Shown: positions 1 to 64,000 of the stretch, piece after piece
How the letters are laid out: each line of letters opens with the position of its first letter
How positions within the stretch are numbered: position 1 is the stretch's first letter
Assembly: GCA_013265495.1 (NCBI GenBank)
Contig: MU057959.1
Span: 13,202-77,201, forward strand
Direction of reading: 5' to 3'
Length of the DNA stretch: 64,000 bases
Source: Vicugna vicugna
Taxonomy: Eukaryota
Notes under the pieces: model-generated
What the model was told of the DNA's origin: nothing
Database searches by the model: none
Seen by the model: the letters and a program-made list of their open reading frames with translations, nothing else
Program-made: the position numbers and the translations under genes

Positions 1-607
1 AGTAACAATTACTATCAGGACATCTTGGGACATTTGAATAATTCGTAGTGTTTTTTTTGTTACCATCATCTGTGATTCAGTGAGAATAGACATGCATACA
101 AGCCCTTCCTCACTGATTGCACGTTAGCTTCATTCAGCTAATTAGTGGCTTAGTCACCATCCCACCTTTGTTCATCCTTGTGTCACTCTGTCAGTGTGGT
201 GGATGCTATAGTTGACTATAATGGGAAGAAACCAGAGAAGACCTTCCTTATCGCTGCCTCCTTATACACCTAATCTTGTCACACCTTGCAGTCTTACTAA
301 GATGTTTTCTTTAACATGTGTTTTATGGAATCCAACATGTTTTTTTTTTAACCCCATCTGCATATTATCACATGCAAGTTCAGGAACTTTGTATATTTCC
401 ATCATCCCAGCAGTGGTGTTGATTTCTCCTTGGGAACAAAAGCAACTGACCAATCAACACTTGATGTTACGAGTCCTGCCCTGTATCAGGCAGCCTTCTG
501 AACAGTGTGTTTGAATGACTGCATTTCCTCTGCCCCACAGTCTTATTGTGTGATGTAAAAGCTGTCCAGATGCCTCTACCTCATGTGTTGGTGTTAGGTC
601 AAGTTTA

Positions 608-3600
608 GAGGGTGGAACCAAGATGGCAGAGTAGAGACTCACAGCTCAGCCTCTCCCACAAATACACAAAGAGTTACATCTACAAACCCATTGAATCCCA
701 CAGAATACCTACTCAACTCTGGCAGAGTGTCTCTAATTTCAAAAACAGGAGGATTCTCACAAAATACAGTAAGGGAAAGGAGGAGAAAGAAAAAATTGTG
801 TGCAGGACTGGTCCTGCAGATAGGGTGTGGCTTAGGAAGAAAGGCACCCTCTCGATGTGACACCCCCCTTTCAACAGGGAGGTCAGTGAGAAAAGAAGTG
901 GTGCTTCCAAGGCTCAGAGGAGACGGTGACAGAAGGCAGAACTCCTGGAATCTGACCCCAAAGTTCCCTGCTGTCCATGGCCCTAAGTGGGGGTCAGGAG
1001 TTATGAGCCGGGGCTGGCTGCTGGAGATCCGTGACAGCCCAGGAAGAGGGCAGGGGCCCACTGCACAGAAGCAGCCTCGTGGGGCTGGAGGGCAGTGTGA
1101 GCTCTCAGTATGCGTACGGAGCAAAACATCATCGGACTCTCAGACAAAGCACCTCTGTTGGTCCGTGTTGGGGAAAGGGGCCTAATGCAGTCTCATCATA
1201 GCCACTTTGCTTGGCTCCTTTGTTGTGTTCTTGTCAGAAGAGAACTGTGGCTTGGTCAGAGCCGTCGCTGTTGCTTGGGGCAGTCCTGAAGGGTGACTCC
1301 ACACCCTGTGGCCCTGCAGCTTCAGGAGCTGGACTGAGATTTGTTTGTAGCCCCAGGCAGATAAGGTGGATTTGTTCTCTCTGGACCATTTGTGGACTCA
1401 TGCCTCTGGGAGCAGGGAGCAGGGAGCAGAGTCCTGACTCATGGCAGGGGCAAGTTCAGGTATTTTCAGCAGGCCAGCATACAGCACTGTGCTGACACTG
1501 GCACAACATAGATTCAGGTGTGTGACTGCACACTTGCTATGGTGGGTCCTAGTGCCTGACATTGGCAGATCTCAGTGGTGCTTCCTGGGACCCAGAACCT
1601 GCGGAACACCATAGTACGTGGCCAACATTCCCACAGCTGAGGCAGAGACAAAGGCAGCATCAACAAACAGTACTTGTAAACCCACATATCAAGTGACAGA
1701 CACCGCCACAGAGGGCACTTCCCAGTGGACATTACCTGCCTACTCTTCTTCCCACCTGAGGTGCTCCAACCCTGCCTGCTACACACCACAGGTCAGAAAC
1801 AGATCTAGAAGTCTCTATTCCAGCTACAGAGGAGCAGACCAGGCCTGTCTCAAGGCTGTGACCACTACAAAACAAAAAAGGCCTGGTTCAACAACAACAA
1901 TCAGGGCGGGCTCTGGTCACCACAAAAGCAACCACACCCTTAATCAAACGGATAACAGCTGACACTCCTGGAAGAAAGACATGGCAACAATCCATACTAA
2001 GAACAGCCATCACAACAAAACTATTAGATGCACACATTCTACATGGGAACGTTCCTACATGAAATAAAAACAAACAGGAAAAAAAAATAAAACAAACCTT
2101 TCTTCAGGAACACAGTAGATAAGTGATACTCCTAAATCCATAGAGGCAGAAAAACATAAGTAAAATGAAGCAGAAGAATTGCTCCCAATGAAAAGAACAA
2201 GACAAATCCCTGAAAGAATGATCAAGGAAATGGACTTCAAGAGTCTACTAGGTCATGACTTCAAAAAGGGAATGACCAATGCGATAAAGGAACTAAAATA
2301 CATTATCAGTTGAGACAGAGAATACTTTAAAAAAGAAATTAAAAGTATAACAAGAATCAATTCAAAATAGAAAACTCAATGGCTGAGATAAGAGCCAAAC
2401 TACAGGCAATCAGAAGCAGACTACATTATGCAGAGAAACCAGTAAGTGACTCAGAAGACAGGAGTACAGAAGGCATCCATCAGAACAGCGGACAAAAAAG
2501 CAAGTAAAAACCAATGAAAGCAAAATAAGAGACCTATGACATAATACAAAGTGTGCCAATCTGTGCATAATAGGGTTCCCAGAAGGATAAGAAAGAGAAG
2601 TCTTTGGAAGGGCATTTGAAGAAGTCATGACTGTAAACTTTCCAAACCTAAAGAAGGAAACACATATCCAAGTAAAGTATAGGAGGCACAGAGGGTCCCA
2701 AACAAGAAGAATCCAAACAGACCTACACCAAGACATATTATAACTAAGATGGCCAAAATTAAAGATAGAGAAAAGATTCTAAAGACAGCAAGGGGAAAAT
2801 GGAGTTAATTACAAGTGAACCCCTCCGAGGCTTTCAGCTGATTTCTCTATACAAACACTAGTGGCCAGAAGGGAGTGGCAAGATATATTCAAAGTCCTGG
2901 ATGAGAAATCACTGCAACGTAGGATACTCTATGCAGCAAGACTATCCTTTAGAGTAGGAGAGGTAAAAAATTTCACAGGCTAGAAAAAACTAAAAGAGTT
3001 TAGCAGCACTAAACATGCTAAAAGAACTATTGACAATTTCTAAATAGAAAAGAATAGAAAAGAAACAGGAAGCTATAGAAATCAGAAAACCATAATGGAA
3101 AAATGATAACTACAGTTAATATCAAGAGAATAAGCATTAATATGTAAAAAAAATCAATAATAAAAGCTGATAGGGAAGCCAGAAAATACGTATTTTTTTC
3201 TTACTCTTTGTTTTCCTTACTTTTTTTTTCTTTTTAGAATATATGTGAACTTACATGACTATCAGTCTATAGCAAGCAGATATATGAAGGGTTTGGCATA
3301 CTTGAAAAACAGGGTAAGCACAAATCAGTAGCATACAAGTGAGTCAGAAAAAAGAAACAGAAACCAAGCTAATTCAAAAGAAAATTATCGAAGCACTAAG
3401 AAAAACAAAAAGAGAAAGAGAAACAAAGAAGAAATATCCAATTAACTGGAAAACAAAGTTCAAAATGGCTATAAACACACATCTGTCAATAACTACTGTA
3501 AATGTCTGTGGACTAAATGCTATCAAAAGATATAGAGTGATGGATTGGATAATTAAAAAAAAAAGCCTACAATATGCTGCCTACAAGAGATCAAATTACA

Positions 3601-6600
3601 GTAAAGGACACATAGTTTGAAAGTGAGGGGATGCAAAAAATATTTCATACAAATGGAAAGGACAAAGAAAGCAGGAGTGGTAATACCCATATCTGACAAA
3701 GTAGGGTTTAAAACAACAGCCATAAAGACAGAGAAAGGACAATATATAATGATCAAAACAGTGATACAAGATGAAGATATTACACTCATTAGCATATATG
3801 CACCCAATATAGGAGCACCTAAACATGAGAAAAAAAATGACCAGACATAAAGGGAGAAATTGATGGGAATACAGCAGAACTAGGAGGCTTCAGGTCTCCA
3901 GTAACATCATTGGGCAGATCTTCCAGACAGAAAATCAACAAGACAACAGAGATACTATGTGACACAATAGGACAGTTGGACTGGTTGATAGTCTTTGAAC
4001 ATTATATCCTGCCAAAACAGAATATACATTCTTTTCAAGTGCTCATGGAATATTTCCTAGGATAGACCACATACTTGGACACAAAAAAGCCTCAAGAAAT
4101 TTAAGAGAATAGAAATTATTCCAAGCATCGTCTCTGACCACAGTGTCACGAAACTTGAAATCAACCACAGAAAAACAAAGTAGAAAAAGATGGTAGCATG
4201 GAGACTAAGCAACATGCTACTGGAAAACCAGTAGGTTGATGATGAAATCAAGAAGAAATTAAAAAAATACCTTGAGACAAACGATAGTTAAAACACAAGC
4301 ACACAAAATCTATGGGATGCTGCAAAAGCAGTCCTAAGAGGGAAGTTCATAGCAAAAAAAACCTTCCACACAGAAGAACAATCTCAAATAAGCAGCCTAA
4401 CCTACCACTTGAAAGGATTAGAAAAATAAGAACAAAACCTACAGTCAGTAGAAGGAAATAAACAACGATTAAGGAGGAAAGAAATAAAATGGAGATTAAA
4501 AAAACAATGGAAAAAATCAATCAAACCAAATACTGGTTTTTAGAAAGAGTGAACAGAATTGACAAACCTCTGCCCAGGCTCACCAAGAAGAAAAGAGAAA
4601 GCATATAAGTAAACAAAGTAAGAAGTGAAAATGGACAGATTACAACCAACTCCACAGAAATACAACAACAACAAAAATAATTGTTAGAGAATACCATGAA
4701 CAACTATATGGCAATAAATTGGACAACTTAGAAGACATGGACCGGTTTCTAGAAACCAACAATCCACAAAAACCGAATCGAGAAGAAATAGATCACTTGA
4801 ACAGACCAATCACTAAAAATGTAATACAATCAGCAATAAAAAACTTCCTTGCAAACAAAAGTCCAGGACCCAATGGCTTCATTAAGGCATGCTATCAAAC
4901 ATGCAAAAAAGAACTAAATACAAATTCTTCTCAAATACTTTCAAAAGAATGAAGAGGAAGCAAAACTCCCAAACTCATTTTATGAAGCCACCATCACTAT
5001 GGTCCTGAAGCCACAGAAAACAGTACCAGAAAGGATGCTGTAGGCCAATATTGTTGATGAACATAGATGGAAAATTCCTGAACAAAATATAAGGAATCAA
5101 AATCCAACAACACATAGAAAAGATCATACACTGTGATCAATTTGGATTCATCCCAGGGACAGAAGGATGGTTCAACATATGCAATTCAATCAACATGATA
5201 CAGTAGCACGTCAACAAGAGAAAAGACAAAAATCACATGATCATATCAGTAGATGCAGAAAAGTCATTTGGTAAAATTCAATACCCAGTTATGATAAAAA
5301 CTCTTACCTGAGTGTAGAGGTTAACATATCTCAACATAATAAAAGCTATCTGTGACAAACCTACAGTCAGCATAGTACTGAATGGTGAGAAGCTGACAGC
5401 CTTTCCGCTGAAATCTGGAACAGGACAAGGATGCCCACTCTCACCACTTCTATCCAATATAGAATTGGAAGTCCTAGTCATAGCAATTAGAGAGGAAAGA
5501 AAGAAAAGGGATCTAAATTGGAAGAGAAGCACTAAAATTGTCAATATATGTGGATGACATGATAACTGTATATAGAAAACCCTAAAGGCTCCACCCAAAA
5601 ATTACTAGAGCTAATCGTAGAATTTGGCCCTCCAGCATGATACATGATTAACATTCAGAAATCAGTGCTTTTCTTTACACTAAAGATGAAATATCAGAGA
5701 AGTAAAGAAACAGTCCTTTTTAAAATTGCATCTAAAAAAATGAAATAGGAATAAAACAATGACTAAGGAAACATGACTTAAAGAGCTTAAAGACATTGAG
5801 TAAAGATGACTTTAAAGAGTGGAAAGAAGATATCCTATGTTCTTGGATTAGAAGAATTAATATTGTTGAAATGGCCATACTACCCAAAGCAATCTACAGA
5901 TTTAATGTTATCTGAATCAAGTTACCAATGATATTTTTCAAAGAATTAGGAAAGTAATCCTAAAGTTTATATGGAATCACAAAATACCCAGAATTACCTA
6001 AGCATTACTGAAGTAAAAGAACGAAGCTGGAGGTATAACCACCCCAGACTTTAGACAATACTACAGAGCTACAGTAATCAAAACAGCATGGTAAAGGTAC
6101 AAAAACAGACATATGGATCAATGGGACAGAATAGAGAGCCCAGAAATGAACCCACAAACTGTTGGTCAATTAATATTTGACAAAGGAGGCAAGAACATAC
6201 AGTGGAGTAAAGACAGTCTCTTCGGTAAATGGTGTTGGCAAAACTGGACTCCTGCATGTAAATCAATGAAATTAGAGTGTTCCCTCACACCATACACAAA
6301 AATAAACTTAAAATGACTTAAAGAGTTAAACATAAGACAAGACAATTTAAACCTCTTGGAAGAAAACATCGGCAAAACATTATCTGACATAAATCACAGC
6401 AATGTTTTCCCTGGACATTCTACCCTGGCAATAGAAATAAAACTAATAAAAAACAATTGTGGCCTAATTAAACTTGAAAGCTTTTGTACAGCAAAGGAAA
6501 GCATAAACAAAACAAAAAGACAACTTACTGAATGGGAGAAAATATTTGCAAAAGATGAGACTGATAAGAGCTTAATATCCAGAATATACAAACAAAACGT

Positions 6601-7610
6601 ACAAGTTGATAAGGAAAAAAAAATCCAAAAATGGGCAGAAGACCTAAACAAGCAATTCTCTATTGAAGACATGTGAAAGTCCAATAGCACATGAAGAAAT
6701 GCTCAATATTGCTAATTATCAAAGAAATGCAAATGAAAACTACAATGAGGTATCACCTCACACCAGTCAGAATGGCCATCATTCAAAAGTCCACAAATGA
6801 CAAATGCTGGAGAGGGTGTGGAGAAAAAGGAACCCCCTACTCTGTTGATGGAAATGCTGTTTGGTGCAGCCATTGTGGAAAACAGTACGGAAATGCCTCA
6901 AAAAACTAAAAATAGATTTTACCATATGATCCATCAATCCCATTCCTGGGTATATATCCAGGGGAAACCTTAATTCTAAAAGACAGCTGCACCCCAAGTG
7001 TTTGTAGCAGCACTGTTTACAATAGCGAAGACATGGAAACAACCTAAATGTCCATCAGCAGATGACTGGATAAATACATGGTATATTTATACAGTGGAAT
7101 ACTACTCAGCTATTAAAAAGAATTAAATATTTACATTTGCAGCAACATGGATGAACCAGGAGATTGTCATTTTAAGTGAAGTAAACCAGAAAGGAAAACA
7201 CCATAGGATATCACTTGCATGTGGAATNNNNNNNNNNNNNNNNNNNNNNNNNNNNNNNNNNNNNNNNNNNNNNNNNAAAAAAAAAAAAAAAGACAAACGA
7301 ACTTATTTATAAAAGAGAAACAGACTCACAGACACAGAAACAATGTTTTGGTTACCAGGGGGAAGGGAGTGGGAATAGAAAATTGGGAATTCAAGATTTT
7401 CAGATACTAACTAAATATAAAAAGATAAAACAAGAAGTTTATACTGTGTAGCACAGGGAACCATATTCAATAAATTTTAGCAACTATGGTGAAAAAGAAT
7501 GAGAATGAATATATGTATGTTCATATGTGACAAGTATTGTATTGAAGGATAGAAATTGACAAAACATTGTAAACTGACTGGACGTCAGTAAAAATGTATT
7601 TAACAAAAGA
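608..7610 (+). mobile_element. Full-length, decayed LINE-1 inserted in intron 2 of lipocalin copy A, antisense to the gene
   Basis: The 5' end has the YY1-type motif CAAGATGGC (619-627). Remnants follow in order: ORF1 (~2160-3040), then ORF2 endonuclease (..ISIYAPNIGAPK), RT region and C-terminus (..[22 protein letters not shown]), then a 3' UTR with an A-rich tail. The target-site duplication is caagttta (600-607 and 7611-7618). Removing the element restores the sequence seen in D at ~51765-51800. Many stops and frameshifts. Confidence 0.95.
7228..7276. other. Assembly gap (N run) inside the L1 3' end
   Basis: Run of N characters next to a poly-A tract. Confidence 1.
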
Positions 7611-10600
7611 CAAGTTTACTTGCCAGGCTGTGGAGGAAGTGACCGCCTCACAGTGACCGCACCCCCGTGGAGGGGTGCACCTGACCTCTTTGGCTTCGTC
7701 CATCCACCTGCCACATTTCTCTTCAGAAGAACAAGCGCTGATCTACTCTGTGTTACCTCTAAGTCCATTCTCCCTTCTAGCCCCCGAACCCTTATTGAAA
7801 TCACTCATCTGGATCTGATTTAAAACTGCCCACCTATGTCTCTGAAACACAAAAACACCATTCCCCACTCTCTGGAACACTGAAACATCATGCGTCTGCC
7901 AGAGCAAAGACTAAGTAACAGCAGACACCTCAGAGTTTCAAAGAAGACTGTGCATCTTGCCCAAGGCCACTTTAAGTACATGGCCTTTGGGTTCCACTGG
8001 GACAGTGTAAATCAGGCTTCATGCATCTCTGCAGGTTCTCAGTCCCCACCTCTGTGACCCCCATGGTTTTACAGAGGACGGTTTGCAGAGAATCTCACTG
8101 TGGGCTCTCTGTGCTTGGAAGGTGAAGGACGCAGTGAGAGTAAGGGCATCTCCTGGGCCCCCTGTTGTGATCACGGCGCTGCTGGTGCTGTGCTGGCCGT
8201 GGCTGCACGTTATGTCCCCAGAACAACCTGGGGATGGGGGTGGGGGCTGCAACCACTTGTTCCCAAAGACTGTAGGACAGGCCAACTGTTCCTTTCACTC
8301 CCTTCTTAAATTTTCCTGTCCACGTCCAGGTATAAAAGATTCCCCAAAATGGAGAAATTTAAAGGAAAAGTACTATAAGCCTTAATGATTGAGCCAAAAG
8401 TAAATAATAATTTGGGAATGAAAAAATACAAACATCATTTAGGAAACATGTTGATGTATAAACTTACTGATGAATATGTAGATATATCCTTAAGACATAT
8501 ATTTTACTTCTTTGTTTATTGAACAACCTCTGTGCTATTTCTTCTGTTACATCAGAATTGGGACCTCACATTGATAAATTTAAATTTTCATCAACTATAT
8601 ATCCCTTAGACCATTTAGTTTAGGAATGTTGTTTAGGGCCATTAGAATGAACTTAGGTGCATTTTGGCCAGGAAATGCATTGCTTTGAACACAATCCATG
8701 TTTATGAAGCAATAAGCTTGGTGTTTGAAATCACTGTTTTGGGGGGGATTTAAGGTCCTTGGCTGTGTAGGAGTGGATTGAAGTGTTCTAAGATTGTTGT
8801 CAAAAAGTGTATCCTGCAGAATGACATTGATGTGTAAACTCAAGATAGTCCCTTGAGATGGTAGTTCTTAAGGTTGTTTTAAACAATCTAGGAAGAGATT
8901 CATGCACCTGAGAAACACCTGAAATAATAGTTCTATGTACATGTGGTTAGTCTGTCCTTGACCACACTCAAGATCGGGAGGGGCCATCCAGGTCATGAGA
9001 TTTAAGCCTTTGTTCATGACAAAGTAAAGTGCCCAGAAAATCTAGGGTCTATAGCCTGGTCATACCTCTCATCATGGTAGTCCTAGAATTTTAAAATATG
9101 GGCTCCCTGAAGGAGCTTGAGGCCAAGATTTCAACCCCAATATACCTTTACTCCTAAAACCATTATATTTGCAATCTATGACATAAACACCATCTGTTTG
9201 CTTTCTCCCTGGGGTGATTTCTATTTTCCGTTGTCCATTGTACCTTATATGGAAAACGTATTCAAGTGGGTTTATTAAAAATAATGAATAATTTGATATT
9301 TAATTAGGATTTTCTTTGTTTGACCCTCCCAAGTCCCTAGGTCTTCTATCACCTTAGAGCCTGTAAACAAGGTGACATTCAGAAGAGAAGAAGTAAGTCC
9401 TCTAAAATCAAGTAACTGTCCAGTGGCAAGGATGCATGTTTACACGTAAAATCTGAGTGGAAATTTGAAAGATAAACTACAAATTCACAGATCATGTTTA
9501 AAGCCTAATAAACATTAAGAAATCTAGAATTTGGGAAAGAAAAGAAAAGTAACGAGGGTTTTCATCAAACTCATGCCTGTCAAGATACGCCTTGTTTGTT
9601 TCACAACCCTGGCCATGATTTCTTAGAGAATACAATAACAGAGCAGTAAAAAAGACAAAAATGTGTTTAAGTGCATCCAAACACAAGCTCTTCTATGAAA
9701 ACACTGTAAGAGAATGAAAAATTGGAAGACACAAACACATATGTGTGTCAAAAATTGTGGCCACATTAAAAGTCAGTTAAGCATAGGGCAGAAAAAATTA
9801 TGGAAGTGGTAAAAAGAGGGATAATGTGATGTTCTTAAAATGTCTGACAGCTGACAGGTACGTCTGTTGGGATAGGATACATACATGTGTGTGGGTATAA
9901 TGTGATTATAAGTAGGCTATCAAATATATATAATATACAGTTAATTATATGTATTTGTATATCTTGAAACCGGTATCTCCAACTATAAAGCTCTTAGTTG
10001 TCTTCCTAGTATTTTTATTCCTCAAAACATCTGAGTTTTCAGACTCTTAGAAAACCTGCGGGGTGGAGAACATTCCATGAGCAACAGTGGAATTGTGGTG
10101 ACATGCATATGTTTAGTAATGATTGTAAATCACAGAGGATCAGCCTTTCAGGGTAGAGACACCTCTTTGTCACCCACAGCCCCACATGGTCTGGCGCCCA
10201 GTGGGAACCACATCCTCTAAATTCTGCATGAAGGAGTCCAGCCCCTAGGACTGTGGGGATGGAGACCAGGAGCCTCTTGTTCCTGGAGCCTTGTCCCCTT
10301 TTTCCTCTAACGAGTTGACTCCAGGGGAGGCTCTGTTACTCTCCCTCTAAGCAGAGGCTGCAGAGTCTCATGTTGAGTCTGATCCTGCACCCGACTCAGC
10401 TACTCCAGAGACCCTTCCAATGCACACAGCCCAGGGAGTCACATCATTGCAGCTAATCCAGGAATTTTACAGCAGATGTGGAGACCAGACCTTCTCTCAG
10501 GGTTGGGGATTTATGTGAGTTTCACTTCTGTGTTATTTTTACTTACCTATTGAACATAGTTAAGGTGATTATTTCATTTTCATTGTCGAACTCAATCTTA

Positions 10601-11115
10601 CAGATAAAGAGGTGGCATGGACAGGCCTCACTGATCCTCTAGGTGTTACTGGCTGCAGGATAAGTGGGTTTCCATTCTTAAATCTGAAAGCAAAATTCCC
10701 CTTAGAAACTGTGGTCACGTCTTTTCATGGTGTCCATCACCGTCCATCACAACTTTCTTTCCCTTCACTTCTGCACATCAGCACAAATTACCTACCTGGT
10801 ATGAACAAAGCAACGTTCATAAACTAATATGAAAACCCAAGGCAAAGGGGAAATACGGAGTTGACATTGTTCACAGATAGCTTACACCTTGTGAAATGGA
10901 ATAGCTCCAGTGGGACTGGTCTTTGGCTGACCCCTGTTCTCTTGTACAAGAACAGAAAAGATGTGGGACAGCCCAGTAATAGATTGTGCAGAGAGCACAG
11001 AGAGAACATAGCAGAAGTGCAGCCACCAGTTCGTGGAGAACTTCTGAGCTGGAGGTAGGTGGCCAAGTGAGGTACTTGGAAATACGGATACAAATAGCCA
11101 CAGCCCAAAAGGAGG

Positions 11116-11122
11116 CGCGCGC

Positions 11123-11165
<43 letters not shown>
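11116..11165. repeat. (CG)n(CA)n microsatellite in intron 1 of copy A
   Basis: gcgcgcgcacacgcacacaca...; shorter equivalents in B (~21014-21050), C (~37538-37549) and D. Confidence 0.9.
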
Positions 11166-11169
<4 letters not shown>

Positions 11170-11349
11170 TACACGCGGAGAAGACTTCCTCCCATATGAG
11201 CTCATCCCTTGTACCTCTGATTGAGCCTCCTCAGTGTCAAGTTGTCAAAACTCAGCAACAGAATCTTCATTGTGTTTGTTCTTCTAGTTGTCCTGTTGGC
11301 GAAGCTGACCGTGCACCAGTTGGCAGAGAGAATCTGAATGTGTGCTCCT

Positions 11350-11356
11350 TTTTATA
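11350..11356 (-). promoter_or_regulatory. TATA box of copy A
   Basis: TATAAAA on the minus strand about 80 nt upstream of the ATG, at the same position in all four copies. Confidence 0.75.
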
Positions 11357-13561
11357 GGATCCCTCTATGTCCTGACCCATAATGAACCAATGAATATTAA
11401 TTTGAGACCTGGTTACATAGACATTTTGTTAGGATACCCTGCTTGGCAGTCACGAGCCTTTCTGTCCACCTGTTGTTTTTATTTGTGATTAGTTTTAAGA
11501 GAAGCTTAAGTTGATCTGGACACTTGACCTTTAGGGTAAGTGAGAAATCATAGTGCAGTTGAGATGTTTCAAGAACAGTGATGTTTGTTTTCTTTTATAT
11601 CCTGAGTTGCAGAATGGGATAAATCCAAGACACTTGTCTGCCAATAGAATGTTATTTCTATCATTGAGGAGATATGTTTAAACGTATCTTGTCAAACTAA
11701 AGCTGTTACTGTTTGGTGTAACAAGATTACAGTGATTTCCTTAAGAGACCTTAGGAAAGTCTCCAATCCCTGAGGACAAACATGTATCTCCTCCCCAGAC
11801 GGTGATCTGTCATCCTTCTCACTAAGAGGACCTTCCCTGCAGACAACCAAGAACCTGTTGTGAGGAAGGCACTTCAGCAGTTCATTTTCATTGCTCTATT
11901 TTCCAAACACTTGTTACAATCTTGTCTGTAATATGTTATTTATTCATTGACTCAGTTGTTTCTCCAGGCAAGCAAGAATGCATAATAGGTCCTGAAATTT
12001 TTACCCGTTTGAAAGGAAAGAGCAAATTTTTTATCTTTGTACCTCTGGTTATTTTCAAGGACCCTGGAACAGCCAAGGAACCTTTTCTATGTCATTTCTT
12101 CCTCAAATTTTTATTCACGTTCATTCTTTCCTAGTGATTTATGAGATAAATTCCCTAATGTATATTTCATTCTGAATATAGAAATGGTGCTCGGATGATG
12201 TCCCACTCAATCTGAGTAGGGACACCCAGAGTCCTGACTCAGTCCTGGATGTTCCTGCTACACACGCAGCCTCAGCATCTCTGTGATGTCTACCTTTGAG
12301 GAGATTGTGGCTGAAAGTGGTCTCCAACTTCCATCTTATGTCTGATATTTGTCTTCATACTCACAAGAACCAACTACATTCATTCACTGTTGCGATTTCT
12401 CTTTTGTTTTAGTCCCGCTATCATCTTGTCTGTTTGTTTCACAGATTCCTCTGTATATTGTCCTATCCAATCTTGGACTGTGAAGTCTAGGGGAGGTGAA
12501 GCTTTCATGTCTCAGAATGTCTTGGAATTTGTTCTCTTACCTCCCTGATCGGGACAGTTCTGAGCAGGGTCTTGATCCCAACTAACACCCCTCATCCACC
12601 TGTCTCACTCCCTCCAACTCTGCGTGTTTCACTCCAACATTAGCAGGTTTTGCTTTTGGAGTGATACCGACAGATGTTCTCTTGAGACGTACACCGTGAT
12701 CATCCCAACTTTGGAAGAGCTTTGTTAGTGCCAATCAATGGGAAATTAAACAGCAGTTATCTTAAGAGATTATTGCAGCAACTTGGTCTTTGGATCCTGT
12801 TAATCCTGTTATTTTTATACCTGTTAGTATTCACGTAATCTTTAATATTTATTGCCTTGAACTCGTGTCAGTCACAGTGTGCCTTAACAGTATGACAAAT
12901 AATAAAGGAACCATCCTACACAAACATGAATCTGTTAACCCCTAAATATTGCTAAGTCATCCTATGTAGATGTCCCTGGTCTGTCTTCTCAAATTTGTCC
13001 AGCTTTCTGGAACTTTGTACCCCACCTCTCAGTTTATCAACTAACTTATGTCTTCTTTTTCGGTTTTCTCTGTGATCAGTGTGCATCTTAAATTCCATAA
13101 TTCCTCTCTAAATACTGCAAGGAAGCTTTTGAGTCTTGCCACCAGACACACCTGCTTCTCTCAAGGATTCCTGACCATACTTCTAATGAACTTAGTATTG
13201 AATTGAGGTAATTCACCACATCCCCAATTGTTGAGGTTTGATCCTGTGAAATTCTCTCCTGAAATGTCTCTCAAATGAGGACAGGGTCAGAAATCCCCAG
13301 ATTTATTGATGATGCTGGTCCTGATGGAGGGTGTTCAGTGCTGTGCATGGATGCCCACTTTTCTACCCAGTGCCCCGGGAAAGGTCATTGCTCCTGGTCT
13401 CCAGATACACATCTGAGTTGAAAGCTTTCAGGCCCTCTTCCAAAAGCTTGCCCTATGTCAGGATTGTTTCAAGGCACTGGTGCCCTTGGTAGATGTCTTC
13501 TCCTAATCAACAGCTGTGGTTTGACCAGATCCGGGAAGGCTTTCCAAAGCTGTTTGAATGG

Positions 13562-13780
13562 TATTGGTTTTCAATCATAGACCACTGTGCCTACCAGCTG
13601 AGACACTTGACACAAACGGTGACATGTTTGACCGTTCCAGTGGGAGAGGAGGTGTTGACGACTTCTACCTAGTGGGCAGAGATAAAGCATCTTTGTACAC
13701 ACCCTGTAGTGTGCAGGACAGCCTCTCACACTTAGAGTTGTCCAGTAATGTGTCAGTCGTGGGGAGGTTGAGAAGTGCTA
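13562..13780 (+). mobile_element. MER20-like hAT-Charlie DNA transposon upstream of copy A
   Basis: About 219 bp with termini resembling CAGTGGTTCTCAA...GGTTGAGAAACCCTG and internal CTAGTGGG(C)AGAG and CAGGACAGCC motifs that match my recollection of the MER20 consensus. Confidence 0.75.
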
Positions 13781-15454
13781 GTTAATAAGAGTTAACACTC
13801 TGTTCTCATCCAGAATATAGCCTGTCTTTTTGGTCATGTGCACACTCCACAAGACTTGCTTCTTTTCCTAATTCCGCTTCAGGGAATCTCCCTCTCTCCT
13901 ACTCTGTTCCCGCCACACTGACTTTGTGCTGACTTAGATGGTTTTCCACTTACTCCTGACTACAGTATAGTAAACTCCCATGCTCCCTAACTCCTTTCTG
14001 CTTCCAACTTTATGAGCATTTTTTTTTTAATAAGCAGTTTTCACCCACTAAAGAGTCACTTCCATAAGGTCATAGTCTTTGGACTTTGGAGGTGGCTGCA
14101 TCCCCAGTGCTCAAGACTGGTGAATGAATGAGTGTCCTCAGGGATTTCTGTTCCTGATGGACACATCTGAGTAACCATGCATGTATCAGGGAGACTTGGT
14201 GAAAAGAAGTCCTAAAGGACCTGTGAACTGACTAGAGTCCAAAGCCATTTGCAGGGATCATTCAGTTACACTCATGGGAGTATTGTTGAAGTAGAAAATG
14301 TTCTTGTCAGCAGAGTTCCTTGGCCAAGGAAGCAGGGCTCTAGAATGTCTGGTGGGACTGACTCATGTGTGTTTATAAGGAACTCAGAGTTGGCCAGCAT
14401 CCCCCACCCTAGGGCTAAGTGTACTCGAAATGCATGAAGAACGAGAAAGACAGTCATGGCGGCTTCAGCCACAACAGGTGGGCGTGTTTATAGAAGGAGG
14501 TTCCCACCTTGAAATTGATTCACAGAGAATAGGGATTATGCTGTTAAACAATTAGCCATGTTGTACTTTTCAGCATAGCTTTTGAGGGACCTCAGTAGTC
14601 TGTCTCAGGAAAGGACCACTATCTTTCAATTAAATGTCAAGAGGTTCTGTGTAACACTTTGAGGTGTCACACAGCCTCAGCAAAGAAGAGCTAAACACTT
14701 AATGTGAATGGCAAAGGCAGCATCTACATCTGATCTCAGATTTTCTCTCTTGACCTTTTAAAATCATTTGCCTTTGAAAATCCCTCAAACCCATCCATTG
14801 TTGAAGAAATTAGACATTAAAAAAAAAAGGAAACTTACATGCTCCATCACCTTATTTCTTCTGGAAACTTCTGGAGAGTTCTCGGCATGCAAAAAGATTT
14901 GAACAGGACCAAATGTCATATCCTACAAGTGTCAGAGAAGGCAGCTTCCAGGAGAAAAGGTCCCCATCGTCTCTTTCCTGTGTTTACCTTTGATTTGCTG
15001 TCCCTGTGTTGGTACTGGTCAGTTGGTGTCTATTCATTGTTTCCATTTCAGCATGTGTGTGTATTTTAATAAATGATGGGCTCTCCATTTCTGAGATACT
15101 TCCTTTAGCTTGTCTCTGGATACAGCCTTTAATTATAATGTTTATTGTCAATTAAATAGGATTTTTTCCCCGAGCCTCCACACTGCTCTATGTAGTGAGT
15201 GAGGATTACCTAAGGTCATCTTGGAATGAAAAGCCGATGTGAAGAACAGTGACTCTCAGGCCAGCCCTTCTCAAAGTGTGGGCACTCAGTGAGAGAAGTC
15301 TCTATCTTCTGTAGAGTGACATGACTTACCTTTTATTTTCTGGCAACTTAGTAGAATATATGTTGTAACAAACAACGTACAAGAAAGTTTTCTTTGTATA
15401 TCCATTAAAAGGACAGTGTGTTTGGTAAGATTGCTAGTGTCCATTGTTTGATCC

Positions 15455-15585
15455 ACGTTCAGTTAATATGGATTTAGCACCTGTCATGTTCGACCCTCAC
15501 CTGAGTCACAAAATTCATTGGGATCCAGATAGATTGGTTTCCAGATCTAGTGAGTTTATGTCCTTTTGAAAGGAGACAGAGGACA
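15455..15585. mobile_element. Probable ancient L2 3'-end fragment, repeated in each unit
   Basis: ttcagttaatatggatttagcacctgtcatgt...ggagacaga resembles the L2 terminus ttcattcaacaaatatttattgagcacctactatgtg...ggagacaga. Heavily diverged. Confidence 0.4.
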
Positions 15586-16204
15586 AGCAAGCTCCCCACT
15601 GTTGCCACATATCTCACTTGTTCATAAGTTCTAGGATGAAAAAGCAAGGCAGGGCCATGGGGTGTATCTGGGTCCTTTTGTGGAAGGAGATAGAATTTCT
15701 GAAATTAAGGGTTTTGAGTGAAGCTCTGAGGGGAATTCGAAGTTTGAGTTGAGTGTGCATCTGCCACAGGAACGTGCAGGGAACAGAAACTAAAAAGGTG
15801 TTTTGAAAGGTCCTTTCAGTTGTTTCTATCGATATTCTGTATGTGTGTGCACTTTGTAAGACGTTCCCATTTGCAGGAATTGTGAAATGAGCCTTTTAAA
15901 AAGTGTTATTGGTGTGCTGACTGTGGTGTTGAAATGTTTGGAAATAAATCTAGCAGTCTCATAGCTGGAGACATTCTTAGTAGGAAATGGAAGAAATTAA
16001 ATTCACAAATTAGATCTCTCTGTCAACATATGACTATTCCCTAAAAATATGGCTACCTGAAATGAATAAACATAGGACTCTTTATATTTTTACTCCTCTA
16101 TATGTATAAGACAAAGGCAGCTCTCCAGTATTTTAGTATGTTTGTTCACTAATGAAAATGCATGCTTTTTTAAAATGTAGACTTTATACCAGTTTGTTAA
16201 AAAA

Positions 16205-16411
16205 TTTGTTATTGAAGCTTCATTGTTTAAGCTGTGGCTATATAATCACCCTGCCCCTTCTGCAAGATGGGGTCACAGTTTGAAGACACAGGGCTCCTGT
16301 GAGTCCTCTTTGCCTCGCAAAGGAATAAAATTGTATCTTTTCTTCTGAGGTTTAATACCCTGTCTCTGAGTTATTTGACTCATAAGGGACAATGGCCAGT
16401 CTTTTGACAAC
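16205..16411 (+). mobile_element. ~200-bp LTR-like segment abutting the L1 tail (also ~26085-26296 and ~43798-44004)
   Basis: TATA-like element (tatataa), AATAAA, and a terminus ...tttgacaaca resembling an ERV LTR 3' end. Family not identified. Confidence 0.5.
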
Positions 16412-17224
16412 ATAGGCAGTTTACTATGTTGTGTCAATTTCCTGTGCACACAACAATCCTTCAGACATACATGAACATTCACACGTTCATTTTCACACTC
16501 TTTTTCACCATAGGTTAACTAAAAGATTTTTAACGTAATTCCCAGTGCTATACAGTATGAACATACTTCTTTATTTTATATAAGTTACTGCAAATCTTGA
16601 ACTCCCAATTTATCCTTTATTTCCTTCCGAACCCCTGATCAACATAAGTCTGATGCTGTTCTTGTCACTTTGTTTTGTAAAGTTGTTCTTTTGTCATTTT
16701 TTAGACTAGATTCCACATATAAGTGATATCATATGGTATTTTTCTGGTTTATCTTTTTTTTTTTGTATTAGCTTGGTTTCTTTCTGACTCTTAATGCTTT
16801 TCATTTAAAGTTGCCTTGTTTTTCCAATATTTTAACCCCTTACTCTCTCTTTTTCCTTTAAACTGGTATTCATGTAGGCTCAAACACATCCTAAAAATGA
16901 AGAAATGAAGAAAAATGAAGAAAAAAATGATGAAGAAAAAGTGAAAAAAATTTGATTTCCTTCCTTCCCTGTCTACCTGTTATGAAATTAGATGTCATTT
17001 CTTTTTTTAAAAGCATATCTTCCTGTTTTTTCTCTTGCAAGTGATTGTAGTTATCATTTTTCCACTTGGGGTTTTCTCATTTCTATAGCTTCCTGCTCGT
17101 TTTCTTTTTCGAGGAGACCTTTCAGTATTTCTTTTAGCATAGGTTTAGTCATGCTGAGCTCTTTCAGTTTTTGCTTCTCTGAAATTCTCTCTCCTTCCAT
17201 TCTAAAGGATTGTCTTCCCAGGTT
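16412..17224 (-). mobile_element. ORF2-deleted L1, further truncated by a deletion, between copies A and B
   Basis: The L1 3' UTR is joined at ~16742 to inter-ORF/ORF1 sequence. It is collinear with 44005-44814 and ends where 3'-flank sequence homologous to 48238 resumes. Confidence 0.85.
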
Positions 17225-19533
17225 GGTAACAATTACCAGCCCTTCTGCTCAACTTCAGACATGCTGTGATTTGGGAGAAGGCACATCCCCTCGGTTATAG
17301 AGCATGGCATTTCTTACTTTGCCTGCATAAGTCTCAGGGAGTCCCACACATGTTTCCCCAGAATGAATAGGATGATGTGTGGGGACTTTTTCTTGAGCAC
17401 AGTGCCCCATCCCACTTCAATAAAGTGCCCATAATCCTCTCCCCTTTCCCATGATGGTGAAGTTCTTTTTTCTCCCTCATTGGGACACCTCGTGGACATC
17501 TCTATTTGACCTTCATCACACTTTTCTCTGGTGGGGCGTCTGTCCTATTAAAGGAATATGTTCCTGGATGTTTAGTGTGGGTATTTGTGAGTTTTAAATT
17601 AGGTGACTTTCTGAACAGATACACGTGCACAGAGTACCTATTAAATTAATTTATTTAAACCCTCAGAAATCAAATATCACGAAAGTGGACTTGAACAGTG
17701 AGCAGGAGAGAAGAAATGGGAAATAAGTATGTTTATGGAGAGAGAAAGATGATGTTATGCGGAAACCAGGGATGTTGTCTCCATGTTGTTGATCCTGATT
17801 CCATGCAGATGATGACTTGCCTGGTTCTCCGTCACGTGTTCTGTTGGTGAATAAAATAGGACAGGATTTAGTTGAGTTGACTGTATGACAGGTGACAGGG
17901 CTCACCTTCAGGGAGAAGTGTGTCCAAGGGCACAGGAGCTGCTAGTGTATCCAGTAGGCAGATTCCACGTGGAACTTTATACCCCCCATGTGTCTGATAT
18001 GTGAGTATCCATTTGCAATTCCCACAAGACTGTACATATTGTCGGACCTCTCCTGTGTAGGATTGATTCTAGTTTTGTGATTTCAGGATGCATCCTCGTG
18101 GAATGTTTCATCTAAAAATGATTGACAGGATCTATGACTGAGTTACACTTTTCCAATATTAAAAGTTTTGCCTTTGGTGGCTAGAGAATTACATTGTTTT
18201 ATAAGCTACTATTACTGCTTGCCTTTTTCCTCTCTTTGCTCCTAACAGAAAAAAAAAAATGACAGTTTAGCCTCATTCAATGTCCTTTTTCCTGGGCTAT
18301 CTTGTTCTAGAAACCATAAAAGTCCCTCTTTCCCATAATCACCATCTACAGGGGAATATAAGCCAAATGCATGTTTTTTACTTATTTTTGTTTTTTAATC
18401 AACCCCTGTGCTATTTCTTATGTTACAGCAGGGTTGGGACCTCATACTGATATATTTAAACTTTCATCAACTACGTACCCCTTCAACCATTTAAACTTAG
18501 CAATGCTGTTTAGGAGTCTTTGAGCAAACTCAGACATTTACATCTTTGCCACCAATCTAATTGCTTTGAACACGAACTGCGTTTATGAAGCAATAAGCTT
18601 GGTGTTTGATATCAGTATTTTGGGGAGATTTACGATCCTTGACTGTATAGGAGTGGATTAAGATGTTCTAGATTTGTTTTCAAAAAGCATATTCTGCAGA
18701 ATGACTTTTATGTGTCAACTCAAGACAGACCCTTAAGACATTATTCCTAAGGTGTTTTGTGCTTTTTTTTTTGGAAAGACTCTAGAGTTTCATTCACTTC
18801 AGAACCTTCTGAAATAATGGTTCTATGTCAGGTGTCTAGCTTGTCATTCAATACACTGAAGATCGGGAGGGGCCATCCCATTCATGTGATTTAAGTCTTT
18901 GTTCATGACAGAATCAAGTGCCTGGAAAACTTAGGGTCTATTGCCTGGTCGTAGCTCTCTGTGTTAGCACTAGAATTTTAAAATATGCAGTTATTGAAAG
19001 AATTTCAGGCCAAGATTTCGACCGTTATAAACTTTTACCCATAAAACTGTCATACTTAGAATCTATGGTACAAACACCATCTACTTGCTTTGTTCCCTGG
19101 ACACATTTTATTTTACCTTCTTTATTGCACCTTAAAAAGAAAGCATAATCAAATTGGCTGATTAAAACTAATGAACAACTTGACATTTAATTACAATTTT
19201 CCTTTTTCACCCCCCCTAGTATCAATGTCACCTATCACCTTACTGCCTGTCAACAAGGTGACATTCAGAAGAGAAGAATTAAGTCCCCTAATATCAGGTA
19301 ACTGTCAAGTGACAAAGATGCCTGGTTACACATAAAATTGGAGCAGAACTTCCAAAGATAAACTATGAATACAAAACAGATCATTTTTAAAGCCTAGTAA
19401 ACATGAAGAAATCTAGAATTGGGGAAAGAAAAGAAAAGTTACAAGGGTTTTCTTAAAATTCATAACTGTCTAGACAAACCTTAGTTGCTTCACAAGCCTG
19501 GGCAAGATTTCTTAGAGAATATAATAACAGAGA

Positions 19534-19534
<1 letters not shown>

Positions 19535-19575
<41 letters not shown>
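19535..19575. repeat. (AAT)n microsatellite in intron 2 of copy B
   Basis: About 13 perfect TAA units, absent from the paralogous position in A, C and D. Confidence 0.95.
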
Positions 19576-19576
<1 letters not shown>

Positions 19577-20458
19577 CAAAATGTATTTGTGTGTCTAAAC
19601 ACAAGCTCTTCTATCAAAACACCATAAGTGATTTAAACATTGGAAGATGGAGATATGTAAGTGTGTCAGAGTGTGGCCACATGAAAAGTCAGTCATATAT
19701 AAGGCACAAAAATTTATGGAAATGGTAAATAGGAAGATAATACGTTCTTAAAATTTCTGACAGCTCACAGGTACATTTACTGGGATAGAATATATACGTG
19801 TGTGGGGGTGTAATTTGATTATATGTAGACTATTAAATATATATAATGTTGTTATATATATTTGTATATCTTTAAAACAATCTCTTCAAATATAAGACCC
19901 TTAGTTGCCTTCTTAATGCTTTTATTCTTCAAAATATCTATCTGTGTGTGCGTGCTCCTAGTAAAACCCCTGCCACGAGGAGAACAACCCATCAGCAACA
20001 CTGGGAGCTGTGGTGACCTTAATACATTTAGTTGTTATTGTAAGTTGCTGAGAATCAGCCCGTCAGGGTAAAGGCCACTTTGTTATCCAAGTTCCCACAT
20101 CTTCTGGGCCCCAGGGGAACCACTATATCCTGCAGGTTGCACATGGACTCAAGGCCCTGAGACTGAGGGTGTACCGGCCAGGACCCTCCTGTTCCTGCTG
20201 CTTTGGCTCTTCTTTCCTTTAGTGAGTTGACTCCAGTGGGATGTCTGTGACTTTCCCTCTAAGTCAGGGCTCCAGGACATCCTGTAGACTCTCATACTGA
20301 ACCTGACTCAGAAACTCCACAGACCCTTCTAATCCTCAAAAGCCCAGGATTCGCAGTCTTCCACCTAAACCATGTATTTCACAGCAAATACAGAAGCCAG
20401 ACCTTTTCTCAGGGTTGGGGATTTACGTGAGTTTACCCTCTGTGTTATGTTTACTTAC

Positions 20459-21165
20459 CTGTCACAAATTGTGAAGGTGATTGTGTCAGCTTCATCATTC
20501 ATTTGAAAATGAGAGATGATAATCTGGCATGGACTGGGCTCATGGGCCTTCTCTGTGTTACTCGCAGCGATATAAATGCGTTTCCATTCTGAAACGTTAA
20601 AGCAAAATTTACCTTAGAAACTGTGATTCATGTCTTGTCATTGTGTCCAGCACCATCATGCGTTTCCCTTCACTTCTGCACATCAGCACACATTACCTAT
20701 GTTGTAGGAACAAACCAGGCTTCATAAAACAATGCGAAAGCCGAAGACAACAGGAAAAAACTGAATTGGGATTTTTCCAAAATCTCTTACCCTCTGTGAA
20801 ATAGAAGATCCCCAGTGGGATTGGTCTCTGGCTGACCTCCCTTTTTTACAAGGACAGTAAAGATGCGGGACAGCCCAGTGATAGATGGTGGGGAGAATCC
20901 TGAGACAGTGTAGATGTGCACCTGCCAGTTAGATGAGCAGTTCTGAGGTGGAGGTAGGTGGCCAGGTGAGGTGCGTGAAATGCAGATACACACACCCACA
21001 GCCCCAAAAGACCACACATACACGCACGTGCGCGCACACACACACACGCACAGAGATAAGACCTCCCAGATGAGCCCGTCCCTGGTACCTGTGATGGAAC
21101 ATCCACAGCTGGAGGTCTTTGGGCAGCACAAAGCACACCAAGAGAGTCAGAAACAGAATCTGCAT
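20459..21165 (-). pseudogene. OBP-like lipocalin pseudogene, copy B (exon1 21089-21165, exon2 20459-20595; exons 3-6 deleted)
   Basis: Exon1 MQILFLTL.. is 77 nt, a 4-nt deletion and frameshift. Exon2 reads VSEWKRIYIAASNTEKAHEPSPCQIIISHFQMNDEADTITFTICDR, recognisably similar to the OBP W..YIAASN.EK segment, but its acceptor is tttaac instead of tttcag. Intron 2 is fused to the 3' flank at ~18373. Confidence 0.85.
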
Positions 21166-21247
21166 GCTGTCGGTTCTTCTAGTCCTCCTCCTGGGGAGCT
21201 AAGTGTGCCATGTGGCAGTTCGTGAAGAGAACCTGTGCGTGTGCCCC

Positions 21248-21254
21248 TTTTATA
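21248..21254 (-). promoter_or_regulatory. TATA box of copy B
   Basis: TATAAAA at the conserved position upstream of the ATG at 21165. Confidence 0.75.
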
Positions 21255-23429
21255 GTATCCATCTGTGTCCTGACCCATAATAAACCAAAGTGTGTTAAAC
21301 TGAGACCCTGGTTACATAGACATCCTTTTAGAATATCCTGGTTGGCAGGAAAGAGCTTTTCCATCAGTCCTTTTTATTTGAGAGTAGTTTTAAGAGAAGC
21401 TTAAATTGATCTGGACACTTGACCTTTAGGTTAAGTGAGAAATCACAGTGCAGTTGAGATGTTTCAAGGACAGTGATAGTAATTTTCTTTTATATCCTGA
21501 GTTCCAGAACGGGGTAAGTCCATGACAGCTGTCCCCAAACTGGGTGTTGTTTCTTTAACACTCAGTAGATATGTTTAAACTTATCTTCTCAAACTAAACC
21601 TGATATTGTTTGGTATAACGAGATTATAGTGGTTTCCTTAAAAGACATTAGGAAAGCCTTCAGTCGCTGACTGGTGACAGAGATCTTCACAAACAGGGAT
21701 CTCTGCCGTGTCCCCAGACTGGGCTTTGTCATCCTTCTCACTAAGGTGACTGTCCATACAGATGCCCAGGAACCTCTTGCGAGGAAGTCACATGAGCAGT
21801 TCATTTTCGTTGCTCTGTTTTCTAAACACCTTTGTTACAATCTTCTCTTCAACAAATCACTTATCTATTGACTCAGTTGCTTCTTAAGGCAAGCAAGGAA
21901 GCTTCGTAGTAGTTCCTGGTTTCAAAGCAAAAAGGAAACTTCCTACTTTCAAGGACACTGAAACAAAGAACCTCTTCTTTGACTTTTCTTCCTCAAGTTT
22001 TTATTCATGTTCCTTTTCTTTCCTAGTGACTTATTAGATAGATTCCCTATTGTGAGTTTTATATTGCCTGTAGCAATGTTACTCAAAAGACGTCCCACCT
22101 AATCTGAGACTTGGAGTCCTGACTTAGTCCCAGTTGCTCCCACGACACACACAGCCTCAGTGTCCGTGTCTTTGCTGTCTGACCTTTGAGGAGAACCTGG
22201 TTGAAAGTGGTCTTCAGCCTCCCTCTTCTGTCTGACATTTGTGTTCCCACTCACAAGGACCAACTACATTGATTCACGGTTGTCTTTGTTGTTTTGCTGC
22301 CAATATCATGTTTTCTCTTTGTTTCACAGACTCCTCTGTATATTGTCCTATCCAGCCTTTGACTGTGAGGTCTCTGCGAGGGAAGGCTTTCGTGTCTCAA
22401 AATGTCTTACAATTTCTTCTCTCACCTCCCTGATTCAGACAATTCTGAGCAGGGTCATGATCCCAGCTAACACCCCTCATTCACTTTTCTCACTCCCTCC
22501 AAGCCTGCCTTTTCCACCCAATATTAGTAACTTTTTCTTTTGGAGACCTACCATCATGTATTTCCTGGGAATTTGTAACAAGGTCATCCTGTCTTACGAA
22601 GAGCTTTCTAACAACTGATCACAGGGAAATTAAACAGCAGTTTGTCTAAGAGATTATTGCAGCAGTTTGGTCTTTGAATCCTGTCCTTTTATTTTAGACG
22701 TGATATAGTTACATGACCTTTAATGCATAAAGCCTTGAATTCATGTCAGTCACAATGTGCCTTACCAGTATCACAAATGAAAAAGGAACCAACACAAACA
22801 TTAAGGTTTTAATCCACAAATACTGCTAAGCCATCCTCTGTAGATGTTCCTGGTCTTTCCTTTTCAAGTGTGTCCATCTTTCTGGAACTCTGTACTCCAT
22901 CTCTCCCAGTTTATGAGGTAACTTCCTTATTGTTTGTCTGTCTTCTCTGTGACCATTGTTTTCAAAACTTAGATTCGCAGTTCCTCTCTAAATAGTGCAT
23001 GGAAGCTTTTCAGCCTGGCCACCAGACACACCTGGTTCCCTCACAGATTCCTAACCAAGGTTCCAGTGTACTTAGAATTGGAGCTGAGATAGTTCAACAC
23101 AAGCCTCCTTTCAGAGATCAGATCCCGGTGAAACTCTGTCCCCCGGTGTCTCTCAAATGGAGACAGGCTCAGTGATCCCGTGTTTTATTGATGATGCTGC
23201 TTCTGATGGAGGGTGTTCAGTGCTGTGTCTGGACCCCTGTCTTTCCAACCAGCAACGTGAGAGACATTGTTGCTCCTGGTCCCACACCACACTTACCAGC
23301 AGAACGCTGTGTGGCCATCTTCCTGAAACTTGTTCTGTTTTAAGGGTCCCCAAGAGCAATTTTTCCCTCAGCAGACCCCTCTGTTCCTAAACAGGATTCG
23401 TGTAAGTCTTTCTAAAGCTGTTTGAAGGT

Positions 23430-23648
23430 TATTGGTTCTCAAACAGGGGCCCCTGTGCCTCCCAGGATAGACACTTCACATGAATGGTGACATGTTTTAT
23501 TTTCCCAGTAGGAGAGGGTGTTGTTGACCTCTACCACCTAGTGGGCAGAGATGAAGCATCCTTGTACACACCCTATAGTGTACAGAACAGCCTCTCACAC
23601 CCAGAGTTATCCAGTCATGTGTCAGTCATGCCAGGTTGAGAAATGCTA
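23430..23648 (+). mobile_element. MER20-like element upstream of copy B
   Basis: Paralogous to 13562-13780: tattggttctcaa...ggttgagaaatgcta. Confidence 0.75.
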
Positions 23649-26296
23649 GCCAGTAAGAGTTAACAAGCTCTCGTCAGCCAGAATACAGCCTCAGTCCTTG
23701 TGATGACCTGCACACCCCATAAGACTTGCATTCCCCCCCCCCAATTTCTCTGCGGATAATTGCCCACTCTCCTACTCTGTTCCCACCACACTTGATTTGT
23801 GCTCACTCGTGGTTTTGTCTACCTCTGTCCACAGTGCAGTAACCCCCCGCCCACTCCTAACACCCTTCTGCTTCCCATTTTATGAGCATTTTTTTCTTCT
23901 CATAAGCAGTTTTCCTCCATTAAAGAGTCACTTCCACAAGGTCATAGTCTTTGGACTTCGGAGTTGGCTGCATCCCCAGTGTGCAGGATTGGTAAATCAA
24001 AGGGTCAGTGTGTGTCCTCTGGGTTTTCTGTTAGTGATGGTCACATGTGGGCAACTATGCATGAAACAGAGACATTTGGTGAAAAGAAATCCTTAAGGAC
24101 CTGTTAACAAACTAGTGTTCAGAGCCATGAGCAAGTGTCATGCAGGTACGCTCGCTGGAGTATGGTTGATGTAGGTGGTATGGTTCTTAGCGGAATTCCT
24201 TGTGCAATGAAGCAAGTCTCTAGAAGGTTCAGTGGGACTGGCTCAGGTGTGTTTAGATATATCTTGGAGTTGGCCAGAGTCCCCCACTCTAAGGCTAGTT
24301 GTACCCAAAATGCATGAAGAAAGGGAAGGACAGCCATGGCAGGTTCACTAACACAGAAAGCGGTGTTTAAAGGAGGAGGCTCCCGTCTAGAAACTGATTC
24401 ACAGGAATAGGGATTCTTCTGTTAAATAATTACCCAGGCTGTACATTCAAGCATAGCTTCCGAGGCACCTAAGTAATCTGTCTCAGGAATGGACCACTGT
24501 CTTTCCATTAAATGTCCCTGGGTTGGGAAACACATTGAGGTGTTAAACAGACTCAGGAAATAAGAGCTGAACACTAAATGTGAGTGGCAGGTGCAATATC
24601 TACACCTGACCTCAAATTTTCACACTTGACCTTTTTTTTTTTAAAGTTGTTTTTTGCCTTTGAAAATCCCTCAAACCCATCCATTTGTGAAGAAAATAGA
24701 AATTAAGGAAACAAACAAAACTGACAGGATCTGTTAGCTTCTTATTTCTTCCGGAAGTTTTAGGCATGCAGATAGACTTGAACAGGATTAAATATCATCT
24801 CCTACAAATGTCAGACAAGGCGGCTTTGAAGAGAAAAAGTCCCTGTTGTCTCTTTTCTGTCTTTACCCTTGATTTGATGTCCCTGTGTTAGGTTTGGTCA
24901 CTTGGTGTGTGTTTGTTCAGTTTTCCTTTTCAGCATGCCTGTGTGTGTTACTGAAAGATGGACACTCCATTTCCGGGTGAATTTCTATCAGCCAGTCTGT
25001 GGACATAGTCCTTTGTCAAAACATTTATTGTTAATTAGATACAAATTTTTTATGCCTCTGTCCTGCTCTGTGTAATGAGTTCAGATTAGCTAAGGTCACC
25101 TTGAAATCAAAACCCAGTGTGAAGAACGGTGACTCTCAGACCTGACTTCCTCAAAGCGTGTGGACTCAGTGAGAGGACAGTCTCAGTCCTCTGTGGAATG
25201 GCTTGATGTTCCCTTTGTTTTCTGTTAGCTTAGTATAGTATCTGTGGTATCATCAATATACGAGAAGCTTTTATCCGTATATGCATTGAAAGGACTGTGT
25301 GTTCTATAAGATTACTAGTGTGCAGCGTTTGGTCTAGATTCAGTTAATAAGGATTCAGCACCTGTCACGTGTGAACCTCTCCCAAGTCTCAAGATTCATT
25401 GGAACCAGATAGACTGGATTCAGAATCTGGTAAGGTTATCTCCCTGTGTAAGACACAGAAGACAAGCAAGCTCCCAATGCTTGACAAATATCTCACCTGT
25501 TTCTAAGTTCTAGGATGAAAAAGAAATCAAGGCAGGACCGTGGAGTGATTCTGGCCTCTTTTGTGGAGGGAGGTAGAAATTCCAAAATGAAGGTTTTTGA
25601 TTGAAGCTGTGAGGAGACTTCAAAGAGTGAGTTGAGAATTTAACTGGGGCAATAATGTGCTGGGAACAGAACCTAAAGAGGTGTTTTGGGAGGTCCTTTC
25701 CATTATTTCTGTCAATATTCTAGAGGTGTGTGCACTTTGTAAAGCATTTCCATTTATAGGAATTATGAAATAATTGAGACACATAAAAGTTGTTATGGGT
25801 ATCTTGAGTGTCGTGTTGAAACATTTGGAGATAAATCCAGCAGTCCTGTAGCTGGACACATTCATAGTAGAAAATGGAAGAAATTAATTTCACAAATGAG
25901 ATCTCTCTGAATCAACATAAAAATAATCTCTGTGACTACATGAACAAAAAAAGACTCTTCTTATTTTTATTCTTCTATTTGTATAAAGCAGTGCCTTCTT
26001 TCCCGTATATTAGTATGTTTGTTCATTAGTGAAAATGCATGCTTTTGTAAAAGGTAGACTTTATACCAATCTGTGTTTTTAATTTGTTACCAGTGCTTTA
26101 TTTTTTAAGCTATTTCTATATAGTCACCCTGCCGCATCTGCCAGGTGCGTTCTCTCTGCCAGGTTTGAAGGCACTAGCCTGCTGGGAGTCCCCTTAGTCT
26201 GGCAAAGCAATAAAGCTGAGTTTCTTCTTCTAACTCTGCGACCCTGTCTCTGAGTTATTTGGCTCATCAGGGATAGGGGCCGATCTTTCATCAACA

Positions 26297-29200
26297 CAGT
26301 TAACAATGTTGTGACAATTTCTTGTGTAGAGCCTAATGCTTCAGTCATACATGAACATGGACACATTTGTTTCCATATTGCTTTTCACCATAGGTTATTA
26401 CAAGATATTGAATATAGTTCCCAGCTTTATACAGTATGAAACCATGTTTACCTATTTTATTTATTTATTTATTTTAATTTTTTAAACATTTTTATTGAGT
26501 TATAATCGTTTTACAATGTTGTGTGAAATTCCAGTGAAGAGCACAATTTTTCAGTTATACATGAACATATATATATTCATTGTCACATTTTTTTTGTCTG
26601 TGAGCTATTTTATAAACCAATTTAATATACCTATTTTATATACATTAGTTAGTATCTGCAAACATTGAACTTTCAATTTATCTCTTCCCATCCCTGGTAA
26701 CTGTAAGTTTGTTTTCTGTGTCCCTGAATTTTTTTATAAATTAAAAAAAATTTTTTTTAGAAATAAGTCGTTTTACATTTTTTTTAAGATTGCACATATA
26801 AATATCATACAGAATTTTTCTGGATTGATAATTTTCTTTTGTATTAGCTTGGTTTCTTTTTGATGTTTGTTACTGTGTTGTATGCTTTTGACTTCTAGTT
26901 ACCTTGTTTTTCTAGTATGTTAACCTCTTATTATATCTGTTTGCTTTAGACTGGTATTTATGTATGCTGAAAGACATCATAAAAAGAGTGAAGAAAAAAA
27001 AGAAAGAAAAAGAGGAGGAAAAAAATCTATATTTTCATGCTCCCCTCTCCTAACTTATGATTTGATATTTGTACAAACATACCTTCATCTTTATTCTATT
27101 GTCACTCATTGTAGTTATCACATTTCCCATTATCGTTTTCTCATTTCTATAGCTTCCTGCTTCTTTTCTACATGGAGTAGAGCTTTCAGTGTTTCTTTCC
27201 GTAGAGGTTTCATATTGCTGAACTCTACTGGTTTTTGCTCGTCTGTGAAATTCTTTCTCTGTCCTACTCTAAAGGATAGACTTGCTGGATAGAGTATACT
27301 AGGTTGGAGCTTTTTCTCATTCAGGACTTTGAAAATATCCCTCCCTGCCCCTCCGCTTCTGGCCAGCAGTGTTTGTGTAGAGAAATCAGATAAAATACTT
27401 CTGTGGGTTCCCTTGAAACTAATTGTTTTTCTCTTGATGCCTTTAGAATCCTTTCTTTATCTTTAAATTTAGCCATCTTAATTATAATATGTCTTGGTGT
27501 GGGTCTGTTTGGGTTCTTCTGATTTAGGACCGTGTGCTTGGATATGTTTTATTCTTTAAGTTTAGAAAATGTTCACTGTTGATTTCTTCAGATACCTTTT
27601 CAGTCCAGTTTTTGCTTTCTTTTTCTCTGAGACCCCTATTATGCGTAGGTTGGCACGCTGTCTGTCCTCTCATAGGTCCCTTACATTGCTTTCATTGGGT
27701 TTTATTTGCTTTTCTGTCTGCTGTTCTGGTTGCACGAATCCTGTTATTCTGGCTTCTGTGTCAGTTATTCGTTTCTCTACATTATCTAGCTTGCCTTTGA
27801 CAGCATATATCTAGGGTCTCGTGTCAGCCATTGAGTGTTCTGTTTTTAATTGGCTCCTCTTTATAGTTTCTATTTCCTTTTTATAGCATTTTCTGTCTCT
27901 ATTCATAGTCTCCCTTATTTCCTGCAGTGATTTTATTAATCGCTTTTTGAAGTCACGATCTAGTAGGTCATTGAGCTCTATCCCATGGTTCATTCTTTCA
28001 GGCGCTATGTCTTGTTCTTTTAATTGGGAGTGGTTTTTCTGTGTCTTCATTTTCTTCCCTCTGTCTGGCTGTAGGGATTTAGGAGTATCAGTTATCTCCT
28101 GCGGTCTTCAAGGGCTCTTTTTTGTTGGTTTGTTTTTATTTAACGCGGGTGTGTTCCTGTGCAGACTGTGTGCATCTAACAGTTTCTTGGCGATGGCTGT
28201 TCTTAGTGTGGATGGTGCCTCGTCTTTCTGCCATAAGTTTTGGCTGTTATCCCTTTGATTGAGGATGTGGTTGGTGTTGTTCAGAGCCTGCCCTTATTAT
28301 TGTTGTTAAGATGGGCCTCCTTTTTTTGTTGTGTGGTTATCAGAGGCCTGACAGGGCCAGGTCTGCTCCCCTATTGCTGGAATAGTGACTTCTAGACCCA
28401 TTTCTGAGCTGTGTTATAGAGTAGGCAGGGTTAGAACACTTCAGCTGTGGGAAGAGTAGGCAAGGGTTGTCAACAGAGAAGTACCTTCTGGTGTTGTCTC
28501 TCCCTTGTTATGTGGGCTTACAGAATACTCTTTGTTGACACTGTCTTTGTCCTCCACCAGCTGTGGGAATATCAGGCATGTTCTCTGGTGTCCCTCAGGT
28601 TCTGGGCCCCAGGAACCACCAATGCAGATCTTCCCATGTCAGGGACTAGGACCCATGGTAACAAGCATGCATGCCCACAGCTGAGTCCGTAGTGTGCCAC
28701 AGTGTCAGCACAGATCCCAGCCCCACCTCTGCATACATTACTGTATGCAGGCCTTTTGTAAATACACATACTCACCCCCACCTTTAGTCAGATCTCCACT
28801 CCTTACATGTTCCTCCCAGATGCATGGTTCCGCAAAGGTTCCAGACAAAACAAATCCATCTTCTCTTCTTGGGTCTGTAAACAAATTTCAGTCCTGCCTG
28901 TGAAGTTGTGGGGCTGCTGGGTATGGATTCAGCTTTGATCCTTCCATTCGTGCAGGAGTGATGGTTGTGACTGAGCCCGAGCTCTCCTCACGAGAAGACA
29001 AGCGGAGAAAGCAGTGTGGTGTAGGTTTGTTCCTCCCTTATCCCCGTGCACACCAGCAGTGGTGCTTTTTTACCCGGGTCCCCGGCTGTTTTCTTCTGCA
29101 GACACCTCCAGTCAGAGCTTACACTGACCTCCAATCCCCTAAGGCTGCCTTTGTGTAGGGGGCCCCAGTCCTCTTCCTCAGCTCCTCACTGATCCCCAGC

Positions 29201-29612
29201 AGCCAGTCCTGGCTCCTACATTTCATCTATTGCCAGAAAACACAGGGACCCTACTTTTGTTTTTGTTTTGTTTTTTTTTAGTTCTGTCTGCCAAGCTCTT
29301 GCCAATTAATCCTCTGAGCCTCGAAGCTTTTCTTCTGTCTCGGCTGACCTCTTGGACTGCAGAGGTGACATCCATCGTGAGGGTGCTTTTCTTCCTTTTC
29401 TGATGCCTCCCTGGATGGCCTGACTCCAATTTTTTCCTTTTTTTTCTTTCTGGGTTTCATGAGAATCCTCCTGTATTTCAAAGCAAGAAACAGTCTGCCA
29501 GATTTTCATAGTTGTTCCGTGTGATTCAGGGGGTTAGTAGATAAAATTCTTGTTGTATTTGTGGGAGACTGCGAGCTGAGTGTTTCTTTACTCTGCCATC
29601 TTGGCACCTCTC
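26297..29612 (-). mobile_element. ORF2-deleted L1 (5' UTR + ORF1 + 3' tail) between copies B and C
   Basis: 5' end gccatcttgg (reverse complement of CCAAGATGGC) at 29595-29604. ORF1 remnant 27811-28050 (..HSQLKEQDIAPER..DFKKRLIK..). Inter-ORF sequence is fused to the 3' UTR at ~26820. Confidence 0.9.
26461..26627 (-). mobile_element. Short 5'-truncated younger L1 tail nested in the older L1
   Basis: T-rich tail plus an L1 3' end matching the reverse complement of ~54200-54315. Flanked by the 12-nt direct repeat tacctattttat (26449-26460 and 26628-26639). Confidence 0.8.
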
Positions 29613-32110
29613 TCTCTACATCCATCTCTCCAAAGTACCCAAATCTATCTGGGGGATTAAGGATGATATACTTCACTGTGAAATCATGGTTATGTGTCTG
29701 TAGAAGTGTTTGAGTTTAGGTATTTCTTCTTTGAACGTTTGATAGTTTTCACTAGTGAAATCTTCTGGACCTGAAACTTGTTTATGCACAACTCTATGAT
29801 GACAGGTTGCATTTCTTTATTAGATAAAAAGAGTAAGTTTCACCTTGATTCAGCTTTTTTTTTAACATCTCTTTCAGGAAACGTGTTCATTTCATCAAAA
29901 ATATTACCCATAGAATATATTTCACAATTTTTCCACTTGTTTATGCCAGGTCTTGCCTGTCAACCCTCACTGAGGTTCTCATGTCAGATTCAACCCAATC
30001 CTTTCTACTCAGTTGTCTGTCCACGTATCTGTCCCCCTCACTACAATGCAGCATTTCCTTGCACACTCTGTAGATCATCGTCAGGAGTCCACATGCACAC
30101 CTCTTTTAGAGGAGAATTGAAACATGGCAGTCACGTATCCATTACTTGCCTCAAAAACCATAGTAACCTTCCTTACTGGTGCCTTTGACTTTGGGCAACT
30201 GGAGCTCAATTGCAGATCATCTTTGTGTAGTAACTGCAACATGGATTCTGTTAAGTAGCAGTGAGGTTTAGTTTCACTTCCCCAAGCCTTGGGCAGATCT
30301 CTGACCTTTGGCCCCAGATCTAGAGTGCAGGATCTCTTAGATCATGAACACCTTGAGGACCATGGGAAGCTCCTCTGTGTGCTCTGCCCAGTCCTTGAAA
30401 ATCCCCATGTTTCCTTCCCTTGGAAGCTGAGAGGAAGGAATCCCATCTTGAGGTCCTCTCTTCTGTGTCTACATTTAGAACTTCCCACCTGAGCTCTCGG
30501 TCAGCTTCTCGCTCCAAACACCACGCTGCCTTCGTGGTGGTGTGGAGGGACCACGTCTCAGCTGCTGCCTGTCTTTGATGAGTAGTGACGTATCAGTGAC
30601 AATTAGCAGTCTTCTGCTCAATTTCTGGCATGATGTGCTGTGGGACAAAGGACGTCCCCTCGGTTGTGCAGCATGACATCTCACACTTTCCCCATGTGAA
30701 TCTCAATGAATCCCACACACATTTAATTCTCCTGAATGAATAGGAAGTTCTGTGGGGCTGTTTCTGATCACAGTGCGCCATCCTACTGCAATAGAATATC
30801 CATAGTCCTCTTCCTTTTCAGTGATGGTATTGTCCTTTTCTAACTCACTGGGACACCTCATGGATGTCTCTATTTCACCCTGATCAGAGTTGTCTATAGT
30901 GGGACATCTGTCCAATTAAAGGCACATTTTCTTGGATGTTTAACACGGATGTTTGTGAGTTTTAAAGTAGGTGACTTTCTGCACAGGTATTTATGCACAG
31001 AGTACCTATTAAATCAATTTATTTAGACCCTCAGAAATCAAATATCACCAAAGAGGACATGAACACTGAGCAGGAGAGAAGAAATGGGAAAGGAAGTATG
31101 ATTATGTCTGAAGGGAGATGATGTTATGTGGGAATCAGGGATGTTGTCTCCACATTGTTGATCCTGATTACAAGACAAGATGATGTGCCTGGTTCTCTGT
31201 GACATGTTCTGTAGGTGAATAAAACAGGACAGGGGTTAGCTGAGTCGGTTATATGACAGGTGACAGGGTTCAGCCTCAGGGAGTCGAATGTCCAAGGATA
31301 GAGGGGCTGTTATTGAATCCACTGGGCTGATTCCACATGGAAGTTAATACTCCCCATGTCTCTGATATGTGGTATCCATTTGAAATTCCCCCAAGGACAT
31401 ACATATGGTGGGACCTCTGCTGTGTAGGATTTGTTCTAGGAGTTTTGTGATTTCAGGATGCATGCTTTGGAGTGGATCATCTACAAGTGATTGACAGGAT
31501 CTGTGATTGAATTATACTTCTGTTCTCTATTTTTAAGATTTGTGTTTAGTAGGTTGAAGAATTACATGCACTTGGAACCTTGTGGATTTTTTTTCTTTGC
31601 TTTAAAATAGCTCACTTTAAGAAAATCACCATCTGAAGGAGAATATAAACCAAATGCATGTTTCAGGCAGTGTGTTTGCAAGGTCCTCAGTGAGGCTGTG
31701 ACAGTTACGTACATTTAAACATTGTTTCTGCTGCAGTGGGGAGTTCTCGAGGTGGGATGTATGTGGACAAACATCAGGTCAGGACTGACTGGGAAATTAA
31801 GTAGTTTTCATCACCTTCTGACAATTCATGCTTCTCTTTAAGGTCCACCATTGGAGTAGTTGTTTCATGATGGTGTTTTGTAACCAAAACTGCTCAGCAT
31901 TAATCTACCAGTCATTATTCTATAACTTAACAAGTCTCCAGAGAAACAAATTAACCCGAATGTAAGAGAAAAAAATTCCCTAGTGATATAATTTAAAGGA
32001 TTGCTGCGAAATTCATTGTCATTTACAACATTTGGCCCATTAAAAGTCCCAGTGTGCCCTTACTAACTTACTTCCTTGAGCAGCAGTAACGACTGGTCAT
32101 TTTTACTTAC

Positions 32111-32156
32111 AGGTAGATGGTGTTGAAGTCCTGTGGCGTTCAACAGTTTCCGCAGT
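32111..32156 (-). CDS. Copy C exon 6 (stop at 32140-32142, then 3' UTR)
   Basis: ttttcccccag|AC TGC GGA AAC TGT TGA...CCT|gtaagt; 46 nt. Confidence 0.75.
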
Positions 32157-35100
32157 CTGGGGGAAAATTAGAGGGGCAGGAATAAAAGAATGGCCGAGTT
32201 CTCCCATTTGCCATTGTTTCCAGGGTTTCCTTTTTTAAATAGTGGATTTTATAAATGATTCTTTATGGAGTAAGTAATCTCAAATCAATCATTTTAGCCC
32301 CCCAGTAGACCATTTCCATCCCACATACACACAGGAAAAAGTGTACTTTCATTACCCTGACAGGGTAATGCCACAGTATTTTCTAGTGCAAGCCCATACG
32401 TCTCCAGCACCTCCTGGAACTGTTTCAAGAACGTCCATAAGCATTCCAGTGTAATACAAGCTTCATTGCCTGAAAATGACAATGCACGAAGCAGAATTTC
32501 ATCCGTTAGAACACCTGATAATTTCTGAACAGAGAATAAGAAATTGTGCAAATCAGATCTTAACTTGGTACATTTTAATAGCGTCTCAAACAGACACCCA
32601 CATCTGCTACCTGTCTTTAGCACGAATCCCAGTCTCACTGTGTGACTACTTTCTCTCCAGCATCAGCACCGAACTCCAAAGACTCATCAGGATCTCTATG
32701 AATCTGCTGCCTGATTCATACCTAATATGGAAACTGTCTTCTTCACATTCAAGCCTCATTCTGTACCAAATATTCTAGAAACATGTACATACCTCCCAGA
32801 GACAGTCAACGCTTACACATAGTCATGGGAGATGACTTATTCTTTAATTAAGCTACAGTTCTCTCCAGTGCCTGTTTGAAATAGACACGTGGTGTCCCAG
32901 GGACTACAGCACACGTCTCAGTGCTCCTATGTGGTCACGAGTGGTGATGTCTGCATTCATCAGAATGTGGCATGAGGGAAACTGAACATGATTAAGATTT
33001 ATTTTGAAAACTTCATTTCCAGGGCTTAGAATGCATTGGGAAATGGCATTATGTGAAGAAATGGAGTTCAACCATATCATAGGCATTGGTTGAAGTTACT
33101 TGACCTGTACAGAAACTATTTCTAAAACAACTCACTTTCTAAAGATTCTTCAATTTTAACACATGGGACTCCCTTAGAAATGTCAGATGATCTGTTACTT
33201 CCCACTGCTCCCCACTCCTCTTTTTACCTTTAACTTTTTCAGATCACATCCCAGCATCCTTAATGAACACAGCAACCTAGGCCTTGTGAATGGGTAGTGA
33301 GTCATATGTGCAGCTGGTGACTTTCTGAAGGAAAATGCTGACATTGGAAGTGTTACCAGACAGTGACTATGAGGATAGTAGGCTGTGGTACATACCAGAG
33401 AATGCAGCCAGTATGACCTGGTTTCCTTCTTCATCCACAAAGACAAGAAATAGTACTGTGACACCATCACACAGTTGAATAATTCGAACTTCCTGTACAC
33501 CATCCTCTGTGAGTGACGACAGACATATATACTGCTGCGTCTTCATTGATCGCAGAGTAGCTTCATTCACCTAATTAGCAGAATAGCCACAATCCTGCCT
33601 GTGTTGGTCCGTCTGTCACTCCATCACTGCAGTGATGCTACTCTTGGTTATGATGACAGGGAAAGCGGGGAAGACCTTCCTTATTGCTACCTTCTCATAC
33701 AGTTCTTCTGGTCAGCTTTGCAGCCCCACTAGTATGTTTTCTCAAACGTGTTCTAAGGAAGCCAACATGTTAATTTAGTTTTTTAACAACATGTGACTAT
33801 CACATGCGACTTCAAGATCTCTATATATTTCCAGTATCCCAGTAATGGAGTTGATTTCTTTGTAACCAAAATCAAGTGACCACTCGTCATTTGGTGTTAT
33901 AAGTGCCTGCCATGTACTGGACACTTCTGGACACTGTGCATGAATGACTGCATCTCCTCTGCCCCGCAGTCTCGCTGTGTTACATCACAGATGTAGAGAC
34001 CACTGCCGTGTGTGTCCATGTTAGGACAGGTTTCCTCACCATGATGTGGAGGAAGTGACCATCGAATAGTGAGCTCCCACCTGCTATGGGGGCACATCCC
34101 CTCTCTAGCTCCGTCCGTCCATCTGCCACGTTTCTCTTTAGAAGAACAAGCTCTTCTTGTTCTTCTGTGTTACCTGTAAATCCTTACTCCCTTCTAGCCC
34201 TCCTGACAACCTTTTGGAATCACTCATCTGGATCTGATTTAAACCTGCCCAGCTGTGTTCCCAAAACACAAGAATGCCATTACCCACTGTCTGGAACACT
34301 GAAGCATCATGTGTCTGCCACAGCAAAGACTAAGTAACAGCCAGCACAACTTTAGAGTTTCAGACAGATATGTGCTGTTGCCCAAGTCCACTCCTAGTCC
34401 ATGGGCCTTAGGTTCCCCTGGGACAGTTTAAATCGGGTTTCATCATCTCTTCAGGTTCTCAGTCACCACCTCTGTGATCCCCATGGTTTTACAGAGGAGG
34501 GTTTGCAGGCAATCTCACCGTAGGCTGTAGGTGAGTTGAAAGAGAAGGAGGCAGTGAGAGTAAGTGCATCTCCTGGGCCCCCTGCTGTGGTGAAGGTGCT
34601 GCTGCTGCTGCTCTGCTGGCGGTGGCTGCACGTTCTGTTCCCAGAACAACGCTGGGGGAGCTTCATTTGTTAGTTTTCAAGAGAGTGTAGAACAGGCCAG
34701 CTGTTCCTTTCTGTCCCTTCTTAACTTGTCCCGTCAATATCCAGGCAGAAAGGATTCCCCCAAATGGAGAAATTTAAAGGATAAGTAGTTAAAGCATGGA
34801 TGATTCAGCCAAAAGTAAATAATATTGTAGCAATAAAATAGCAACAACATTTCTTAGGAAATGTCCTGATACAAGGAGTTATTGAGGAATACGTAGGGAA
34901 GCCCTTCAGCATACATTTTACTTATTTGTGTTCATTGCACAACCCCTTTGCTATTTCTTATTTATACCAGGAATGTGGCGTCACCGTGACATAGTTAAAT
35001 TTTCATCACTTACGTATCCCTTAGAACTGCTAAGTCTAGGAATGTTTTTAAGGCCATTAGAAAGAACTTAGACATTTAAATCTTAACCACCAGCACCCTT

Positions 35101-37676
35101 GCTTTGAACACAAATTGTGTTTATGAAGCAATAAGCTTTTTCTTTGAAATCACTATCTTTGTTTTGGAGTTAAGGTCGTTGGCTATATAGGAATGGATTA
35201 TCATGTTCTGAGATTGTCTTCAAAAAGCGTATTTTGCAGAATGAATTTGATGTCTAACATCAAGAAAGACCCTTGAGACATTAGTTCCTAGGGTGGTTTT
35301 AAAGAATCTAGAAATAGTTTCCTGCACCTGAGAACCTCCTGAAATAACAGTTCTGTGTCCATGTGGTTAGTCTGTCACTGACTACACTCATGATCGGGAG
35401 GGTCCATCCAAGTCATGTGAGTTAAGTCTCTGTTTATCACAAAATAAAGTGCCTGGAAAATATAGGGCCTAGTCTGTGGTCGTACCTCTCGTCTGCAGTC
35501 AAAATAGAATTTTAAATTATGGAGTTCTTAAAGGAATTTATGGCCAAGATTCCAAACCTAATATACTTTTTACCCAGGAAACAGTCAGACTTACCATCTA
35601 TGATATAAACACCCTCTGCTTCTGTTACTCCTTTGATAATTTTTTCAATGTATTGTCCATTGCACCTTAAAAGGAAAACGTATTCAAGTTGGTTGATTAA
35701 AGATAATTTACAATTTGACATTTAATTAGGATTTTCTTAATTTGACCCTCCCATGACCCTGTGTGACCTGTCAGCTTAGTGACTGTTAACAAGGTGACAT
35801 TCAAATGAGAAGAAATAAGTCCTTTAAGATCAAATAACTGTCAAGTGGTAAGGATGTTTGTTATACATAAAATCTGAGCAGAATTTCAAAAGATAAAATA
35901 CAAATACAAAAGAGATCCTATTTAAAGAATAATAAACATGGCAAAATCTAGAATTTGGGAAAGAAAAAAAGTAACAAGGCTTTTCTTGAAACTAATAACT
36001 ATAAATACACACCTATTCATTTCACAACCCTCGCCATGACTTCTTAGAGAATATGAATTCAAAGAATAACCAAAAAAAGATAAAAATATATATTAAGTGT
36101 ATCCAAAACAAGTTCTTTTACCAAAACCCCTTAAGAGAATTAAGCATTTAACAACTCATATATGTATGTGTGTGAAAAAGTGCGAATACGTGAGAAGTCA
36201 GTTAAATATAGACTATTAAAAGGCATGGTAATGATAAACAGAAAATAATAAGGTGTTTCCTCAAATGTCTGACAGCTGACAGGCACGTCTACTGGGATAG
36301 GATATATACGTGTGTGGGGGTGTAATGTAGTTGTAAGTAGTCTATCAAATATATGTAATGTACAACCAGTTAGATAAATTCGTGTGTCTTTAAACCAGTG
36401 TCTCCAAACATACAGCTGTTAGTTGTCGTCTTATGCTTTTATTCCTAAAAATATCTATCTGTGTTGCATGCTCCTAGTAAATCCTCGGCCATGTGGAGAA
36501 CATTACATGAGTAGCACTGGGAGATGCGGTGACTTTAATGCATTTACTGATTATAAATTGCTGAGACTCAGCCCTTCAGGGTAGAAGCCAGTTTGTGATC
36601 CACTTCCCCACATCCTCTGGAGCCCAGTGGGAACCACATGCCTTAAATTCTGCATGAAGTAATGCAGCTTCCAGGACTGTGGGGATGGAGGCCGGGACTC
36701 TTGTTTCTACAGCATTGGCCCCATTGTCCTTTTTTAGTTGACTCCAGTGAAATGTCTGTGACTTCCCCTCTAAGCAGAGGCTCCAGGTTGTGTTTTGAGG
36801 CTGATCTTGGACCTGACTCAGCCACTCCAGAGACCCTTCTACCACAGAACCCTGGGAGTCCCAGTCTTCCACCTCATTCAGGTATTTCAGAGCAAATGTG
36901 GAAGCCAGGCCTTTTCTCAGGGTCGCAGAGTCACGTGAGTTTGCCTTTTGTGGTATTTGTACTTACCTGTCATAAATTGTGATGGTCACTGTGGTCTCTG
37001 TATCATCAAATTGAATCTTAGTGATACAGAACTGGCATGGGCAGGTGTCACTGGATTTTGCTGTGTTAGTGATTGTGAGACAAATGAGTTTCCACTCTGA
37101 GATCTGAAAGCAAAATTCCCTTTAGAAACTGTGGTCCATCTCTTGTCAGTGTATCTACCAACACCCATGACACTTCCCCTTCACTCATGCACATCAGCAC
37201 AAATTACCTACCTTGTATGAACAAAGCAGGGTTCATAAATAATGTGAAAACCCAAGGCAAATGTAAAACATGGAGTTGAGATTATGCAGGGATTGCTTTC
37301 CCCCTGTGAAATGGAAGAGCCCCAGTGGGACAGGTCTCTGGCTGACCCCCCTTCTCTTGTACAAGGGCAGTAAAGATGTGGCAGAAGCTCAGTGATATAT
37401 GGCACTTGGAATATGGAGAGTGTAGCAGAAGTGCAGGTACCAGTTAGTGCAACAGTTCTGAGTTGGAGGTAGGTGGCCAGGTGAGGTGCATGGAAACATC
37501 GATACGCATACCCACAGCCCAAAAGGAGCTCCCATACTCACACACACACTTACAGATTGCGGTTCTTCTGTAGCAGATGAGGCTGCCTCTGCTACATCTG
37601 ATTGAGCCTCCTCAGTTGGAAGTTCTTGGGCGGCACAAAGCACAGCAAGTGCAAGAGTCAGGAACAGAATCCTCAT
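32140..37676 (-). CDS. Divergent cysteine-rich OBP/Bos d 2-like secreted lipocalin, copy C (6 coding exons; potentially intact, otherwise a young pseudogene)
   Basis: Exons 37596(or 37554)-37676, 36967-37103, 33701-33752, 33396-33504(33506), 32356-32469 and 32140-32156, all with GT/AG boundaries. Joined: MRILFLTLALAVLCAAQELPTEEAQSD[VAEAASSATEEPQS]ISEWKLICLTITNTAKSSDTCPCQFCITKIQFDDTETTVTITIYDRTRLRKHTSGAAKLTRRTDGVQEVRIIQLCDGVTVLFLVFVDEEGNQVILAAFSGNEACITLECLWTFLKQFQEVLETYGLALENTVALPCQDCGNC*. The signal peptide, VDEEG turn and F.EV....G...EN helix resemble porcine OBP. Frame continuity requires the +2 acceptor of exon 4. Confidence 0.65.
32356..32469 (-). CDS. Copy C exon 5
   Basis: cattttcag|GC AAT GAA...CAG G|gtaatg; 114 nt, open; encodes the lipocalin C-terminal helix region. 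Confidence 0.85.
33396..33506 (-). CDS. Copy C exon 4
   Basis: cactcacag|AG|GAT GGT...TCT G|gtatgt; encodes DGVQEVRIIQLCDGVTVLFLVFVDEEGNQVILAAFS. Confidence 0.85.
33701..33752 (-). CDS. Copy C exon 3 (52 nt)
   Basis: ggcttccttag|AACACG...GAACT|gtatga; homologous to the 56-nt exon at 51435-51490. Confidence 0.6.
36967..37103 (-). CDS. Copy C exon 2
   Basis: ttgctttcag|ATC TCA GAG TGG...GAC AG|gtaagt; 137 nt, open, phase 0 to 2. Confidence 0.85.
37554..37676 (-). CDS. Copy C exon 1 (signal peptide; donor at 37596 or 37554)
   Basis: MRILFLTLALAVLCAAQE... Two in-frame phase-0 donors: GAT|gtagca and TCT|gtaagt. Confidence 0.8.
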
Positions 37677-37759
37677 CCTGGCGGTTCTTCTAGTCCTCCT
37701 CCTGGAGAAGCTGAGAGTGCTGTGCACCAGCTGGTGGAGAGAATCTCAATGTGTGCCCC

Positions 37760-37766
37760 TTTTATA
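37760..37766 (-). promoter_or_regulatory. TATA box of copy C
   Basis: TATAAAA 84-90 nt upstream of the ATG, with a CCAAT pentamer on the opposite strand about 30 nt further upstream. Confidence 0.75.
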
Positions 37767-39977
37767 GTGGCCGTCTGTGTCCTGACCCATAATGAACCAA
37801 TGGCTGTTAATCTAAGAATTCGGATACCTAGACATCCTCTTAGGATATCCTGGTTGGCAGGGAGGAGCTTTTCTGGACATCCATTATTTTTGTTTGAGAT
37901 CAGTTTTAAGGGAAGCCTCAGTTGATCTGGACACTTGAACTTTGGGTTGAGTGAGAAGTCACAGTATAGTTGAGTTGTTTCAAGGATAGTGATATTTATT
38001 TTCTTTTATATCCTGAGTTCCAGAATGAGGTAAGTCGAATACACCTGTCCCAAAATCAGAAGTTATTTCTTTAACATTGAGGGGATATATTTAAACTTAT
38101 CTTTGCAAACTAAGGATGGTTCTGCTTGGTTGAGCAAGATTCCACTGATTACCTAAGAGACCTAAGGAAAGTCTCCAGCCCCTGAGGGGAGGAACAGATC
38201 AGCACAAACCTGTATCTCCCCGACCCTCCCCACACAGGGAACTGGCATCCTTCTCACTAAGAGGACCTCCCATGCAGATGCCCAACAACCTCTTGTGAAA
38301 AAGACACATGAGCAGTTCATTGTCTTAGGTCTGTTTTCCAAACATCTTTTTTACAATCTTACCTTTAACATCTTATTTATTCATTGATTCAGTTGCTTCT
38401 CCAGGCAAGCAAGAAAGGTTGACGTTAGTTCCTCTAATTTTTACAAGTTTGAAAGAAAAAGTGAAATTTCTTTATCTTTGTGCTCCTGGTTATTTTCAAA
38501 GACACTGAAGCAGCCAAAGCAGTTTTTGTTTGTCTTTTCTCCCTAAAATTGTATTCCTGTTCATTTCCTTTCTAGGTAATTGTAAGATGCATTCTATGAG
38601 ACATATTTTGTTGTGACTTTTGAAAAGGTACTCAGAGGATGTCCCACTGATCTTTGTGTCAACACCTAGCGTCCTGACTCAGTTTCAACTATTCCCCAGA
38701 TACACACAGCCTCAGCATCTCTGTATTTGAGTGTGGTTGTAAGCGGTCTTCAGCCTCTGTCTTCTGACACCTGTCTTCATACTCGCAAGGATGAACACTT
38801 CTTATTCACTGTTGTCTCTCCTTTTTCTCTCTTATTGTGGTCCTAATATAATATTTTATCTTTGTTTCACAGATTCCTCCGTATATTGACTATGCAGTCT
38901 TTGTGAAGTCTATGGAGGGGAAGGGTTTCATGTCTCAAAATGTCTTGGAATTTGTCCTGTTACTTCTGTGACTGAGATCATTCTGAGCAGTGTCATGATC
39001 CCAGCTATTACCGCCCCACCCAACTTTTTCATTCCCTCCAGTTCTTCCTCTTTCAGCCAACGTGAGAAGGTTTTTCTTTTATTAGAGTCCTGACAACATC
39101 TGTTCCCTGGGATTGTGCACTAATATTACGAAGAGCTTTCTAACTGCCATTGAAGGGGAAATTAAATAATAGTTACTCTAAGAGACTATTGCAGCAGGTT
39201 ACTTTTGGGATCCTGTAAATCCTGTTATTTTAGACCTGTTACAGTCACATGACCTTTAATACCTGTTCCCTTGAATCCATGTCAGTCACAATGTGCCTTG
39301 ACACTATGATAAATAAAAAAGGAACCAACACAAAGATTAAACTTTAAACCGCCATACGTTGCTAAGCCATCTTGTGTAGATGTGCCTGGTCTGTCCTTTT
39401 CAAAATTGTCCAGATTTGTTGTACCTGTACCCCACCTCTTCCAGTTTATCAGCCAACTTCTTTCTTGTTTGTCTGTTTTCTCTGTGATCACCTTTTAGAC
39501 ATCTTAGATTCCACAATTCATGTCTAAATAGTGCAGGGAAACTTTTGAACCTGGCCACCAGACACACCTGGTTCCCTCACAGATTTATGACTGTGGTTCT
39601 AATGTACTTAGGATCTGAGTTGAAATAATTGAACACAAGCCCACTTTCAGAGGTCTGATCCTGGTGAAATTCTGTTCCGCAGTGTATCTCAAATGGAGAC
39701 AGGCCCAGTGATCCCCAGTGTTTTATTGAGAATGCTGGTTCTGCTGATGGGTTTTCTTGTTGTCCCTGGACCCCCACCTTTCCAACCAGTGTCTCCAGAG
39801 ATGTCAGTGCTCCATGTCTCACAGCACACTTCTCAGCATAGGGCTGCGGGGCCATCTTTCCAAGGCGTTTTCTGTGCTGAGTCCCCCAGAGCAATTTTTC
39901 CCTTGTGAGATCACCGTGTTCCTTAATAGGAGCTCTGGTTTGACCAGATCTAAAGTTTTAGAAAGCTGTTTCAAGGA

Positions 39978-40189
39978 TATCAGTTCTCAAACAGGGGCCG
40001 GCATGCCTTCCAGGAGAGACATGAATGGTGACACGTTTGATCATCCCACTGGGAGAATGTGATGTTGACCCCTTCCACCTAGTGGGCTGAGGTCAAGCTA
40101 CTTTGTACACACCCTACAGTGTGCAGGATAGCCTCTCACACCCAGAGTCTTCCTGTCATGTGTCACTTGTGTGGAGGTGAGAAATGCTA
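39978..40189 (+). mobile_element. MER20-like element upstream of copy C
   Basis: Paralogous to 13562-13780. Confidence 0.7.
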
Positions 40190-40651
40190 GTTAGTAAGAG
40201 TTAAGAAGCTCCTGTCACTCAGAATACATCCTCAGTCCTTGTGGTGACCTGCACAGCCCACAAGACTTGCTTCTTTTCCCAGTTGCTCTCCAGGGACTCT
40301 CCCTCTCTCCTACTCTGTTCCCACCACACTGGATTCGTGCTGAGTGATGTGGCTTTCTACTTACTTACTTACTGTCTACTGTGTGCTAAAGCCCCATGTT
40401 CCTCACACCTTTCTGCTTTATAGATTATGAGCATTTTTTCTTCTCAAAAGCATTCTTCATATACTAAAAAGTCACTTCCACAAGGTTCTTGTCTTTGCAC
40501 TTTGGAATTGGCTGCATCGCCATTGCTCAGGACTGGTGAATCAGTGCATCATTGTGTGTCCCCAGGATTTCTCTTTCTGATGGGTGCATGTGGGCAACTA
40601 TGCATGTAACAGTGTGTTGGTGAAAAGAAATCCTGAATGACCTGTGCATGA

Positions 40652-43100
40652 AATAGTATCCTGAACCATGAGCAGGGGTCATTCAGGTACACTCACTGGA
40701 GTATGGTTGAAGTAGAAAGGGTTTTTTCAGGACAGTTCCTTCTCCAAAGAAGAAAGGTTCTACATGGTCGAGCTGGACTGAGTCAGGTGTGAGTAGAAGG
40801 AAGTTGGAGTTGGGCAGCGTCTCCCCTCTGGTGCTAGGTGTACCCGAAACGCATGAAGGAAAGGAAAGACAGTCACGGTGGGTACAGTAACACACGTGAG
40901 GTTTAAAGGAAGAGGTTTCCACCTTTAAGCTGACCGACATTGAATAGGGTTTCATGTATTTAGTAATTACCCACATTGCATATTTCAAAACAGCTTCTGA
41001 GGGCACCTCAGTAGTCTTCCTCAGGATAGGATCACTATCTTTCCATTAAATGTCATGGGGTAAGGGAAACACTTTAAAGTGTTAATCAGCCTCTGCAAAG
41101 AAGAGCTAAACAGTAAATGTGAATGGTAGAGGCAACGTCTACAGCTGATGTCAAATTTCCTCACTTGAGCTTTTTTAACGTGATTGTTTGCCTTTGATAG
41201 TCCCTCAGTCCCATCTATTGGTTAAAAAAGTGGACATTAAAAAAAAAACACTGACATACTCTATGACCTTCTTATTTCTTCTGGAAACATGTATGCATGC
41301 AAATAGATTTGAAGAGAACTAAATATGATCTCCTACAATTGTCAGAGAAGGCAGCTTCCAGGAGAAAAGGTCCCCATTGTCGCTCTCCTGTGTTTACATT
41401 TCATTTGGTGTCCCTGTATTGCTTTTGGTCAGTTGGTTTCTCTTTGCTCATTATTTCTGTTTCATCTTGTGTCTGTGTTTTACTGAATGATGGACACTCC
41501 AGTTACGGTGATATTTCTTTCCATTAGCCTGTCTCTGGACATAGCCTTTTATCAAAAGGTTTACTGTCAATTAAATAGGAATTTTTTTTTTTTACCATGA
41601 CTCCCCCCTCTTCTGAGTAATGAGTGAGGATTAGCTAAGGTCACTTTGGAATCAAGGACAAAGTGAAGAACTGTGACTCCCAGACCATTCCTTCTCAAGG
41701 TGTGTGCATTCAGTGAGAGAAAACTCTCAGTCCTCTGTGAATTGACTTGACTTTCCCTGTACCTTCTGGCAACTTAGTAGAATATATGTGGTATCATCAA
41801 TATAGAGGAAACGTTATCAGTATATGCATAAAAGGACAATGTGTTTTAAGACTGCCAGTGTCCAGTGTTTGGTCTGCATTTAGTTAGTAAAGATTTAGCA
41901 CCTGTCATGTGTGAACCTCACTGAAGTCTCAAGATGAACTAGAGTCCAAAGCCATGAGCAGGGATCATTCAGTCACACTCACTGGAGTATGGTTGATGTA
42001 GAAAGGGTTCTTGTCAGCAGAGTTCCTTGGCCAACGAAGCTAGACTCCAGCAGGTCCGGTGGGACTGACTCATGTATGTTTAGAAAGAGGTTGATGTTGG
42101 CCAGCATCCCCCAGACTGTACATTTCAGCATAGCTTCTGAGTGACCTCTGTAGTCTGTGTCAGGAAAAGACCACCATCTTTCAATTAAGTGTCAAGGGGT
42201 TTGGAAACACTTTGAGGTATTGAACAGCCTCAGCAAAGAAGAGCTAAACAATTAATATGAATGACAGAGGCAACATCTACATGTGATCTCATATTTTCTC
42301 ACTTGAGTTTTTTTTTTTTTAAGTCGTTTGCTTTTGGAAATTCCTGAGACCCATCCATTGTTGAAGACATTAGACATTAAAAAAAAAAAAAAAACCTTAC
42401 ATGCTCAACCACCTTCTTATTTCTTCTGGACACTTCTGTTATGTTTTCAGCATGCAAAAAGATTTGAACAGGACTAAATGTCATATCCTACAAATGTCAG
42501 AGAAGGCAGCTTCCAGGAGAAAAGGTCCCCATTGTCTCTTTCCTGAATTTACCTTTGACTTGATGTTTCTGTGTTGGGTTTGGTCATTTAGTGTCTGTTT
42601 GTTCATTGTTTCCATTTCACCATGTATGTGTATTTTACTAAATGATGGACACTCGGTTTCTGAGATATATTTCCATCAGCCTGTCTCTGGATATAGCCCT
42701 TGATTAAAATGTTTATTGCCAATTAAATAGGCTTTTAAAAAAATAGAATTTTCTCCCATGCCTCCACGATGCTGTATGTAATGAGTGAGAATTATCTAAA
42801 GTCATCTTGGTATCGATACCCAGTGTGAACAATAGTGACTCTCAGGGCAGCCCTTTTCAAAGTTTGTGCACTCAGTGAGAAAATCTCAGTCCTCTGTGGA
42901 GTTACGTGAATTTCCTTTTATTTTCTGGCAACTTAGTAGAATACATGTAGTTACAGCCAACATACGAGTAACTAATTTGTATGTACCTTGAAAGGATGGT
43001 GTGTTCTGTAAGATTGCCAGTGTTTATTGTTTGGTCCTCTATCAGTTAGCATGGATTTAGCACCTTTTACATGTGAACCTCACCCAAGTCTCAAAATTCA
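40652..43100. repeat. Diverged tandem duplication of ~1.2-1.3 kb in the 5' flank of copy C (40652-41937 and 41938-~43100)
   Basis: The block from ..ccatgagcaggg.tcattcag through ..ggcagcttccaggagaaaaggtcccc.. to ..gtgaacctcac..aagtctcaa occurs twice here and once in each other unit. Confidence 0.85.
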
Positions 43101-44004
43101 TCAGGAGCCTGACAGATTGTTTTCCGGACACACTGAAGTTATCTACCTGTGAAAGAAGACAGTAGACAAGCAAGCTCACCAATCTTGCGAAACTACTCAC
43201 TTGTTTCCAAGTTCTAGGATGAGAAGTAAAGCAAGGCAGGACCATGGAGTGTATCTGGGTCCTTTGGTGGGAGGAGATAGAATTCGTGAAATTAAGGGTT
43301 TTGAGTGAAGCTCTGAGAAGAGTTGGAAGGTTGAGTTGAGTGTTCATCTGGGACAGGAACGTGCTGGGAAGAGAAGGTAAACAGGTGCTTTGGAAGGTCC
43401 TCCTGGTTATTTCCGTCAATATTCTAAAGGTGTGTGCACTTTGTAAGGCATTTCCATTTATAGGAATTGTGAAATAAGTGAGACACTAAAAATTGTTACT
43501 AGTATGCTGACTGTGGTGTTGAAATATTTAGAAATCTAGCTGTCTTGTAGCTGGACACATTCATGGTAGGAAATGCAAGAAATTAAATTTACAAATTAGA
43601 TCTCTGATTCAACATATGACGAGTCTCTAAAAATATGTCCACCTGAAATGTATAAAAATATGACTCTCTTTCTAGTTTTACTCCTCTCTGTGTATAAAAC
43701 AAAAGCTAGCTTCCAATATTTTACTATGTTTGTTCACTAATAAAAATGCATGCTTTTGTAAAAAAAATGTGGACTTTATACCAATCTTTTGAAAATCTGT
43801 TATTGAATTTTTATTGTTTAAGCTATGGGTATATCATCACCCTGCCCCTTCTGCAAGATGGGTTCACAGTTTTGAACACACTAGGCTCCTGTGAGTCCCC
43901 TTTGCCTGGCAAAGCAATAAAGCTGTCTCTTTTTTTCTAAGGTCTAATACCCTGTCTCTTGAGTTACTTGACTCATCAGGGATAGGGGCCAATGTTTTGA
44001 CAAC

Positions 44005-47000
44005 AGAATTAGTTTACTATGCTGTGTCAATTTGCAGTGTAGAGCACAATACTTCAGATATACGTGAACATACACATATTCATTTTCATTTTCTTTTTCA
44101 TATAGGATACTAAAAGGTTTTGAACATAATTCCCTGTGCTATACAGTATGAACATATTTATTTATTTTATATGTTATCATCTGCAAATCTCAAACTCCCA
44201 ATTTATCCCTTCCTATCCCCTCCAAACCCCTGATAAACATGTTTGATTCTGTGCTTGTGAATCTGTTTCTGTTTTGTTATGAAGTTGTTTTGTCATTTTT
44301 TAAATTAGCTTCCACATATAAGTGATATCATATGCTCTTTTTCTGGTTTGATCACTTCTGTATTAGCTTGGTTTCTTTTTGTTTTTTGTGACTCTGTTTT
44401 ATGCTTTTCATTTGGAGTTGCCTTGTTTTTCAAGTATTTTTACCCTTTACTCTATTTTTTTGCTTTAGACTGGTATTCACGTAGGCTCAAACACATCCTA
44501 AAGAGAATGAAGAAAAAAAGAAAAAAATTTATATTTTCTTGCTTCCTTGTGTACCTTTTATAAAATTAGATGTCCTTTCTTAAAAAAAAAAACAACATAA
44601 AACTTCGTGTTTATTCTCTTGCAACTTATTGTAGTTATCAATTTTCCACTCAGGGTTTTCTCATTTGCATAGCTTCCTGCTCCTTTTCTATTTAGAGTAG
44701 ACCTTTCAATATTTCTTTTAGCATAGGTTTAGTCATGCTGAGCTCTTTTAGTTTTTGCTTGTCTGAAATTGTTTACCTCTCTTTCTATTCTAAACGACTG
44801 TCTTCCCAGGTTGAGAATCCTAGTTTGCAACTTCTTCTAATTCAGGTCTTTGAATATATCTTCCCCCTCCCTTCTGGGCAGCAATGTTTGTGTAGAGAAA
44901 TAAGGTGAAGGCCTTATGGGGGTTCCTTTGTAACTAACTCTTTGCTTTTTCCATGTTGACTTTAGAATCCTTTCTTTACCTTTCACTTTGGCCATCTTAA
45001 TTATGATGAGTCTTGGTGTAGGTCTGTTTGGGTTCCTCTTCTTTCAGACCTTGTGTCCTTCCTGTACTTGGATATCGGTTTCCTTTTTTAGGTTTGGAAA
45101 GCTTTCTTTGTTGATTTTTTCAAGTGTCTTTTCAGTCCCCTTTTCTCTTTATTCTTCTTCTGGGACCAATATTATGTGTAGGTTGGCTCTATTTATATTA
45201 TCATGTAGGTCACTTATATTGCTGTCATTGGTTTTCACCAGCTTTTCTGTCTGCTGTTCTGATCAGGTGACTTCTGTTGTCCTTTCTTCTAAGTCATTTA
45301 TTTGTTTTTCTGCATTATCTAGTCTGCTTTTGACTGCCTTTAGCTTGGCTCTTATCTCAGCCTTTGTGTTTTGTTTTAAACTGACTCCTCTTATAATTTG
45401 TTTCCTTTTTATACTATTCTCTGTCTCCATTCATGGTCTGTCTTGTTTCCTCCAGTGACTTTATCACCCTTTTTTTGGAAGTCATTGTCTAGTAGATTGT
45501 CATGGTCTATCTTACGTTTGTTTTTGCTTTCAGGGAATACTCTTGATCTTTTAATTGGGAATGGTTCCTCTGCATCTTCATTTTCCTTGTATTTCTCTGT
45601 CTCTAGGGATTTAGGACTATCAGTCATCTGCTGGTCAGGGCTGTTTTTTGTTGGTTTCTTTGTTTTTATTTAAAGTGGGAGTGTTTCCGTGTAGACTGTG
45701 TGCATGTTATAATTGTTTTGAGATGGCTCTTAGTATGAGTGGTTCCCATGTCTTTCTTCTATATATGTTGGTTCTTACGCTTTGGCTGGGGGTGTGGCTT
45801 GTGCTGTGCTGTTCAGAGGCTGCCCTGATCATTGCTGTTGAGCGAGGCCTCCTTTTTTGTTCTGTGGCTGTCAGCTTTGACGGGAGTCTGGTCTGCTCGC
45901 CTGTTGCTGGGATGGCGGCTTCTAGACCTGTCTCTGAGCTGTGGTGTGTAGCGGGCAGGGCTGGAGCCCTTCCGCTGGGAAGGAGAATAGGCAGGAGATG
46001 TCCAGTGGGAAGTGCCCTCTGTGGTGGTGTCTGTCACTTGTTATGCAAGTGTAAACAGCACTCCTTCTTGATGCTGCCTTTGTCCCTGCCTTATCTGTGG
46101 GAATGTCGGCCAAATTCCCTGGTGTCCCTCAGGTTCTGGCCCTTAGGAACCACCAGTGCAGATCTGCCATTGTCAGGTACTGGGACCCGCGTTAGTGAGC
46201 AGAATCTTCGACCTGAATCCACAGTGCACCAGAGGGACAGACCCTCAGCCCCACCTCTGTGTACTGCATGGTAAGCCGGCCTGTTGTAAACGGCCTTCCT
46301 CCCTCCCTGCACCAGAACTCTGCTCACTACCTGTTTGTCCCGGAGGCACAGGTGCACAGTCGGTTCAGAGAGCCAGCCCGCCTTGTCTGCCTGGGACTGT
46401 AAATAAAGTTCAGTCTCTCCTGGTTACTTACAGGGCTGCTAGCTGTGGATTCAGCTTTCAGCCCCATCTCTGCACAGCACTGGTGGCTGTCATCAAGCCC
46501 CATCTCTGTTCTCTGTAGAACACACCAACAATGGAGCCAAGCAGAGATAACAGCTATGGTGTTGGTGCACTGCACCCCTACCCCCTAGACACATCAACAG
46601 TGGTGCTATTTTATGGGAGTCCCAGGCTGTTTTGTTCAGCGTAAGCCACCAATCCGAGCTCACACCGTCCCCTGAGGCTGCCTGTGTGCAGTGTCTGAGC
46701 CCTCTGCCTGGGCACCTCACCAAACCCAAGCACCCAGTCTCAGTTCTTCCCTGCTGTCTCTTGTTTTGGGCGGGAGATCACAGGGACTTCCCATCGCAGG
46801 TTCCTTTATTTCTGTCTGCCCAGCAACTGCCACTTTTTCCTCTCAGCCTCAGAAACTGAGCTTCTGTTCCCGCTGTCCCCCAGGAGAGGTGACGTCACAG
46901 CGTATGGGTGCCTGTCTGCCTTTCGCTCTACCTCCTTGTAAGACTGGTCCCATACTCATTTTTCCTTTTTTTTCTATTATCAGATTTTGTGAGAATCCTC

Positions 47001-47129
47001 CTGTGTTTTTAAGCCAGTGTTTGGTATCTGTTGAGTGCTATTCCATGAGTTTGTAGATGAAATTCTTACTGTGTTTGTGGGTGAGGGTTGGCTGTGGTCT
47101 CAATACTCCATCATCTTGGCACCTCTCTC
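44005..47129 (-). mobile_element. ORF2-deleted L1 between copies C and D
   Basis: 5' end catcttgg at 47112-47119, ORF1 remnants at ~44750-45630, and fusion to the 3' UTR at ~44340. Probable target-site duplication tataccaatctttt (43777-43790) and tacaccagtctatt (47130-47143). Confidence 0.9.
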
Positions 47130-50100
47130 TACACCAGTCTATTGAAAGTATCTAATCCTGTTGGGGATTAAGAAGCAGATTGCAATATGAAATATTTCAA
47201 TATGAAATTATGATTATGTGTCTGTACAAGTCTTTGTGTGAATTTAGTTATTTCTTCTTTGAGTTTTCACTAGTGGAATCTCTTCAACCTGCAACTTGTG
47301 GACCCAAAATTCTGTGGTGACAGATTACATTTCCTTAATAAAGAAGTAAGGGGTTTTTGGTTTCATCTTCAGTCAATTCTTATCACATCCCTTCCAGAAA
47401 ATGTGCCCATTTTATCAAAAATGTACCTTGGTAGGCATCACTTTGCTTAGTGTTCTTGTATTATTTTTATTACTTAAGGGTTTCTAGTGAAAATTCGAGT
47501 TTGTGTTATAATACTGGTCTCACAAATATGCACCTTACACACATGCACACACACACAAACATCTGTGATATTTGGCAATTTTTCCAGTCGTTTATGCCAG
47601 GTCCTAGCTTCCAAGATTCTCTGAGGTCTTCTGTGAGATTCACACCCTCCCTACTCAACTCAGTCACCTGTCTATATATGCACATCCCCATCTAGCATTT
47701 AAACACACACTCTGTAGGCCAGCATCAGAAGTCCACACACACCTCTTTTATATAAGAGGAATATACCAACATGGCAATCATGGCTCTCCATTATTTCCCT
47801 CAAAATCCAAAATAACGTTCCTTACTGGTGCTTTTGACTTTGGCCAGCTGGAGCCTAACCAAAGAACATCTCAATGTAGTAACTGAAACATGTATTCTGT
47901 TAAGTATCCCCGAGGTCTAGTTTTATTTCCCCATGCCTGGGGACAGATCTCTGACCTTTTGCCTCAGATCTAGGGTGCAGGATCTCTTAGATGAAACACA
48001 ACTTGAGGAACACGGGGAGCTGCTCTGTGTGCTCTGCACATTCCATGAAAATCCTTATGTCTACTGCCCTCAGGTGCCTAAAGCCAGGAATACAGTCTTC
48101 ACATTCTGTGTTCTGTATCTGCAGTTACACCTTACCATCTGAGCTGAGTCACTTTCTCTATGCACTGGACTGACTTCATGGTGCTGTGGAGGGACCATGT
48201 CTCAATTGCTGCCCTTTTGATGAATAGTGTCCTATTAGTAACAACTAACAGTCCTTCCACTCAATTCCATACATGCTGTGCTTTGGGAAAAGGCACATCC
48301 CCTCGGTTATGGAGCATCACATCTCTCACTTTCCCCGCATAAGTCTCAGTGCATCCTATACACGTTTCTTTCCCCAGAATGAATAGGATGCTCCATGGGG
48401 ACGTTTTCTTGACAACAGTGCCCCATCCCCACTGCAATAAAGAGCACAAAGTCCATTCCCCTTCACCATAATGGTGTAGTCTTTTTTTCTCCCTCTCACT
48501 GGGACACCATGAGGACATCTCTGACCCTCATCAAACTTGTCTTTGGTGGGGCATCTGTCCTATTAATGGAACATGTTCCTAGATATTTCATGGGGCTAAT
48601 TGTGAGTTTTAAATCAGATGACTTTCTGCACAGATACACATGCACAGAGTAGTGACTAAATCAATTTATTTAAACCATCAGAGATCAGATACCACCAAAG
48701 AGGACATGAATGCTGAGCAGGAGAGAAGAAATGGGAAAGAAAGTATGATTATGGAGAGAGATGATGCTATGGTGGAACTAGGAATGTTGTCTCCATATTG
48801 TTGATCCTGATTCCGTGGAGAAGATGACATGCCTGGTTCTCTGCGACATGTTCTGTAGGTGAATAAAACAGGACAGGGGTTAGTTGAATGGACCTTATGC
48901 CAAGTGACAGAGCTGAGCCTCAGGGAGTAGGGGTAGCCTCAGAGGAGCTGCTATTGAATTCAGTGGGCAGATTCCACGTGGAACTTAATATTCCCCATGT
49001 CTCAGGTATGTAGGTACCCATTTGGAATCCACCCAAGGATGTACCTATGGTGGGACCTCTCTTGTGTAGGATCAACTCTTGGAGTTTTGTGATACCAGGA
49101 TGCGTGCTCATGGAATGATTCATCTGAAAATGACTGACAGGATCTGTGATTGAGTCACACTTTTCTAATTTTAAAGGTTTTAACTTTGATGGCTACAGAA
49201 TTACAGTCTGTTGGAAGCTACTCTTACTGTTTCCCTTTTCCCTCCCTTTTTCCTAAGAGAAAAAAAAAATAAGCCACAATTTAGCCTCATTCAATGTCCT
49301 TTTCTTGGACTATCTTCTTCTAGAAATCTTACAGGTCCCACTTTAATAAAATCAGCCTCTAAATGGGAAAATAAACTTAACACCTGTTTCTAACAGTGTG
49401 GTTTGAAACTCCTCATTGGGGATGTCAAAGTTTTGTTAAATTAAATATTGTTTTTGCAGCTGTCGATAGTCCTCTATAAGCCTGTTTCTTTTGGACTTGG
49501 GCTGTTTGTGGATGACCTTCAGGTCAGGACTGACTGGGAAGGTAACTACTTTTCATCAATTGCTGGCAATTCCTGCTTTTTCCTAAAGTCTGTCATCTAC
49601 ATAAATCCTGCAAGATGGTTCTTTCTCACCAGAACTGCTTAGCATTAATCAGCTAATCATTAATCTGTACTTCAATAGGACCGCTGAGATGCAAAATACC
49701 CCTAATGTAAGAGAAAAAAATCTCTAGTGACATAATTTAAACGAAGCAAAAGACATCGTCACCTACAAAATGTGGCCCATATGAATTCACAGGGTATCCT
49801 TCCTGATTTCTTTGCTGGAACAGCAGTAACAACAGGTCAGTTTTACTTAGACTTGGTAGTTGTGGCGTCTTCTGTTTTTGAAAGTTCAGCACAATCCTAT
49901 GGGGGAAAATCCAAGGGCCACAATAAGAGAATAGTAGATAACTACAGTTTTCCAACATTCCCAAGTTTTTTTTTTTTTGTAACGGATTTTATAAAAGATT
50001 ATTTATGGAAGAAAATTTAAATGAATCAATTTGTTTCCCGTTAGCTTATTTGCATCCCACATAAATGATGTATTCAGGAAAAAGTGTAGGTTCATTACCG

Positions 50101-53100
50101 AGACAGATGACTCTCAAGATTGTCTTCTGCAACCTCCTTCTCCTTCAACACCTCCGTAATCTGCGCTAAGATTTCATCTTTTGTATAACATTTTTTGGCT
50201 GAAAATCATAATACATAAAGCAGAATTTTGACCATTAGAAGCCCTGAAAATTTCTGAACACAGAATAAGAAATTAGATGTGCAAATCAGATCTTCACTTA
50301 GTACAATTTTAATAGAGCTTCAAGAGACACAGATGTCCGCTGCCTGTCTTCAGAATGAAACCTTGTCTGACTCCTTAACTACTTTCTCTCCAGCATCACC
50401 ACCAAGGCTCTGATGACTCATCAGGACCTCTGTGAATCTGCTTCCTAATTGATCACAAATATTGAAAGTAGTTCCTTCTTTATCAGCTTCCTAGCATCCA
50501 TACCTGACAGTCAAGCCTCATTCTGGACAAAATATTCTGGAAACGTATTCTCACATTTTAAAGACACTTTGAGCCTGTGATGCATTTTTATGGAAGATGA
50601 TTTATTCTTTAATCAAACTGCAGTTCTCCTCAGTGCCTTTTTGAAATAGACACCTGTTGTCCCAGGGACTATAGCGCACCTCTCAGTAAGCCTTTGTGCT
50701 CTCCTTTGGTGATGTCTGCATTTATCAGAACATGGCATGAGAGAAATTGAACAAGATGAAGGTGTATTTTAAAGCTTCAGTTCCATGGCTTAGAATGCAT
50801 TGGAAAATGGCATAAAATGAAGTAACTGCGGTCAACCGAATCATACCCATGGCTTAAAATTACTTCACAAGTTCCGAAAATATTTTTAAAACAACTATAT
50901 TTTTAAAATTCTTAAATGTGAACACATGGGACTTATTTTGAAACATTAGGTGATCTGTTACTTCCCACAGCTACCAGCTCCTCTTATTACCGTTGCTTCT
51001 TCATAGATCACATCATAGGATCCTTAATGAACACAACGACCTAGGCCTTGTCAATGGGTAATGAGCCATATGTGCACCTGGTGACTTTTTGAATAAAAAT
51101 GCTGACAGGGGGAGGGTTACTAGACACTGACCATGGAGATAGTAGAATGTGGTACATACCAAACACTTCGAACACAAGAATGGTCTCATTGCCTTCTTCA
51201 TCCACCTCTTCAACAGTTACTATCAGGATATCTTCAGTCAGTTGAATAATTTTCACTTGTTTTTTACCATCATCTGTGAGTGAGTGAGAACAGACATGTG
51301 TACAGATGCATCTTCATTGATTGTGCTTTAGCCTGTGGGGGGCCGTGTGTCGCTCCATCACTGCACTGATGCTACAGGTGGTTATGACTGCAGGAAACCA
51401 GGGAAACACCTTCCGTATCACCACCTTCTCATACATTTAACCTGGCCACCAATTGCCGTCTTAGTAGAATGTTTTCTTGAATCTTGGCTTCTATGAAAGC
51501 TAACATGTGTATTTTGTCTTTTTAACAACATGTGCATATTATCACATGCAAGTTCAAGAACTCTGCACATTTCCAGTATCCCAGCAATGGAGTTGATATC
51601 TTTTCGGAATCAAAATCGGATTACCATTGAAAAGTTGGTGTTATGAGTGCTGCCCTTTAGCAGACTGCCTTCTGCACATTGTGTAGGAATGATGTCATTC
51701 CTCAGCCCCTCAGTTTTTAAGTGTTATGTAATAGATGTGATGAGGCCAGAACCATGTGTGTCGGTGTTAGGACATGTTTACTCACCGAGATATGGAGGAA
51801 GTGATCACCTAAGAGTGAATTCACACCCCTAGGAGTGGTTTACTCACTTCTTTGGCTCCATCCACCCCCTGCCACATTTCTCTTCAGAAGAACAAGCTGA
51901 TCTTCCCTGATTACCACTACATCCTTCTCCCTTCTAGCCCTCTTTGACACCTTATTCAATCACTCAATCTGATCTGATTTAAAACTGCCCAGCTGTGTTC
52001 CCAAAACACAAAAATATGACTCCCATTCTCTGGAACACTGAAACAGCACGTGTCTGCCAGAGCAAATACTAAGGAACAGCCAGCACAACTTCAGACTTTC
52101 AGACAAGTCTTCCACCTTGCCCAAGGCCGCTCCTAGTCCATGGGCCTTGGGTTCCACTGGGACAGTTTAAATCAGGTTTCATGCATCTCTTCTGGTTCTC
52201 AGTCCCCACCTCTGTGATCCCAACAGTTTTACATAGGAGGGTTTCCAGACCGTCTCACAATAGGCTCTATTTGTTTTGAAGGTGAAGGAGGCAGTGAGAA
52301 TAAATCCACCTCCTACGCACTCCTGCTGTGATCAAGGTACTGCTGGTGCTCTGCTGGCTGTGGCTGAAACTTACGTCCCCAGAACAACACTGGGTGGTGC
52401 GGGCTGCAACCACTAAGTCCCAAGTGACCTGCAAAACAGGCCAGCTGTTCCTTTCCCTCCCTTCTTAAATTGACCTGGCAACATCTAGGCAGAAAGGATT
52501 CCCCAAAAAGGAGAAATTTGTAGGGTAGATAGTAGAATTATGAATGATTCAGCCGAATGGAAATAATATAGGAATTAAAAAAAACATTCTTTAGGAAATG
52601 TCCTGATAGATGAAGTTATTGATGAATATGTACAGAAATCCATAAGGCATATATTTCACTTACTTCTGTTTATTAAACAACCCCTGTGCTATTTCTCATG
52701 TTACACCAGCGTTGGGACCTCATATTGATCTATTTAAATTTTCATCAACTCTGTGCCCCTTAATCATTTAAATTTAGGAGTGCTGTTTAGGGCCATTAGA
52801 AAGAACTTAGACATTTAAAACATAGCTTCCAACCTCATTGCCTTGACCAGAAATCATGTTTATGAATCAATAATCTTCATCTTTGATATCACTATTTGTG
52901 AGAGGATTTAAGATCCTTGGCTGTATAGGAATGTATTAAGATGTTCTAGGACTGTATTCAAAAAATGTATCCTGCAGATTGAATTTGATGTGTAAACTCA
53001 AGATAGACCCTTGGGAACTTAGTTTCTGAGATTGTTTTAAATAATCTAGGAAGTGTATTGAGCACCTGAGAACCTCCTGAAATATCAGTTCTATGTACAT

Positions 53101-53718
53101 GCGGTTAGTCTGTCATTGACTATGCTCAAAGTTGAGACAGGCCATCTAAGTCATGTGGTTTAAGCCTTTGCTCTTCAAAAACTATAGTGCCCAGAAAATT
53201 TAGGGTCTATAGCCTGCTTGTACCTCTCTTCTATGGTAGAACTACAATTTTTAACTATGGAGTTCTTGAAAGAATTTGAGTCTAAGATTTCAACCCTAAT
53301 ATACTTTTACCCATAAAATGGTCATACTTACAGTCTATGACATAACTACCATCTTCTTGCTTTTTTCCCGTGACAGTTCCTATTGTGCGTACTCCATTGC
53401 AGCTTAAAGGAAAACATAATCAGACTGCTTGATTAAAAATAATGAACAATTTCACATTTAATTGGGATTTTTTGTTTCACCCTCCTTAGTATCAGTGTTA
53501 CCTATCACCTTAGTGCCTATGAACAAGGTGACATTCAGAAGAGAAGAAATAAGTCCTCTAAGATCAAGAAACTGTCAAGTGGCCTGGATGACTGGTTACA
53601 CACAAAATCTGAGCAGACATTCCAAAGATAAACTAGGAATACAAAGCAGATCATGTTTAAAGCCAAAAAAAAATGAAAAAATTATAACTGGAGAAAGGAA
53701 AGTTATAAGGGTTTTCTT

Positions 53719-54319
53719 CAGAAAGAAATCTACTTCAGGATGACACCTGCACCCCAATGTTCATAGCAGCACTATTTACAATAGCCAAAACATGGAAACA
53801 ACCTAAATGTCCATCAACAGGTGACTGGATAAAGAAGATGTGGTATATTTATACAATGGAATACTACTCAGCCATAAAAACCAACAACATAATGCCATTT
53901 GCAGCAACATGGATGATCCTAGAGAATGTCATTCTAAGTGAAGTAAGCCAGAAAGAGAAAGAAAAATACCATATGAGATCACTCATATGTGGAATCTAAC
54001 AAAGAAAAACAAACAAAAACAAAGCATAAATACAGGACAGAAATAGACTCATGGACAGAGAATACAGACTTGTGGTTACCGGGGCGGAGGGGTAGAGGGT
54101 GGGAAGGGATAGACTGGGATTTCAAAATTGTAGAACAGATAAACAAGATTACACTGTATAGCACAGGGAAATATACACAAAATGTTATGATAAATCACAG
54201 AGAAAAAAATGTGACAAAGAGTGTGTATATGTCCATGAATGAGTGAAAAATTGTGCTGAACACTGGAATTTGACACAACACTGTAAAATGATTATGAATC
54301 AATAAAAAATGTAAAAAAA
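53719..54319 (+). mobile_element. 5'-truncated L1 (ORF2 C-terminus + 3' UTR) in intron 2 of copy D
   Basis: Uninterrupted MFIAALFTIAKTWKQPKCPS...SLICGI, an A-rich tail, and the target-site duplication aagggttttctt (53707-53718 and 54320-54331). Confidence 0.95.
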
Positions 54320-54560
54320 AAGGGTTTTCTTGAAACACATAACTATCAAGACACACCTCATTGTTTCACAAGACTGGTGAAGATTTCTTAGAGAATATAT
54401 AACAGAGAACAACAACAAAAAAAAAGACAAAAATGTGCTCATGTGTATCTAAACACAAGCTCTTCTATCAAAACACTGTAAGAGAATTAAACATGGGAAG
54501 AGACAGATATGCATGTGTGTCAAAAAAATGTTGCCACGTGAAAGTCATTTACATATAGAG

Positions 54561-54966
54561 TATTTCACCATTGGGTACTATGCTGGCTGTAGGTTTATCA
54601 TATATAGCTTTTATTATGTTGAGATATGTTCCCTCTATACCCACTTTGGAGAGAGGAGAGTTTTTATCATAAATGGGTGTTGAACTTTATCAAATGCTTT
54701 TTCTGCATCGATTGAGATGATCGTGTGTTTCTATCCTTTCTCTTGTTTATGTGATGCATTACATTGATTGATTTCCCTATGTTGAACCACCTTTGTGTCC
54801 CTGGGATGAACTCCACTTGGTCATGATGTATAATCTTTTTTATGTGCTGTTGCATTCTATTTGCTAATATTTTGGTGAGGATTTTTGCATCTATGTTCAT
54901 CAGTGATGTTGGCCTATAATTCTCTTTTTTGGTAGTGTCTTTGCCTGGTTTTGGTACCAGGGTGAG
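54561..54966 (-). mobile_element. Internal L1 ORF2 (RT-region) fragment without tail or target-site duplication
   Basis: Encodes ..[36 protein letters not shown]..; absent from intron 2 of A, B and C. Confidence 0.9.
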
Positions 54967-56406
54967 GAACAAGAAGGTAATATGATGGTCTTAAAATGTC
55001 TGCCAGCTATTTTAGAAGATATGCATATGTGCGTGGGTGTAACTTGATTGTATATTATATATATTTGATAGCCTACATATAGTCAGCTATATATACTTGT
55101 ATATCTTTAAAACTACCTCTCCAAACATAAAGCTCTTAGTTGTCTTCTTAATGCTTTTATTCTTCAAAATACGTATCTGAGTTTGCATGCTCCTAGTAAA
55201 ACCCCTGCCAAGTGGAGAACAACCCATGAGCAGCACTGGGAGCTGTGGTGACCTTAATACATTTAGTGATGATTGTAAATCACTGAGAGTCCTTCAGGGT
55301 AGTGGCCACTTTTTCATACATGTCCCCACAGCCTCTGGGGCTGAGGCAGAAGTATGTCCTACAAGTTGGACATGGACTTAAGGCCCTAGGGCTGTAAGGG
55401 TGGAGGCCAGAACCCTCTTGTTCCTGCTGCATTGGCATTTCTTTAATGACTTGACTCCAGTGGAGCATCAGTGAGTTTCCCTCTAAACAAAGTCTCCAGG
55501 ACCTTCTCTAGAGGCTGATCCTACACCTGACTGAGAAACTGCAGATACCCTTCTAATCCTCAAAACTCCGGGAGCTGCAGTCTTCCACTTAACCCAGGTG
55601 TTTCACAGCAAATATTGAAGCCAGACCTTTTCTCAGGGCTGGAGCTTTATGTGAGTTTTCCCTGGTGTTATTGTTACTTACCATCTGCAAATCCTGAAGG
55701 TTCCTGTCTCAATGTCAACAATATAGATGATAAATAGGCATGGGTAGTTCTCACTTGTCTCTGAGATATAAATCAGTTTCCATTCTGAAACCTGAAAACA
55801 AAATTTACCTGAGAAACTGTACTTGATCTCTTTTCCTTGTGTCCACCACCATCCACCATGAGTTTCCCTTCACTTCTGCACATCAGCACAAATTACCTAC
55901 CTGGTATGAACAAAGCAGGGTTCATAAAAGAATGTGAAAACCCAAGGCAAAAGGAAAACATACAGTGGAGATTTTTAATAGATAGCTTATCCCTGTGAAG
56001 TGGAAGAGCTCCTTTACAAGGACAGTAAAGATGCGGGAGAGGCCAGCGATAGATGGTACAAGGAATACAGAGACAGCATAGGAGAAGTGCAGGCGCCAAT
56101 TAGTGGAGCAGTTCTGAGCTGGAGGTAGGTGGCTACGTGAGGGGCACGGAAATATGGATACACATTCCCACATCTCAATAGGGGACACAGACATGCTTAC
56201 ACACAGACATGACCTCCTCCCAGATGAGACTGTCCCTGGTACCTCTGTTGCAGCATCCACAGTTTCAGAATCTTGGGCAGCACAAAGCACACCAAGTAGA
56301 AGAGTCAGGAACAGAATCTCCATCCTGTCAGTTCCTCTAGTCCTCCTCCAGGAGAAGCTGAGCATGCTGTGTACCAGTTGATGGAGAGAATCTGTACATG
56401 TGCCTC

Positions 56407-56413
56407 TTTTATA
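56407..56413 (-). promoter_or_regulatory. TATA box of copy D
   Basis: TATAAAA at the conserved position upstream of the ATG at 56323. Confidence 0.75.
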
Positions 56414-58621
56414 GTGTCCATCTGTGTCCTGACCCATAAGGAGCCAATGGTTGTCAACCTAAGACCTTGGTGACATAGACATTTTGTTAGGATATCCTGG
56501 TTGGCAGGGAGGAGCTTTTCTGGACATCCGTTGTTATTATTTGAGATTAGTTTTAAGAGAAGCTGAAGTTAATCTAGATACTTGATCTTTAGGGTAAGTG
56601 AGAAATCACAGTACATATGACATGTTTCAAGGACAGTGAGATTTATTGGATCCTCAAATCCAGAATGGGGTAAGTCCAAGACATGTGTCCCTAAATGGGA
56701 AGTTGTTTCTTTAACATTGAGGAGATACATTAAAACTTATCTTCTCAAACTGAAGATGTTACTGTTTAGTATAACAGGCTTCCAGTGATTTCCTTTAGAG
56801 ACCTTAGGGACATCTCCAATCCCTGAGGGGAGGAACAGATCAGCACAAACAGGTATCTACCCCACCCTCCCCAGATGGGGCTCTGTTGTCCTTTTCACTA
56901 AGAGGACCTTCCAGGCAGATGACCAGCACCCTCTTGTGAGGAAGATACATGAGCAGTTCATTCTCAGTGCTCTATTTTCCAAACACCTTTTTTACGATAC
57001 AGTCTTTAATATATTATTTATTCATGGGCTGAGTTGTTTTTCCAGGCAAGCAATAAAGCCTGATGGTAGTTGCTTCAAGTTTTAGAAGTTAGAAAGGAAA
57101 AAGCATATTCCCTTCTTTGTAGCTCTGGTTATTTTCAAGGACCCTGAAACAGGCAAAGAACTTCCGCTTTGGAATTTTTATTCATGTTCATTTTCTTTTG
57201 TTAGTGATTTATCAGATACATTCCCTAAGATTTCTTTTGTTCTGACTATAATAATCATGCTTGGATTATATCATACTCCTCTCAGTGAGAACACCAGAGT
57301 CCTGACTCAGTCCCTGCTGGTCCTGGGACGCACACAGCCTCAGTGTGTCTGTGGTGTGTAACCTTTGAGGAGAGCATGGCTGAAAGTGGTCTTCAGCCTC
57401 CATCTTATGTCTGACACTTGTCTTCATACTCAGAAGTGCCAAATACATTGATTCACTGTTGCTTTTCTCTTTTGTTTTGATCCCAACTTCATATTTTCTC
57501 TTACTTTAAGAGTCCACTGTGTATTTTGCTATCCAGCCTTTGACTGTGAAGTCAATGGGAGGGAGGTCTTTCGTGTCTCAAAATGTCTTGGAATTTGTTC
57601 TCTTACCTCTGGGACAGTTCTGAGCAGGGTCATGATCCCAGCTGACACCTCTCGTCCACTTTTCTCACTCCCTCCAACGCTGCCTCTTTCACCCCAGTAT
57701 TAGCATGTTTTTCTTTTGGTGTCCTCCCTACGTGTATTCCCCGGGGATGTGCACCAAGATTATCCCATCTTAGGAAGAGCTTTGGAACTGCCAATCAAAG
57801 TGAAATTAAACAGTAGTTGATCTAAGAGATTATTATAGCAGCTTGGTGTTTGGATCCTGTCAATCATGTAATTTTAGACCTACAAAATCACATGACATTT
57901 TCTCCTGATTGGCTTGAATTTGTGTCGCTCACAATATGTCTTAAAAATGTGACAAATAATAAAGTAACCATCCTATATAAACATGGAGATTTAAACCCCA
58001 AATATTGCTAAGCCATCCTGTATAGATGTTCCTGGACTTTCCTTCTCAAATTTGATCAGGTTTCTGGAAACCTGTACACCATCTCTCCCACTTTATCAGC
58101 TAATTTCTGTCTTTTTTTCCTGTTTTCTCTGTAATGATCCTTTTTACATCTTAAATACCACAATGCATCTATAAATAGTGCAAGGAAGATTTAGAGCCTG
58201 GCCACAAGACACGCCTGATTCCCTCAGATTTCTGACCACAATTCCCATGTACTTAGAATCTGAGTTGACGTAACTCACTACTTTTCTACCTTCAGAGTTG
58301 TGATCCTGGTGAGATTCTGACCCCCAGTGTCTCTCAAGTGGGGACACACTCGCAGTTCCCCAAGTATTTCATTGATGATACTGGTTCTGATGGAGGCTGT
58401 TCAGTGCTGTGCTTGATCCATGTCTTTTTATTCAGTTCCCTGAAACACGCCATTGTTCCTGGTCTCACAGCACACTTGTCAGCAAAAGTGGGTCTTCTTC
58501 CTAAAGCTTGCCCTGTGTTCAGAGTCCCCCAGGTCACTGGTCCCCTCGGTAGAACTCTCTGTTCCTAATGAAGAGCTGTGGTTGGACCAGATCTGAAAGG
58601 ATTCTAAAGCTGATTGAATGG

Positions 58622-58834
58622 TATTGGTTCTCAATCTGTTGCTACCATGCCTCCCAGGATAGACACTTGACATGAATGGTGACATGTTTCTCCCAGTGAG
58701 AGAGAGGTGTTGACAACTTCCACCCAGTGGGCAGACACAAAGCATCCTTTACACACCCTACAGTGTGCAGGACAGCCTCTCACACCCAGAGGTATTCAAA
58801 TATTTGTCAGTCATGGAAAGGTTGAGAAATGCTA
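58622..58834 (+). mobile_element. MER20-like element upstream of copy D
   Basis: Paralogous to 13562-13780. Confidence 0.75.
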
Positions 58835-61604
58835 GTTAATAAGAGTTAACAAGCTCCCCTCAGCCAGAATTCAGCCTCGGTCTTTGCGATGACTGCACAT
58901 TTTGGCAAGACTTGCTTCTTTTCCTAATTGCTCTGTAGGTGGTCTCCCTGTCTCCCTCTCTGTTCCTGATACACTGGATTTGTGCTGACTCAGGAGGTTT
59001 TCTACTTACTTTTGCCCACAGTGTAGTAAACCTCCACACTTCAAACCTATTTACTTCTCACTTTATGAGCATTCTTTCCTTTCATAGGCAGTCTTCATCC
59101 ACTAAAGAGTCACTTCCACAGTGTCATGGTCTTTGGTGTTTGGAGCTGGCTGCATCCTGAGTGCCCAGAACTGGTGAGTGAATGAGTTAGTGTGTGTCCC
59201 CGGGGATTTCTGTTCCTGATGGGTACATTTTTGAAACCATGAATGTAATAGTGAGATTTGGTGAAAAGAAATCCTGAAGGACCTGATAATGAAGAAAGGT
59301 CCAGAGGCATCTCCAGGGATCATTCTGTTACACTCATAGGAGTATGGTTGAAGTAAAAAGGACCCTTGTCAGCGAAGTTCCTTGGCCAAAGAAGGAAGTC
59401 TCTAGCCAGTATGGTCGGACTGACTGATGTGTATGTAGAAGAAAGTCGATGTTGGACAGCATACCCTGTGTACGCTAGTTGTACTCAAAATGCATGAAGA
59501 AAGGGAAACACAGTCATGGCATGTTCAGTAACACAGGTGGTGTATAAAGAAGGAGGTTCCCACCTTGAAACCAATTTACAGAGAATAGGGATTCTGGTGT
59601 TAAATAATTACCCAGGTTGTACATTTCAACATAGCTTCTGAGGGACCTCAGTAGTCTGTCTCAGAAAAGGATCACCATATTTCCATGAAATGTCAAGGGG
59701 TTTGGAAACACTTTGAGGTGTTAAACAACCTCATCAAAGAAGAGCTAGACACTTGATGTGAATGGCAGAGGCAACATCTACATCTGATCTCAAATTTTCT
59801 CACTTGACCTTTTTTGTTTTAAAGTCATTGTCTTTGAAAGTCTTTCAAACCCATCCATTGTTGAAGAAATTAGTTTAAAAAAATAAGAAAACTTACATGC
59901 TCCATCACCTTCATATTTCTTCTGGAAAGTTCTGGAAAGTTTTCAGTGTGCAAAAAGATTTGAATAGGACTAAATGTCATATCCTGCAAATGTCAGAGAA
60001 GGCATCTTCCAGGAGAAAAGGTCCCCATTGTCTCTTTCCTGAATTTACCTTTGACTTGCTTTCCCTGTGTTGGTTTTGGTCAGTTGGTGTTTGTTAGTTC
60101 ATTGTTTCCATTTCATCATGTATGTGTTCTTTACTGAATAATGGGCACTCTATTTCTGAGATATATTTCCATCTGCTTGTCTCTGGACATAGTCCTTGAT
60201 CATAATGTTTATTGTGAACTAAATAGGATTTTTTTCCCCATGCATCCACCCTGCTCTAAGTAGTAAGTGAGGATTAGCTAAGGTTATCTTGGAATCAAAA
60301 GCCAATGTGAAGAACAGTGGCTCCCAGACCAGTCCTTCTCAAGGTGTGTGCACACAGTGAGAGAAAACTCTCAGTCCTCTGTGGAGTGTTGTGTTTCCTT
60401 TTGTTTTCTGGCAACTTAGAATGGAAGTGGTATCAGCCAATATACAAGAAACTTTTATACACATATGCATTAAAAGCACAGTGTGTTCTGTGAGTTAGCT
60501 AGTGTCCATTGTTTGGTCTTCATTCAGTTAATATGGATTTAGCACCTATCATGTGCAAACCTCACCCAAGTCTCAGAATTCCTCAGGAACCATATAGACT
60601 GGATTAAGAATCTAGTGAGGTTATCTCCCTGTGAAAGAGACAGAAGATAAGCAAGCTCCCCACTCTTGCCAAATATCTCATCTGTTTCTAAATTCTGGGA
60701 TGAAAACTAAAACAAGGCAGCACCATAGAGTGTATCTGGGTCCTTTTTTGGAAGGAGGTGGAATTTCCAAAATGAAGGGTTTATAGTGAAGCTCTGAGGA
60801 GAGTTTGAAGAGTGAGTTGAGTGTGTATCTGTGACAGGAATGTGCTGGCAACAGAAAATAAAAAGATGTTTTGGGTGTTGTTTCTACTGTTTCTGTCAAT
60901 ATTTTAAAGTTATGTGCACTTTGTAAGACATTTCCATGTATAGGAATCATGAAATAATTGAGACATACAAAACTCATTGCTGGTATGATGACTGTCGTAT
61001 TGAAACGTTTAGAAAGAAAGCTAGCAGTCTTGTAGCTGAACACATTCGTAGTAGGAAATGGAAGACATTAAGTTCATAAATTAGATGTCTCTGAATCCAC
61101 ATATAAACAATCTCTAAAAATATGTCTACCTGAATTAAATAAAAGTATGATTTTGTTGATATTTTTTCTCCTCTACATGTATAAAACAAGGGCCTCTGTC
61201 TGATATGTTAGTATGTTTGTGCATTAATGAAAGTGCATACCTTTGTAAAATGTAGACTTCATACCCATCTCTTGAAATAACTTAATACTATCTATACATT
61301 AAGGACAGGTTGTGATATGAAATACTTTAATATGAAATCACAGTTATGTATCTGTGGAATTATTTGTCCAAGTATAGGTATTTCTCCTTGAATGTTTGAT
61401 AGTTTTTACTTCTGAAATCTTTTGAACCTGAAACTTCTTTAAGCACAATTCTATGATGGCAAGTGGAATTTCTTTAATAGAGATTATACAGTAGAGATTT
61501 TTTATTTCATCACCCATTTTTTTCCTTTTTTAGATTCTATGTTTTGACTCATTTTATTCAATAATTATTTGATACCGACAACATGCAAGTTACTTTCTTT
61601 ATTT

Positions 61605-64000
61605 TACATATTCATTTATTTATTCACTTATTTCACTGAAGTACAATCAATTATAATGTTTCAATTTCTAGTGTACAGCCCAGTGTTTCAATCTTGGATA
61701 TACATACATATATTCTTTTTCATATTTTGTCAATTAAATATTATTACAAGATTTTGAGCACCATTCTTGTGCTATGCAAAAGAAACTTTTTTAAAAGCTG
61801 TTTTTATATCTGGTGGCTAACATTTTTAAATATGTAAACTCCGAAATTTATTCCTTCCCAGTCCCTTTCCCAGGAAGTATAAGATTATTTGCTAATTTTG
61901 ACAGTCTGTTTATGTTTCGTAGATAAGTTCTTGGTGTCTTTTTTTGCTGTTGTTGTCTTTTAAGATTCCACATACGAGTTATATCATATGGCATTTTTCT
62001 TTGTCTTTCTGGCTTCCTTCACTTACAGTGACCATCTCTAGGTCCATCCATGTTTTTGCAGATGGCCTCATTGTATTCTTTTCTTTGACAGAATAGTATT
62101 TCATTGTATAAATATACCACAACTTCTTTATCCAGTCATCTGTTGATAGACATTTAGGTTGTTTCCATATCTTGACTATTATAAATCGTGCTGCTGTGAA
62201 CATTGGGATACATGTATCATTTTGCATCATCATTCCTTCCGCATGTATGCCCAGGAGTTGGATTGCTGGGTCAAATGGTAAGTCTATTTTTAATGTTTTG
62301 AGGAATCTCCATACTGCTTTCCATAGTCCCTGCACCAAATTGCATTTCCTCCAACAGTTTAGGAGGACTCCCTTTTCTCTACATCCTCTCCAGCATTTAT
62401 GGTTTGTGGAGTTTTGAATGATGGCCATTTTGACTGATGTGAAATGATACCTTATTGTAGTTTTTACATTTCTCAGATAATTAGCAATATTAAGCATTTT
62501 TACGTATGTCTATTGGTCATTCATATGTCCTCACTGGAGAAGTGCTTGTTTATATCTTCTGCCCACTTTTGGATTTGTTTGTTGTTTTGAAATTAAAGTT
62601 GTGTGAAGTGTTTATAAATTCTGTAAATTAAGCCTTTGTCAGTTGCAGTATTTCCAGATGTTTTCTCCCATCTCATAAGTGGTTGTTTTGTTTTGCTTAT
62701 GGTTTCCTTTGCTCTGTAGAAGCTGATGAGTTTAATTAGGTCCGATTTGTTTATTTTTGCTTTTATTTCCATTTCTTGGGTAGACAGCTGTTGGAGAACG
62801 TTGCCAAGATTTATGTCAGAGAATATTTTGCCTATGTTTTCTTCTAGGAGATTTATTGTGCCTTGTCTTATGTTAAAGTCTTTAAGCCATTTTGAGTTAT
62901 TTTTTTGTATGGCATGAGAGAGTTAACTTTGATTTATATTCTCCAATCCTATTTTCCTGACAACACTTGTTGAAGTGACTGTCTTTTCTCCATTGTTTCC
63001 TTTGTCAGAGATTAAATCACCATAGGTCCATGGATTTATTTCTCTGCTCTCTATTCTGTTGTTTTCATCCATATATATGTTTTTATGCCAATACCTTGTC
63101 ATTTTGATTATGGTAGCTCTATAATATTGTCTGAAGTCTGTGAGGATTATTCATCCCGCTTCATTCTTTTTGTTCAATATTGCTTTTGCAATTCTGGATC
63201 TTTTGTGATTCCATATAAAACGTTCTTTCGTTTGTTCCAGTTCTTGAAAAAATATCGTGATTAATTTGATAGGGATCGAGTTAAATCTGTAGATTTCTTT
63301 CGGCAGTATGACCATTTTAATAATATTAATTCTTGCAATCCTAAAGCATGAAATATTTTTGCATTTCTTTATGTCTTTTTAAATTTCATTACCTAGTGTT
63401 TTGTAGTTCTCCATGTATAACTTTTTCACCTCCTTGTTCACATTTCTTCCTAAGTATTTTATTGTTTTTCGTTCAATTTTTAAAGGCATTTTTTCTTATC
63501 CTGTTGATTCATTATTAGTATAAAGAAATGTGTCATCTTTGTGTACATTAATCCTTTACCCTACTTCCTTACCGAGTTCTTTTCTTAGCTCTAGTAGCTT
63601 TTGTGTGGAGCTTTTAGGGTTTTGTAAATATAGTATCATGTCATCACATATGGTGACAATTTTATCTCTTCTTTTCTGATTTTGAGTATTTTTATTTTGT
63701 TTTCTTGCTTGATGGCTGTGGCTACAACTTCCAAGACTATGTTGAATACAATTGGTGAGAGTGGGCAATATTGTCTTGTCCCTGATTTTAGTCAGAAGCT
63801 TTTCAGTTTTTCACCATTGAGTATTTTGCTGGCTAAAGGCTTGTCATAAATAGCTTTTGTTATGTTCAGATATGTTCCCTCTATTCCCAATTTGGTAAGG
63901 GTTTTTATCATATATAGTTGTTGAATTTTATCAAATACCTTTCTTGTGTCTATTGAGATGATTATGTGATTTTTCCTGCATCTTTTGTGGATAAGGTGCA
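61605..64000 (-). mobile_element. Decayed L1 (3' UTR and ORF2 3' half), running off the window end
   Basis: ORF 61979-62497 (..[27 protein letters not shown]..) and an RT-region remnant at 63556-63768 (..[11 protein letters not shown]..). Confidence 0.95.

Follow-up and report, generated by a model that had tools for sequence, protein, structure and literature searches.

A tandem array of OBP-type lipocalin genes in camelid DNA, with one intact, one frameshifted and two pseudogene copies

The obp genes of placental mammals form a cluster on the X chromosome, with obp1-3/Can f 4 in dog, obp1-5 in pig and obp1-10 in cattle (PMC8474896). In that study, dog obp genes have seven exons with coding sequence in exons 1 to 6, and the OBP signatures are GxW, a conserved Cys pair, a Gly after strand H and YxxxYxG, the last of which dog OBPs preserve only in part. 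The gate residues 34 and 82 of OBP and its 63-155 disulfide are described in PMC12185845, and we transferred these positions via the pig OBP sequence. The 64,000-nucleotide stretch of DNA analyzed here (the window) contains four tandem copies of OBP-type lipocalin genes, namely, one intact gene (C), one frameshifted gene (D) and two pseudogenes (A and B); no other gene was found in it. Like the placental obp cluster described in PMC8474896, the locus has tandem seven-exon genes with exons 1 to 6 coding and a signal peptide; copies were repeatedly duplicated and lost, and both pseudogenes and fragments of genes are present. Unlike what the same source gives as signatures, the window genes do not have the GxW Gly, the first Cys of the pair or the strand-H Gly. 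The list of identified obp genes in Additional file 4 of PMC8474896 contains no camelid gene; we found no publication on a camelid obp set and, judging by titles and the opening lines of abstracts, none on a lipocalin allergen of camelids. That obp genes undergo birth and death is already known, and an intact camelid copy with rewired cysteines is a modest new twist.

Four head-to-tail copies

The four units lie head to tail on the minus strand, with the ATG at 11270 (A), 21165 (B), 37676 (C) and 56323 (D), and the spacings of 9895, 16511 and 18647 given in the earlier note were exact on recount. Self-BLAST of the window yielded long collinear matches of 74-76% identity among the units, and promoter, exons, introns and flanks are indeed common to all four at about 75% identity. 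A TATA-like site precedes every ATG by 86-91 nt, and B, C and D have the exon-7 acceptor and poly(A) signal in common. Nucleotide profiles, which were derived from the same window exons that they then located, found exactly four copies each of exons 1-3, three copies of exon 4 (C, D and the start of A), two copies each of exons 5-6 (C and D) and three copies of exon 7 (B, C and D), with no additional exon remnants in the window. Exon 4 of A crosses the window start, and therefore exons 5-7 of A are outside our view.

Gene C (intact):
37760..37767, minus strand, TATA-like site
37554..37676, minus strand, exon 1, signal peptide and acidic N-terminus
36967..37103, minus strand, exon 2, 137 nt, S-E-W replaces G-x-W, gate loop C-P-C
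35595..35665, minus strand, exon 3, 71 nt, without the canonical Cys63, Cys four positions earlier
33396..33506, minus strand, exon 4, 111 nt, contains VDEEG
32356..32469, minus strand, exon 5, 114 nt, four codons above 102
32111..32156, minus strand, exon 6, stop at 32140-32142, GTAAGT donor
31010..31208, minus strand, exon 7, 3' UTR, poly(A) signal near 31024
32661..34367, plus strand, possible antisense exon over exon 4, high-depth RNA block

The predicted layout of six coding exons with cumulative intron phases 0,2,1,1,1 was found in C, with GT-AG splicing and an open frame of 190 codons. Exon 1 has two donors that both preserve the frame, a strong GTAAGT after 37554 and, after 37596, a weak one that corresponds to the donor of A, B and D. 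Mature C has 174 residues, a pI of 4.05 and 11 Cys, and follows a 16-residue signal peptide that was set by alignment and agrees with that of canonical OBPs. VDEEG is present in C and D, and the F.EV...G...EN segment named along with it fits C. The high-depth RNA block starts at a plus-strand splice acceptor, a weak hint of an antisense exon across exon 4. No spliced joint of C was seen in 3 RNA runs (contigs only, the recorded tissues being neither nasal nor glandular), and no protein name in a camel poll-gland proteome supplement contains "odorant," a result that depends on that annotation.

Gene D (frameshifted):
56407..56414, minus strand, TATA-like site
56243..56323, minus strand, exon 1
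55682..55791, minus strand, exon 2, 110 nt, in-frame deletions of 15 and 12 nt
53332..53402, minus strand, exon 3
51160..51273, minus strand, exon 4, gate Tyr82 retained, N-glycosylation sequon
50099..50198, minus strand, exon 5, 100 nt
49850..49896, minus strand, exon 6, donor GT changed to CT
48655..48852, minus strand, exon 7, 3' UTR

Pseudogene B:
21248-21255, TATA-like site
21089..21165, minus strand, exon 1, 77 nt, 4-nt deletion causing a frameshift
20459..20595, minus strand, exon 2, frame open, acceptor AG changed to AC
19060..19130, minus strand, exon 3, donor GT changed to CT
18361..18370, no strand, deletion breakpoint, ~3.3 kb gone, exons 4-6 lost
17641..17839, minus strand, exon 7, 3' UTR, still present

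Pseudogene A:
11350-11357, TATA-like site
11215..11270, minus strand, exon 1, 56 nt, 25-nt deletion
10547..10683, minus strand, exon 2, two stop codons
9173..9243, minus strand, exon 3, donor GT changed to GC
1..69, minus strand, start of exon 4, 4-nt insertion, continues past the window edge

The frame of D is open through exon 5, where a single 2-nt frameshift at a short GA run (50111-50115) puts exon 6 and the last two cysteines out of frame. The ends of the deletion in B are given by self-BLAST, with B 18366 aligning with D 52644 and B 18361 with D 49374. Birth and death of copies with at most one or two functional members, as had been proposed, agrees with one intact copy, one frameshifted near its end and two broken by several lesions.

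Insertions and flanks:
603..7600, no strand, L1-like insertion in intron 3, A only, 49-N assembly gap at 7228-7276
43790..47134, no strand, composite insertion upstream of C, LTR-like plus internally deleted L1-like
61265..61317, no strand, empty site upstream of D, where the apparent target-site duplication of the composite insertion is present once
40648..43097, no strand, ~1.2-kb tandem duplication upstream of C

The L1-like and LTR-like labels of 603..7600 and 43790..47134 are tentative, being drawn from general features of such elements. The same composite insertion occupies the same site upstream of A (~16190-17225) and B (~26300-29615). At 40648..43097 the affinity of the C flank turns A-like, and this duplication is likely the scar of an unequal crossing-over. 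The array is a mosaic: over the transcribed part, informative sites support the split AC|BD, in the near flank they support AD|BC, and some flank blocks between copies have a K of 0.12-0.2. The copies probably arose by old tandem duplication followed by unequal crossing-over, to judge from the insertion common to A, B and C, the empty site at D and the hybrid flank of C.

OBP homology and the rewired gate

Against a profile of six annotated PF00061-positive OBPs from outside the window, mature spliced C scored 66.8 bits and D 56.4 bits, and exons 2-3 of B and A scored 46.7 and 52.0 bits, respectively; none of 500 shuffles of each reached these scores (maxima, 4.6-15.0 bits). An exon-2 profile built from B, C and D had 8 matches at E<=1e-3 among 1.84 billion proteins. 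The three inspected are PF00061 lipocalins, two of them named OBP of Camelus dromedarius, the other five are multi-stretch matches, and there was no named non-camelid clade member. Against the PDB, that profile had 11 matches, the best 8 of which fall on OBP-clade lipocalins and align with the corresponding N-terminal region, although every one of them is weak (E, 0.023-0.13). Single exons had no match in the PDB or in a word-indexed protein set, and PF00061 was absent from the matches of single exons (0/11). The dromedary paralogue KAB1253562.1 (P0002) matches PF00061 at 2.5e-8, bovine and pig OBP at E values of 1e-17 to 7e-15 and Bos d 2 at 2e-8; OBP ranks ahead of Can f 4 and Bos d 2, which in turn precede MUP/SAL types. 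Its model (pLDDT 51) has eight to nine strands, a helix and a strand, with bovine, dog, rat and pig OBP as top Foldseek matches, and the leading matches were lipocalins throughout (TM 0.34-0.47); an Atlas model of P0002 has a pTM of 0.70 and a TM of 0.64 to an OBP cluster. Intron phases 0,2,1,1,1 are a lipocalin trait. By profile match and exon layout, C belongs to the lipocalin superfamily (PF00061), and judged by sequence the window genes are closer to OBP than to other lipocalins, Bos d 2 included. Of the "OBP and Bos d 2-type" assignment of the earlier note, the OBP-type part is thus borne out by profiles and tree, and the Bos d 2 part is not. A Bos d 2 or aphrodisin type is not supported, given the weaker P0002 matches and the lack of a CxxxC in the exon-2 hairpin of A-D.

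The camelid context that had been suggested holds, as the nearest relatives with a name come from Camelus and Vicugna. In a small taxon set, A, B, C, D and P0002 lie on one side of a branch (support, 99/98) as a long-branched clade separate from canonical camelid OBPs, and camelid rows separate from outgroups at 93/95 in a tree with two outgroup rows. The clade may be camelid-specific, to judge from this tree and from the shared loss of the GxW Gly. This residue is missing from all four genes of the window, from P0002 and from nine records of canonical camelid OBPs, and it is kept in pig, cattle, reindeer, deer and a further protein, P0006. The Trp of GxW is retained in all four window genes. 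The Gly after strand H (dog 136; pig 121 by an offset of 15) is Glu in C, Lys in D and Val in P0002 and is kept in canonical camelid OBPs.

The cysteines and the gate were also changed. No clade member (A, B, C, D or P0002) has the canonical Cys63 (pig numbering), and the terminal Cys is present in C and P0002 and out of frame in D. All five clade members have a Cys at position 35, beside gate residue 34, and in C this residue is flanked by Cys at both 33 and 35. Gate position 82 of C is Glu, encoded by a codon split by intron 3, so that YxxxYxG with Tyr82 is missing in C, as it is in P0002; D has the motif with its gate Tyr82, and A keeps the Tyr codon. Six of the cysteines of C are common to other clade members, and over exons 2-5 five are found in C and not in D, where simulation gave an expectation of 1.9 (p ~0.04). 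Since C does not have several OBP signature residues, odorant binding itself is uncertain.

Our preferred and, we think, probable reading is an old array of OBP-derived genes in which C likely encodes a secreted carrier of small hydrophobic, scent-type signal molecules with a rewired entrance and rewired disulfides. Diversifying selection would have driven the barrel-coding exons apart, with slower change in promoter, introns and 3' UTR. C would fold as an eight-stranded barrel plus helix, and its C-terminal Cys, having no partner at pig Cys63, would instead form a disulfide with a cysteine gained in the subfamily. With Cys35 beside gate residue 34 and Glu for Tyr82, the predicted cavity is more open or more polar than that of a canonical OBP and would accept different ligands. 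By analogy with the family only, C may be secreted into nasal mucus or by a skin, scent or reproductive gland.

Divergence, selection and alternative readings

Two traits, both absent from the earlier note, set the array apart most clearly: its cysteines and gate are rewired, and its exons have outpaced its introns in divergence. Mature-protein exons are faster in all six pairs (mismatch of 0.32-0.38 versus 0.22-0.25 for introns; Fisher p of 0.009 to 4e-9, the pairs not being independent). For exon 2 by itself, 1.6% of non-coding windows diverge more, and for exon 3 by itself 5.8% do, a point against the preferred reading. Between C and D, codon positions 1 and 2 are above introns (p of 1e-7 and 1e-3) and four-fold sites are not (4/17). 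The one-ratio omega is 1.04-1.08, about 1 and not above it, and M2a is marginally preferred over M1a at p=0.044 (in-house code, star tree, two pseudogenes among the sequences). We rate the case for positive selection as moderate. The same divergence could come from gene conversion that homogenized introns and flanks and left the exons only looking fast. The mosaic array with its low-K flank blocks agrees with this, as does a codon-model dS (0.28-0.58 per pair) not clearly below dN; however, four-fold sites (12/43) and codons of unchanged residues (16/82) differ at about the intron level, and patchy conversion would not yield an intron K that is uniform over pairs and introns. We regard conversion as a possible but rather doubtful explanation. 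It is unlikely, in our opinion, that C is dead or dying too and that the sub-array is a relic, with extra cysteines and fast exons due to relaxed selection. Three of the four copies are damaged, omega is about 1, spliced RNA of C was lacking in the 3 runs and single exons of C retrieve no database protein by exact-word search; moreover, the simulated chance that C stays intact since the sister-lineage split is 0.14, and therefore its intactness is no proof of present function. The chance of C being intact without selection since the duplication is ~1e-4 in simulation, however, and neutral decay predicts exons equal to introns instead of faster ones. The six cysteines common to other clade members also argue against decay, and the gap counts of sister-lineage contigs over exons 4, 5 and 6 are fully explained by the intronic indels listed.

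The introns contradict the sense of recent expansion conveyed earlier. Between copies their K is ~0.28, uniform across pairs and introns, about five times that of C to sister-lineage orthologue contigs (about 0.05-0.06; 0.052-0.056), and therefore under a uniform clock the births would fall near or before the camelid origin. With a sister-lineage split of 16.3 My (PMC6726744) or 11-25 My (PMC13751797), such a clock gives ~55-125 My. The duplications could then predate camelids, with unrecognized orthologues in pigs, ruminants or whales; in PMC8474896, two lines of obp paralogues are inferred to go back to the base of placentals, and our tree has its two outgroup rows only. Against this stand the Gly loss confined to camelid sequences among those compared, the grouping of camelid rows at 93/95 and the exon-2 profile, which retrieved no clade member with a name from outside the camelids. 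Rates were probably higher early on than they have been recently, which makes the clock date too old, and we find a pre-camelid origin of the clade somewhat improbable. Another reading accepts secretion of C into mucosal or reproductive fluid and denies it odorant carriage, its thiols and acidic surface being used to bind metals, to capture thiols or aldehydes, or to touch a receptor or microbe. Other OBPs that lose the gate aromatic no longer bind odorants (PMC12185845). The Glu at 82, the cysteines around residue 34, the odd number of mature Cys, the low pI and the excess of C-only cysteines are all in line with this; D and A, however, retain the gate Tyr. Another point against this reading is that the lipocalin barrel withstands extensive changes in sequence, and we hold it to be improbable.

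Comparison with related systems

The pattern of conserved introns and signal exon with fast mature-protein exons is known from venom gene families such as the three-finger toxins (PMC2474615). The likeness is one of evolutionary pattern only, with no homology to toxins and no sign of toxicity in the window genes. Canonical camelid OBP-like proteins (XP_064339611, XP_031302517, XP_072812801, XP_031527111 and kin) have in common with the window genes the signal-peptide type, the loss of the GxW Gly and VDEEG; C and XP_064339611 are identical over 11 residues after the signal peptide. Unlike the window clade, these proteins keep the gate-loop G-P-F and two mature Cys with no extra ones, and they evolve slowly (59-90% mutual identity; 166/180 between alpaca and camel records), whereas identity within the window clade is 32-48% with 5-11 mature Cys. 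P0002, which was modeled automatically and lacks a proper signal peptide, is 32-46% identical to the window genes and has seven Cys; like them it has Cys35, no Cys63 and cysteines after strand H, on strand I and at the terminus. Bos d 2, aphrodisin and Cav p 1 have the same obp-derived lipocalin fold and match P0002 more weakly (E, 2e-8 to 3e-4). Some of them carry an extra disulfide, with a CxxxC hairpin motif. The extra cysteines of the window clade lie at positions other than those of this hairpin motif.

In both sequence and fold, the best solved-structure matches of P0002 are bovine OBP (1OBP; deswapped mutant, 2HLV) and pig OBP (1A3Y, 1DZJ). Bovine OBP is also without the 63-155 disulfide and has a Trp there in wild-type chains. 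Gly121 is substituted in the window clade. Bovine OBP lost cysteines and has a hinge one residue shorter, whereas the window clade gained cysteines and kept the hinge length.

State of the four copies and history of the array

Self-comparison of the window showed four collinear minus-strand units, here called A to D, with 74-76% identity over 6.4-8.3 kb. Their ATG codons lie at 11270 (A), 21165 (B), 37676 (C) and 56323 (D), and the spacings of 9895, 16511 and 18647 nt given in the earlier note are exact. A TATA-like site precedes each ATG by about 90 nt, and exon profiles recovered only these four copies, with no isolated exons elsewhere in the window. Copy C has canonical splice sites, intron phases 0,2,1,1,1, 190 codons, a stop in exon 6 and a non-coding exon 7. 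Its exon 1 has two possible ends, a weak donor homologous to that of the other copies and a strong donor 42 nt further, and both keep the frame. The ancestral donor has been weakened in C, and the later strong one (window 37554-37595) adds 14 acidic and small residues at the N-terminus.

In copy D the frame is open through exon 5, which measures 100 nt and has its last two cysteines out of frame because one GA unit was lost at 50111-50115. Exon 2 of D carries two in-frame deletions, which suggests that selection acted on this copy until late; its exon-6 donor is altered at a position after the normal stop. An additional lesion at the exon-6 acceptor was considered but rejected: in phase 1, exon 6 agrees with the Camelus dromedarius 'Odorant-binding protein' KAB1253562.1 (P0002) in its Cys and its stop, so that the single 2-nt loss accounts for the state of D. 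The short GA run, the site of this only frame lesion, could be an allelic variant or an error of the assembly; in that case D would also be live, with its barrel shorter by nine residues. Copies A and B are pseudogenes.

Lesions, insertions and 3' exons of the units (window coordinates, units on the minus strand; the repeat labels are presumptive)
Pseudogene A: exon 1 lacks 25 nt, exon 2 has two stops, one donor reads GC, and exon 4 carries a 4-nt insertion
603-7600: 7-kb L1-like insert in intron 3 of A, containing a 49-N gap at 7228-7276
Pseudogene B: 4-nt deletion in exon 1; one acceptor and one donor dead; exons 4-6 gone
17641-17839 (B), 31010-31208 (C), 48655-48852 (D): exon 7 (3' UTR)
16190-17225 (A), 26300-29615 (B), 43790-47134 (C): shared LTR-like plus internally deleted L1-like insertion, upstream of each copy
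61265-61317: empty site for the shared insertion, upstream of D

The composite insertion of A, B and C is flanked by an apparent target-site duplication. Independent L1 insertions upstream of the three copies were rejected, as site and internal deletion are the same in all and the site of D is empty, although nucleotide divergence (K) among these L1s (0.34) equals that from the separate L1 in A (0.35). The insertion can serve to order and date the duplications. The copy upstream of B also carries a nested, younger L1-like 3' end. Upstream of C there is a 1.2-kb tandem duplication (40648-43097) where the affinity of the flank switches to A, and this is likely a crossover scar. Other private L1-like insertions lie in intron 2 of D (53740-54941) and beyond D (61953-64000), and there are microsatellites in intron 1 of A (CA, 11122-11165) and intron 2 of B (TAA, 19535-19575). 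A flank block near A (14560-15050) is unusually similar in A, C and D (K 0.12-0.14).

Family membership and the ligand gate

Searches with single exons were uninformative, since the exons are too short and too diverged: none of 11 gave a lipocalin match in Pfam, comparison with PDB and a word-indexed protein set returned nothing relevant, and in the ESM Atlas exon 2 of B had only unrelated matches. With an exon-2 profile of B, C and D, obp-clade chains were the top 8 of 11 PDB matches, each of them weak. Against 1.84 billion proteins the same profile gave eight matches at E<=1e-3; all three that were examined are PF00061 lipocalins, two being dromedary records named OBP, and the other five consist of several stretches each. 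An alignment of the two dromedary proteins led to five further OBPs from camel, alpaca and reindeer. A profile of six OBPs from these searches, built without P0002 and the window genes, scored 66.8 bits with mature C and 56.4 with D, and 46.7 (B) and 52.0 (A) with exons 2-3 only; none of 500 shuffles per sequence came close.

In a tree of 11 rows, A to D and P0002 fall on one side of a branch with support 99/98. Tips are long in this clade (0.43-0.92) and short in the canonical camelid OBPs, that is, the annotated camel and alpaca proteins outside it. Signal peptides and the shifted tail of D were trimmed beforehand, and P0014 (aberrant middle), P0009, P0010 and P0016-P0020 (some near-copies) were left out. 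The match of P0002 to bovine and pig OBP is far stronger than to Bos d 2, and the fold predicted for it is OBP-like at low to moderate confidence. By descent C is a member of the obp clade, and by the signature residues in the available text of PMC8474896 it is not a canonical OBP. Five public camelid OBP models (P0002, P0003, P0011, P0012 and P0014) look faulty, with exon 3 skipped or replaced, a read-through tail or a missing signal peptide, and the camelid cluster is therefore poorly annotated.

The cysteines of the clade are rearranged (pig OBP numbering, taken from the protein alignment). Cys63 is absent and Phe35 is replaced by Cys in all five members, and three of the five also have a Cys at position 33. 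A Cys after strand H and another on the last strand are found in the three members having these exons (D in its pre-shift frame), and Gly121 is substituted in all three having that exon. P0002 has seven cysteines, none of them Cys63. Mature C has 11 cysteines, a pI of 4.05, no N-glycosylation sites and Glu at position 82; D lacks five of the cysteines that C has in exons 2-5, against 1.9 expected by simulation (p about 0.04). In rat and pig OBP, ligand entry is gated by residues 34 and 82, Tyr82 is 82% conserved, and binding is abolished by an engineered 34-82 disulfide or by a small residue at 82 (available text of PMC12185845). The invariant new Cys of the clade therefore adjoins the gate.

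Divergence, selection and age

Over all pairs of copies, K is 0.23-0.35 in introns, 0.20-0.24 in promoters and 0.36-0.59 in exons 2-5, and exon mismatch exceeds intron mismatch in six of six pairs. Between C and D the excess lies at codon positions 1 and 2, with four-fold sites at the intron level. Omega above 1 was not seen in one-ratio dN/dS estimates (1.04-1.08); a site model, run with our own code on a star tree with the pseudogenes included, placed about two-thirds of the codons at omega 2 (p=0.044). This pattern is moderate evidence for diversifying selection. Gene conversion of the introns remains a rival to diversifying selection, because the array is mosaic. Exon 7 is the best-conserved part of the unit (85-88% identity, K 0.14-0.17, pseudogene B included) and may reflect either constraint on an RNA element or a tract of gene conversion.

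The C region was present in 20 of 24 sequencing runs. The best DNA runs share 0.77-0.84 of its words, and one DNA run compared along C has about 99.5% identity. In three further runs, the RNA contigs diverge by 5-6% from the window along the gene and would represent the orthologue from the other camelid tribe. Intron K between the paralogues is about five times the divergence at that tribe split, so the births of the copies are old. The split is put at 16.3 My in the available text of PMC6726744 and at 11-25 My in that of PMC13751797; PMC6618069 gives no date. Under a uniform clock the duplications would be roughly 55-125 My old, as old as the camelid line or older. That line arose about 55-65 My ago. 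The Gly of GxW is missing in every camelid obp record compared, canonical or not, and is kept in pig, cattle, reindeer and deer. The exon-2 profile and two-protein alignment searches found no named clade member outside camelids, and the clade is probably camelid-specific.

Expression and significance of copy C

No splice joints of C were found in three RNA runs. The RNA contigs are unspliced and 5-6% diverged, and therefore show the orthologue and not expression. RNA run X15 covers 30 of 30 bins and may contain DNA; runs with a small share of the C region were taken as no evidence of tissue. A block of high depth, from 32658 to about 34360, spans exon 4 of C in two RNA runs from different studies, with a depth of about 90-110 versus 12 in X15 and 380 versus 0 in X18. 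It starts at a plus-strand splice acceptor (32660), which is retained in an intron of D near 50390, and its longest open stretch is 92 codons. There is thus a weak hint of an antisense non-coding exon over exon 4, probably on the plus strand. No odorant-binding protein is named in the camel poll-gland proteome, main text or supplement, of PMC11276878. In simulations, the chance that C would be intact without selection is about 1e-4 since the duplication and 0.14 since the sister split. For the greater part of its history C was therefore functional; today it may be either functional or not.

The anatomy and homology of the array genes are near certain. The fuller explanation that we favor, with some reserve, is an obp-derived array in which the intact C would act as a secreted carrier with a rewired entrance and disulfides. 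A more far-reaching proposal seems improbable to us: camelids would possess an ancient side branch of OBP, with five or more paralogues that diversify rapidly, a natural Cys at the ligand gate and a rebuilt disulfide network; C, in which an acidic residue replaces the gate Tyr and one thiol is unpaired, would capture sulfur or carbonyl scent compounds or metal by thiol chemistry rather than by simple hydrophobic partitioning; and in the reproductive tract C would be regulated by an antisense transcript over exon 4. Should C prove to be expressed, the gate model of ligand entry into lipocalins could be tested on a natural variant, and C would become a candidate for signaling by scent or in reproduction in camelids.

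The available text of PMC8474896 describes an X-linked placental obp cluster of seven-exon genes with 38 duplications and 15 losses, and large obp sets in rodents, pig and pecorans. Its list of identified obp genes (Additional file 4) contains no camelid genes; camelids may be among the 98 genomes screened. A literature search of titles and abstract starts, with subscription journals mostly outside its scope, found no paper on camelid obp genes, and the available text of PMC7830431 on the alpaca Y and PAR does not mention them. The array also points to genes that annotation seems to miss. The birth and death proposed in the earlier note holds for a real tandem array of obp-derived lipocalins. 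As such the array is ordinary, since rodents, pigs, ruminants and carnivores are all known to have tandem obp clusters with gene gain and loss. What we consider new is a fast-evolving clade with rewired cysteines and gate, in which the barrel exons outrun the introns. The clade has kept the gene structure of canonical OBPs but deviates from all of the OBP signatures that have been named.

Follow-up and report, generated by a model that had tools for sequence, protein, structure and literature searches.

A cysteine-rich lipocalin of a camelid odorant-binding protein cluster: a probable case of disulfide rewiring

Within the 64,000-nucleotide stretch of Vicugna vicugna DNA analyzed here (contig MU057959.1; hereinafter, the window), one member of a tandem array of lipocalin genes of the odorant-binding protein (OBP) type, denoted copy C, encodes an unusually large number of cysteines, which raises the question whether this gene is functional and what role the cysteines could play. 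The answer that we favor, and that on balance appears probable albeit with considerable doubt, is that copy C encodes a secreted, acidic lipocalin in which the classic disulfide has been replaced by a denser network of at most five bridges plus one spare thiol. Gain and loss of gene copies by birth and death has been documented for OBP clusters (PMC8474896), and copy C is a selected member of this known family that has apparently not been described before.

Copy C is located on the minus strand, with the ATG at 37676 and the stop codon at 32142-32140, which is exactly the span (32140..37676) assigned to it in an earlier note on this DNA; the statement in that note that no exon contains a stop is borne out by the open frame of 190 amino acids, and all 10 splice sites have the canonical AG/GT boundaries. 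The six exons are 123, 137, 71, 111, 114 and 46 nt long, and a TATA box (37761..37766, minus strand) with aligned counterparts in copies A, B and D precedes the ATG by about 90 nt. Exon 1 (coding part, 37554..37676, minus strand, as are all the exons) encodes a signal peptide of approximately residues 1-16, including Cys14, for which we infer cleavage at about residue 16 by analogy with OBPs, followed by an acidic N-terminal arm; an in-frame alternative donor after 37596, the site used in the paralogues, would shorten the product by 14 amino acids and leave the cysteine count the same. Exon 2 (36967..37103) covers strands A-C and contains Trp45 of a GxW-type motif along with Cys49, Cys62, Cys64 and Cys67. 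Exon 3 (35595..35665) encodes Cys88 and has Tyr92 where the canonical strand-D cysteine would be located. The barrel strands of exon 4 (33396..33506, 111 nt) include Cys123; an alternative acceptor for this exon at 33570 was rejected given that it leads to an immediate stop and that the paralogues point to 33506, and the cysteine codon upstream of 33506 is intronic. Exon 5 (32356..32469) encodes the hinge Cys152, Cys157 within an insertion, the helix, strand I and Cys184. Its length of 114 nt, compared with 100 nt in copy D and about 102 nt as the usual value, had been noticed previously and was verified across the copies (102 nt in F, G, H and J), so that copy C exceeds the usual length by 12 nt. 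Exon 6 (32111..32156) contains Cys187, the canonical C-terminal cysteine of lipocalins, Cys190, the stop and the 3' UTR.

Altogether, copy C encodes 12 cysteines: besides Cys14 of the signal peptide, there are 11 that belong to the mature protein (positions 49, 62, 64, 67, 88, 123, 152, 157, 184, 187 and 190). The earlier note counted 10, having overlooked Cys88, which is encoded by the first complete codon of exon 3 (35664-35662), but correctly reported the C-terminal CxxCxxC tail (Cys184, Cys187 and Cys190), which is present directly before the stop. Because the number of mature cysteines is odd, at least one has to be free or bonded between chains. Mammalian OBPs have been described with 0, 2 or 4 cysteines. 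Copy C is indeed cysteine-rich against this background, as the note maintained, but it is not unique, given that two other intact copies also encode many mature cysteines, F having 7 and H having 6. The mature protein has a mass of about 19 kDa and a pI of 4.05, with 30 acidic vs 8 basic residues, and its sequence contains neither histidine nor N-glycosylation sites.

The affiliation of copy C becomes apparent from profile comparisons. For both the exon 2 and the exon 4 profiles, built from six copies each including C, bovine and pig OBP are the top PDB matches, bovine OBP being the best match of the exon-2 profile (E 1e-10); Pfam searches with five single exons of copy C returned no lipocalin match. 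Copy C shares 32-41% identity with F, H and J (32% with J) and displays the hallmarks of OBP clusters, namely, six coding exons, conserved phases and location in a tandem array; in the dog obp genes, exons 1-6 are described as coding (PMC8474896), and OBP genes are reported to be X-linked in dog (PMC8474896) and mouse (PMC2824723). In the GxW motif, Trp45 is retained and Gly is replaced by Ser, as is also the case in the annotated camelid OBP, copy J. The canonical disulfide between strand D and the C-terminus is missing, position 92 being Tyr; bovine OBP likewise lacks this bridge, so its loss in copy C is compatible with OBP descent. Judging from homology, copy C is a descendant of the mammalian OBP-type lipocalin lineage (PF00061; Can f 4/pig OBP/bovine OBP). 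Structural models of the barrel fold pertain to the dromedary orthologue of copy F only: the Atlas model, with a pTM of 0.70 and a TM score of 0.64 to an OBP model, supports the fold alone, and the AlphaFold model built with nine sequences is of low confidence (pLDDT of 52), with the strands, the helix and the last strand in the lipocalin order.

The contig carries 10 tandem OBP-type lipocalin copies (A to J) within 190 kb, and an eleventh, K, is found on another contig; no near-identical duplicate of copy C was found in the genome. Open frames are present in four of the 10 contig copies (C, F, H and J), the usual exon-1 donor being altered in J, for which the alpaca model uses a later donor; truncation, frameshifts or stops disrupt the other six (A, B, D, E, G and I), including copy I, the closest paralogue of C. 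Copy J is nearly identical to the alpaca protein XP_031527112, and the six proteins matched by the exon-2 profile are without exception camelid or camelid-like models. In the tree of the eight full-length gene bodies, which omits the partial copies A, B and E, the pair of C and I groups with D, G, F and H, with a bootstrap of 100, against J and K.

This clade, rather than copy C itself, is where the change in the cysteine pattern is rooted. In all six members (C, D, F, G, H and I), position 92, the equivalent of Cys63 in pig OBP, is not a cysteine, and each member carries Cys184, Cys187 and, at 151 or 152, a hinge cysteine. Cys187 is the ordinary C-terminal cysteine, present in each of the eight full copies; the clade has lost the strand-D cysteine and gained the hinge cysteine and the pre-terminal Cys184. 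Among the full copies, only Cys67, Cys123 and Cys157 are private to C, Cys49 being found also in K, and the other copies hold cysteines at nine positions where C has none. Each of the four copies with Cys88 (B, C, D and G) also has Cys64, and three further copies (A, F and H) have Cys64 alone. The 114-nt exon 5 together with a CxxC-type exon 6 is common to C, E and I.

Comparison of the paralogues shows fast evolution of the encoded proteins. Per-copy divergence since the radiation is about 0.14 substitutions per site. At codon positions 1+2, copy C differs from F, H, J and K by 0.37-0.43, compared with 0.21-0.25 in noncoding sequence (P < 1e-5 in all four comparisons), and its pairwise dN/dS values are in the range of 1.2 to 1.8. 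The excess of replacement divergence over intron divergence suggests positive selection; gene conversion in introns could inflate this contrast. With K as the outgroup, 65 residues are unique to C vs 18 for J, and 33 are unique to C vs 24 for F, lineage-specific rates being derived here from pairwise distances only; given the similar counts in C and F, the acceleration is clade-wide. Furthermore, J and K differ at positions 1+2 by 0.19, the same as in introns (0.19), so rapid evolution is a trait of the family. The persistence of the open frame under such rates is beyond chance expectation: among 1500 neutral simulations over the C branch without indels, the frame and the splice sites survived in about 0.3%, and with indels introduced near the measured rate (measured indel ratio of 0.06-0.07), in 0 of 1500.

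Conservation over a shorter distance could be assessed in a camelid relative (X15), the RNA-library contigs of which are about 95% identical to the window sequence and cover the copy C locus linearly; judging from this divergence, the relative is likely an Old World camel. Exon 5 and the coding part of exon 6 contain three differences in 131 nt, all synonymous and two of them in cysteine codons, whereas noncoding sequence contains 23 differences in 421 nt. The absence of replacements, compared with the expectation of 5.0 (P = 0.007, Poisson; 0.009, Fisher; 0.03 for all three differences being synonymous), indicates that the tail is conserved. The stop, the splice sites and the five cysteines of exons 5-6 are retained in this relative and in all three DNA runs of closer kin, the CxxCxxC tail is unchanged in all four runs examined, and ORF P0039 gives the same exon 5. 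Exon 4 showed no clear constraint when compared with ORF P0014, with five of 36 residues differing, Cys123 among those retained, vs six of 28 in the read-through of the flanking intron. The comparison covers six of the 11 mature cysteines, those of exons 4-6. By the gap counts, no indel can fall in exons 1, 2, 4, 5 or 6; a single 1-nt gap falls within 35524-35659, an interval of which exon 3 occupies 65 of 136 positions, and its likely site is the intronic run 35567-35571, which is shorter in all seven paralogues.

With respect to expression, no lipocalin exon-exon joint was found in the RNA runs examined, which were four of the six that match the locus and come from three studies. However, only about 10% of the 5.8-kb query is exonic; runs that contain spliced transcripts only, from a species diverged by 5%, therefore fall below the search threshold, which makes the missing spliced mRNA weak evidence. 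A search among proteins of 80-2000 amino acids yielded six candidates and no match for exon 2 of copy C; none of four ORFs from the window had an exact match in the protein collection, and none of 547 pattern matches to the exon-3 ORF in metagenome contigs was confirmed. Because no database protein for it was found, proteomic searches are likely blind to copy C; OBP is absent from one camel poll-gland proteome table, in which an unannotated gene would be invisible. A literature search, mostly outside subscription papers, retrieved nothing on camelid OBPs, cysteine-rich mammalian OBPs or the circular RNA described below, and the text and readable text supplements of a cross-mammal OBP survey (PMC8474896) mention no camelid. 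The earlier note had named disabling mutations and unconserved cysteines in orthologues, or the lack of a spliced transcript or peptide, as evidence that would speak against it: the cysteines are retained where compared, and a spliced transcript or peptide was not found. The exon model presented here makes expression of copy C testable.

The same RNA runs revealed a different product of the locus. A 1.7-kb segment that spans exon 4 (32661..34367, plus strand as judged from splice signals only) is represented in the relative by a circular contig, with a back-joint from 34364 to 32658 (1707 nt, sliding by 3) detected in all four RNA runs, from three studies, at contig depths of 101, 52, 4.6 and 381. 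In one library (X18), the segment forms a single self-closing contig of 1736 nt, with the flanks almost uncovered. A splice signal is found in the plus-strand register only: a polypyrimidine-AG acceptor at 32660, immediately before 32661 (chance of about 0.02). The donor position 34368 is AT in this genome; the homologous base is G in six of eight paralogues, with GT in four. The loose end of the circle is absent in all three DNA runs of close kin, and a genomic tandem repeat behind the circle is disfavored by the ratio of inside to outside depth, which ranges from about 3-fold to more than 100-fold across runs. The circle is probably an antisense back-spliced RNA of the relative, perhaps lost in the vicuña lineage, and it constitutes a second, independent lead. 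CDR1as and circSry belong to a similar size class and, like this circle, are abundant single-segment circles. Unlike them, the circle lacks repeated seed sites (the top 7-mer occurs four times), inverted repeats (none within 12 kb of either end) and an Rfam match (none in 30000-40000).

Turning to the favored reading of the protein, most of the cysteines of the secreted product would be oxidized, forming up to five bridges, with the remaining one free or inter-chain. By the strand parity of the lipocalin fold, Cys64 and Cys88 would face each other at the mouth of the calyx, and Cys67 would lie on the outer face, the usual bonding site of the C-terminal cysteine. This assignment is consistent with the docking contacts of pig OBP (positions given in PMC10046769). 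Tentatively, Cys64 could pair with Cys88 across the calyx mouth, as suggested by strand parity and co-occurrence; the hinge Cys152 could pair with Cys184, both being clade-wide gains; Cys187, having lost its canonical partner, might have been re-partnered with an outer-face strand-B cysteine (67 in C, 69 or 85 in paralogues); and a Cys49-Cys157 bridge might connect strand A with the lengthened helix. The cysteine positions drift among paralogues (62/64/66/67/69; 85/87/88; 111/113; 151/152), which is a poor fit to fixed pairs. The 13 pig docking-contact positions (Ile21 to Leu118) are mostly hydrophobic in copy C and include only one of the 11 cysteines, Cys64, which corresponds to pig Phe35. 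Phe35 and Tyr82, which form the gate in pig OBP, are replaced by Cys and Glu, respectively; pig mutants at these positions fail to bind 1-AMA (PMC6172251). Given the hydrophobic calyx and the changed gate, we propose that copy C would function not as a general odorant carrier but as a stabilized carrier or signal, the range of its ligands being changed. With respect to the suggestions of the earlier note, neofunctionalization is supported in a broad sense, by fast replacement divergence combined with retention of the ORF and conservation of the helix and tail exons, and the best reading is indeed a new disulfide network, albeit as an event at the level of the clade rather than one specific to C.

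Several other explanations of the cysteines have to be weighed against this network. Given the odd cysteine count, the three conserved terminal cysteines and the loss of the canonical bridge as in the domain-swapping bovine OBP (PMC4841250), unpaired cysteines might link copy C covalently, either to itself as dimers or oligomers or to the mucins of a secretion; we consider this rather unlikely because copy C, far from sharing the hinge deletion of bovine OBP, is four residues longer in that region, and carries a strongly negative net charge. The acidity is in line with a further possibility, namely, that the tail, or a ring of cysteines at the mouth, binds zinc or copper or serves as a redox switch. 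CxxCxxC is a known motif of Fe-S proteins. The tail is invariant in all four runs in which it was compared, copy I extends the i+3 spacing by one further repeat (CxxCxxCxxC), and paralogue cysteines gather at the mouth-mapped positions 62, 64, 88, 111, 113 and 133. Nevertheless, this explanation appears quite improbable. The middle cysteine of the tail is the canonical disulfide cysteine found in all full copies, Cys184 is clade-wide and Cys190 also occurs in G, I and E, so that any resemblance to metal-binding motifs may be coincidental; the spacing itself stems from an exon-6 start that is 3 nt shorter, F and H having CxxxC instead. Moreover, cysteines of secreted proteins are usually oxidized, and copy C has no histidine to offer as a ligand.

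Covalent capture of thiols or other sulfur volatiles by free cysteines at the pocket entrance is suggested by the location of Cys64 at the position of a ligand-contact and gate residue, and by the reported production of H2S in camel poll glands (PMC11276878). We regard it as highly improbable, considering that Cys64 is the only cysteine among the docking-contact positions and has a plausible partner in Cys88, and that no OBP appears in the poll-gland table, with the caveat on unannotated genes given above. Finally, copy C might be silent or recently dead, the cysteines being a relic or partly the result of drift, and the locus might yield mainly the antisense RNA. The lack of both a spliced mRNA and an annotation, the near-neutral exon 4, the mostly pseudogenic neighbors and the survival of a neutral ORF over the short inter-lineage distance in 11-35% of cases all point in this direction. 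This too is distinctly unlikely in view of the complete lack of replacements in exons 5-6 and of the indel-free exons 1, 2, 4, 5 and 6 of the relative, with the lone gap near exon 3 best placed in the intron; besides, the sampled tissues were probably the wrong ones. A broader scenario would combine several of these elements: the camelid OBP lineage might have become a secreted thiol-chemistry family, in which the mouth cysteines and the CxxCxxC(xxC) tail trap sulfur volatiles or metal ions under metal or redox gating, and the antisense circle could silence the gene outside the target gland in one lineage. We consider this scenario unlikely.

The disulfide network is the favored reading. Having lost the disulfide that is the signature of the family and acquired new cysteines several times, apparently under positive selection, the clade represents a natural experiment in lipocalin rewiring, and the locus provides a candidate set for camelid chemical signaling or allergens.

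Among the known systems are the automatic models of dromedary KAB1253562 and Camelus ferus EPY74145, the counterparts of copies F and I in the cysteine-rich clade to which copy C belongs. The dromedary orthologue of F is 88% identical and retains all seven mature cysteines, and in the Camelus models of the copy I orthologue, exon 2 is unbroken and has four cysteines. These proteins differ from copy C in that they are non-orthologous to it and have other cysteine sets, and the EPY74145 model fuses exons from several copies.

The rodent X-linked OBPs, aphrodisin and probasin resemble copy C in belonging to the OBP lineage and in having extra cysteines in exon 2. The match is partial, however: exon 2 of copy C has CxCxxC instead of CxxxC, Cys92 is absent, and the rodent motif is located further along strand B. 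The rodent proteins add a single CxxxC disulfide encoded in exon 2 (PMC2824723) and, unlike copy C, keep the canonical bridge, with four cysteines in total. Pig OBP (1DZK/1A3Y), along with copy J, has the same six coding exons and phases as copy C; pig OBP also aligns with it without gaps from Trp16 to the hinge (up to which pig residue numbers are lower by 29 than those of copy C), shares the hydrophobic calyx positions and has Cys155 as the counterpart of Cys187. It differs in lacking the four-residue insertion before the helix, in its intact gate residues and in having Cys63 where copy C has Tyr, with 10 extra cysteines in copy C; the pig bridge is Cys63-Cys155 (PMC10046769), which is impossible in copy C. 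Bovine OBP (1OBP/1GT1) shares with copy C the loss of the canonical disulfide, but there the loss is combined with a hinge deletion and dimerization by domain swapping (PMC4841250), whereas copy C has no such deletion and carries 11 cysteines.

A circular contig of 1.7 kb, abundant and recovered in all four RNA runs compared from a relative about 95% identical to this genome, corresponds to window positions 32661-34367 and is likely to represent an antisense (plus-strand), back-spliced RNA that spans exon 4 of copy C, the cysteine-rich lipocalin gene on the minus strand. In this genome, the donor position of the circular segment reads AT.

Exon 1 of copy C has two donors, both in frame, at window 37554-37596: the donor used by the paralogues is weakened in copies C and I, and the later donor yields 14 additional residues, acidic and serine-rich. 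At window position 32152, the third base of the codon for Cys187 (the canonical C-terminal lipocalin cysteine and the middle one of the CxxCxxC tail), this genome differs by a synonymous substitution from each of the four runs compared at that position. Copy I, the sister of copy C (G000:C1129:165155-170684; loci L017, L018), has the tail CxxCxxCxxC; in this genome its exon 2 carries a frameshift and has lost its donor, but a Camelus ferus model shows that exon without a break. Two I-like copies lie within one camel-like fused model.

Among the other copies, A and B (window 1-11400 and 17200-21400) are broken: copy A is interrupted within intron 3 by a stretch of A-rich, repeat-like sequence of about 7 kb and has a damaged exon 4 near window positions 30-145, and copy B is without exons 4-6. 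A further canonical OBP copy, K, is located on a separate contig (G000:C1089:1207000-1212644; L030, L031), with an isolated exon-1-like piece about 23 kb downstream. Copy H (G000:C1129:141938-152798; L015, L016) retains an open frame; its intron 3 is enlarged by about 5 kb, and its exon 4 is 33 nt longer, an extension shared with the camel-like fused gene model P0004. Copy F (G000:C1129:102907-108467; L011, L012) is intact and encodes seven mature cysteines; dromedary KAB1253562, 88% identical to it and with a two-codon indel in exon 2, retains all seven.
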